A DNA stretch of 32,000 nucleotides from NCBI RefSeq assembly GCF_007748075.1, contig NZ_CP036280.1, positions 3,180,001-3,212,000 on the forward strand, given 5' to 3'. This document shows, one piece after another, positions 1 to 32,000 of this stretch (positions are counted from its first letter, which is position 1; every line of letters begins with the position of its first letter). The position numbers were made by a program, and so were the translations under genes. This DNA is from Mucisphaera calidilacus (lineage in GTDB: Bacteria > Planctomycetota > Phycisphaerae > Phycisphaerales > Phycisphaeraceae). Under the pieces are notes generated by a model. The model saw only the letters and a list, made by a program, of their open reading frames with translations. It had not been told where the DNA came from and searched no databases.

Positions 1-984
1 TTCGAGACGTCGCGTGACGGTGGGGAGGTGGGCGAGTGAGGCGGCGGCGGCGTTGAGGGGGACGTTGAGCTGGTGGGCGACGGCGAGGGCGGCGAGGGTG
101 TTGAAGGCGTTGTGTCTGCCGAGCATGGGGAGGGTGATGTCGACGGTCTGGCCGTGGACGGATGCGGTGAGGGTGGTGCCTTGCGCGGACTGTTTGAGGG
201 TGTCGGGGGTGATGTGGACGGGGGCGGCGGTGTCGTTGTCGTCGTAGAGGATGGGTGTGTGTTGAGCGGCGGTGTCGGGCGTGTGCTGCAGGACGAGGGA
301 CCATGCCTGGGCGGAGGCGATGAGGGTCGCGGGGGGGTGCAGGTGTCGGAGGGCTGAGGTTTCTTCGCGGGTCACGCCTGCGAGGTCGTGGAAGAACTCG
401 AGGTGTTCGGCGCCGAGGGTGGTGAGGACGATGTGGGTGGGTCGGGCGAGTTGTGCGAGGGGTTCGAGTTCGCCCGGGTGGTTGGTGCCGAGTTCGGCGA
501 GGAGGAAGTCGTGGCGGGGCTGTGCGTGGAGGAGGGTGAGGGGTACGCCCAGGTGGTTGTTGAAGGACTTGGGTGATTGGGAGCCGTTGAGGGTGGGTGT
601 GAGTGCGGTGTGGATGAGTTGGCGGGTGGTGGTTTTGCCGTTGGAGCCGATGACGGCGATGACGGGTTGGCGGAGGGAAGTGCGGTGTTGTGCGGCGGCG
701 TGGTGGAGGGCCGCGAGGGTGTCGGGGACGCGGAGGGTTGGGCCGGGGGCGGGTGCTGGTCGGGCGACGAGTGCGGCGGCGGCGCCGGCGGCGAAGGCTG
801 CGTCGAGGTAGTCGTGGCCGTCGGCGTTGGGTGTGGTGAGTGCGATGAAGACGTTGCCGGGCTGGAGGGTTCGGGTGTCGAAGGAGAAGCCTGAGATGGG
901 CAGGTCGGGGTTGGGGGGCGGGTCGGACCATGTTCCCCGGGTGGCGGCGGCGAGGTCTTTGAGGGTGGTAACGGGTGTGGTCAT
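1..984 (-). CDS. murF: UDP-N-acetylmuramoyl-tripeptide--D-alanyl-D-alanine ligase (MurF), N-terminal ~328 codons; the 3' end lies beyond the left edge
   Basis: The minus-strand frame is open from the ATG at 984-982 (ATGA overlap with the murE stop) to position 1. My translation reads MTTPVTTLKDLAAATRGTWSD...ISGFSFDTRTLQPGNVFIALTTPNADGHDYL...VIAVIGSNGKTTTRQL...LAELGTNHPGELE, which is Mur-ligase P-loop and MurF-like layout. It is missing from the ORF track because it has no in-window stop. It sits directly downstream of murE, as in dcw clusters. Confidence 0.85.
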   Translation of the reverse strand, partial: MTTPVTTLKDLAAATRGTWSDPPPNPDLPISGFSFDTRTLQPGNVFIALTTPNADGHDYLDAAFAAGAAAALVARPAPAPGPTLRVPDTLAALHHAAAQHRTSLRQPVIAVIGSNGKTTTRQLIHTALTPTLNGSQSPKSFNNHLGVPLTLLHAQPRHDFLLAELGTNHPGELEPLAQLARPTHIVLTTLGAEHLEFFHDLAGVTREETSALRHLHPPATLIASAQAWSLVLQHTPDTAAQHTPILYDDNDTAAPVHITPDTLKQSAQGTTLTASVHGQTVDITLPMLGRHNAFNTLAALAVAHQLNVPLNAAAASLAHLPTVTRRLE

Positions 985-2546
985 GGTTTAGCCCTGTCGG
1001 CGAGGGCGTTTGAGGCGTGTTCGCGGTCGTCGAAGGGGTGCCGGCTGCCTTGGATTTCCTGGTAGGTCTCGTGGCCTTTTCCGGCGATGAGGATGGTGTC
1101 GTCGGGATGAGCGGTGGTGATGATGTGGTGGATAGCGGCGGCGCGGTCGGGTTCGGTGGTGATGCGGTTTCGGGTCTCGGCGGGGATGTCGGTGAGGGCG
1201 TCGTTGATGATGGCGAGGGGGTCTTCGGAGCGAGGGTTGTCGGATGTGAGGGTGATGTGGTCGGCGTAGCGAGCGGCGGCGAGGGTCATGAGGGGGCGTT
1301 TGGCGCGGTCGCGGTCGCCTCCACAGCCGAAGAGGGTGAGGAGTCGTCGCGGAGCGAGGGCCTTGAGGGTTTGCGAGGCGTGTTCGAGGGAGTCGGGTGT
1401 GTGGGCGTAGTCGACGAAGACCTTCGGAATCGCCCCCGGATACGCCCCCGGATCTGCCCCCGGATTTCCTCCGGGCGTATGTGTGGAGGTGGGTCTGTGT
1501 TGGGTGGCTGATGGGGGGAGGACGCGTTCGAGTCGGCCGGGGACGGGTGGGAGGTTGTGGAGGGCTTGTTGGAGGTTGTCGGGCAGGTGGTTGAGTGCGG
1601 CGGCGGCGGTGAGTGCCTGGAGGAGGTTGGCGACGTTGTGGTCGCCAAGGATGGGGAGGTTGGTGGTGATGGATCCCCAGGGTCCGGTGAGGGTGGCGGT
1701 GGTGTGGTTGAGGGTTCGCTGGTGGATGGTGGCGGAGGTGTTGGCGTCGGGTGTGTCGGCGGTGGTGGTTCGGTGGATGGTGGCGTGGGTGTTGGCGGCC
1801 ATGCGTTGGGCGTGGGGGTCGTCGGCGTTGAGGATTGCGTGGGCGTGTGGGGTGAGGTTGTCGAAGAGTCGTGCCTTGGCCTGGGCGTAGGCGGTCATGG
1901 TTTTGTGGTAGTCGAGGTGGTCCTGGGTGAGGTTGGTGAAGATGGCGGCGGCGGGGTGGAGGTGGTCGGTTCGTTGCTGGTGGAGGGCGTGTGAGGAGGC
2001 TTCGTAGACGGCGGCGTGTCCGCCCTGGTCGCGGATGGTTGCGAGGAGTCGGGTGATCTCGATGCTTCCCGGGGTGGTGAGGGCCGCGGGGAGGGTGTCG
2101 GTGATGAGGTCGTTGTGGATGGTGCCGAGGAGTCCGGTGGGGATGCCGTCGGCTTTGAGGAGGTGCTGGAGGTAGAGGGCGGTGGTGGACTTGCCGTTGG
2201 TGCCGGTGACGGCGGCGAGGGTGAGGTGTTTTGCGGGGTGGTTGAAGAAGCGGTCGGCGAGTTGTCCGCAGAGTTTCTGGTCGATGGTGTCGGCGAGAAA
2301 GGTGGGGACGGGTTCTCGGACGTGCTTCTGGTTATCGGGCGTGACGAGGAGTGCGGCGGGCTGTCGGCTGAGGGCGTCGCGTAGGTCTTCGGGGTGGTCG
2401 GATCGTCGGTGGATGAAGAGGTGTTGGGGTGTGACCCGGCGTGAGTCGTCGGTGAGGTCGGCGGTGTGGACAGCGTCGCCGAGGGGATCGGCGTGGATGG
2501 GGAGTCCGCGGAAGAGGTCGGGGAGAGGTCTGTCCACCGTGGTCAT
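981..2546 (-). CDS. murE: UDP-N-acetylmuramoyl-L-alanyl-D-glutamate--2,6-diaminopimelate ligase (MurE)
   Basis: 521-aa ORF with the P-loop AVTGTNGKSTT, VDYAHTPDSL, LTSDNPRSEDP (the DNPR motif of meso-DAP-adding MurE) and IAGKGHETYQ. Its stop overlaps the murF start. Confidence 0.9.
   Translation of the reverse strand: MTTVDRPLPDLFRGLPIHADPLGDAVHTADLTDDSRRVTPQHLFIHRRSDHPEDLRDALSRQPAALLVTPDNQKHVREPVPTFLADTIDQKLCGQLADRFFNHPAKHLTLAAVTGTNGKSTTALYLQHLLKADGIPTGLLGTIHNDLITDTLPAALTTPGSIEITRLLATIRDQGGHAAVYEASSHALHQQRTDHLHPAAAIFTNLTQDHLDYHKTMTAYAQAKARLFDNLTPHAHAILNADDPHAQRMAANTHATIHRTTTADTPDANTSATIHQRTLNHTTATLTGPWGSITTNLPILGDHNVANLLQALTAAAALNHLPDNLQQALHNLPPVPGRLERVLPPSATQHRPTSTHTPGGNPGADPGAYPGAIPKVFVDYAHTPDSLEHASQTLKALAPRRLLTLFGCGGDRDRAKRPLMTLAAARYADHITLTSDNPRSEDPLAIINDALTDIPAETRNRITTEPDRAAAIHHIITTAHPDDTILIAGKGHETYQEIQGSRHPFDDREHASNALADRAKP
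1426..1473. repeat. 12-nt tandem repeat (about 4 copies), in frame inside murE
   Basis: The plus strand reads ggaatcgccccc / ggatacgccccc / ggatctgccccc / ggatttcctccg. On the coding (minus) strand this encodes GGNP-GADP-GAYP-GAIP within the segment between GRLERV and KVFVDYAHTP. Confidence 0.85.
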
Positions 2547-2622
2547 GGTAATCGGGTCGGGTTGCTTAGACCGTGACTACAGGATGTGGGTGGGTTGGTA
2601 TGTCGGAACGAGATGTGGTGTT

Positions 2623-2817
2623 TCAGGCGGCGACGCGTGTGGTGACGGCGGGGATGGTGGTGTTGCGTGTCCAGGTGGAGGCGGGTCCGCGTCGTTGCTG
2701 GAGGCTGAGGCGTCGGAGGTAGTCGTGGAGGGTGGTTTCGTCGAATCGGGTGAGGAACTCTTCCGAGGCGGTGCGGTTGACGCGGCGGATGGATTCGATG
2801 AGTTGGAGCTTGCTCAT
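2623..2817 (-). CDS. small hypothetical protein (64 aa), upstream of murE
   Basis: ATG at 2817-2815. The product MSKLQLIESIRRVNRTASEEFLTRFDETTLHDYLRRLSL... has normal, non-low-complexity composition. This contrasts with the R/H/T/P-rich remainder of the 833-aa track ORF it belongs to. I recognise no family. Confidence 0.4.
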   Translation of the reverse strand: MSKLQLIESIRRVNRTASEEFLTRFDETTLHDYLRRLSLQQRRGPASTWTRNTTIPAVTTRVAA

Positions 2818-3000
2818 GGTTGAGTTCCTGTTGGGGGTTGCGGATTGTCCGGCCATGACAGATCGGCGAGGCTGGGAAAAAGTCTTGATGCTGTAACTGA
2901 AGTGGACGTTGGATGTGGTCGAGGCTGTTGGATTGGAGTGAATTGGTGAGAGGGCGGGGAGTGTTTGTGGAGAGGTCTGCGAGAGAGGGCGGCGCGGGTT

Positions 3001-3456
3001 ATGATCGGGGTTGGCCTGTTTCTGGCGTTTTGGGAGTTTTGTGTGTCGATCACGGTTCGCAGTCCACACTCGGGGGTTCCGGTGACGGTGCGCACCGAGG
3101 ATGTCGGTCGTGCGTTGCGTGACGAGTCGGGTCGGGTTTTTTATGTGGTGGCGAAGTCGGAGGGTGAGGGGCATTACGGGTCGCGGGTTCGGGGTGGTTC
3201 GGAGGCGGATGAGGCTCGGAGCGCGGGCTGGGATGCGGGCGAGGCGTTGCCTGCGGTGGCGGAGGGTGGTGAAGGGGGTGTGGTGCATGACGCGCGGGGT
3301 GTGCAGCGTCGCTCGGGTGTGGGTGTTTGGGTTGTGGTGCTGGTGGTGGTTGCGGGACTGGCGGCGGGTGGCTGGTGGTTGTGGCGGAGCGGCGTGTTGG
3401 CGGGTGGTGAGGCGGAGCCGGTGGGGGATGTGCCTGCGGCGGAGGTTTCGCCTTGA
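3001..3456 (+). CDS. hypothetical membrane protein (start uncertain; the track ORF begins at 2965)
   Basis: Plus-strand ORF with G/T-ending codons typical of plus-strand genes here. It has a hydrophobic N-terminus (MIGVGLFLAFWEFCVSI) and a C-proximal TM segment (VGVWVVVLVVVAGLAAGGWWLW). Out-of-frame ORFs of about 120 aa also occur on this strand, so length alone is weak evidence. Confidence 0.4.
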   Translation: MIGVGLFLAFWEFCVSITVRSPHSGVPVTVRTEDVGRALRDESGRVFYVVAKSEGEGHYGSRVRGGSEADEARSAGWDAGEALPAVAEGGEGGVVHDARGVQRRSGVGVWVVVLVVVAGLAAGGWWLWRSGVLAGGEAEPVGDVPAAEVSP

Positions 3457-3465
3457 GGTTGAAGC

Positions 3466-5229
3466 ATGAAATGGAGCGTGATGATGTTTGAGGGATGGAC
3501 GCGAGGTTTGCTGGGTCTGGTGGTGGCAGGGGCTTTGTTGTTGACGGGTTGCAAGGAGTCGGAGCCTGAGGCGGACCTGGTGTTTATTGAGGCGGCGGCG
3601 CACCGGACGCTTGATCCGCAGAGCATGTCGTGGAACCACGACATCCGGATCGCGAGCACGGTGTTTGAGCCTTTGGTGCGGATGGATTTTGTGAAGGGTG
3701 ACGTGGAGCCGGCGGCGGCCGCGTCGTGGGCGGTGAGTGAGGACGGGCTGACCTACACGTTTTCGCTTCGCGAGGGGATTCGGTGGTCGAACGGTGATCC
3801 GGTGTTGGCGTCGGATTTCGTGTTTGCGTGGCGTCGCGCGTTGCTGCCTGACACGGCGGCGCAGTATGCGGAGTTGATGTACTGCATCGAGGGCGCGGCT
3901 GACTTTTACGCGTGGCGGACGGAGCAGGTGGGTGCTTATGCGGAGGCGGGCGCGGCCACGGAGGAGGCGGCGCAGCGTTCGTTGGAGGAGGCGTTTGCGC
4001 GGTTTGAGGAGGTGGTTGGTGTTCGTGCGGTGGATGAGGTGACGCTTGAGGTTCGTCTGGAGCGTCCGACGCCTTACTTTTTGCAGATGGTCGGCTTCGC
4101 GACTTTTTTGCCGGTGCACCCGGCGTCGGTGGTTGCGGACACGCGTCTGAACGCGGAGACGGGATTCTGGAAGACGGAGACGTCGTACTGGAGTGACCCG
4201 ACGCGTTTGGTGAGTAATGGTCCGTTCACGATCGAGAAGCGTGTGTTCAAGCAGTATCTGCGTCTGAGGAAGAACCCGATGTACTGGGACGCGGGGCGGA
4301 TTCGTTTGAACTCGATTCTGGAGAAGATCGTGGAGGACCCGGGTACGGGTTTCATGATGTATCACCAGGGCGAGGCGGACTTGTCGTTTGGTATTCCGTC
4401 GCAGGGGACGCTGGCGACGGAGTTGCTGGCGTCGGATCGTGGTGATGTGCACTCGATGGTTGCGGCGGGGACGTATTTTTACAATTTCAATTGTCTGCCG
4501 ACGCGTCCGGACGGATCGGTGAATCCGCTGGCGGACGTTCGCGTTCGGAGGGCGTTGTCGATGGCGATTGACCGGGAGCAGTTGGTGTCGCGGGTGAATC
4601 GTGTGGGTCAGCCGGTGGCGCGGAGTTTCGTGCCGCCCGGAGCGGTGCCCGGGTATGAGCCGCCTGTGGAGTCGGGTGTGGTTTATGACCCGTCGGCGGC
4701 GCGTGAGCTTCTGAAGGAGGCGGGGTACGAGGGTGGTGAGGGTCTGGACGGGTTGTCGATTCTGTACAACACGGGCGGCGGTCACGAGGACGTGGCGATC
4801 GCGGTGAAGTCGATGTGGGAGCGTGAGCTGGGCGTGGTGGTGACGACGGAGGGTGTGGAGGTTCGGACGTTCGGGGATCGTGTTCGCAAGCAGGATTATT
4901 CGATTGCGCGTGCGGCGTGGTTCGGTGATTACGTGGATCCGACGACGTGGCTGGACAAGCATCGATCGACGAACGGGAACAATGATGCGAAGTGGAACAG
5001 CGCGGCGTTCGACGCGTTGCTGGACGAGGCGGCGTTGATTCGTGATCCGGCGGAGCGTTTCGCGAAGCTGGCGGAGGCGGAGGCGTTGCACAATTACGAG
5101 CAGCCGATTGCCCCGGTGTATCACTACGTGACGATTTATCTGTTTGACCCGGAGAAGGTGAAGGGTGTGTCGTTGAACACGTGGGCTCGTTGGCGATTTG
5201 ACCGCATGTGGGTGGAGCGTGACAGATGA
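3466..5229 (+). CDS. ABC transporter substrate-binding lipoprotein, family 5 (peptide/nickel, OppA/DppA-like)
   Basis: 587 aa. Signal peptide with lipobox LLLTGC. Family-5 SBP-like sequence throughout (e.g. WSNGDPVLASDFVFAWRR, PYFLQMVGFATFLPVH, KNPMYWDAGRIRL). The stop overlaps the permease start (ATGA). Confidence 0.9.
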   Translation: MKWSVMMFEGWTRGLLGLVVAGALLLTGCKESEPEADLVFIEAAAHRTLDPQSMSWNHDIRIASTVFEPLVRMDFVKGDVEPAAAASWAVSEDGLTYTFSLREGIRWSNGDPVLASDFVFAWRRALLPDTAAQYAELMYCIEGAADFYAWRTEQVGAYAEAGAATEEAAQRSLEEAFARFEEVVGVRAVDEVTLEVRLERPTPYFLQMVGFATFLPVHPASVVADTRLNAETGFWKTETSYWSDPTRLVSNGPFTIEKRVFKQYLRLRKNPMYWDAGRIRLNSILEKIVEDPGTGFMMYHQGEADLSFGIPSQGTLATELLASDRGDVHSMVAAGTYFYNFNCLPTRPDGSVNPLADVRVRRALSMAIDREQLVSRVNRVGQPVARSFVPPGAVPGYEPPVESGVVYDPSAARELLKEAGYEGGEGLDGLSILYNTGGGHEDVAIAVKSMWERELGVVVTTEGVEVRTFGDRVRKQDYSIARAAWFGDYVDPTTWLDKHRSTNGNNDAKWNSAAFDALLDEAALIRDPAERFAKLAEAEALHNYEQPIAPVYHYVTIYLFDPEKVKGVSLNTWARWRFDRMWVERDR

Positions 5230-6164
5230 TCCGACTGATCCTTTTACGGCTGTTGCAGATGCCTTTGATTCTGACGGTGATTCTGCTGGTGACGTTCACG
5301 CTGGCGTGGGTGGTGCCGGGGAATCCGCTGGAGCGTCCGGAGGGCCAGCGTCCGCCGCCTGAGGTTCAGGAGGCGATGAAGCGTCAGTACAACCTGCACA
5401 GCCCGACGGCGTTTCTGACGAGTTATGTGAAGAACGTGACGGTGGGGAGCGAGCAGTACGGGTGGCCTGATTTCGGTCCTTCGCTTCGGTACACGGATCA
5501 GCGTGTGTCGGACATTATTGGTCAGGCGTTGCCTGTGAGTGCTGCTTTGGGTGTGGCGGCGTTGGGGGTGGCGTTGTTTCTGGGGACGCTGGCGGGTGTG
5601 GTGGGGGCGTTGCGTCCGAACAGCTGGCTGGACATGGCGAGTCTGGGCGTGGCGTTGATTGGCGTGAGTCTGCCTAACTTCGTGACGGGTTCGATTCTGC
5701 TGATTGTGTTTGCGGGTTTGCTGGAGTGGTTCCCGGTGGGTGGGTGGGGGAGTCCTCAGCAGGTGGTGCTGCCTGCGATCGCGTTGGGTTTTTTCCCGGC
5801 GGCGTATGTGGCGCGTCTGGTTCGTCTGGGTCTGGCGGACGTGATGAGCAGTGATTTTGTGCGGACGGCACGTGCGAAGGGTTTGAGTCATTTTGCGGCG
5901 TTGTTCCGTCATGCGTTGAAGGTGGCTTATCTGCCGGTGCTGAGTTTCATGGGTCCTGCGGCGGCGTCGGTGATGACGGGTTCTTTTGTGATTGAGAAGG
6001 TGTTCGCGATCCCGGGGATGGGTGACTATTTCGTGAACGCGGTTTTGAACAAAGATCAGTTTTTGATCCTGGGTGTGGTGCTGACCTACGCGACGCTGCT
6101 GGTGTTGTTCAATCTGGTGGTTGATGTGGCGTATGCGTGGGTGGACCCTCGGATTGAGTTGTGA
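5226..6164 (+). CDS. ABC transporter permease, DppB/OppB-like
   Basis: 312 aa. N-terminus MIRLILLRLLQMPLILTVILLVTFTLAWVVPGNP and the EAA-loop-like region SDFVRTARAKGLS are typical of OppB/DppB permeases. Confidence 0.9.
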   Translation: MIRLILLRLLQMPLILTVILLVTFTLAWVVPGNPLERPEGQRPPPEVQEAMKRQYNLHSPTAFLTSYVKNVTVGSEQYGWPDFGPSLRYTDQRVSDIIGQALPVSAALGVAALGVALFLGTLAGVVGALRPNSWLDMASLGVALIGVSLPNFVTGSILLIVFAGLLEWFPVGGWGSPQQVVLPAIALGFFPAAYVARLVRLGLADVMSSDFVRTARAKGLSHFAALFRHALKVAYLPVLSFMGPAAASVMTGSFVIEKVFAIPGMGDYFVNAVLNKDQFLILGVVLTYATLLVLFNLVVDVAYAWVDPRIEL

Positions 6165-6229
6165 GTGAGGGCGTTGCGGGATTGCCGTGTGGCTGGCAAG
6201 ATGGCGTGAGTTGCGGCCTCGGGAGCGTC

Positions 6230-6365
6230 GGGCTATCTTAAGACCCCCAAGTCGCTTGAAAGCGATTTCCTACCCTCAAGGCAGCCCGGTCACGGGCGGC
6301 CGCTGGAGAGGATCCCCGGTAACCCAGCACGGCTCCGTGTCGGCCCTGATTGAAAGGACGGCGTC
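6230..6365 (+). promoter_or_regulatory. candidate structured 5' leader or unclassified RNA element upstream of the epimerase/decarboxylase operon
   Basis: The G>>C skew is lost locally: spot counts are G16/C22 for 6241-6300 and G20/C19 for 6301-6360. Several short stems are present: tcgct-tga-agcga near 6252-6264, cccg-gtca-cggg near 6285-6296, gctgg...ccagc near 6302-6329, and cacg-gctc-cgtg near 6329-6340. I recognise no Rfam family. Confidence 0.3.
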
Positions 6366-6779
6366 ATGATCGAAGCAAAGGCGGTCAATCACCTCGGTAT
6401 CGCGGTGCGTTCGATTGCGGATCACAAGCAGTTTTACGTGGACGTGCTGGGTGCCGAGTATGAGGCGGAGGAAGTGGTTGAAGAGCAGAAGGTGAAGGTG
6501 GGCTTCTTCAAGGTGGGTGATGTTCGTCTGGAGTTGTTGGAGCCGACGAGCGAGGACTCGCCGATCTCGGCGTTTCTGGAGAAGCGTGGGGAGGGTTTGC
6601 ACCACGTTGCGTACACGGTGAGTGGTTTGGAGGATCGTCTGGCGGCGTTGAAGGCGGGCGGTGTTCGCCTGATTGACGAGACGCCTCGGAACGGTGCTCA
6701 CCACACGAAGATTGCGTTTCTGCACCCGAAGGCGTCGTGTGGCGTTCTGACGGAGTTGTGTGAGCCGAAGGGCGACTGA
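6366..6779 (+). CDS. mce: methylmalonyl-CoA epimerase (VOC/glyoxalase fold)
   Basis: 137 aa. NHLGIAVRSI..., RLELLEPTSEDSPISAFLEKRGEGLHHVAY and IAFLHPKASCGVLTELCE match methylmalonyl-CoA epimerases. The pathway context is consistent. Confidence 0.9.
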   Translation: MIEAKAVNHLGIAVRSIADHKQFYVDVLGAEYEAEEVVEEQKVKVGFFKVGDVRLELLEPTSEDSPISAFLEKRGEGLHHVAYTVSGLEDRLAALKAGGVRLIDETPRNGAHHTKIAFLHPKASCGVLTELCEPKGD

Positions 6780-6829
6780 TTTGGCGTCGTCATTCGGTTA
6801 GCCCGGAACTTGAACAAGGATCGTAAACG

Positions 6830-8401
6830 ATGGCCGAGAGTGCGGTACGAAGCGGTATGACGGTCGCGGAGCGGATCAAGGAGCTCCACGAGAAGAAGAA
6901 GGCGTTGCAGGAGATGGGTGGCGCGAAGCGTGTTGAGAAGCAGCACGCGGCGGGCAAGCTGACGGCGCGAGAGCGTGTGAACAAGCTGGTGGACGAGGGC
7001 TCGTTCCAGGAGCAGTTTGGTTTCGCGAAGCATCGTTGCACGTTCTTCGGGATGGAGGGCAAGGATCTTCCTGCGGACGGTGTGGTGACGGGCTGCGGGA
7101 CGATTGATGGTCGTCTGGTGCACCTGGCGTCTCAGGACTTCACGGTCGCGGGTGGCGCGGCGGGCGAGGTTCAGTGCGACAAGATTGTTGAGATGATGAA
7201 GGCGAGCCTGAAGACGGGTTCGCCTTTTGTGTTTGTGAATGATTCGGGCGGTGCGCGTATCCAGGAGGGCATTGACAGCCTGGCGGGTTACGGTCGGATT
7301 TTCTATCACAACGTGCTGCTGTCGGGCGTGGTTCCCCAGATCTCGATGATCTGCGGTCCGTGTGCGGGCGGTGCGGCGTATTCGCCTGCGTTGACGGACT
7401 TCATCATTCAGACGAAGAAGGCTCAGATGTTCATCACGGGCCCGTCGGTCATCAAGCAGGTGACGGGCGAGGACGTGACGGCGGAGCAGCTGGGTGGTCC
7501 CGAGGCGCAGATGGCGTATTCGGGCGTGGTACATTTTGTGGCGGAGGATGATGAGCACGCGATGGCGATCTGCCAGGACCTGATCAGCTATCTGCCCTCG
7601 AACAATGTTGAGGATGCACCGGAGCACGATCATCCGGATGAGTTTGAGCTGGATCTTTCGCTGAACGACATCATCCCGGACAACCCGAAGCAGGGTTACG
7701 ACATGTTCGAGGTGATCAAGCGGATTGTTGACGGCGGTAAGTATCTTGAGGTTCAGTCGACGTTTGCCCAGAACATCATCATCGCGTTCGGGCGGATCAA
7801 CGGCCGGACGGTGGGGATCATCGCGAACCAGCCGATGGTGAAGGCGGGTTGTCTGGACATTGACGCGTCGGACAAGAGTTCGCGTTTCATCCGTTTCTGC
7901 AATGCGTTCAACATTCCGCTGGTGACGCTGGTGGACGTTCCGGGCTTCATGCCTGGGGTTGAGCAGGAGTATGGCGGGATCATTCGTCACGGTGCCAAGA
8001 TGCTGTTCGTGTATTCGGCGGCGACGGTTCCGAAGGTGAGTGTGATTCTGCGTAAGGCGTATGGCGGTGCTTATCTGGCGATGAGCGGCAAGGATCTGGG
8101 CACGGATCGTTGTGCGGCGTGGCCGACGGCGGAGATCGCGGTGATGGGTGCCGAGGGTGCGGCGGGCGTGGTGTTCCGTCGCGAGATTGAGGCCGCGGAC
8201 GATCCGAAGGCGAAGCGTGCGGAGTTGATTGAGACGTATCGCGAGACGTTCTCGACGCCTTATGTTGCGGGCGGCCGACGGATGGTTGACGAGGTGATCG
8301 AGCCTGCGGCGACGCGTCGTTACCTGGCGATGGCGTTGGACTCGCTGGTGACGAAGCGGGAGCTGCGTCCTGAGAAGAAGCACGGCCTGATTCCTCTGTA
8401 A
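6830..8401 (+). CDS. mmdA: methylmalonyl-CoA carboxyltransferase subunit (decarboxylase alpha; PccB/12S family)
   Basis: 523 aa with carboxyl-transferase family sequence (KLTARERVNKLVDEGSF, DFTVAGGAAGEV, NDSGGARIQEG, GPCAGGAAYSPALTDF, GIIRHGAKMLF). It is followed by OadG-like, biotin-carrier and OadB-like genes. Confidence 0.85.
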   Translation: MAESAVRSGMTVAERIKELHEKKKALQEMGGAKRVEKQHAAGKLTARERVNKLVDEGSFQEQFGFAKHRCTFFGMEGKDLPADGVVTGCGTIDGRLVHLASQDFTVAGGAAGEVQCDKIVEMMKASLKTGSPFVFVNDSGGARIQEGIDSLAGYGRIFYHNVLLSGVVPQISMICGPCAGGAAYSPALTDFIIQTKKAQMFITGPSVIKQVTGEDVTAEQLGGPEAQMAYSGVVHFVAEDDEHAMAICQDLISYLPSNNVEDAPEHDHPDEFELDLSLNDIIPDNPKQGYDMFEVIKRIVDGGKYLEVQSTFAQNIIIAFGRINGRTVGIIANQPMVKAGCLDIDASDKSSRFIRFCNAFNIPLVTLVDVPGFMPGVEQEYGGIIRHGAKMLFVYSAATVPKVSVILRKAYGGAYLAMSGKDLGTDRCAAWPTAEIAVMGAEGAAGVVFRREIEAADDPKAKRAELIETYRETFSTPYVAGGRRMVDEVIEPAATRRYLAMALDSLVTKRELRPEKKHGLIPL

Positions 8402-8416
8402 GAAGGGAATGTCTTG

Positions 8417-8794
8417 ATGACTGCGATGCCCCTTGTGACGGCCGAGATGTCGCCTTTGACCGAAGGCGTGATGCTGACGATTGTCGGCATGACGGTGGTC
8501 TTTGGCTCGTTGATTGTGCTGTTGTTTCTGGTGCGTCTGATTGGCGCGGCGTTGTCGGACCGTGAGAAGCCTGTGGCTGCACCGGCTGCTGCTGCGGTGT
8601 CGACGGCCCCTGCTCCGGCGTCATCGGGTGGTGTCGATGATGGTGCGTTGATTGCGGTGTTGAGTGCGGCGGCGGCGGCGGTGGTTGGTCGTCGGGTTCG
8701 CATTCAGGGTGTGCGTATGGTGACGCGTCGGGACCGAGCGTGGTCCCAGCAGGGAAGAAGATCGATCATGACCTCACACCGCCCGCAGCGTTAG
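8417..8794 (+). CDS. OadG-family small membrane subunit of the Na+-pumping decarboxylase (delta/gamma-type)
   Basis: N-terminal TM segment GVMLTIVGMTVVFGSLIVLLFLV, then an Ala/Pro-rich linker and an IAVLSAAAAAVVG segment, as in OadG/MmdD proteins. ATG at 8417 sits 8 nt after gaaggg; the track ORF starts at an upstream TTG (8414). Confidence 0.7.
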   Translation: MTAMPLVTAEMSPLTEGVMLTIVGMTVVFGSLIVLLFLVRLIGAALSDREKPVAAPAAAAVSTAPAPASSGGVDDGALIAVLSAAAAAVVGRRVRIQGVRMVTRRDRAWSQQGRRSIMTSHRPQR

Positions 8795-8829
8795 CGGGAG
8801 GTATTTGAGCTCCAACGTTGGGAACGACC

Positions 8830-9228
8830 ATGAAACTGCGGATTACTGTCGAGAACAAGACGTACGAGGTTGACGTGGAAGTCCTGGACGAGGGCGGCGT
8901 TGCTGCTGCTCCTGCCCCGGCTGCCGCTTCTGCTGCTGCTCCTGCCGCTGCGGCGGCTCCTCCGCCTCGGCCTGCTGCGGCGCCTGCTGCTCCTGCGCCG
9001 TCGGCTTCGGGTGGTGGTAACGAGATTCCGAGCCCGATCGCCGGCAACGTTCTGGACGTGAAGGTGAAGGCGGGCGACACGGTTGGTGAGAACGACGTGT
9101 TGCTGGTTCTCGAGGCGATGAAGATGGAGACGAACGTGTCTTCGCCTCGTGCGGGCACGATTGCCTCGGTGAGTGTGAGTGCTGGTGACTCGGTGCAGTC
9201 GGGTCAGGTTCTCGTGACCTTTGCATAA
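8830..9228 (+). CDS. biotin carboxyl carrier subunit of the decarboxylase
   Basis: Long Ala/Pro linker, then a biotinyl domain carrying the LEAMKMET biotinylation motif. ATG at 8830; the track ORF begins at TTG 8818. Confidence 0.85.
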   Translation: MKLRITVENKTYEVDVEVLDEGGVAAAPAPAAASAAAPAAAAAPPPRPAAAPAAPAPSASGGGNEIPSPIAGNVLDVKVKAGDTVGENDVLLVLEAMKMETNVSSPRAGTIASVSVSAGDSVQSGQVLVTFA

Positions 9229-9256
9229 ACGTGAACGTTAAAGAGCGCGGTGCTTT

Positions 9257-10747
9257 ATGAATGAGGTCCTCGAAGTCTTCCAGACGTACTTCGCCAGTTC
9301 GGGTTTTGGTCAGTTTGCCTGGCCGAACCTGATCATGATTCTGGTTGGGTGCGTGTTCATCTGGCTGGCGGTGGTGAAGGGTTTTGAGCCCTTGCTGCTG
9401 GTGCCGATTGGTTTCGGCATTCTGATCGGCAACGTGCCTTACGACACGAATTCGTTGTCGCTGAGCGTGTACGACGGCCCTGTGAGTGCGCACGACATTC
9501 ACTACTTCCAGGTTGAGTATGTTCAGTCGGAGGAAGAGTCCCGCGCGTTGGGTTACCGCCAGGTGACGTTTGTGCAGGAGGGCGAGGACAAGGAGTTGCC
9601 GCACGAGCTTCGTCACGAGGGTGATTACCTGGCGCACGAGGGTCTTGCGGTGATGGTGAACATGCACTCGCTGTTCCGGCCGCCCTCGTCGTATGACCCT
9701 GAGTTGGGTGATGCAGTGGTGGACATGGGTCAGGGTCGGGCGTTGTTTGTGTCGGACGAGGTGAAGACGTCGGACGGGAAGTACCCGCAGGTCTGGTCGC
9801 CTGAGAAGCAGGACGTGTTCAACGCGTCGATTCTGTGGTGGCTGTTCGCGGGCGTGGGTCTGGCGGGTTTTTATCCGCCTCTGATTTTCCTGGGCGTGGG
9901 CGCGTTGACGGACTTCGGCCCGATGCTGTCGAACCCGAAGACGTTGCTGCTGGGAGCGGCGGCGCAGTTCGGTATTTTCGCGGCGTTGCTGGGTGCGGTG
10001 GCGTTGGGCTTCACGAGTCAGGAAGCGGGTGCGATCGGCATCATCGGTGGTGCTGACGGGCCGACGGCGATTTTCACGTGTTCTCAGCTGGCTCCGCACC
10101 TGTTGGGCGCGGTGGCGTTGGCGGCGTATTCGTACATGGCGATGGTTCCGATCATCCAGCCGCCGATCATGAAGCTGCTGACAAGCCGGAAGGAGCGTCT
10201 GATCCGGATGGAGCAGACCAAGCCGGTGTCGAAGCGTGTGAAGATCGTGTTCCCGATCGTGTGCTTCCTTCTGACGGCGTTTATTGCTCCGGGCGGTCTT
10301 CCGCTGCTGGGCATGTTGTTCTTCGGGAATCTTCTGCGTGAGTCGATGGTGACGGAGCGTCTGGCGAAGACGGCCCAGACGACGTTCATTGACATCGTGA
10401 CGATCCTTCTGGGCGTGACGGTGGGCGCGAAGACGTCGGCGGCGAACTTCCTGACGCTTGACACGATCATGGTGTTCGTGCTGGGCATCGTGGCGTTCGG
10501 GATTGCGACGGCGACGGGTGTTCTGTTCGCGAAGCTGATGAACGTGGTCTTCACGGAGAAGGTGAACCCGTTGATCGGTGCGGCGGGCGTGAGCGCGGTG
10601 CCGATGGCGGCTCGTGTGGCGCACAAGGTGGGTCAGGACGAGGACCCGCAGAACTTCCTGCTGATGCACGCGATGGGCCCGAACGTGGCCGGCGTGATCG
10701 GCTCAGCGGTTGCGGCGGGCGTGCTGCTCAGCCAGCTGAATAACTAG
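9257..10747 (+). CDS. Na+-transporting decarboxylase beta subunit (OadB/MmdB family)
   Basis: 496 aa, polytopic. FEPLLLVPIGFGILIGN, GVGALTDFGPMLSNPKTLLLGAAAQFGIF, IGIIGGADGPTAIF, AAYSYMAMVPIIQPPIMKLLT, NPLIGAAGVSAVPMAARV and LLMHAMGPNVAGVIGSAVAAGV are hallmark OadB segments. Confidence 0.9.
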   Translation: MNEVLEVFQTYFASSGFGQFAWPNLIMILVGCVFIWLAVVKGFEPLLLVPIGFGILIGNVPYDTNSLSLSVYDGPVSAHDIHYFQVEYVQSEEESRALGYRQVTFVQEGEDKELPHELRHEGDYLAHEGLAVMVNMHSLFRPPSSYDPELGDAVVDMGQGRALFVSDEVKTSDGKYPQVWSPEKQDVFNASILWWLFAGVGLAGFYPPLIFLGVGALTDFGPMLSNPKTLLLGAAAQFGIFAALLGAVALGFTSQEAGAIGIIGGADGPTAIFTCSQLAPHLLGAVALAAYSYMAMVPIIQPPIMKLLTSRKERLIRMEQTKPVSKRVKIVFPIVCFLLTAFIAPGGLPLLGMLFFGNLLRESMVTERLAKTAQTTFIDIVTILLGVTVGAKTSAANFLTLDTIMVFVLGIVAFGIATATGVLFAKLMNVVFTEKVNPLIGAAGVSAVPMAARVAHKVGQDEDPQNFLLMHAMGPNVAGVIGSAVAAGVLLSQLNN

Positions 10748-10767
10748 CGACTAAGGAGTGCCCGATC

Positions 10768-11559
10768 GTGCTGGTGATCTGGCACGAGCAAGTGGGATCG
10801 ACGAATGACCGTGCTGCCGAGCTGGCAGAGGAGGGTCACGCGTCGCCCTTTGTGGTAGCGGCACGTCGCCAGTCCGGCGGTCGTGGTCGCGGGGGTCGCT
10901 CGTGGGTGTCGCCTGAGGGCGGTGCGTGGCTGAGTGTTGCGTGGCGTGCGGAGGATGGGTGGCCGGGCTGGGGGTTGGCTTCGCTGGCGGTGGGCGTGGC
11001 GGTTCGCGGCGTGGTGCTGGGGGTGTTGGGTGATGCTGGGGTGTCGGTGGCGATCAAGTGGCCGAATGACGTGTTGATCGGGGGGCGCAAGGTGTGCGGG
11101 GTGTTGTGCGAGCGTCCGTGGGCGGGTCGTGCGGGAGGTGACTGGCTGATCGCGGGCGTGGGTTTGAATGTCAATGTGGATGTGTCGTCGCTGGGTGATG
11201 GTTTGCGTGTGCCGGCGGTGTCGCTTGATGAGGTTGCGGGTCGTCGGCTTGACGTGGATGCCCTGGTTGAGCGGCTGGGTGGTGCGATTGTGGAGCGTCT
11301 TGAGGGGCTGGGTGCGTCGGGTGGTTCGGATCGTCTGCTTGGTGCGGTGGGTTCGTCGCTGGCCTGGCTTGGCGCATCGGTGCGGGTGACGTGTGGGGGG
11401 TCGGATCGTGCGGGTCGGTTGGTGGGTGTGGATGAACAGGGTCACCTGGTGCTGGAGGCTGGCGGCGTTCGCGAGTCGTTTTGCGCGGGTGACGTGACGT
11501 GTGTTCGGATGGATGATGCGGCGCTGGCGTCGTCGGTTACTTGTTTGAAAGGAAGCTAG
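10768..11559 (+). CDS. birA: biotin--[acetyl-CoA-carboxylase] ligase, no N-terminal HTH visible (group I type)
   Basis: 263 aa with GSTN, ARRQSGGRGRGGRSW (the GRGRxGR biotin-binding loop) and IKWPNDVLIGGRKVCGVLCE. GTG start 9 nt after aaggag. Confidence 0.85.
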   Translation: MLVIWHEQVGSTNDRAAELAEEGHASPFVVAARRQSGGRGRGGRSWVSPEGGAWLSVAWRAEDGWPGWGLASLAVGVAVRGVVLGVLGDAGVSVAIKWPNDVLIGGRKVCGVLCERPWAGRAGGDWLIAGVGLNVNVDVSSLGDGLRVPAVSLDEVAGRRLDVDALVERLGGAIVERLEGLGASGGSDRLLGAVGSSLAWLGASVRVTCGGSDRAGRLVGVDEQGHLVLEAGGVRESFCAGDVTCVRMDDAALASSVTCLKGS

Positions 11560-11563
11560 AGGC

Positions 11564-13102
11564 ATGTCGGGTAGTACGATGGACAATGGTGTATCGGTGG
11601 TTGTGGGTGAGCGTTGCCAGCGTTGTCAGGCGATCACGCAGATGACGGCTGAGGAAGCGGCGGCGATGATCCCGAACGGCGCGACGGTGGGTTTTTCGGG
11701 TTTCACGCCCGCGGGTGCTGCGAAGGCGGTTCCGTCGGCGTTGGCCGAGCGGGCGCAGGCGTTGCATGACAAGGGGGAGGAATTCGGGATTCGTGTGCTG
11801 ACGGGTGCGTCGACGGGCAAGTACCTGGACGAGGCGTTGGCGCAGGCGGGCGCGATCAACTGGCGTGCTCCGTACCAGTCGTCGGCGACGCTCCGGAAGC
11901 GGATCAACACGCAGGAGTCGCGTTTTGTTGATCTTCACCTGTCACACGTTCCGCAGATGATGGAGTTTGGTTTCTTCGGCGAGATGGATTATGCGGTGGT
12001 TGAGGCGACGGACGTGACGCACGACGGCCGGATTTATCTGAGCACGTCGGGTGGTGCTTCGCCCAGCTATCTTCGTCACGCGAAGAAGGTTTTCGTGGAG
12101 TTGAATCGTTTTCACTCGACGCGGCTGGCGGAGTGTCACGACGTGGCGATTCTTCCGCCGCCGCCGCACCGGAGTCCGATCCCCATTCATCATCCGTTGT
12201 CGAAGATGGGCACGCCTTTTGCGACGGTGGACCCGAAGAAGATCGTGGGTGTGATCGAGAACAACGCGTCGGACGGCGTAGCGCCGTTTACGCCGCCTGA
12301 CGAGGTGAGTCAGAAGATCGCGGGTCACGTGATCCGGTTCCTGCTGGACGAGATGAAGGCGGGGCGAATCCCCGCGGACTTTTTGCCGTTGCAATCGGGC
12401 GTTGGCAATGTTGCGAACGCTGTGATGGCGGGTCTTGGCGAATCGAGTGATGTTCCGCCTTTCTATATGTATTCGGAGGTGTTCCAGGACGCGTTGGTGG
12501 ACCTGATGGCCAACGGGAGTCTGCTGGGCGCTTCGTGCACGAGCCTGACGCTGAGTGACGAGCAGATGCAGCGTGTGTACAGCGACATGGACTTCTTTGC
12601 GCCGAAGATCGTGATCCGTCCGCAGGAGTTGTCGAACAACCCGGGCGTGATTCGCCGGATGGGTGTGATCGCGATCAACACGGCGATCGAGGTTGACATT
12701 TATGGTCACGCGAACTCGACGCACATCTGTGGCACGCGTCTGATGAACGGCATCGGCGGTTCGGGCGACTTCATGCGTAACGCTTACCTGTCGATTTTCG
12801 TGGCGCCGAGTGTGGCGAAGGGCGGGGCGATCTCGGCGATTGTGCCGATGGTGTCGCACTGCGACCACAGCGAGCACGATGTTCAGATCGTGGTGACGGA
12901 CCAGGGTCTTGCGGATCTTCGCGGGCTGGGCCCGATCCAGCGTGCTCACACGCTGATCGAGAACTGTGCGCACCCGGACTACCGTGCGTACCTGCACCAG
13001 TATGTGGCGGATGCGCCCTGCGGCCACCTGAAGCACGACCTGGACAAGTGCTTCGAGTTGCATCGTCGATTCATCGAGACGGGATCGATGAAGGAGGCGT
13101 GA
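11564..13102 (+). CDS. acetyl-CoA hydrolase/transferase family enzyme, likely succinate:propionyl/acetyl-CoA transferase
   Basis: 512 aa. GATVGFSGFTPAGAAKAVP, VDLHLSHVP, LQSGVGNVANAV and NGIGGSGDFMRNA match the AarC/Cat1/ScpC type. It is the last gene of the operon. Confidence 0.85.
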   Translation: MSGSTMDNGVSVVVGERCQRCQAITQMTAEEAAAMIPNGATVGFSGFTPAGAAKAVPSALAERAQALHDKGEEFGIRVLTGASTGKYLDEALAQAGAINWRAPYQSSATLRKRINTQESRFVDLHLSHVPQMMEFGFFGEMDYAVVEATDVTHDGRIYLSTSGGASPSYLRHAKKVFVELNRFHSTRLAECHDVAILPPPPHRSPIPIHHPLSKMGTPFATVDPKKIVGVIENNASDGVAPFTPPDEVSQKIAGHVIRFLLDEMKAGRIPADFLPLQSGVGNVANAVMAGLGESSDVPPFYMYSEVFQDALVDLMANGSLLGASCTSLTLSDEQMQRVYSDMDFFAPKIVIRPQELSNNPGVIRRMGVIAINTAIEVDIYGHANSTHICGTRLMNGIGGSGDFMRNAYLSIFVAPSVAKGGAISAIVPMVSHCDHSEHDVQIVVTDQGLADLRGLGPIQRAHTLIENCAHPDYRAYLHQYVADAPCGHLKHDLDKCFELHRRFIETGSMKEA

Positions 13103-13132
13103 AGCTGACGGTTTGAAGGACTGATACGAAGA

Positions 13133-13160
13133 GCCCGCGCTGAGAGGCGCGGGTTTTTTT
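13133..13160 (+). terminator. rho-independent terminator closing the plus-strand operon; it overlaps the lgt stop codon
   Basis: Stem cccgcgc (13134-13140) pairs with gcgcggg (13147-13153) across the loop tgagag, followed by seven T (13154-13160). Confidence 0.75.
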
Positions 13161-14154
13161 ATGGTTGGGTTGACCTGAGCCAGCCGCCGAGGGGTTGGGC
13201 TTGGGTGCGTTTAACGAGGATGATGATGGCGAGTCCGAGGAGGAAGAGTGCGACGGAGAGCCACTGTCCGCGGGTGATGCCGGTGATGGCGAATTCGCGG
13301 TTGAGCAGGTGTGCGTCGGGCATGCGGAAGCATTCGTTGGCGATGCGCATGAGTGCGTAGGTGCAGCAGAAGGTGCCGCCGACGATGCCCGGGGTTCGGG
13401 GTCGTGTCCAGGTGATGGCGAGTGCGATGAAGACGACGAGTCCTTCGAGGAGTGCGGCGTAGAGTTGCGAGGGGTGACGTGGTGTGAGTGCGGGTTCGAT
13501 GATGGCGATGACGTCGGCGTCGTGCTGTTGGATGTGTGCGATGGCGCGGTGTGCCCAGTTGAGTGGTGTTTCGCCGAGGTGGGGGAGTTGGCGCATGAGG
13601 GGTGTGAGTCTGGATTCGGGGTCGGCGGCCCAGTCGAGGAGTTCCTGTGGGAAGCGAACGGCGAGGGGGAAATCGGGGGGGCAGGGTCGGCCGTAGAGTT
13701 CGCCATTGATGAAGTTGGCGACGCGTCCGAGGAAGACGCCTGGGGGTCCTGCGAAGGCGATGAGGTCGAGGAGGTGGAGGAGGGGGATGTTGTGTCGTCG
13801 TGCGAAGATCCATGCGGCGGCGATAGCCCCGATCATGCCGCCGTGTGAGGCCATGCCGCCTCGGTTGATTGCGAGCGTGCTCCAGTAGGGCATGTCGCTG
13901 GTGAACTCGATGAGGAGTTTGGGGTCGTAGAAGAGGACGTAGCCGAGTCGTCCGCCGATGACGAGTCCGAGTGCGACCTGGATGATGAGGTCGGCGGCGT
14001 CGTCGGTTTTGAGGGGTGAGTTTCCGGCGTTGATAACGCGTCGGATGAGCAGGTAGGCGAGGAGGAATCCGGTGAGGTAGGCGATGCCGTACCAGCGGAT
14101 GGGGAGTCCGATGCCTGGGATGGTGAAGATGATGGGTTCGAGGGTGTGGAGCAT
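13159..14154 (-). CDS. lgt: prolipoprotein diacylglyceryl transferase
   Basis: 331 aa. IRWYGIAYLTGFLLAY, GGRLGYVLFY, GGMASHGGMIG, GRVANFINGELYGRP and HPSQLYAALLEG are Lgt signatures. Confidence 0.9.
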   Translation of the reverse strand: MLHTLEPIIFTIPGIGLPIRWYGIAYLTGFLLAYLLIRRVINAGNSPLKTDDAADLIIQVALGLVIGGRLGYVLFYDPKLLIEFTSDMPYWSTLAINRGGMASHGGMIGAIAAAWIFARRHNIPLLHLLDLIAFAGPPGVFLGRVANFINGELYGRPCPPDFPLAVRFPQELLDWAADPESRLTPLMRQLPHLGETPLNWAHRAIAHIQQHDADVIAIIEPALTPRHPSQLYAALLEGLVVFIALAITWTRPRTPGIVGGTFCCTYALMRIANECFRMPDAHLLNREFAITGITRGQWLSVALFLLGLAIIILVKRTQAQPLGGWLRSTQP

Positions 14155-14236
14155 GGGGGTATTAGAACAACTCAGGCAGAGAGGGTCGGCGGGGATTATG
14201 ATAAGTTGAACTATAGTTGATTATTGCGGAGGCGTG

Positions 14237-15070
14237 ATGTCGGTTGAGACCCATCGAAAATCACACTATTACTTCGTTGATGAGTCGGGCGTGCCGGATA
14301 TCTGGGGTCGTCGCAAGAACGATCTTGTGATCGACAACCCGGCTTCACGCTTCTTCCTGATCGGTTTAGTTGAGATCAAGGATGTCACGACGGTATCCAA
14401 CGCGATCGACCATCTCAGGGCGATGCTTCTCAGGGATCCACGGTTCAGCACCATCCCATCCCTTGACGTCAGCAAGCGTAAGACGGCGGTTGAGTTTCAC
14501 GCGAAGAATGATCACCCAAGAGTGCGTGAGCGTGTCTTTACGCTTCTTTGTCAAGCGTTTCACAACATCCGGTACTCTGCTGTTGTGCGTGACAAGCGGC
14601 GTGTTCGCTCCATCGTCGAGGCGATGAAAACCATCGATCCGACGTACCGCTATCACCCCAACAGCTTGTATGACGCTCTGGTCCGGCGCTTGTTCAATGG
14701 AAGGCTTCACTTCGAGGGGAGTCGATACACGGTTTATTTTGCACAGCGTGGAAAGTCTGATCGTCAGGCCGCGTTGCTTTCGGCTTTGGAGAATGCCCAG
14801 AGAGACTACGAGCAGTACGCGGGTCTGGACGAAACCGAGCCATCCATACGTTTCGTGTCGGGATATCCCAGACAGTATCAGGGGTTACAGGTTGTTGACT
14901 ACTTCAACTGGGCCCTTCAACGCTTTTACGAGCGTGATGACAACCATTACTGGAAGCGGTTGTGGGATGCTGGAAAGGTCAGGTGTGTGATCGATCCTGA
15001 TGCGACTGGTCGCTACCGGGAGGGTGAGATTTACACCGCGTCTAACCCTCTCACTGGCGAGTTCAACTGA
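14237..15070 (+). CDS. DUF3800-like protein
   Basis: N-terminal YYFVDESG, a central EFHAKNDHP, and a C-terminal GLQVVDYFNWAL. From memory these match the three conserved acidic/His motifs of DUF3800 (DESG ... H..D ... Q..AD). ATG at 14237 sits 4 nt after ggagg; the track ORF starts at GTG 14234. Confidence 0.65.
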   Translation: MSVETHRKSHYYFVDESGVPDIWGRRKNDLVIDNPASRFFLIGLVEIKDVTTVSNAIDHLRAMLLRDPRFSTIPSLDVSKRKTAVEFHAKNDHPRVRERVFTLLCQAFHNIRYSAVVRDKRRVRSIVEAMKTIDPTYRYHPNSLYDALVRRLFNGRLHFEGSRYTVYFAQRGKSDRQAALLSALENAQRDYEQYAGLDETEPSIRFVSGYPRQYQGLQVVDYFNWALQRFYERDDNHYWKRLWDAGKVRCVIDPDATGRYREGEIYTASNPLTGEFN

Positions 15071-15110
15071 TTTGCCCCCCCGCACCTATAAAAATAGCTG
15101 AGGAAGCTAG

Positions 15111-15136
15111 GGTCTCCTGGCTGCAAGGCCAAGACC
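15111..15136 (+). other. imperfect hairpin downstream of the DUF3800-like gene (no U-tract)
   Basis: GGTCT-cc-TGGC-tgcaag-GCCA-AGACC, 41 nt after the stop at 15070. Confidence 0.4.
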
Positions 15137-15201
15137 ACACGGCACGGGGCCGGCGTTCGCTTCATCAGCTGTTAGAAGTCTAATCGGCAATCATCGATCG
15201 T

Positions 15202-15218
15202 CAATCCAACTTGGATTG
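15202..15218. repeat. perfect 8-bp inverted repeat (caatccaa c ttggattg)
   Basis: Read directly from the sequence. It lies in the non-coding stretch between the DUF3800-like gene and the rnr 3' end. Function unknown. Confidence 0.8.
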
Positions 15219-15283
15219 AAACCTGATGATTCACCCGACCATTTGACACGAGGATCAGCCTTAAGCTGTCTTCAGGCAATTAC

Positions 15284-17632
15284 TTACCGTCCGCGGCGGG
15301 GTTTTCGGCTGGTCTTGTTGCGAGCGCGTTTGAAGCGGGCGGTTTTGGCCAGAGCTTTTTTGGCGCCGGGTGCTTGTTTGCGTGTTTTTTTGCCGGAGGG
15401 TTTGGCGGGTTTTCCGCCTGCGGAGACGACGGCGAGTTCGAGTTGACGTCGTGCGAGGTCGACGTTGGCGATGCGTACGGTGAAGCGGTCGCCGATGGTG
15501 ATGGTTTTGCCGGAGCGTTGTGCGACGAGTGCGCCGGTCTGTCGGTTGAGGGACCATCGTTCGGAGGGTGGTCCGGGGAGTTCGGAGAGTTCGACGAATC
15601 CGTCGACGAGGAAGCGGTCGATCTGGACGAAGATGCCTCGGTTGGTGACGCCTGTGACGGTTCCGGGGAAGTCGTCGCCCATGTGATCGGCGAGGAGTTG
15701 GAGGACGAGGAAGTTACGGAGTTCGCGTTCGGCGGCCTCGGCGTTTCGTTCGGTGGCGGAGCAGTGGCCGCCGAGTTCGGTGAGCTGTTCTTCGGAGGGG
15801 ATCAGGTCGGCGAGTTTTCGGGTGGCCTTGTCTTTGCGTTTGAGGGGTCTGCCGTGCTGTCGTTCGGCCTCGATGTAGTGTGCGAGGGCGCGGTGGAGGA
15901 TGAGGTCGGGGTATCGTCGGATGGGAGAGGTGAAGTGGCTGTAGTGTTCGGAGGCGAGTGCGAAGTGTCCGATGATGGCGGGTGAGTATTCGGCTTTGGA
16001 GAGGGTTTTGAGGACGGCGAGGTGCACGGCGGTTTGTGCGGGTTTGCCTTCGACGGACTGGAGGAGTCCCTGGAGTTCCTGTCGGGTGGGGTGTGCGGGG
16101 ATGTTGTAGCCGGCGACGCGAGCGAAGCCACGGAGGTCGGACATATCGTGTGCGGGCGGGTCGGGGTGGACGCGTCGGATCATGGGGATGTCGAGTCGGT
16201 CGAAGAGGGAGGCGGCGGCCTCGTTGGCTTCGACCATGAACATCTCGATGAGTTTATGAGTGAAGGCGTCGTCTTCGGGTTGTGCGTCGATGACGTGGCC
16301 GGCGTCGTCGTAGACGAGTTCGACCTCGGGGAGTCCGAGGACGATCATGCCGTTGCGGAGTCGGCGTTGCCGGATTTTTCGGGCGAGGTCGTTCATGGCC
16401 TTGAGGGCCTTGATGACGGGTCTTGGGTACTTGGCTTCGGTTTTGGCGTGTTTGATGGCTTCGCGGATGTCGCCATCGATGACGGCCTGTGCTTCGAGGT
16501 AGGTGAAGCGTTTGGCGGAGTGGATGCGTGTACGGTCGAATCGTGTGGAGACGACGTTGGCGTCGGCGTCGTATCGGATGAAGCAGGAGAGGCAGCAACG
16601 GGGGACGTTTTCCTGGAGGGAGCAGACGCCGTTGGAGAGCACCTCGGGGAGCATGGGGATGACGTGTCGCGGGAGGTAGACGGAGTTGCCGCGTGCCTTG
16701 GCTTCTTCGTCGATGGCGGAGCCGGGTTCGATGTAGAGGGCGACGTCGGCGATGTGTACGCCTAGCTCGAGGACGGCGGGGGAGTTGTCGTCGACGGTGG
16801 TGAGTGAGATGGCGTCGTCGAAGTCGCGTGCGTCGGGCGGGTCGATGGTGAGGATGAGGGTGTCGGTGAGGTCGCGTCGGTCGAGGTTTTTCTCTTCGGC
16901 TTCGAGTTTGTGGACGGCTTTGCGTGCGTCTTCGAGGACGGGTTCGGGGAATTCGGTGGGGAGGTCGTAGGCCTGGATGATGGCCTGGGTTTCGACCTCG
17001 GGGACGCCTGATTCGCCGAGGATTCTGGTGATCACGCCTTCGGCGCGTTCGTCGGGCGATTCGGGGAAGGCGATGATTTCGAAGGCGACCTTGTCGCCTG
17101 GGCGTGCGTTGGCGGCCTGTGCGTCGCGGATGAGGACGTCGGCGGTGAGTGCCTTGCCGTCGGGCCGGACGAAGCTTTGTCGGCCGCGTTCGAAGATGGT
17201 TCCGGTGAAGGTTTTGTCGGTTCGTTTGAGGATTTCGATGATTCGGCCGATGTACCCGGCTTCGGATCCGCCGTGGCGGTCGCGCAGGACGCGAGCGCGG
17301 ACGGTGTCGCCTGTCATGGCGCCGGCGGTGTTTTGTGCGGGGACGAAGAGGTCTGTGTGGGTTCGGGCGTCGTCGGGTGTGATGAAGCCGAAGCCGCGTG
17401 GGTGGAGTGAGAATCGGCCGGTGACCTCTCGGCCGGGAGGCGGGAGTGCGAGGGTGTCGGCGGAACCGAGGACGAGTTGTTTGTCCTTGATGAGGTGTTT
17501 GACGGCCTGCTCGAAGTCCTGCTGGTCTTCGGGGTCGATGTTGAGTTGTTTCGCGAGTTGCGAGAGGGAACTGGGGCGATAACGACGATCGCTGAGATGT
17601 CGGACGATGGCGGCTCTGATCCGCTCGGACAT
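15284..17632 (-). CDS. rnr: ribonuclease R (RNB family 3'-5' exoribonuclease with S1 domain and basic C-terminal tail)
   Basis: 782 aa. Cold-shock-like N-terminal region (GRFSLHPRGFGFITPDD), RNB core (ILTIDPPDARDFDDAISL, YLPRHVIPMLPEVLSNGVCSL, HFALASEHYSHFTSPIRRYPDL), an S1 domain (GTVTGVTNRGIFVQ) and a Lys/Arg-rich tail. Confidence 0.9.
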   Translation of the reverse strand: MSERIRAAIVRHLSDRRYRPSSLSQLAKQLNIDPEDQQDFEQAVKHLIKDKQLVLGSADTLALPPPGREVTGRFSLHPRGFGFITPDDARTHTDLFVPAQNTAGAMTGDTVRARVLRDRHGGSEAGYIGRIIEILKRTDKTFTGTIFERGRQSFVRPDGKALTADVLIRDAQAANARPGDKVAFEIIAFPESPDERAEGVITRILGESGVPEVETQAIIQAYDLPTEFPEPVLEDARKAVHKLEAEEKNLDRRDLTDTLILTIDPPDARDFDDAISLTTVDDNSPAVLELGVHIADVALYIEPGSAIDEEAKARGNSVYLPRHVIPMLPEVLSNGVCSLQENVPRCCLSCFIRYDADANVVSTRFDRTRIHSAKRFTYLEAQAVIDGDIREAIKHAKTEAKYPRPVIKALKAMNDLARKIRQRRLRNGMIVLGLPEVELVYDDAGHVIDAQPEDDAFTHKLIEMFMVEANEAAASLFDRLDIPMIRRVHPDPPAHDMSDLRGFARVAGYNIPAHPTRQELQGLLQSVEGKPAQTAVHLAVLKTLSKAEYSPAIIGHFALASEHYSHFTSPIRRYPDLILHRALAHYIEAERQHGRPLKRKDKATRKLADLIPSEEQLTELGGHCSATERNAEAAERELRNFLVLQLLADHMGDDFPGTVTGVTNRGIFVQIDRFLVDGFVELSELPGPPSERWSLNRQTGALVAQRSGKTITIGDRFTVRIANVDLARRQLELAVVSAGGKPAKPSGKKTRKQAPGAKKALAKTARFKRARNKTSRKPRRGR

Positions 17633-17639
17633 GGTTTTC

Positions 17640-18674
17640 TTACGGGTTCACGATCGCGCGTGCCCTCGGGTCGAGGTCGATGGCGGGATCGAGGAGCAGT
17701 TGGCTCCAGGTGTTGAGGTCGTTGGCGAGTGCGTTCCAGTCTTCGCGGATGAGATGCCGCTGAAGGTTGGTGGGGGTCTGGGTGTTGGGGAAGAGCATTT
17801 CCCGTGTGAGGTCGAGGATCTGGTCGACGACGCGGATGGTGTCGGCGGCGAGGGGTGCCTGGGGGTTCTGCTGGAGCATGGTCTGGGCGCGTCGAGCGTT
17901 GGCGTGCCCGAGCGCGGCGACGTCGGCGAGGAGGGGGGTGATCTCGACGCCATCGGACCTGGCGCGGATGAGCCAGCGGAAGGTCTGGGTGAGGGCTCGC
18001 TGTTCGGTGGCGAGTGAGTTGGGTTTGACGTTGTTGCTGAGTCGGAGGTAGAGGGCGTCGATGAGTTTCTGGTGTGCCAGGGTGGTGTCGTAGCTGTCGA
18101 TGGCCTCGGTAAGGCGGATGGCGGCGGCCTCGGAGGTTTCGATGGCGAGTTGGCCGGCGAGGAGGTCGAGGTGTGCGGTGATTTCTTCCTGGTTGAGTTG
18201 TGTCCGTGCCTCGGGGACCTCGAAGCATCGGATGGCCCAGTAGCGTACGGCTGCGTTGGGGTCGTTGATGCGTGTGGCGGCGAGTTCAAGTCCTTGGTGC
18301 GACTTGAGTTCGGCGAGAATGATGAGGGTGTTGAGGCGTACGGCGAAGTCTTCGTTGTCGAGGTTGGGTTTGAGTGCCTCGACGGTGAGTCCGGTGTAGA
18401 TCTGGAGGAAATTCTGGGAGGCGCTGGGTCTTCGGAGGGGGTTGGTGAGGCTTCGTCGGGAGCGTTGCCGGAGGTCGGCGTCGTCCTCGGCGAGTGCCTG
18501 TGCGAGTTCGTTGATATAGATCTGGACGGCCTGGGTTTGTCCGTCGGTGAGGGGGTCTGCCGTGTAGATCTCGGAGGGCAGTCGATCCTGGGCCAGCAGG
18601 GTAGCTGCGGGGAGGATCAGCAGTCCGAGGGCGGCTGACTGGAAGTAACGTATTAGCGCCTTTGGGCCGTTCAT
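17640..18674 (-). CDS. secreted hypothetical protein with HEAT-like repeats
   Basis: 344 aa. Signal-peptide-like N-terminus (ALGLLILPAATLLAQD). Two HEAT-like motifs (DNEDFAVRLNTLIILAEL, NDPNAAVRYWAIRCF). Tightly packed between the sigma-54 activator and rnr. Confidence 0.55.
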   Translation of the reverse strand: MNGPKALIRYFQSAALGLLILPAATLLAQDRLPSEIYTADPLTDGQTQAVQIYINELAQALAEDDADLRQRSRRSLTNPLRRPSASQNFLQIYTGLTVEALKPNLDNEDFAVRLNTLIILAELKSHQGLELAATRINDPNAAVRYWAIRCFEVPEARTQLNQEEITAHLDLLAGQLAIETSEAAAIRLTEAIDSYDTTLAHQKLIDALYLRLSNNVKPNSLATEQRALTQTFRWLIRARSDGVEITPLLADVAALGHANARRAQTMLQQNPQAPLAADTIRVVDQILDLTREMLFPNTQTPTNLQRHLIREDWNALANDLNTWSQLLLDPAIDLDPRARAIVNP

Positions 18675-18741
18675 CTACTTCTATCGCGCGTCAGATACAG
18701 GGTTTCCGGACTTGGGACGTTACCGGTGGAGCGGTGTGGCG

Positions 18742-20364
18742 TCAATTACGGGGGTTGTTTTCGGGGTCTTCGAGTTGGAGGTCGCGGACTTTTTTGTTGA
18801 GGGTGTTGCGGTTGATGCCGAGGAAGTCGGCGGTGCGTATTTTGACGCCATCGTTGAAGGCGAGTGCTTCCCGGATGAGGTGTCGTTCGATTTCCTGGAT
18901 GACGTTGGCGTAGATGCGTCCCTCGTCGGTGTGGTGCTGGCTGATGGCCTGCTGTGCGAGTCGGGCGCAAAGGGCGTCGATGGACTGGTCGGAGCCGGTG
19001 GTTCGTGTCTGCTGGGCGAAGAGTCGGATCTGGAGGGAGAGTAGTTCTTCGGTGAAGTCTTCGGAGGCGGAGAGGACGACGGCACGTTCCATGGCGTTCT
19101 CGAGTTCGCGGACGTTTCCCGGCCAGGGGTACCGGAGGAGGGTGTTCATGAGGCTGCGTGAGACTTTGCGGAGGTTTTTGTTGTTTTCTCTGTTGAAGCG
19201 TTCGAGGAAGTGGTCGACGAGGAGCGGGATGTCTTCGCGTCGGTTTCGGAGGGGAGGGAGGTGGATGGTGACGACATTGAGTCGGTAGTAGAGGTCTTCG
19301 CGGAAGTTACCTTTGCGGACTTCGTGTTCGAGGTCGAGGTTGGTGGCGGCGATGACGCGGACGTCGATCTGTCGTGTGCGGTGGTCGCCTACGCGTTCGA
19401 GTTCGCGTTCCTGGAGGACGCGTAGGAGTCGTACCTGGAGTTGCGGGTCGAGGGTTCCGATCTCGTCGAGGAAGATGGAGCCGCCGTCGGCGGCCTCGAA
19501 ACGCCCTGTTTTATCGCGTATGGCGCCGGTGAAGGATCCTTTGACGTGTCCGAAGAGTTCGGACTCGAGGAGTTGTGGCGCGAGGGCTCCGCAGTTGACG
19601 CGGATGAGGGGTTTGTGTCGTCGGGGCGAGTTGTAGTGGATGGCTTTGGCGACGAGTTCCTTGCCGCAGCCGGTTTCGCCAAGGATGAGGACGGTGGCGC
19701 GTGATTCGGCGACCTGGGCGATGGAGGAGAGGACGTCGAGCATCGCGGGTGCGGTGCCGATGATGTTGTCGAATTTGTAGCGTGTGCGGAGGTCGTCGCG
19801 TAGGAGCTGGTTCTGGGCGATCCAGTGGGAGCGTTCGATCTGGACGAGGTTGTGGAGTCGGTAGGCCTGGGACATGAGTCCGGCGATGATGGTGAGGATT
19901 CGGGCGTCGGTCTGGAGTTGACGGTCGTTGACGAAGGGTTTGTCGATGCTGATGGCGCCGACGAGTTGGCTGGCGTCTTTGAGGGGGATGCAGATGAAGC
20001 TGACGGGGGGTGCGTCGGGGTCGGTTTCGCTGGGGGACCGTGCGCCGGTGCGGTTGAGGAAGTCGGGGTGTTTGCTGATATCGGGTATGACGGCGGGTTC
20101 GCCTGTGTCGAGGACGGTTCCGGTGACCCCTTCGCCTCGGGCGTATCGTCCGCGTTGTTGTTCCTGGGGCGAGAGGCCGGTGGAGGCGACGGTTTTGAGG
20201 CAGTCTTCCTGCTGATCGTGGATGACGAGAGAGGCGCGGAGGATGCCAAGGCGTTGTGAGAGGACGGCCATGGCGTGCTGGAAGATCTCGGGGAGGTCGA
20301 GGCCGTCGCCAAGGATCTGGCTGATCTCTTCAAGAATGTCTAATTCTTGTTCACGTCCGGTCAT
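18742..20364 (-). CDS. sigma-54-dependent transcriptional activator, GAF sensor + AAA+ + Fis-type HTH (NifA-like architecture)
   Basis: 540 aa. GAF-like N-terminal domain. Walker A LGETGCGKELVA. GSFTGA loop (a variant of GAFTGA). GGSIFLDEIG. PPLRNRREDIPLL. WPGNVRELEN. C-terminal HTH (RTADFLGINRNTLNKKVRDL). Confidence 0.9.
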   Translation of the reverse strand: MTGREQELDILEEISQILGDGLDLPEIFQHAMAVLSQRLGILRASLVIHDQQEDCLKTVASTGLSPQEQQRGRYARGEGVTGTVLDTGEPAVIPDISKHPDFLNRTGARSPSETDPDAPPVSFICIPLKDASQLVGAISIDKPFVNDRQLQTDARILTIIAGLMSQAYRLHNLVQIERSHWIAQNQLLRDDLRTRYKFDNIIGTAPAMLDVLSSIAQVAESRATVLILGETGCGKELVAKAIHYNSPRRHKPLIRVNCGALAPQLLESELFGHVKGSFTGAIRDKTGRFEAADGGSIFLDEIGTLDPQLQVRLLRVLQERELERVGDHRTRQIDVRVIAATNLDLEHEVRKGNFREDLYYRLNVVTIHLPPLRNRREDIPLLVDHFLERFNRENNKNLRKVSRSLMNTLLRYPWPGNVRELENAMERAVVLSASEDFTEELLSLQIRLFAQQTRTTGSDQSIDALCARLAQQAISQHHTDEGRIYANVIQEIERHLIREALAFNDGVKIRTADFLGINRNTLNKKVRDLQLEDPENNPRN

Positions 20365-20522
20365 GATTGCCTATTAAAGCATCATCTGGCTATTTTCACA
20401 AGGTGATTATTGCGCAATGATGGGGTTGAGGAGGTGCGGGAGGGGTGGCGCACGGTCTGGCGCGTCGAGGCGTCTGGCCGTTGGGGGCATTGAGATTATT
20501 AGTTGTTTATCTGTCTGTTTTT

Positions 20523-22016
20523 ATGGATGAGGATGGTCTGGTTTGGGCGCACATGGGTGGGGGTTGGGTTCCTTGTGACGCGGGTAGCTGCGTGATGAGG
20601 AGGCTCGCCTTGGGACCGAAGCGATTTGACGTTGATGTGCTAGCCCGTCGGGTAGCGGAGCATGCGGAGGGGCGTGAGCCGTGGCTTCGCCGGCTGTGGG
20701 CTTACTACCGGAACCCGGTGACGCCTGTGGAGGGTCCGGGTGGTTTGCGTCATCGATCGGCTCAGGAGGTGGGGCTGCCGGAGCGGCTTCGGTCGGGTCA
20801 GCGTGAGGTGGTGACGGAGAATGACATCGCGTGGCGGCTGCACGCGTTGGTGGATTTCATGTTCGGCAAGCCGGTGGTGATCCGGAGCGAGGCGGGTTCG
20901 GCGGGGTGTCGTGTGTTCGTGGAGCGTTTTCTGGGGTCGTTGTTCGAGCGGAGCGGCGGGGTCGGTTTTTTCCAGAACATGGCGTTGCTGGGTTCGGTGT
21001 ACGGGTACGTGGACGTGCTGGTGCGGGTGGACGACGCGACGCGTGGTGGCGGGGGTGATTCGCCTGAGTCGCTGGCGGGTCGTCTTCGGCTGGAGCTGGC
21101 TGAGGCGCCGCGTGCGGTGCCGACGACGGACGAGCGTGATTACCGTCGGCTGGCGGGTTATGCGGTTCGCTGTCGGGTGGGGGGTGGTGGCGGCGAGGGG
21201 GGTGTGACCGAGCGTGTGGAGGCGTGGACGTCGTCGGGTTATGGCCGGTTCGAGCGTGTGGGTGAGAAGGGTTCGCTGGCGGAGGTGGCGTCTGCGGAGA
21301 ACGTGCTGGGGCGGGTGCCGGTGGTGCACATTCAGAATCTTGCTCAGCCGCTCCGGTACGCGGGTCTGAGTGATGTTGAGCCGTTGATCCCGTTGCAGGA
21401 CGAGTTGAACACGCGGCTGTCGGATCGTGCGAACCGTGTGACGTTTCAGTCGTTTCGGATGTACCTGGGCAAGGGGATTGATCGGTTCACGGAGCGTCCG
21501 GTGGGTCCGGGTCAGATGTGGTCGACGGACAACCCGGAGGCGTCGATCGAGTCGTTCGGGGGTGATGCGTCGAGTCCGTCGGAGGAGGCGCATCTGAGTG
21601 AGGTCCGTGACGCGATGGACAAGACGAGTGGCGTAACGCCTATTGCGGCGGGTCTGATCCGTGGGAAGGTCGGGAACCTGACGAGCGAGAATGCGCTGCG
21701 TGTGATTCTGATGGGAACGCTGGCGAAGACGGACAAGAAGCGTGTGACGTACGGGGATGGTCTTGAGCGTGTGTGCGAGCTGGCGTTGCACGCGGCGGAC
21801 GTGCTGGGTTGGTACCGGACGGAGACTGGTGACCGTCGGGTTCGGCTGGAGTGGCCGAACGTGCTTCCTCAGAGCACGTCGCAGGTGTTGTCGGAGGCTC
21901 GGGTGAAGGCGGAGCTGGGTGTTCCGCGTGAGCGACTGCTGGACGAGTTGGGTTACGGCGCGGGCCCGGGTCTTGGGAACGGGATGAGCAAGCATCAGGA
22001 GGTGACCGGTGGATGA
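20523..22016 (+). CDS. phage portal protein (SPP1 Gp6-like type); start uncertain (in-frame candidates 20445, 20523, 20553, 20595)
   Basis: WLRRLWAYYRNP, ENDIAWRLHALVDFMFGKPVV, VVHIQNLAQPLRYAGLSDVEPLIPLQDELNTRLSDRANRV and a C-terminal helical region fit the portal family pattern. The upstream codons 20445-20522 run through an AT-rich, promoter-like stretch. Confidence 0.75.
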   Translation: MDEDGLVWAHMGGGWVPCDAGSCVMRRLALGPKRFDVDVLARRVAEHAEGREPWLRRLWAYYRNPVTPVEGPGGLRHRSAQEVGLPERLRSGQREVVTENDIAWRLHALVDFMFGKPVVIRSEAGSAGCRVFVERFLGSLFERSGGVGFFQNMALLGSVYGYVDVLVRVDDATRGGGGDSPESLAGRLRLELAEAPRAVPTTDERDYRRLAGYAVRCRVGGGGGEGGVTERVEAWTSSGYGRFERVGEKGSLAEVASAENVLGRVPVVHIQNLAQPLRYAGLSDVEPLIPLQDELNTRLSDRANRVTFQSFRMYLGKGIDRFTERPVGPGQMWSTDNPEASIESFGGDASSPSEEAHLSEVRDAMDKTSGVTPIAAGLIRGKVGNLTSENALRVILMGTLAKTDKKRVTYGDGLERVCELALHAADVLGWYRTETGDRRVRLEWPNVLPQSTSQVLSEARVKAELGVPRERLLDELGYGAGPGLGNGMSKHQEVTGG

Positions 22017-22425
22017 GGTTGTGCACGAGGGCGACGGGGTTGTGGACGAGCGTGTGTTGTCGCTGGAGCGTGAGCGTGATGCGTTGGCGGAGCGGCTGAG
22101 TGCTTCGGAGGCGGCGGTGGGTCGGCTGGAGCGTCGTGCGGCGTTGGACGCGTTGCTGGCGGATTCGGAGGTGGTTGATCTGGAGGCGGCGCGTCTGTTG
22201 ACGGAGGCTGCGGTGGAGCAGATGGACGAGGCGGACCTGGCGATGGCGGTGGAGGATCTTCGTCGTCATCGGCCTTACCTGTTTCGTTGTCGGGGCGTGG
22301 ATGAGGGTCAGGGCGTGATGGGCGAGGAGCCCGAGGGTGGTCCGGTTGAGGCGGCGCGTCGTGCGCGTGCCTCGGGTCATCGGCGTGATCTGTTGGCGTA
22401 TCTGCGGCTGCGTCGGTCGCGATGA
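22009..22425 (+). CDS. scaffolding-like protein (helical, acidic body, basic C-terminus)
   Basis: 138 aa, Ala/Glu/Leu/Arg-rich and predicted coiled-coil (LSLERERDALAERLSASEAAVGRLERRAALDALLA), ending in a basic tail (RRDLLAYLRLRRSR). It sits between the portal and capsid genes. The start overlaps the portal stop by 8 nt. Confidence 0.5.
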   Translation: MDEVVHEGDGVVDERVLSLERERDALAERLSASEAAVGRLERRAALDALLADSEVVDLEAARLLTEAAVEQMDEADLAMAVEDLRRHRPYLFRCRGVDEGQGVMGEEPEGGPVEAARRARASGHRRDLLAYLRLRRSR

Positions 22426-22454
22426 GTGCGGGATGAACGTGAAGGAGTTTGAGG

Positions 22455-23633
22455 ATGGCATTTACGGGTAAGGCGACGTACACGGCGGGTTCGACGCTGC
22501 CGGAGCAGGCGGAGGACGTGTCGGACATCGTGGGGATTGTGAGTCCTTACGAGACGCCTCTGCTGGACGCGTTGGGTGATCCGGGTCGTTCGGCGACGGG
22601 TACGGTTCACGAGTGGCTGGAGGACGCGTTGCTGCCGAACACGGACCGGATCAACGATTCGTCGTTCACGGACGCGGACGTTGACACGTCGTTCGTGGTG
22701 GAGAACGGTGATCGTTTCCGTGTGGGTGATCAGGTTCAGGTGTCGGGTTCTCGTGAGGTGATGCTGGTGACGGGCGTGAACACGGGGACAGACACGCTGA
22801 CGGTGGTTCGTGGTTACGGCGGGACGACGGCGGAGGATCTTGCGGACGAGCAGGAGGTTCGGATCCTGGGGAACGCGGCGTTGGAGGGTGATGCGTCGCC
22901 TGTGGCGCGGTTCACGAACCGGACGCGTAAGCAGAACTACACGCAGATCTTCACGTCGTCGGTGGAGGTTTCGGGGACGGTTCGTGCGACGCGTCAGCTG
23001 GCGGTGTCGGACGAGCTGGATTACCAGAAGCAGGAGCGTCTGCGTGAGCTGGCTCGTGATCTGGAGAACTGCGTGATCAATGGTGTGTCGGCGAGCGGTT
23101 CGCCTGAGGGCTCGTCGTCGGTGCGTCGGACGATGCGTGGGATCATCCCGCACCTGAGCACGAACGTGTTCACGAGTGGCGCGGGCGATTTCCCGGCGGG
23201 CGAGACGGTGAGCAGTGTGGACCATCACCTGACGGAGGCGCAGCTGAACCTGGCGATGCGTTCGATCTGGGAGTCGTCGTCGGGTTCGGTGGATCTGATT
23301 GTGGTGGGCGGTGCGCAGAAGCGTCGGATCAATGGTTTCGTGACGTCGAGTCGCGGCTACACGGCGTCGGACACGCGTTTCCGTGATCTGGTGAGTGTGT
23401 ACGAGAGTGATTTTGGTGCGTGTCGGGTGATTCTGTCGCGTTGGGTTCCGGCGGACACGGTGCTGCTGCTGGACTCGTCGCGGATTGACGTGCTGCCGTT
23501 GTCGGGTCGGAGTTTCCACTACAAGGCTTTGGCGGCGACGGGTGATGCGGACGCGGGTCAGTTGATTGGTGAGTACACGCTTGAGCTTCGGAACGAGCAG
23601 GCGCACGGGGTGATCCGTGGGCTGGCGGCGTAA
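22455..23633 (+). CDS. major capsid protein, SU10/DUF5309-like (HK97 fold)
   Basis: ATG at 22455 sits 8 nt after aaggag. VHEWLEDALLP near the N-terminus, a size of about 390 aa and a position after the scaffold match my memory of the DUF5309 capsid family. Confidence 0.7.
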   Translation: MAFTGKATYTAGSTLPEQAEDVSDIVGIVSPYETPLLDALGDPGRSATGTVHEWLEDALLPNTDRINDSSFTDADVDTSFVVENGDRFRVGDQVQVSGSREVMLVTGVNTGTDTLTVVRGYGGTTAEDLADEQEVRILGNAALEGDASPVARFTNRTRKQNYTQIFTSSVEVSGTVRATRQLAVSDELDYQKQERLRELARDLENCVINGVSASGSPEGSSSVRRTMRGIIPHLSTNVFTSGAGDFPAGETVSSVDHHLTEAQLNLAMRSIWESSSGSVDLIVVGGAQKRRINGFVTSSRGYTASDTRFRDLVSVYESDFGACRVILSRWVPADTVLLLDSSRIDVLPLSGRSFHYKALAATGDADAGQLIGEYTLELRNEQAHGVIRGLAA

Positions 23634-23713
23634 GCGGCGGGGTGTCGTGGCGGGTCGTGCCGGAGGCGGCGCGGCCCGTTTTGGTTCGGTGGTCTGTGGG
23701 AGTGAGTGACGCG

Positions 23714-24343
23714 ATGAATTTTTCAGAGGATCGTGATCTGCTGGCGTATGAGCCGGAGGTGTTTTCGGAGGTTCCGTTTGCGGCGCAGGAGCGTGTGTCG
23801 ATTGCGGACGGTGTGGTTACGGGTTCGGTGCTGAGCAGCGTGTCGGCGGACTTCGTGGCGGCCGGGGTTTCGGCGGGGTGCGTGGTGCTGCTGGATCGTG
23901 TGGCGCACGAGGTGGTGGAGGTGCTGGACGGGCAGTCGCTTCGGGTGTCGCGGCTGCGGGTGCGTGCGTCGGATGCGTTGGTGTCGGCGGCGGAGGGTGA
24001 GGGTGTGGCGGTTCGGGTGCGGACCTTTGCGGCGCAGGCGTCGCTGGTGCACGACCTGTTGCTGCGTCTGCTGGGGCTGGAGGGTGAGGATGGTCTGGGA
24101 GAGGGTTCGGTGGTGTCGCTTGGCGCGGTGTGTCGGCTGGAGTGCCTGGGGGCGCTTGAGCTGATTTACAGCGCGGCGGCGTCGGTGGGAGGGGCGAACG
24201 AGTCGGTGCTGGCGAAGTCGGCGTTGTACCGCGGCCGATTCCGGCGTGCGTGTCGTGAGACGACGGTGGGCGTGGACGTGGATGGCGACGGGCTGGCTGA
24301 TGAGCGTCGGGGTTTGGGGCTGGTGTCGCTGGTGCGTGCGTGA
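23714..24343 (+). CDS. hypothetical phage-cluster protein (possible head-tail adaptor, by position only)
   Basis: 209 aa from ATG 23714 (MNFSEDRDLLAYEPEVFSEV...). It is a long ORF on the stop-rich plus strand, and the next gene overlaps its stop (GTGA). Confidence 0.55.
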   Translation: MNFSEDRDLLAYEPEVFSEVPFAAQERVSIADGVVTGSVLSSVSADFVAAGVSAGCVVLLDRVAHEVVEVLDGQSLRVSRLRVRASDALVSAAEGEGVAVRVRTFAAQASLVHDLLLRLLGLEGEDGLGEGSVVSLGAVCRLECLGALELIYSAAASVGGANESVLAKSALYRGRFRRACRETTVGVDVDGDGLADERRGLGLVSLVRA

Positions 24344-24732
24344 GGGGGTGGTTTGTGCTGAGGTTTGGTGATGGTCAGCTGGCGGGTGAGGGTGAGAGCC
24401 GGTTGTTGTCGCTTGAGCGTGTAACGCGTGTTCGGCGGGGCGACGGGTTGGGTGGTGTCGCTGTGGTGGTGGCGTCTGGCGAGGCGGCGACGGTGGTGCG
24501 TTATTCGGTGACGGTGCGTTGCGCGTCGTCGGCGGCGATGGATGCGGCGGTGGACGGGGTGTTGTCGTGGTCGGACGGTGTTGAGCGTGTGCTGGAGGAT
24601 GGTTCGGGTCGGCGGTGGCGTGACGCTTTGCTGGTGCGTGCGGAGGTGGCTTCGTGCGGGCGGGTGGGGTTGTTGTGGGGCTGCGGGCTGGTGCTGGTGT
24701 TTGAGACGGGCGGGATGGTGCGTGATGCCTGA
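24340..24732 (+). CDS. hypothetical phage-cluster protein
   Basis: 130 aa. GTGA overlap with the upstream gene and an 8-nt overlap with the downstream gene. No recognised family. Confidence 0.5.
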   Translation: MRGWFVLRFGDGQLAGEGESRLLSLERVTRVRRGDGLGGVAVVVASGEAATVVRYSVTVRCASSAAMDAAVDGVLSWSDGVERVLEDGSGRRWRDALLVRAEVASCGRVGLLWGCGLVLVFETGGMVRDA

Positions 24733-25417
24733 GGTGGGTGCGGTGCCTGCGGGTCTGTTGATGACGGCGGTGATGGAGGGTTCGGACGAGCACGCGGAGG
24801 CGGTTCGGATCGGCTGGGCCGAGCCGCTGGCTGCGGGTCGTGCGGTGGTGGTGTGGGTGGATGGGGAGGTGGCGGCGTGGACGGGCCACGAGGGTGATCG
24901 TTGGTTGTGGGTGTTGATGGATCGTCGGATGGCGCATCGGGTGGCGGTGCGGGAGTTGGGTCTGGAGGCGTTGCTGGGCGGCGGTGTGGTGGCGGCGGAG
25001 GCGGACGGTCTTCGTGTGGTGCGTGACACGTCGTGGCCGGTGGATGCGGGTCTGCGTGTGTCGGGTGACGGGGGTGCGTTGGCGTGTGCGGTGTGGCCGG
25101 CGGACGTGGCGCGTGAGGGCTTCGGCAGCCGTTTTGGGGTTGGGCCGTTTGGTGTTGAGGGTGAGGGCGGGCCGGGCCTGGGCGGCGGGATTCTGGGTGA
25201 TGGCGGTCTGGGTTCTGGCGGAACGGCGGTCGTGGTGGATGGTTCGGTTCGGCGGCGGCTGGGCGGGCGTGTTTGTGTTTCGGTGGTGGGTGAGGGTGGT
25301 GGTGTGGTGAGTGAGGCGTGTGTGGAGGCTGTGCCGCTGGGCGACGGCGTGTCGGTGGGCGGTGCCGTGGTTGAGGGTGGGGTAATGCGTGTGCGCGATC
25401 GTGAGGTGTTGCGATGA
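24725..25417 (+). CDS. hypothetical phage-cluster protein
   Basis: ATG at 24725 within track ORF 24542..25417 (MPEVGAVPAGLLMTAVMEGSDEHAEAV...). The stop overlaps the next start (ATGA). No recognised family. Confidence 0.5.
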   Translation: MPEVGAVPAGLLMTAVMEGSDEHAEAVRIGWAEPLAAGRAVVVWVDGEVAAWTGHEGDRWLWVLMDRRMAHRVAVRELGLEALLGGGVVAAEADGLRVVRDTSWPVDAGLRVSGDGGALACAVWPADVAREGFGSRFGVGPFGVEGEGGPGLGGGILGDGGLGSGGTAVVVDGSVRRRLGGRVCVSVVGEGGGVVSEACVEAVPLGDGVSVGGAVVEGGVMRVRDREVLR

Positions 25418-26586
25418 GTGAGTGGAGTCCTGAGGACCGTGTGTTGCTGGCGCAGGTTGAGGATGCGGCGACGGGTGTGCCTTACATCGAGACGGGTCGT
25501 AGTCCGTACTACGCGGAGTTTCGTCGGATGGTGGAGCGGCTGGCGCGGGTTGCGGAGCGTGGGAACGACCTGCGTGTTTATCGAGACGGGTTGTTGTCGG
25601 TGGGTGTGCGTGGCGGTCGGTGTCGGGTTGCGGGGGCGTGTCATGAGGTCGCGTCGGTGGCGGGGATGGCGGTGGTGGGCCATGGGTTGACGCGGGTGTG
25701 GGTGGACGCATCGGGTGAGGTGCGGGTGTCGGTGGATGCGTTTCCGGAGGATCGGTCGGCGCACCTGCGTCTGGCGGAGGTGTTTGCGGAGGAGGGTGCG
25801 GTGGTTTCGATCACGGACCTTCGGGGCGAGACGCAGCTTCAGTCGGTGGACGCGAGCGTGCTGGGTCTGACGGCGACGGTGGCGGAGCTTGATCGCGTGG
25901 TGGCGGGTGTTGATGCGGGGGTGACTTCGTCGGCGCTGGGTGTGTTGTGCGGGGGTCCGATGTCGGTGGCGGACGCGTACCACGGTCACGCGGGTTATCA
26001 GTCGGATGAGGATGCGGAGGTGTCGTTTACGGTTCGCAATGCGTCGTCGGGCTCGGCGGCGGGCGTGATGTTGTCGCTGAGTCTTCCTGCGTGGTTGAGC
26101 GAGCCGACGCGGCTGCGTGTTCGGCGTGAGGGCGGGTGGCTGGAGCAGGAGGTCGGGGGGACGGGTTATGCGTTGGTGGGCGGTGTTCCGCTGGCGCTGG
26201 TTCTGCCTGGTGTTCTGACGGGTTCGGTGGTGGATCGTCTGGTGGGTGTTGTGCCTTGCGACGGGACGGTGGCGGGTGTGGTGCTGAGTGTGGGCAGGCA
26301 TCTGCAGACGTCGGAGGTGTTGGATGGTCTTGAGGTTTCGCTGCGTGTGAACGGGCGGTTGTTGACGGACACGCCTGCGCGTCTGCGGGTTTCGGACGGG
26401 GTGTCGAATCTGTGCACGGACGCGGGGGATGGCGAGGCGGCGTTGATGTTTGAGGATTCGGTGTGCGCTGTGTCGCGTGGGGAGTTGGTGACGGCGACGA
26501 TCACGCGTACGGCGTCGGGCGTGGTGAGTCAGGAGGCGGAGGACGTGGCGGTGCTGGTGCTGATGCGTTCGGGTCGTGTGATCTGA
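25414..26586 (+). CDS. hypothetical phage-cluster protein, 390 aa; its N-terminal ~150 aa are paralogous to the next gene
   Basis: Long plus-strand ORF. The shared module includes DAATGVPYIETGRSPYY ... LRVY ... VGVRGGR ... AHLRLAEVFAEEGAVVSITDLRGE. The C-terminal part looks beta-rich. Confidence 0.6.
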   Translation: MSEWSPEDRVLLAQVEDAATGVPYIETGRSPYYAEFRRMVERLARVAERGNDLRVYRDGLLSVGVRGGRCRVAGACHEVASVAGMAVVGHGLTRVWVDASGEVRVSVDAFPEDRSAHLRLAEVFAEEGAVVSITDLRGETQLQSVDASVLGLTATVAELDRVVAGVDAGVTSSALGVLCGGPMSVADAYHGHAGYQSDEDAEVSFTVRNASSGSAAGVMLSLSLPAWLSEPTRLRVRREGGWLEQEVGGTGYALVGGVPLALVLPGVLTGSVVDRLVGVVPCDGTVAGVVLSVGRHLQTSEVLDGLEVSLRVNGRLLTDTPARLRVSDGVSNLCTDAGDGEAALMFEDSVCAVSRGELVTATITRTASGVVSQEAEDVAVLVLMRSGRVI

Positions 26587-26599
26587 GAGGGGATGAGCG

Positions 26600-27064
26600 A
26601 TGACGATTTCGGTTGGTGACCTGGATGAGGCGTCGGTGGAGGCGTTGGCGGGGACGCGTGATGCGGCGACGGGTTTTGAGTATGCGGAGCGTGGTCGTCA
26701 TCCGTATTACCGGTGGCTGATGAACACGCTGCGGTTGTTGTCGGCTTCGTCGCTGGGTGATTTCCGGGTGTTGTCGGCGTCGGAGGCGGAGGGGTTTCCC
26801 GCGGTGACGGTGCTTGGGGGTCGTGCGTCGCTTGGGGGTGTTGTGGTGGCGTATGAGGGCGGTTTGTTTGACCTGTCGCTGATGAACAACGCGGTCGTGT
26901 TTGTGTGGCTGCGTGCGGTGTCGGGTGCCGCGGTGGTGGAGGTGGGCGCGGAGGCTGACGGTTGGCCTGGCGGCGTGCACCTGAAGCTGGCGGAGGTCGA
27001 GGTTTCGGGCGGGCGTGTTGTCTCGGTGCTGGATCGTCGGAAAGAGGTCGTGCTTTCGGTCTGA
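26600..27064 (+). CDS. hypothetical phage-cluster protein, 154 aa; stand-alone copy of the module at the N-terminus of the preceding protein
   Basis: DAATGFEYAERGRHPYY ... FRVL ... VTVLGGR ... VHLKLAEVEVSGGRVVSVLDRRKE aligns by eye with the upstream protein. ATG follows gagagggg. Confidence 0.6.
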   Translation: MTISVGDLDEASVEALAGTRDAATGFEYAERGRHPYYRWLMNTLRLLSASSLGDFRVLSASEAEGFPAVTVLGGRASLGGVVVAYEGGLFDLSLMNNAVVFVWLRAVSGAAVVEVGAEADGWPGGVHLKLAEVEVSGGRVVSVLDRRKEVVLSV

Positions 27065-27081
27065 GAGGTGGCGGTGTGGTG

Positions 27082-27825
27082 ATGAGGCTGGTGGATTTTG
27101 AGGTTGCGGGCTGGGGTGAGTTCGGCGGGTCGGGTCCGGTTGAGCGGGCTTCGTATGCGGAGCGTGTGTTGTCTTTGGGGCCTGCGGGTTACTGGCGGCT
27201 GGGCGATGACGGGCCTGGGGTTGCGGACCGTGCGGGCGGGCCGGCAGGGCTGGTGACGGGCGGTGGGGTCACGGGTGTGGCGGGTTCGCTCGGGTGTGAT
27301 GTCGATGGCGCGATGCGTTTTGAGGGGAGCGGAGCGGTTGCGGTGGGTCGTGGTGTTCTGCCTGCGGATGGTTCGGCGGTGACGATCGGGTGTCGGGTGC
27401 GTATGACCGCGGCGGTGAAGGGTGTGCTGGTGAGTCAGTACGAGCAGAGCGGGGGTGTTGCGGACCCGCAGCGGTTCGGTCTGCGTGTGAGTGCGGAGGG
27501 CTGCGTGGGCTGGTGGAAGGGCGGGGTCATGCTGGCGGAGAGTGCGGTGTCGGTGTCGGATGGCGATTGGCATTCGGTGGTCGGGTCGCGGTCGGGCTCG
27601 GGCGATGTGGTGTTGTGGGTGGATGGCGAGGTTGCGGCAGGGGGGAGCGACGGCCAGGGGTTTCAGGCAACGGAGACGACGCTCGGGTGTTTCCCGGGCG
27701 TGTTCTCGCTGACGGGCGCGTTGGATGAGGTGTTCGTGGTGCCCGATGTGGTTGAAGCGGAGGCGGTGCGGTCGTTGCACGCGATGGCGGTTGGTGTGCC
27801 TGAGGTGATCGGGGGTGCGGCGTGA
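27082..27825 (+). CDS. LamG / concanavalin-A-like lectin domain protein
   Basis: ATG at 27082 inside track ORF 26962..27825. YWRLGDDG..., AMRFEGSGAVAV, VTIGCRVRM, DGDWHSVVGSRSGSGDVVLWVDGE and LTGALDEVFVV follow the Laminin_G_3 pattern. Confidence 0.7.
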   Translation: MRLVDFEVAGWGEFGGSGPVERASYAERVLSLGPAGYWRLGDDGPGVADRAGGPAGLVTGGGVTGVAGSLGCDVDGAMRFEGSGAVAVGRGVLPADGSAVTIGCRVRMTAAVKGVLVSQYEQSGGVADPQRFGLRVSAEGCVGWWKGGVMLAESAVSVSDGDWHSVVGSRSGSGDVVLWVDGEVAAGGSDGQGFQATETTLGCFPGVFSLTGALDEVFVVPDVVEAEAVRSLHAMAVGVPEVIGGAA

Positions 27826-29894
27826 CGAGGATGGTTCAGGACGCGGCGGCGCGGTTCGAGGATTTCGGGACGCGTGGTGTTCGGCTGGAGGTGGATGGTG
27901 ATCTGCGCGGTGTGGTGTGTGGTTTAGAGCTTGCCGGTGGCGGTTCGGAGGTGCACGTTCGTCTGGCGGTGCGGGCGTCGGGGTTGACGGCGGGTCGTGT
28001 GGTGGTGTTGGGGTGCGGGTCGGCGGAGGGCGCGGTGTGGTGGCTGGAGGCGGACGCGGGGCTGGGTGCCTTGGTGCTGCGCGTGCGTGATGGCGGGTCG
28101 GTGGTGTGGCCGTGGTCGCGTGGGCCGTCGTGGAGTGTGGTGGAGGTGGGGGCGTCGGCTGCTGAGGATGTGTTGCGGCTTCAGGTCAACGGGGTTGAGG
28201 TGGGTGTGTTGCCGGGGGTGAGTGTCGGGTCGCTTGCGGCGTTGGATGTGGGTGTGTTGTGGCGGAGCGGCGATGCGGCGGGCGTGGTTGATGTTGACCG
28301 GCTGGCGGTGGGTGACGGGCCGATCGGCGTGGATGGGGTTGCGTCGTCGGATGAGGGTGTTGCGGGGGCGTCGCGTTGGGTGGTGTTGTATCGGCCTGAC
28401 GATCCGGATTCGGTGGCGTGGGTGGAGGCGTACCGGTCGCGGAGGGGTGTGCCTTACGCGAACCTGATCCCGGTGGTGACGACGGGGGAGGAGGTGGTGG
28501 ACGAGGCGGGGTATGCGTCGCTGGTGGATCAGGTGCGTGGTTATCTGGAGCGGCATGGTCTGGCGGATCGTGTGGCGGGTGTCCTGGTGGGTTACGGGGT
28601 GCCGAGTTATGTGTCGCTGGTATTTGAGCGTGTGCGGCTGCCGATTTCCTCGTTGCTGGCGACGGACGCGTTGGCGTTGACGTCGGTTGAGAACCCATTG
28701 CTGGGTCGGGCGGAGCGGTTGGAGGTTGTGGATTGTGCGGGTGCTCGGATGGGCGCCCGGTGTGACGGGGCGACGCTAGCGGAGGCGTTGTCGCTGATTG
28801 ACCGAGCGGATGCGGTGATGGCGGGTTCGCTTCGGGACGCGGGTGCGGCGCGTCTGTGGGTGGACACGGAGGGGCCGCTGGGAGACTTGGCGGGTACGAC
28901 GCGGGCGCGTCACGCGGCGTTCGTGGCGGGTGATGTGGCGTGCGCGACGCGGATGGAGGTGATGTCGGGTGCGTTTGATCGTGTGGAGGGTGAGGGGTTG
29001 GCGTGGACGGGGTTGTCGGGGGCGTATCCGGAGGGGTTCTTCGGTGGGTCGGGTGGTCCGCGTGTCCTGTTCGGGCAGGTGAGTCTGGCGGCGTGTGGTT
29101 TGAGTTCGGTGCGTGGGGTGGTGGACGGTTCGGCGTGGGCGCGGGGAGCGATCGAGGCGGGTTATGCGGCGGTGGTAGGAACGGGCGGGACGTATGGTTC
29201 GTCGGAGGTTCCGCGAGTGGATGTGCTGGTTGATCGGCTGCTGTGTGGGTGGACGCTTGGTGAGGCGTGGCAGGTTTGTCTGCCGAGGCTGCGGAACGTG
29301 GTGGGGCTGGTGGGTGACCCGTTGATGGTTGTGCCGATGTCGGGCGCGGGCTGGGACCTGGTCGCGGGTGATGACGAGGGCCTGGGGGCGGCGGCGGCGT
29401 GTCGTCGCGTGGCGGATGAAGCGGCGCGTCTGCCTGAGGGGGCTGAGGGCGTGCGGCGACGGTGGCTGGTGGCGGCGCGTGGTGTTGATGGTTCGCTGAG
29501 CGATGGCGTGCGTGGCGTGGGTGTGGTTTACGAGGGCGGGTCGTGGCGGCGGCGTGTGGTGGACTGGGTGTGGCCTGAGGCGGCGGGCTGGTTGTTGGCT
29601 GCGGATCGTGAGGGTCTGCGGGGTGTGGTGATCTGGCCTTGTGGTCTGCGGGAGGCGGGTGTGGTCTCGGCGGAGCTTGAGGCGGAGCGTGCGGGCGGGG
29701 TGACGGTGTCGTCGCTGGGGGTTGATCCGGGGTCGGATCGGCTGGGGTTTGTGGCGGCGATGCCTGATGAGCGTGTGCGTTATCGCGTCCGTGTGCGGAC
29801 GTCGGAGGGTGTGGTGTCGGAGACGCCCTGGTCGGCCTGGTGGGAGCCTGAGGCGGCGGGTGTGGCGCCGGTGGTGCTGGGAGGTGCGGGATGA
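27822..29894 (+). CDS. 690-aa multidomain protein: N-terminal beta-sandwich (LamG-like), central TIGR03790-like region, C-terminal FN3/Ig-like segment
   Basis: GTGA overlap with the LamG gene. The central segment RWVVLYRPDDPDSVAWVEAYRSRRGVPYANLIPV...LVGYGVPSYV resembles my memory of the uncharacterised TIGR03790 family. The C-terminal RYRVRVRTSEGVVSETPWSAWWEP is FN3-like. Confidence 0.6.
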   Translation: MTRMVQDAAARFEDFGTRGVRLEVDGDLRGVVCGLELAGGGSEVHVRLAVRASGLTAGRVVVLGCGSAEGAVWWLEADAGLGALVLRVRDGGSVVWPWSRGPSWSVVEVGASAAEDVLRLQVNGVEVGVLPGVSVGSLAALDVGVLWRSGDAAGVVDVDRLAVGDGPIGVDGVASSDEGVAGASRWVVLYRPDDPDSVAWVEAYRSRRGVPYANLIPVVTTGEEVVDEAGYASLVDQVRGYLERHGLADRVAGVLVGYGVPSYVSLVFERVRLPISSLLATDALALTSVENPLLGRAERLEVVDCAGARMGARCDGATLAEALSLIDRADAVMAGSLRDAGAARLWVDTEGPLGDLAGTTRARHAAFVAGDVACATRMEVMSGAFDRVEGEGLAWTGLSGAYPEGFFGGSGGPRVLFGQVSLAACGLSSVRGVVDGSAWARGAIEAGYAAVVGTGGTYGSSEVPRVDVLVDRLLCGWTLGEAWQVCLPRLRNVVGLVGDPLMVVPMSGAGWDLVAGDDEGLGAAAACRRVADEAARLPEGAEGVRRRWLVAARGVDGSLSDGVRGVGVVYEGGSWRRRVVDWVWPEAAGWLLAADREGLRGVVIWPCGLREAGVVSAELEAERAGGVTVSSLGVDPGSDRLGFVAAMPDERVRYRVRVRTSEGVVSETPWSAWWEPEAAGVAPVVLGGAG

Positions 29895-31543
29895 GGATGG
29901 CGGAGGGTTCGCTGGGTCGTGTGGTGCGTGATCGTGGCCTGCTGGTGGTTGTGGACGGTCGGGTGGTTGAATCGGCGCGAGTGACGTCGATGTCGTCGTG
30001 TTTGCCGCTTGGCGGGTGCGAGGCTGAGGTTGAGGTAGAGGTTGAACGTGGTGCGGGTTCGGTGCGCGAGGTTGTGATCGGGGAGCCTTATCGGCTTGGC
30101 GATGCGCGTGTGGGGCTGCGTCGGCTGGTGGTGGGTGGTTTGGTTGAGGATGTGGGGCGTGGTGATCGGTCGGGTTTGCGGCGGTGCTGGCGTGTGCGTG
30201 ATCGCTGGATGCGGTTGCTGGATCAGGAGCTTGCGTCGCTGCCGGGGTGGTGGCTGTTGTCGGACGCGGGTTCGCTCGGCGTCGGGGCGGATGCGAATCG
30301 GTCGGCGACGTCGGTGGATGTGGATGGGCGTTCGGTGTATCGGCCTGGGGGCGGGTTGCGTTGGACGGCGGGTAAGGCGTTGGGATTGTTGCTGGCGGTG
30401 GCGGGTGTTCGCGTCGTCTGGCTGGTCGATCGGGGTCGGCTGGATCGTGTGCTGGAGCGTGATGTTGTGCTGTCGGGTCGGTTGCGTGGTGTGCTGTCGT
30501 TGCTGGCTGAGGACCACGGGTTGGTGCTGCGGTGGGACGAGCGGCATGGCGTGGTCGAGGTGGGTGTTCGTGGTCATCGGGGTCGGCGGGTGAGTTATCC
30601 GTTGGGTGGTGATGAGCGGCGTCGGCCGAGGTGGTCGGTGGTGTCGGGCGGTGTTTCGGGGCGGTCGGTGCGTGGGGTATGTCGTTCGTCGGGTTGGCGT
30701 GTGGAGTCGACGTTTGAGCTGCGTCGTGGCTGGGACCCGGGGCTGGAGGGGTTGGCGGATGATCAGTACGACCCGGAGACGTCGGACGATTTCACGTCGG
30801 TGTCGTCGGTCTTTCGTCGTTGGGTGTTGAACGAGGACGGGGCGTATTCGGGTGCGCCGTATGGTTTGCCGGCCTATGACCTGAGCGCGTTGTTTGATGA
30901 CGAGCGTGTGGGCGCGTGTTCGCTTAGGTTTCGTGCTCCGCTGACGCGTGACACGGATGGCGACCCGCTGCCGGTGCTGGTGGAGGTGAGTGAGGATGGG
31001 GGTTTGCGTTGGCGTGTCGTGGCGGATCGTCTGCTGTTGAGGGATCGCGCGGGGGTCGATCTGACGGGCCTGTTGGCGGGATCGGATTACCTGGCGGCGG
31101 CTCGTGCGGGGACGGTTCGGTGTCGGGTGACGGCGCGGCTTGATTCGCCTCGTGCGGTGGAGGCGGTTCGGTGGTGGGGCAACGCGTTCACGGGGGTTCA
31201 CGAGGACGTGGTGTTTGATGCGGGGCGTCGGTTTGTTTTTGCGCGGGTGGACCGGACGAGTCGTTTCTGGTCGCGGGTTCGGTCGGGGGCGCGTGTTGCG
31301 GCGGAGCGTGATGATCGAGAGCGGATGCGTCGTTGGCTGTTAGAGCGGCTTGAGGGGGGTGCTTCGGCGTCGCGGGTGCGTCTGGAGGCGTCGGGTCGCG
31401 AGACGTGGCTGCGGCCTGGCGACCGGTTGTGTGTGGGTGCGCTGGGCGGCCGGACGGTGTTGTGCGAGCGTGTGGGCTGGTCGGCGGGTGCGGGGCGTGC
31501 GGTGCGGTCGGTGATCGAGGGGCGATTGGAGGGTGTCAGATGA
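29891..31543 (+). CDS. 550-aa hypothetical phage-cluster protein (tail or baseplate candidate, by position only)
   Basis: ATGA overlaps at both ends and a long ORF on the stop-rich strand. I recognise no family. Confidence 0.55.
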   Translation: MRMAEGSLGRVVRDRGLLVVVDGRVVESARVTSMSSCLPLGGCEAEVEVEVERGAGSVREVVIGEPYRLGDARVGLRRLVVGGLVEDVGRGDRSGLRRCWRVRDRWMRLLDQELASLPGWWLLSDAGSLGVGADANRSATSVDVDGRSVYRPGGGLRWTAGKALGLLLAVAGVRVVWLVDRGRLDRVLERDVVLSGRLRGVLSLLAEDHGLVLRWDERHGVVEVGVRGHRGRRVSYPLGGDERRRPRWSVVSGGVSGRSVRGVCRSSGWRVESTFELRRGWDPGLEGLADDQYDPETSDDFTSVSSVFRRWVLNEDGAYSGAPYGLPAYDLSALFDDERVGACSLRFRAPLTRDTDGDPLPVLVEVSEDGGLRWRVVADRLLLRDRAGVDLTGLLAGSDYLAAARAGTVRCRVTARLDSPRAVEAVRWWGNAFTGVHEDVVFDAGRRFVFARVDRTSRFWSRVRSGARVAAERDDRERMRRWLLERLEGGASASRVRLEASGRETWLRPGDRLCVGALGGRTVLCERVGWSAGAGRAVRSVIEGRLEGVR

Positions 31544-31800
31544 GTGGGCTGGAGTTGGCGCCGCTGGCGCAGCTGGGTGCGGCGGGACTGATGGGCGCGT
31601 TGTGGGTGTGGGAGCGGAACCTGACGCGTTGCCGGGAGCGTGAGCTGAGTGAGGCTCATGAGCGTCTGATGGTTCAGCGTGAGGCGTTGCAGGAACTGGT
31701 GGCGTTGGTGGGTCAGAACGCGCGGGCGTTGGAGGGTTTTGAGCAGACGCAGAATCGGCTGGCTCGTGCGGTGGAGCGTCTGGCGGCCAGGGGTGCGTGA
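31540..31800 (+). CDS. small N-terminal-TM, coiled-coil protein (i-spanin-like or holin-like)
   Basis: ATG at 31540 (ATGA overlap) inside track ORF 31405..31800. Product MSGLELAPLAQLGAAGLMGALWVW, followed by about 60 aa of helical, charged sequence. Confidence 0.45.
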   Translation: MSGLELAPLAQLGAAGLMGALWVWERNLTRCRERELSEAHERLMVQREALQELVALVGQNARALEGFEQTQNRLARAVERLAARGA

Positions 31801-31819
31801 TAGCGATTAAACTGGGTGG

Positions 31820-32000
31820 ATGACTGGCGTGTACCGAGTCGTGATGGTGTTGGTGTTCCTGCTGTCGCTGGGGTGGGTTTCGGGTTGCGGCCAGGGCGAC
31901 GGTACGTCGGCCTTCGGTGAGCCTCCGCCGACGGGCACGTGGTATCCCGAGCCGGTGGCGTTGCGTATTCACCCGTCGACGCGTTACGTGCAGGAGGGGG
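31820..32000 (+). CDS. putative lipoprotein, N-terminal fragment (runs off the right edge)
   Basis: My translation reads MTGVYRVVMVLVFLLSLGWVSGCGQGDGTSAFGEPPPTGTWYPEP... It has the lipobox VSGC and a Pro-rich mature N-terminus. The frame is open to the window end. Confidence 0.45.
   Translation, partial: MTGVYRVVMVLVFLLSLGWVSGCGQGDGTSAFGEPPPTGTWYPEPVALRIHPSTRYVQEG

Follow-up and report, generated by a model that had tools for sequence, protein, structure and literature searches.

Do the two strands of this locus differ so sharply in base composition because of the way in which the DNA is replicated, or because of the genes that happen to lie on it? The window, by which is meant the whole stretch of 32,000 nt that was analysed, comes from Mucisphaera calidilacus Pan265, a free-living, cultured mesophile (optimum 30-33 C) with a genome of 3,486,541 bp (3.49 Mb) and 63.9% G+C, whose species description nowhere mentions skew (PMC8882080). 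The window has a GC content of 63.6%, and its plus strand carries 13735 G, 6603 C, 7413 T and 4249 A, which gives a GC skew of +0.351 (G:C 2.08:1), an AT skew of -0.271 and a (G-C)/N of 0.223; computed from these counts, the excess of G over C is about 50 binomial standard deviations. The four 60-nt G and C spot counts given with the original prediction are exact on recount. Kilobase by kilobase the GC skew ranges from 0.12 to 0.50, and none of the 316 sliding 500-nt windows of the 32 kb is negative, so the claim that the skew does not switch within the window holds; the 500-nt values extend from 0.0, at 14301 within the DUF3800 gene, to 0.59. The excess of T over A (AT skew -0.27 overall) is on the same strand as that of G over C. 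Tandem repeats, which make up well below 1 kb of the window, are not the cause of the skew.

The features of the window are collected in Table 1. Pfam matches confirm the identities of MurE, SBP_bac_5, the permease, Lgt, the sigma-54 activator, the SPP1-type portal and the SU10-type capsid, and RNase R was identified by tblastn matches to the relatives and by RNB-family Pfam hits of its orthologues. The other names given for the plus strand host genes come from the Pfam families of syntenic orthologues in the relatives.

Table 1. Features of the 32,000-nt window of M. calidilacus Pan265
Feature	Position	Strand	Basis and remarks
Uninterrupted G+T-rich plus strand (C+A-rich minus strand)	1..32000		GC and AT skew, four-fold sites
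murF (partial)	1-978	-	Frame read directly; C/A-rich coding strand
murE	981-2546	-	Pfam; C/A-rich coding strand
Spurious antisense ORF, 833 aa	2623..5124	-	
Plus strand host genes	3466..13102	+	SBP_bac_5, permease, methylmalonyl-CoA epimerase, carboxyltransferase, OadG-like, BCCP, OadB, BirA, acetyl-CoA hydrolase/transferase
lgt	13159..14154	-	Pfam; GC3 skew +0.79 (plus strand terms)
DUF3800 gene	14234..15070	+	Pfam; GC 53%, GC3 skew -0.01
rnr	15284-17632	-	C-rich coding strand
HEAT-repeat protein gene	17640-18674	-	C-rich coding strand
Sigma-54 activator gene	18742-20364	-	Pfam; C-rich coding strand
Phage-derived structural cluster	20445..31800	+	SPP1-type portal, SU10-type major capsid, Laminin_G_3/tail-fibre-like protein, unknowns
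Spurious ORFs similar to that at 2623..5124	6698-8383, 8843-10669, 23723-25711, 24166-26301, 29780-31201		

It is the DNA strand, and not the way in which the genes are transcribed, that sets the sign of the asymmetry. Of the 25 genes, 24 have a positive GC3 skew in plus strand terms, the DUF3800 gene being the sole exception, and all 25 have a negative AT3 skew. Pooled third positions of the plus strand genes are A.025, C.175, G.564 and T.236, and those of the minus strand genes, read on their coding strand, are A.178, C.697, G.094 and T.030; in plus strand terms the GC3 skews are +0.53 and +0.76 and the AT3 skews -0.81 and -0.71, respectively. Four-fold sites of three gene classes, with both orientations represented, hold on the plus strand 2-3% A, 5-11% C, 64-76% G and 16-24% T (GC skew +0.71 to +0.87, AT skew -0.68 to -0.84), with a purine share of 66-79%. 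It is because this composition is alike for both gene orientations that the skew must be assigned to the DNA strand, and the original prediction of a plus strand rich in G and T whichever strand is coding is thereby confirmed; the refuting outcome named with it, a skew that tracks transcription once more genes are examined, is not observed. Decomposition of the GC3 skew of the window genes gives a replication component of 0.645 and a coding component of -0.12.

Among the window genes the codon usage of the two strands is nearly disjoint, as had been anticipated: the preferred codons of plus and minus strand genes are GCG (.83) and GCC (.71) for alanine, GTG (.73) and GTC (.87) for valine, ACG (.93) and ACC (.82) for threonine, GAG (.96) and GAA (.77) for glutamate, and AAG (.96) and AAA (.77) for lysine. 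Of the site types in the window, third and four-fold positions have much the strongest skew. Intergenic DNA has a GC skew of +0.26 to +0.33 and an AT skew of -0.02 to -0.06 in the window (only about 0.8-1.1 kb) and of +0.30 and about -0.20 to -0.23 in the relatives (3 kb); in this small sample of 1-3 kb its skew is well below that of four-fold sites, and the short intergenic spacers are probably under constraint.

Within the window GC3 skew varies by gene class and not monotonically. The murF and murE genes (1..2546, minus strand) form the most skewed part (0.47-0.51), and rnr, the HEAT-repeat gene and the sigma-54 activator gene have GC3 skews of +0.59 to +0.78 in plus strand terms, that of rnr being the most extreme among 83 orthologues. 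The plus strand host genes use G/T-ending codons, and the metabolic genes among them have the lowest GC3 skew (0.31-0.37); in the phage-derived cluster the skew is 0.27-0.51, and its proteins consist of up to 44% G+V+W+C+F. The DUF3800 gene is absent from the relatives, and at two of their loci lgt adjoins rnr. This gene was inserted recently and has yet to take on the GC skew, and it serves as an internal control; its lack of GC skew points to a mutation pressure that acts over time rather than to a uniform artefact.

The skew has also carried over to codon positions one and two and, through them, to amino acid usage. The predicted strand-specific protein composition stands for G, V, W and E, which are raised in plus strand genes, and for T, H, P, Q and N, which are raised in minus strand genes (in host genes of the plus and minus strands, respectively, G is 9.4 and 5.6%, V 10.0 and 4.7%, T 4.6 and 7.6%, and H 2.1 and 4.0%). 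It fails for arginine, which makes up 5.4% of plus strand and 7.8% of minus strand host proteins and is high (10.3%) only in the phage-like genes. Among 120 homologues the MurE proteins of the Mucisphaera clade occupy ranks 1-4 for extreme composition, that of the window being first with 10% GVWCF and 37% PTHQNK. The M. calidilacus GlmM likewise ranks first of 120 on an index of amino acids with C/A codons, whereas GlmM from relatives in which the gene sits at the skew switch has an ordinary composition. Among 83 RNase R orthologues composition (GVWCF minus PTHQNK index) correlates with GC3 skew (Pearson r = 0.42, p = 7e-5).

A further consequence that had been foreseen, an abundance of long spurious reading frames on the minus strand, is also evident. 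There 28 ORFs of at least 150 aa match no real gene, compared with 11 on the plus strand (of which the longest, 291 aa, is probably real), and stop codons occur at 10-13 per 1000 codons on the minus and 26-34 on the plus strand. The longest, of 833 aa, exists because T is short on the minus strand. Only its last ~67-78 codons (2623-2856) coincide with a small gene kept in the relatives, and a 67-aa gene is called at this position in three of their loci.

Four assemblies of relatives were available, namely Mucisphaera sp. (a 3.25-Mb contig, ENA long-read), two NCBI MAGs and one Logan assembly. The whole-locus GC skew of their syntenic loci is 0.35-0.38 for the murE region and 0.21-0.25 for that of the cluster, and at the murE-region loci GC3 skew is 0.53-0.80 in both gene orientations. 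The skew is thus inherited across the Mucisphaera clade. The phage-derived cluster is conserved and syntenic in the relatives, and the identity of its capsid protein to those of the relatives is 85-90%, compared with 64-71% for MurE; the "phage cluster" of the original prediction is a conserved, domesticated capsid-portal element that is vertically inherited, and not an ordinary prophage.

Just beyond the syntenic right-hand cluster and glmM, the sign of the skew at four-fold sites flips in two of the relatives, and polarity flips of the kind that the original prediction proposed to look for thus exist there. On MAG contig JAVKCD010000019 the capsid gene has a four-fold GC skew of -0.67, and the value passes through 0 and reaches +0.57 to +0.74 beyond glmM, with the reversal alike for either gene orientation; in Mucisphaera sp. 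the values are -0.39, +0.15 and +0.39 in turn, a weak reversal within the 10 kb available. In the relatives a fixed point on the chromosome marks the change of sign, and a polarity flip in two of them indicates that the skew is linked to replication. Genes converge at this switch, and in the orientation of the window it runs from positive to negative, which suggests that it is the replication terminus. By this convergence and the general rule for bacterial chromosomes, the G+T-rich plus strand of the window would be the leading strand of one replichore. The genome-wide extent of the skew in M. calidilacus and the positions of its ori and ter are presumably those indicated by the relatives and by three of its own proteins.

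It appears quite likely, then, that an exceptionally strong, replication-associated and strand-asymmetric mutation pressure has driven the G-rich strand toward G+T and away from C+A. Such a pressure could be of the classical type, with C->T and A->G deamination on the strand that is exposed single-stranded as the lagging-strand template, and the G-rich strand, taken as leading, would be pushed toward G and T, possibly with an extra transversion bias toward G. Its unusual strength may stem from a lineage-specific change in replication or in base-excision or mismatch repair; heat-accelerated deamination is not the reason in a mesophile. On top of this there might be a weak preference for C-ending codons on the coding strand, which would explain why minus strand genes look more skewed than plus strand genes and why skew is lowest in the highly conserved metabolic genes. 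There are difficulties with this explanation. The two deaminations alone cannot yield the observed purine share at four-fold sites, because both are transitions, and a purely neutral equilibrium predicts an intergenic skew at least as large as that of four-fold sites, so that the lower value observed counts against it.

These same difficulties lend some weight to the idea that selection maintains the asymmetry, whether through polar segregation or repair motifs, avoidance of structure in the lagging template, or codon/tRNA matching, in which case four-fold sites would not be neutral. Four-fold sites are indeed far more skewed than intergenic DNA, their 66-79% purine (G) excess is unexplained by deamination, and the conserved metabolic genes deviate as codon selection predicts. 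However, no known agent acts on nearly every synonymous site in both orientations with opposite codon outcomes, the phage-like genes, which evolve fast under weak constraint, show the greatest skew at every codon position, as mutation pressure predicts, and a foreign gene devoid of GC skew fits slow amelioration; selection in place of mutation is unlikely. A compositional island, made of a prophage and its neighbours in a genome of otherwise modest skew, is more doubtful still. The phage-derived third of the window does rank with its most skewed parts, and the data from this genome comprise about 32 kb and three proteins, but the core genes murE, murF, lgt and rnr are equally or more skewed, the phage-like cluster is vertically inherited, and the gene that lacks GC skew, DUF3800, is the only one that is demonstrably foreign. 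In the relatives, moreover, the skew is kept across at least 36 kb of syntenic housekeeping DNA, reaching 10 kb past the left end of the window, and at the rnr locus |GC skew| exceeds 0.2, with either sign, in at least 10% of 80 Phycisphaerales genomes.

Transcription-associated asymmetry, by exposure of the non-template strand or by transcription-coupled repair together with co-oriented genes, is very improbable and is refuted as the main cause. Transcription-associated skews are present in all bacteria (PMC2031905), and about 70% of the coding bases of the window, by gene coordinates, lie on the plus strand; yet the sign on the coding strand reverses between plus and minus genes (G3 56% vs C3 70%; T3 24% vs A3 18%), the most skewed kilobases are those of the minus strand genes murF and murE, the relatives keep a strand-bound skew on both sides of the switch, and Pfam matches exclude mis-assigned gene orientations. 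Finally, a sequencing or assembly artefact, such as strand-specific base-calling or chemical conversion errors, has a negligible chance of being the cause, as no point in its support was found, the long intact ORFs match Pfam families and homologues strongly, the effect is missing from one gene of the window, the polarity flip in the relatives is clean, and, in answer to a concern raised at the outset, four independent assemblies from other laboratories and technologies have the same composition.

Mutation pressure tied to the replicating strand has precedents in kind. The GC skew of ordinary bacteria (Lobry 1996; E. coli) follows the same sign convention, and the polarity switches of the relatives are of the same sort; the combination of G>C and T>A is nearly universal on leading strands and has been attributed to cytosine deamination (PMC2031905). 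The magnitude is nevertheless far beyond that of ordinary bacteria, as was predicted: a 32-kb control from E. coli (1.000-1.032 Mb) has a GC skew of 0.043 and a (G-C)/N of 0.022, compared with 0.351 and 0.223 here, and the effect in SkewDB is "typically around 2.5%" per nucleotide (PMC8941118), compared with 22.3% in the window. The "purine excess" skews of Firmicutes and Fusobacteria, which are PolC-associated and among the highest conventional GC skews, also involve a strong leading-strand G excess (PMC2031905, PMC4613354, PMC8941118), and in Firmicutes the AT skew is discordant, with an A-rich leading strand that arises largely from extreme gene-strand bias combined with codon bias (SkewDB, PMC8941118). 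Unlike in Firmicutes, T exceeds A here, the genes are only modestly biased toward one strand, and those on the presumed lagging strand keep the skew.

Vertebrate mtDNA is also said to be asymmetric between its heavy and light strands. This is put down to deamination of C and A during long single-strandedness. The likeness includes a comparable G+T richness, one base that is nearly absent at four-fold sites, an overriding of gene orientation, and altered proteins; however, the mitochondrial case concerns an organelle genome of 16 kb that is replicated in a peculiar way and has limited repair, and the rarest base on its G+T-rich strand is C, whereas it is A here.

In genomes of the Borrelia burgdorferi type, the mutational bias of the replication strand is reportedly the primary determinant of codon usage. 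Like them, this locus has a G+T-rich strand, here presumably the leading one, codon usage that separates the two strands, amino acid shifts, and independence of gene orientation. The class with strand-separated codon usage includes B. burgdorferi, Treponema pallidum, Chlamydia trachomatis, C. muridarum, Buchnera, Blochmannia, Bartonella, Tropheryma and Lawsonia; the chromosomes of the ten classical cases are all smaller than 2 Mb, with 26-52% G+C, many of these organisms are host-restricted, and small size and low GC have been proposed as preconditions (PMC2671203). These proposed correlates (<2 Mb, G+C at most 52%), which are not strict definitions, are unlike the 3.49 Mb, 63.9% GC and free-living habit of Pan265. 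In a survey of 1111 genomes, moreover, the phylum Planctomycetes scored low for strand bias, and the bias was weaker the larger or the more GC-rich the genome (PMC4613354). For Lawsonia intracellularis, which belongs to the ten classical "extreme" genomes, the published third-position table yields a GC3-skew replication component of 0.23 (PMC2671203), compared with 0.645 in the window, and an AT3 skew of about -0.03, compared with -0.76. Thus, the asymmetry of this locus is known in kind, but it is about three times as strong as the classical extremes and lies in a type of genome that was thought unfavourable to it.

The plus strand of the window is composed of 13735 G, 6603 C, 7413 T and 4249 A (63.6% GC), which gives a G:C ratio of 2.08, a GC skew of +0.351 and an AT skew of -0.271; by arithmetic from these base counts, G outnumbers C by about 50 binomial standard deviations. 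The original prediction of an extreme strand asymmetry had been illustrated with spot counts in four 60-nt segments, all of which are exact on recount, and its statement that the skew does not switch within the 32 kb is borne out: GC skew by kilobase ranges from 0.12 to 0.50, and none of 316 sliding 500-nt windows has a negative value. It also correctly placed the asymmetry beyond that of ordinary bacteria, as (G-C)/N is 0.223 here vs 0.022 in a 32-kb control from E. coli K-12 (GC skew 0.043), and SkewDB puts the usual effect at "typically around 2.5%" per nucleotide (PMC8941118). Repeats can be dismissed as the cause, since the window contains only eight short tandem arrays that amount to a few hundred bases. 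No tRNA or Rfam features were found in the window.

The asymmetry follows the DNA strand and overrides coding orientation, as had been claimed. Read on the plus strand, 24 of the 25 genes have a positive GC skew at third codon positions (GC3 skew), and all 25 have a negative AT3 skew. Pooled third positions are A.025, C.175, G.564 and T.236 in plus-strand genes and, on their own coding strand, A.178, C.697, G.094 and T.030 in minus-strand genes; read on the plus strand, the latter have the same ranking as the former, G >> T > C >> A. Four-fold sites, all read on the plus strand, are A.023, C.107, G.635 and T.235 in plus-strand host genes (those outside the phage-like cluster), A.021, C.077, G.659 and T.243 in plus-strand phage-like genes, and A.031, C.053, G.755 and T.161 in minus-strand genes. 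Across these three classes the four-fold (GC4) skew is +0.71 to +0.87 and AT4 skew is -0.68 to -0.84, and the G/A ratio derived from this composition differs about 60- to 70-fold between the strands. When GC3 skew is decomposed, the DNA-strand component is 0.645 and the coding-strand component is -0.12 (C-ending codons are preferred); for AT3 skew these are -0.76 and -0.05. A transcription effect would flip its sign between orientations, so the constant sign indicates that the effect is not driven by transcription.

Features of the window, with the basis of each identification (seven genes lie on the minus strand, all others on the plus strand)
Feature	Coordinates	Strand	Basis or content
murF, partial, leaving the window at its left end		-	third minus frame
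murE		-	Pfam
Small conserved ORF	2623-2856	-	no Pfam match; 67 aa in relatives
Small gene	2965-3456	+	no Pfam match; 151-163 aa
SBP_bac_5 binding protein and permease		+	Pfam
Intergenic spacer (example)	6165-6365		
Na+-pumping methylmalonyl-CoA decarboxylase set, with birA and the acetyl-CoA hydrolase/CoA-transferase gene	6366-13102	+	epimerase, carboxyltransferase, OadG-like, biotin carrier, OadB
Plus-strand operon genes other than those for the binding protein and permease		+	names from Pfam families of syntenic orthologues in relatives
lgt		-	Pfam
DUF3800 gene	14234-15070	+	Pfam
Intergenic spacer (example)	15071-15283		
rnr (RNase R)		-	homology to relatives; RNB-family Pfam matches of orthologues
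HEAT-repeat protein		-	Pfam
GAF/sigma-54 activator		-	Pfam
Intergenic spacer (example)	20365-20444		
Phage-like cluster	20445-31800	+	
SPP1-type portal, SU10-type major capsid protein (in cluster)		+	Pfam

The two small genes lie between murE and the binding-protein gene and are called at matching places in three relatives; the minus-strand one is masked by the terminal part of a spurious 833-aa ORF. The decarboxylase set looks complete and is followed by birA and an acetyl-CoA hydrolase/CoA-transferase gene, an arrangement kept in the relatives; it is a fermentation module of the propionate or succinate type, and the organism that carries it is described as aerobic. The sigma-54 promoter motif TGGCAC-N5-TTGC has no match between the sigma-54 activator and portal genes, and its matches in the window are fewer than in shuffled sequences.

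The codon usage of the two strands is almost disjoint, with G- or T-ending codons preferred in plus-strand genes and C- or A-ending ones in minus-strand genes. Ala is encoded by GCG (83%) in the former vs GCC (71%) in the latter, Val by GTG (73%) vs GTC (87%), Thr by ACG (93%) vs ACC (82%), Leu by CTG and TTG (87% together) vs CTC (90%), Glu by GAG (96%) vs GAA (77%), and Lys by AAG (96%) vs AAA (77%). The skew carries over to the first and second codon positions: G occupies.46 of first positions in plus-strand genes and.33 in minus-strand genes, and at second positions G is.24 vs.155 and C is.245 vs.29. Protein composition, which had likewise been said to be strand-specific, differs in the proposed direction between plus- and minus-strand host genes for Gly (9.4 vs 5.6%), Val (10.0 vs 4.7%), Trp (1.3 vs 0.6%), Thr (4.6 vs 7.6%), His (2.1 vs 4.0%), Gln (2.8 vs 4.4%) and Asn (2.6 vs 3.8%), but Arg goes the other way (5.4 vs 7.8%). 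The four Mucisphaera-clade MurE proteins are the four most extreme of 120 homologues in their balance of amino acids with G/T-type vs C/A-type codons (-0.25 to -0.27 vs a median of -0.05). Among 83 RNase R orthologues this balance correlates with GC3 skew (Pearson r = 0.42, p = 7e-5), and no GC3 skew among the 83 is as extreme as that of the window's rnr gene (-0.78 on its coding strand).

Because T is scarce on the minus strand, stop codons are infrequent there (10-13 per 1000 codons, vs 26-34 on the plus strand), and the spurious minus-strand ORFs that had been noticed are indeed numerous, with 28 false ones of at least 150 aa and up to 833 aa. Gene prediction is misled by the extreme skew, as can be seen in a Logan contig (L085) and an NCBI MAG locus (L086) of a relative that are identical 21,179-nt sequences. 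Over locus positions 1729-7920 the Logan gene caller missed four genes with C-rich coding strands (lgt, rnr, and those for the HEAT protein and the sigma-54 activator) and called in their place nine short ORFs without Pfam matches, eight of them on the opposite strand; all four real genes are present in the NCBI annotation. For the Phycisphaerae, the skew may likewise bias phylogenies, binning by composition and the recognition of horizontal transfer.

Four relatives (Mucisphaera sp., from the 3.25-Mb ENA contig ctg28227 of ERZ26867466; two NCBI MAGs; and one Logan assembly), whose MurE proteins are 61-71% identical to that of the window, have loci that are syntenic with it and share the asymmetry. 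Their murE regions have whole-locus GC skews of 0.35-0.38, with GC3 skews of 0.53-0.80 in genes of both orientations, and from rnr to the cluster the skew is 0.21-0.25 in Mucisphaera sp. and in one MAG; in the cluster of the Logan relative it is 0.24. The agreement of these independent assemblies, together with the intact ORFs and the homologous proteins they encode, excludes an assembly or base-calling artefact. The DUF3800 gene is a recent horizontal insertion that has not yet ameliorated, and it provides a natural internal control: it is 53% GC, with a GC3 skew of -0.01 and an AT3 skew already at -0.50, and the relatives lack it, lgt adjoining rnr there. At the rnr loci of 80 Phycisphaerales species (L001-L080), absolute GC skew has a median of 0.043, a 90th percentile of 0.217 and a maximum of 0.313, and both signs occur; it is above 0.2 at about one-eighth of these loci (for example, -0.31 in Tepidisphaera sp. 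and +0.31 in CTOTU1214). Their AT skew reaches at most 0.139, nowhere near that of the window. Strong GC skew may thus be a recurrent, unremarked trait of the Phycisphaerales, of which Mucisphaera is the extreme, the T>A component being confined to the Mucisphaera clade.

Joining overlapping loci of the relatives gave two composites, 51.7 kb and 31.3 kb long. In three relatives the GC skew switches polarity gradually, over about 10 kb, where the phage-like cluster and glmM end distally and genes converge. In the MAG contig JAVKCD010000019, all-site skew goes from a magnitude of about 0.33 through zero at about 722-723 kb to 0.15-0.27 of the opposite sign, and four-fold skew, which is -0.67 at the capsid gene, has reached +0.57 to +0.74 by 3-5 kb past glmM, a reversal seen in genes of both orientations. 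Four-fold skew in Mucisphaera sp. (ctg28227, about 1.108-1.114 Mb) passes from -0.39 through +0.15 to +0.39, and in the Logan relative the skew falls to about zero at the contig end, where the sequence stops at glmM. In the orientation of the window the change is from positive to negative, which, by the rule that the leading strand is G-rich, would make this a terminus-type switch. No dif-like or other non-coding motif was found at it; the 13-mers common to the three relatives all lie within coding regions. In the window the skew does not decay up to base 32000 (it is 0.38-0.46 at the right end), and M. calidilacus GlmM is the most C/A-codon-like of 120 homologues, those of the relatives at the switch being ordinary; the M. 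calidilacus switch therefore appears to lie further along. It seems that the putative terminus adjoins the capsid cluster in the relatives and has been moved or sharpened in M. calidilacus.

This cluster has the look of an element that has been domesticated and is inherited vertically, and not of an ordinary prophage. Relatives whose MurE is only 64-71% identical share 85-90% identity in the SU10-type capsid protein; more than 100 further proteins match it at 67-75% identity, and those with named sources all come from Phycisphaeraceae or planctomycete MAGs. Other cluster proteins evolve fast (51-59% identity). The same cluster of approximately 12 kb, running from portal, small protein and capsid to a Laminin_G_3 protein and two large unknowns, lies between the divergently transcribed sigma-54 activator gene and glmM in three relatives, and four more distant MAGs (loci L008, L013, L017 and L020) keep the arrangement of portal and capsid genes beside the sigma-54 activator. 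Neither Pfam nor PHROGs recognised terminase, integrase or replication genes in the cluster, and IMG/VR contains no close free-phage relatives of the capsid (the nearest are 22-34% identical). The cluster may encode a GTA-like particle or another co-opted capsid machine.

It is quite probable that the asymmetry of the window is due to replication-associated mutational asymmetry, classically ascribed to deamination on the lagging-strand template. The occurrence of G>C with T>A, the independence from orientation, the concentration at synonymous sites, the reversal at a fixed chromosomal point in relatives and the absence from young DNA all argue for this. In the classical view, that of Frank and Lobry (1999) and of Lobry and Sueoka as both are summarised in PMC2031905, bases deaminate on the transiently single-stranded lagging-strand template; among the correlates of strong bias, according to the citation of Klasson and Andersson in PMC2671203, is loss of replication-restart and repair genes. 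The exceptional strength here most likely comes from a lineage-specific change in repair or fork mechanics. That a specific replication or repair change in Mucisphaera, less so in other Phycisphaerales, has produced a mitochondrion-like asymmetric mutation regime on a free-living 3.5-Mb GC-rich chromosome is a more tentative proposal, and we consider it rather unlikely. Candidates for the change in that case would be the loss or alteration of uracil or hypoxanthine excision or of 8-oxo-G sanitation, or altered lagging-strand priming or restart, leaving the template single-stranded for unusually long.

Simple neutral deamination fits imperfectly. Purines make up 66-79% of the four-fold sites of the plus strand, which requires a transversion bias or selection. 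The weaker skew of intergenic DNA is also a misfit: in a few short spacers GC skew is +0.26 to +0.33 and AT skew -0.02 to -0.23, below the values at four-fold sites, with A at 16-22% vs 2-3%, and AT skew is about zero in the window spacers and -0.2 in relatives (murE-region loci L081 and L082). These spacers are probably functional, and the gap could reflect either constraint on them or non-neutral four-fold sites. Conserved plus-strand metabolic genes have a lower GC3 skew (0.31-0.37), consistent with residual selection for C-ending codons. When the window is compared with its three closest relatives, identity at four-fold sites is 0.30-0.69, about the level given by composition only, so these sites are saturated and no direction of substitution can be inferred from them. 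M. calidilacus is an aerobic heterotroph with 3.49 Mb of DNA (CP036280.1 is 3,486,541 bp) at 63.9% G+C (PMC8882080); its growth optimum of 30-33 C, from the same description, rules out thermophily as the cause.

If the whole replicon is like the window, then in this culturable free-living bacterium G occupies about 65-75% of the synonymous sites of one strand and A about 3%. The species would then show, as an experiment of nature, to what extent codon usage, tRNA decoding and protein composition give way to mutation pressure before selection stops it; it would also be a tractable system for the unsettled origin of GC skew, and would contradict the published rule that ties strong strand bias to genomes that are small, AT-rich and host-restricted. 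Were the mitochondrion-like regime true, no cellular chromosome would be known to have a stronger strand asymmetry, and the proteome would fall into two compositional classes, with one tRNA set serving two codon dialects.

The closest known analogue in magnitude is vertebrate mitochondrial DNA. Searches of the open-access literature found no account of skew in Mucisphaera and none of extreme skew among Phycisphaerae or Planctomycetes, and in the Phycisphaerae papers examined "GC skew" occurs only in connection with genome-start adjustment or in a genome-map legend; the words "skew", "codon" and "asymmetr" are absent from the species description (PMC8882080), and SkewDB very probably contains the Mucisphaera chromosome without comment. 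In a survey of 1111 genomes, strand bias was weaker the higher the GC content and the larger the genome, and the Planctomycetes have one of its lower phylum means, 0.023 (PMC4613354). The phenomenon falls within the Borrelia burgdorferi class of genomes, whose codon usage is dominated by the replication strand, and differs in degree and setting. The ten species listed in that class are all below 2 Mb with 26-52% G+C, and the authors of the list proposed that large genomes and high G+C work against strong bias (PMC2671203); in one such system, Lawsonia, the replication component of GC3 skew, computed from the published third-position table (PMC2671203), is 0.23 vs 0.645 in the window. The class of mechanism is familiar, and the magnitude and the type of host genome are, as far as could be established, unprecedented.

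Follow-up and report, generated by a model that had tools for sequence, protein, structure and literature searches.

A window of the Mucisphaera calidilacus (Phycisphaerae) chromosome, by which we mean the whole 32,000-nucleotide stretch analysed, carries a co-directional, overlap-chained cluster of phage structural genes that extends from about 20595 to past 32000 (~12 kb) and comprises head genes, a tail-tip module and envelope genes. We judge, with a probability of about 0.7, that this is a tailed-phage structural locus which the class Phycisphaerae domesticated long ago and has passed on vertically, and not a prophage. A preliminary description of the same DNA had proposed a domesticated phage-derived particle system, and our results support this idea: looking for what it had named as contrary evidence (phage modules beyond the window, absence of the cluster from relatives, decay), we found none.

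Phage structural genes between host genes

The cluster and its left neighbour are laid out below in window coordinates.

18742-20364, minus strand: host GAF/sigma-54/HTH_8 activator, left neighbour of the cluster
20446-20552, no strand: region upstream of portal with two degenerate palindrome copies; candidate regulatory region
20595-22016, plus strand: portal, SPP1 gp6-like, 473 aa, matching PF05133 (SPP1_portal); ORF open from GTG 20445
22009-22425, plus strand: scaffold-like protein, 138 aa; 8-nt overlap between its start and the portal stop; weak PF06810 match
22455-23633, plus strand: major capsid protein (MCP), SU10 type, HK97-fold family PF17236/DUF5309; ORF from 22449
23714-24343, plus strand: g04, universal head or neck protein; beta-barrel plus three-helix bundle (AF2 model)
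24340-24732, plus strand: g05, small Dit-like or tube-initiator-like protein, a weak assignment; family alignment A8
24725-25417, plus strand: g06, Gly/Phe-rich protein of a family conserved in 57 loci
25414-26586, plus strand: g07, fibre-like protein; N-terminal ~150-aa domain paralogous to g08; alignment A6
26600-27064, plus strand: g08, short paralogue of the g07 fibre N-terminal domain; fibre-like, no firm assignment
27079-27825, plus strand: g09, concanavalin-A-like lectin (Laminin_G_3) domain protein, putatively receptor-binding; PF13385, E 4.8e-9
27822-29894, plus strand: g10, 690-aa multidomain protein; lectin-like N-terminus, TIGR03790-like centre, FN3-like C-terminus
29891-31543, plus strand: g11, predicted baseplate hub of Mu gp44 / T4 gp27 / VgrG fold; Foldseek on AF2 model, pLDDT 80.8
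31540-31800, plus strand: g12, 86 aa, N-terminal hydrophobic helix and coiled coil; i-spanin-like or holin-like by topology
31820-32000, plus strand: g13, lipoprotein with signal peptide and lipobox (...LGWVSGC); cut by the window end

This layout agrees with much of the preliminary description. Pfam and PHROG matches confirmed its order of portal, scaffold-like and capsid genes (the scaffold match being weak), the host-type regulator upstream on the other strand is the activator at 18742-20364, and every 4-nt and 8-nt start/stop overlap that it listed is present. Its "phage head module" stands as regards the head genes but not as a head-only cluster, since tail-tip (hub and fibre-like) and envelope proteins are encoded as well. 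Likewise, the first ORF is indeed open at 20445, from which the cluster had been counted, but the N-termini of orthologues make ATG 20595 the most likely portal start. Starts at 23714 for g04 and at 27079 for g09 are also the most likely ones.

The window end cuts the cluster inside its last gene, g13, and we read the right boundary from four syntenic relatives (L001-L004), of which L003, a Mucisphaera sp., belongs to the same genus and has the same left flank. In L001, L003 and L004, two small genes follow the hub and precede a host phosphoglucomutase (PGM) gene, g13 being the last cluster gene before PGM; a HAD hydrolase is among the host genes to the right in L001, and RibD follows the cluster in D3-23 (L002). 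Only host genes thus follow the cluster in all four, on the side where terminase and integrase were to be sought. By comparison with these same-flank relatives, host genes are expected ~0.5 kb beyond the end of our window. Upstream of portal, all 84 loci have host genes only, and flanks are specific to each group. The upstream neighbours are the sigma-54 activator; or DXS, NAD kinase and a DinG-like helicase; or M16 peptidases and MurD; or ribokinase.

These boundaries bear on the suggestion of an active temperate prophage or satellite (PICI/cf-PICI) of odd gene order, the remaining modules of which would lie beyond the window. Our window does end inside the cluster, and its own right flank lies beyond the stretch read. 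Against this, host genes appear within ~0.5 kb after the cluster in L001-L004, and neither flank of the relatives contains an integrase, terminase or replication gene within 8-10 kb. The window has no tRNA gene and no integrase was found; moreover, a mobile element would not hold one chromosomal site and co-diverge with its neighbour, as described below. We regard this explanation as extremely unlikely.

Head genes

The portal matched PF05133 with E 4.9e-14 (52.6 bits against a cutoff of 25.5) over profile positions 56-391 of 416, and phrog_64 and phrog_104 at 8e-20. Between portal and MCP, 65 of 66 loci have a scaffold-like gene; the match to PF06810 (Phage_scaffold) was weak here (E 0.023), as was that precomputed for the L004 orthologue. 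The MCP covered positions 5-292 of the 292 in PF17236 (SU10_MCP; E 4.6e-90, 302.5 bits against a cutoff of 24.1) and matched the major head protein family phrog_1328 (E 3e-82). Its 120 best matches listed are 67-100% identical to it, and those with names come from Phycisphaerae or Planctomycetota. Phycisphaerae MCPs are 59-100% identical among themselves (median 66%); MCPs of cultured phages reach at most 34% identity to that of the cluster.

The fourth gene, g04, has 1431 database homologues. Its AF2 model (pLDDT 89.8) gave no significant match in PDB; in BFVD, the beta-barrel domain alone matched N-terminal domains of phage tail/fibre proteins (E ~1e-3). Judged from these assignments, the head genes are predicted to suffice for a portal-containing, scaffold-assisted HK97-fold (SU10-type) capsid.

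Tail-tip and envelope genes

Downstream of the head genes, the cluster appears to encode a short tail tip, composed of a Dit-like protein, a gp27/gp44-like hub and four putative receptor-binding proteins of fibre or lectin type. PDB sequence-profile searches with g04, g05, g06, g10 and g11 returned nothing significant, and g11 had no Pfam sequence match. Foldseek searches of PDB with the g11 model recovered the MuSo2 43-kDa tail protein (3cdd, E 5.5e-11) and the Mu baseplate (9ki1_G, 2e-10), as well as Mu gp44 (1wru), eCIS and PVC spikes, VgrG and T4 gp27, with 47 matches at E<=1e-3 and a probability of ~1.0. Against the solved hubs 3cdd, 9ki1_G, 1wru, 7aef_q, 4mtk and 1k28, E ranged from 5.5e-11 to 1e-8, and the target-normalised TM-score reached 0.65. 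The modelled structure thus identifies g11 as a protein of gp27/gp44/VgrG hub fold. A podovirus-like reading, based on the SU10 capsid family, was dropped in view of this hub fold and of the nearest cultured MCP, which comes from a myovirus.

Five proteins of the cluster lack a firm assignment, namely g05, g06, g08, g12 and g13. Members of the g05 family gave weak matches to Sipho_tail/RIFT (2 members, E 0.029), Mu DNA_circ_N (0.014) and Dit_like (0.06); g06 matched nothing in Pfam, PHROG or PDB. The profile of the N-terminal domain shared by g07 and g08 matched a long tail fibre (PDB 8kec, residues 58-145, E 2.9e-7), and g07 evolves fast, with 51-56% amino acid identity to its L003 and L001 counterparts versus 79-84% for host neighbours. 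Orthologues of g09 in L001-L004 also carry PF13385. The larger g10 clusters with g09 via its N-terminal domain, matches TIGR03790 with E 4e-13, scoring below the curated cutoff, and gave weak PDB profile matches to pentraxin, CBM and FN3 (E 0.4-0.7).

Two envelope genes close the cluster. The g12 family occurs in 32 loci and is kept in head-only variants (see below); a TM-like segment is found throughout the functionally equivalent cluster 24. A conserved RIHPSTR[FY]V motif and the lipobox of g13 are common to the cluster-19 family. Relatives additionally encode a two-TM holin-like protein.

Absence of packaging, integration and replication genes

Searches of 20445-32000 against Pfam, PHROG and NCBIfam gave no match to terminase, integrase, repressor, replication, tube, sheath or tape-measure families, in accordance with the preliminary description, which had recognised no integrase, repressor, replication gene, terminase, tail tube or tape measure. 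No terminase was recognised next to portal in the 83 relatives' loci, nor in the cluster or flanks of any locus examined. A terminase hidden among the unassigned cluster proteins was considered and rejected: they matched no Pfam, PHROG or NCBIfam family, and no cluster protein has a Walker A motif. NCBIfam GTA models gave as their best match NF048001 on the scaffold-like protein, at chance level (E 0.037, 13.8 bits against a cutoff of 50).

These results place the locus outside several known classes. The integrase, terminase, lysogeny control and replication modules of a temperate prophage are missing from the cluster and from the relatives' flanks. So are the integrase, master repressor, replication module and own small terminase of a phage satellite (PICI/cf-PICI), which is mobile whereas this locus is fixed. 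R- or F-type tailocins do not fit a cluster with capsid, portal and scaffold and without tube, sheath or tape-measure matches, and there is no NCBIfam or Pfam GTA homology that would assign it to the RcGTA family.

Distribution, descent and selection

Relatives of the cluster MCP are present in at least 551 species-representative genomes of the class. The 83 relatives' loci that we examined preserve the gene order: portal, scaffold, MCP and g04, with the hub further along, recur in this sequence across loci labelled Phycisphaerales, Sedimentisphaerales and Tepidisphaerales. The synteny check proposed at the outset therefore found the cluster widespread and not absent from relatives. One full host-type cluster, L087, sits in IMG/VR.

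We compared pairwise identities of the flanking activator with those of cluster proteins by Mantel test. Correlation was r=0.80 with MCP and r=0.87 with portal, and 0 of 2000 permutations reached the observed value. The cluster thus co-diverges with the flanking host gene, which indicates vertical inheritance.

The structural genes are under purifying selection, which keeps the cluster intact. In unsaturated pairs (dS 0.26-0.9), dN/dS was 0.03-0.13 for MCP, portal and g04 (MCP 0.03-0.10, portal 0.086-0.13). Among Mucisphaera pairs, where dS is near saturation, dN/dS was 0.09-0.26 for head genes, 0.17-0.42 for tail-tip genes and 0.15-0.23 for host neighbours. Full-length genes were found in 84/84 loci for MCP, 65/66 for portal and 74/75 for g04, revealing no sign of the decay that the preliminary description had asked to be checked. 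Its claim of a host-like compositional skew was borne out at third codon positions: cluster genes have a GC skew of +0.50 to +0.85, host genes in either orientation one of +0.32 to +0.79, and the unskewed DUF3800 gene one of -0.01.

These data already contradict the view that the locus is an ordinary defective prophage remnant, intact by chance in the M. calidilacus genome. In its favour, the cluster consists of phage structural genes only, and the recently acquired, unskewed DUF3800 islet lies a few kb away. A chance survivor would not account for conserved order and intact ORFs in the loci of 83 relatives, out of at least 551 genomes with the MCP, nor for purifying selection, co-divergence with a host gene, host skew and a conserved chromosomal site. 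We give this explanation hardly any weight.

Upstream region and regulation

Upstream of portal, TGGCGCAC at 20446-20453 and GGGCGCAC at 20545-20552, 99 bp apart, are degenerate copies of the palindrome TTTGTGCGCACAAA, which occurs upstream of portal in relatives. Allowing one mismatch, GTGCGCAC was the commonest 8-mer in 15 of 16 activator-portal intergenic regions. It is present in 1-3 copies, ~100-113 bp apart, upstream of portal, including at loci with other upstream neighbours (L023, L034). Rfam searches found nothing, and a promoter/terminator scan did no better than on shuffled sequences.

The adjoining sigma-54 activator was rejected as a required partner of the cluster. There was no consistently placed match to a sigma-54 -24/-12 element (TGGCAC-N5-TTGC) in 17 intergenic regions upstream of portal. 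Furthermore, the GAF-AAA-HTH_8 activator adjoins the cluster in one family-level group only and is missing from the other flank groups, including loci labelled Sedimentisphaerales.

Head-only variants and phage-borne capsid genes

The tail-tip module is missing from 8 of 48 loci, and head genes there stay constrained. For the head-only pair L053-L071 (dS ~0.27), dN/dS was 0.03 for MCP, 0.086 for portal and 0.031 for g04. Constraint on head-only loci is hard to square with DNA delivery, unless the tail genes have moved elsewhere.

A solitary MCP gene of host type, full-length or nearly so, occurs on four phage contigs in IMG/VR, with 80%, 72%, 55% and 49% identity to specific host lineages. It is located among recombination, replication and methylase (early) genes, with no cluster portal, scaffold or g04 alongside. 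One of these contigs has a complete head module of its own, including a TerL, a portal and a major head protein that belongs to another family (phrog_334). Head-only derivatives and phage-borne solitary MCPs point to a possible role during phage infection.

Possible functions of the particles

Several properties of gene transfer agents (GTAs) are found here: a resident, vertically inherited phage-like cluster (conserved site, host flanks, Mantel r 0.80-0.87), purifying selection on structural genes (dN/dS, intact ORFs), and no families for replication, integration or excision in the cluster or in the relatives' 8-10 kb flanks. A terminase packaging host DNA was not found at the locus or its flanks, which leaves DNA packaging, the defining GTA activity, without an identified motor. 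We tentatively suggest, at somewhat less than even odds, GTA-like production of non-replicative particles as the most likely role; interference with infecting phages would be almost as likely.

In the proposed mechanism, expression would be controlled by the host from the promoter region with its conserved palindromic operator upstream of portal, driving one translationally coupled operon. The products would assemble into phage-like particles, the envelope proteins may help their release, and the fibre and lectin proteins, which evolve fast, would attach to cell surfaces. If DNA is packaged, a terminase would have to come from elsewhere in the genome or from an infecting phage.

Alternatively, the locus could be a capsid-based system active during phage infection, either anti-phage or exploited by phages, and not a GTA; we consider this possible, if on the unlikely side. 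Host procapsids, with or without a tail tip, would hijack parts of the infecting phage or compete with them, in one option using its terminase or DNA much as capsid-forming satellites do. The phages' answer would be an early, solitary copy of the host MCP that poisons or redirects assembly. The four contigs with such a copy fit this scheme, in particular the one with its own head module, and so does the strong purifying selection on head-only variants (L053-L071); with a borrowed motor, one would also expect the locus to lack a terminase. However, none of the PADLOC-DB defence families matched any of 10 cluster proteins searched, no sensor or effector domain was recognised in the cluster, and the phage contigs with an MCP number only four, the meaning of their copies being one that we infer. 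Tail-tip genes with fast-evolving, receptor-binding-like proteins better fit adsorption of particles to cells than a function inside the cell. A narrower version, which we find rather doubtful, would take the head (portal, scaffold, MCP and g04) and the two envelope proteins as the essential part, forming a capsid device for conflict with phages that delivers no DNA and is countered by captured MCP copies expressed early by the phages.

Comparison with known systems

The cluster has the appearance of a bacterial "tamed virus" particle system not described before; we found no prior description in the searchable literature. To our knowledge, the cases in which tailed phages were independently turned into cellular particle systems are few, and none of them is from Planctomycetota. 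The present candidate is extremely conserved, occurs in at least 551 species-level genomes and is open to experiment, M. calidilacus Pan265 being cultured. For annotation, virus-prediction pipelines flag such loci as viral, as in the case of L087.

One close likeness is to the RcGTA type of Alphaproteobacteria (Rhodobacter capsulatus GTA), also a chromosomal, vertically inherited, co-directional cluster of phage head and tail genes (~12-15 kb), conserved over a high-rank taxon, under purifying selection, host-like in composition and free of integrase and replication genes. The first genes of RcGTA are those for the small and large terminase; a prohead protease, an HK97-type MCP, a tail tube and a tape measure are encoded as well. 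In contrast, the Phycisphaerae cluster has no terminase, protease, tube or tape measure and its MCP is of SU10 type (PF17236); it would have been domesticated independently. The VSH-1 locus of Brachyspira hyodysenteriae has been described as a cluster of head, tail and lysis genes in which no packaging gene was recognised. Together with BaGTA, Dd1 and VTA, it is a precedent for independently domesticated phage particle loci. We detected no sequence relationship to any of these, and their host-DNA particles have been shown experimentally, whereas the Phycisphaerae cluster is known from its genes alone.

Among phages, Escherichia phage SU10 (PF17236) and Sporosarcina myophage Lietuvens share the MCP family and the portal-scaffold-MCP order. 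Lietuvens, the nearest cultured relative, differs in its MCP (34% identical), in having TerL and an HNH endonuclease before portal, and in its full contractile tail. The cf-PICIs resemble the locus in having a head gene set (portal, scaffold/protease, MCP, connectors) apart from a phage genome and dependent on functions elsewhere, and the phage-borne solitary MCP hints at a similar antagonism with phages. Phage satellites are mobile, encode an integrase, regulators and replication functions, and in most cases have terminase subunits of their own. These modules are absent from the Phycisphaerae cluster, which is fixed and co-diverges with its host. Encapsulins are likewise HK97-fold shell proteins domesticated and kept by cells, and the head-only variants recall such cellular use of a capsid. 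What defines them is cargo proteins that bear targeting peptides, and they lack genes for portal, scaffold and tail; by contrast, portal and scaffold are present in the Phycisphaerae loci.

Taken together, a locus without terminase, its head-only derivatives and its apparent targeting or exploitation by MCP-carrying phages make old questions testable: which benefit, gene transfer or defence, keeps such particles in cells, and how phages respond. If true, a head-based anti-phage device would be a new virus-derived cellular system, being neither GTA, tailocin, encapsulin nor satellite.

Identification of a co-directional head and tail-tip gene cluster in host DNA

A single chain of co-directional genes runs from about 20595 to the end of the window, preceded over 1-20364 by host genes of ordinary kind. 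Family searches recognised a portal, a scaffold-like protein, a major capsid protein (MCP) and a lectin domain in g09; the remaining products of the cluster gave no Pfam, PHROG or NCBIfam match, except for a sub-threshold TIGR03790 in g10.

Features of the cluster and of its left flank
Within 1-20364: host genes for a Mur ligase, a peptide ABC transporter, methylmalonyl-CoA decarboxylase subunits, biotin ligase, acetyl-CoA hydrolase/transferase, Lgt, RNase R and a HEAT-repeat protein
Within 1-20364, minus strand: host gene for a GAF/sigma-54/HTH_8 activator
20595-22016, plus strand: portal (PF05133, E 5e-14; PHROG portal, 8e-20)
22009-22425, plus strand: scaffold-like protein (weak PF06810 match)
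22455-23633, plus strand: MCP of SU10 type (PF17236, E 4.6e-90)
27079-27825, plus strand: g09, with a Laminin_G_3 lectin domain

The preliminary description had begun the phage module at 20445; orthologue N-termini favour ATG 20595 over GTG 20445 as the portal start, and give 23714 and 27079 as likely starts of g04 and g09. The start/stop overlaps that it listed between reading frames were all found in the sequence. Its remark that the cluster lacks terminase, integrase, repressor and replication genes also held, since Pfam, PHROG and NCBIfam searches detected none of these in the window's part of the cluster and no cluster protein contains a Walker A motif. No tRNA lies within the window.

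Across the window, the plus strand shows a very strong bias of G over C and of T over A. Cluster genes have a third-codon-position GC skew of +0.50 to +0.85, and host genes of either strand one of +0.32 to +0.79, confirming the earlier reading that the cluster shares the host skew, unlike the DUF3800 gene. The latter (14234-15070; GC 0.53, third-position GC skew -0.01) is the sole window gene free of this bias. The otherwise syntenic loci L003 and L004 lack it, so it was inserted recently between Lgt and RNase R.

The replication-strand bias of the host is extreme (1-32000). Third-position AT skew on the plus strand lies between -0.5 and -0.94 whichever way the genes are oriented, and the bias results in skewed amino-acid composition and many long spurious ORFs. 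In relatives it led gene callers astray: they placed a spurious plus-strand gene on top of the activator (L001:1-309) and a spurious minus-strand gene where g05 belongs (L003:12031-12231).

Host genes flank the cluster on both sides

The right flank was read from four syntenic relatives (L001 to L004). In L003, from Mucisphaera sp., the MCP is 85% identical to that of the window and the genes to the left match those of the window (acetyl-CoA hydrolase, Lgt, RNase R, HEAT protein, sigma-54 activator); the hub gene is followed by genes for a 95-aa and a 158-aa protein, and then by a convergent host phosphoglucomutase (PGM) gene. The boundary also lies at PGM in L001 and in L004, a 3.9-Mb Phycisphaeraceae genome, and RibD and other host genes follow the cluster in L002 (Phycisphaeraceae D3-23). 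Window genes g12 (31540-31800) and g13 (from 31820; lipobox LGWVSGC, conserved RIHPSTRYV motif) correspond to the last two cluster genes of the relatives, so the cluster should end about 0.5 kb beyond the window. The rightward search proposed in the preliminary description, run on these relatives, thus led into host genes, and no terminase, integrase or lysis-enzyme module was found past the cluster end in them.

The block of Lgt, RNase R, HEAT-repeat protein and activator is kept beside the cluster across genera (window 13159-20364; L003:1763-7897; L004:1-7578), the activator and portal genes being divergently oriented.

The cluster is conserved across the class

Database searches returned 4839 MCP homologues. 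The best 120 of these, about 389 aa in length, reach 67-100% identity; many lie on Mb-size contigs, and the named ones belong to Phycisphaerae or Planctomycetota. With one genome scanned per species, at least 551 genomes encode an MCP relative; the best 80 of them (65-73% identity) are labelled Phycisphaeraceae, Phycisphaerales, Sedimentisphaerales or Tepidisphaerales, or are inconsistently labelled planctomycete MAGs.

We determined architecture at 84 non-redundant loci by tblastn mapping and all-against-all ORF clustering. The MCP is full-length in 84/84. Portal and scaffold are each present in 65 of the 66 loci with sufficient upstream DNA, and g04 in 74/75. The order shared between taxonomic orders is portal, scaffold, MCP, g04, a ~122-aa protein, a ~258-aa protein, fibre-domain and lectin-domain proteins, and hub. 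The check across relatives therefore came out in favour of a maintained locus, with an MCP widespread among species and gene order conserved in the loci examined.

Upstream of the portal, neighbours (named by eye from sequence) are host genes only and vary by group. About 20 Phycisphaeraceae-type loci have the sigma-54 activator there, eight have DXS, NAD kinase, a TPR protein and a DinG-like helicase, and others have M16 peptidases with MurD, or ribokinase with a glycosidase. A terminase beside the portal was recognised in 0 of the 84 loci. The nearest MCP from a cultured phage is only 34% identical; it comes from a myovirus with the normal order TerL, HNH endonuclease, portal, minor capsid protein, scaffold, MCP.

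One full cluster of host type, with portal, scaffold, MCP, g04, g07 and g11 homologues, is filed as viral in IMG/VR (IMGVR_UViG_3300031673_016560), indicating that prediction pipelines count such loci as viruses.

Vertical descent and purifying selection

Among the 17 loci with the activator as neighbour, pairwise identity of the activator correlated with both MCP identity (Mantel r = 0.80) and portal identity (r = 0.87); none of 2000 permutations reached the observed value in either comparison. In Mucisphaera comparisons, where dS of 0.7-2.7 is near saturation, head genes gave dN/dS of 0.09-0.26 and g06-g11 gave 0.17-0.42, against 0.15-0.23 for host neighbours. Genes g06-g11 are only 41-56% identical among Mucisphaera relatives, versus 79-84% for the neighbours, and ORF lengths are preserved despite this divergence (three genomes share a g07 of exactly 390 aa), a pattern expected for receptor-binding proteins.

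Eight of the 48 loci with sufficient downstream DNA are head-only (L008, L012, L015, L026, L043, L045, L053 and L071; for example L012:7429-12824). They retain portal, scaffold, MCP, g04, g12 and lipoprotein, and precisely miss the g05-g11 block. Since the long form is found in all orders, it is presumably ancestral. The flanks of L012 are unchanged (activator left, PGM right), and to the right of L071 lie different host genes (EF-P, cysteine desulfurase, an Mrp antiporter subunit). Either the tail genes of such loci have been relocated in the genome, or head function is independent of the tail. Strong constraint persists on their head genes (dN/dS 0.03-0.13): between L053 and L071, where dS (~0.27) is unsaturated, dN/dS was 0.030 for MCP, 0.086 for portal and 0.031 for g04, and comparison of L043 with either of them, also at unsaturated dS, gave 0.09-0.13. 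Together with the full-length MCPs, these values answer the question of decay raised by the preliminary description in the negative.

Class-wide conservation of gene order, co-divergence with a flanking host gene, purifying selection together with host composition, and host genes on both sides effectively exclude a decaying remnant as well as an active prophage or satellite. These observations support what had been proposed from the window: the cluster is a domesticated phage-derived particle locus.

A palindrome upstream of the portal

In Phycisphaeraceae-type loci, one to three copies of a palindrome (consensus TTTGTGCGCACAAA), about 100-113 bp apart, lie upstream of the portal (for example within L034:7600-7750 and L004:7630-7750). 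It is also present where upstream neighbours differ (L023, L034), and looks like a candidate operator belonging to the cluster. The window contains two degenerate copies:

20446-20453: palindrome copy upstream of portal
20545-20552: palindrome copy upstream of portal

Control by sigma-54, prompted by the neighbouring activator, was ruled against by the lack of a conserved -24/-12 element upstream of the portal.

Tail-tip, neck and envelope proteins

The AF2 model of g11 (pLDDT 80.8) resembles baseplate hubs, with 47 matches at E<=1e-3 including the MuSo2 43-kDa protein (E 5.5e-11), the Mu baseplate hub and gp44, eCIS and PVC spikes, VgrG and T4 gp27. Members of the g05 family gave weak matches that converge on Dit/RIFT, Mu DNA_circ_N and Dit_like. 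The g04 model is confident (pLDDT 89.8) and combines a beta-barrel with a three-helix bundle; it has no significant match among solved structures, and similarity, at the domain level only, is to N-terminal domains of phage fibre or tail proteins. ConA-like lectin domains occur in g09 and at the N-terminus of g10.

g08 is paralogous to the N-terminal ~150 aa of g07, and a profile of this domain matches a long tail fibre (PDB 8kec, E 2.9e-7). In the window the g07 region spans 25414-25870 and the stand-alone paralogue g08 26600-27064; in other orders, fusions of 262 aa and longer join it to C-terminal domains of other kinds, suggesting a shared anchor whose distal parts can be exchanged.

No sheath protein was recognised in the cluster and, in agreement with the first reading, no tube or tape-measure protein either. 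Given the recognised tail-tip proteins, we infer a particle consisting of a capsid, a neck and a short tip bearing the hub and several fibres.

Distally, g12 encodes a small protein with a hydrophobic N-terminal helix followed by a coiled coil, g13 and related clusters encode lipoproteins, and some relatives add a ~80-aa two-TM protein. By topology these resemble spanins and holins; as no endolysin domain was found in the cluster, a release function is a guess.

Phages carry solitary copies of the host-type MCP

A host-type MCP stands alone among the early genes of four IMG/VR phage contigs, which lack the portal, scaffold and g04 of the cluster.

Phage-borne MCP copies
L085:7023-8183
L086:5970-7124
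L088:8616-9785
L104:2759-4024
L125:5949-11896: own head module of the L085 phage

These copies are 49-80% identical to host MCPs. The one in IMGVR_UViG_3300033145_000895 (41 kb) shares 80% identity with MCPs from a single host lineage, versus a host-host median of 66%. It is flanked by RecT and an exonuclease on one side and by a methyltransferase and primosomal genes on the other, and this phage has its own TerL, portal (phrog_156) and major head protein of a different family (phrog_334). In the other three contigs the copy adjoins a replication initiator and methylase, an integrase with ERF and DnaB, or YqaJ and methylases. These arrangements suggest an interaction between the host particle system and the phages of these bacteria, for example via a dominant-negative subunit; the phage-borne MCP may be a decoy or poison subunit aimed at it.

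Possible functions and comparison with known systems

Neither the species description, nor a class-wide analysis of Phycisphaerae genomes, nor the rest of the searchable literature yielded a prior description of this system. The cluster has no match among known defence families. DNA-carrying particles resembling gene transfer agents (GTAs), with a terminase encoded elsewhere, are a tentative reading to which we give somewhat less than an even chance; a role in phage conflict is a little less likely, and other or mixed functions take up the remaining probability. Compared with known GTAs, the locus differs in its missing terminase, and the cluster shows the genomic hallmarks by which such agents are recognised.
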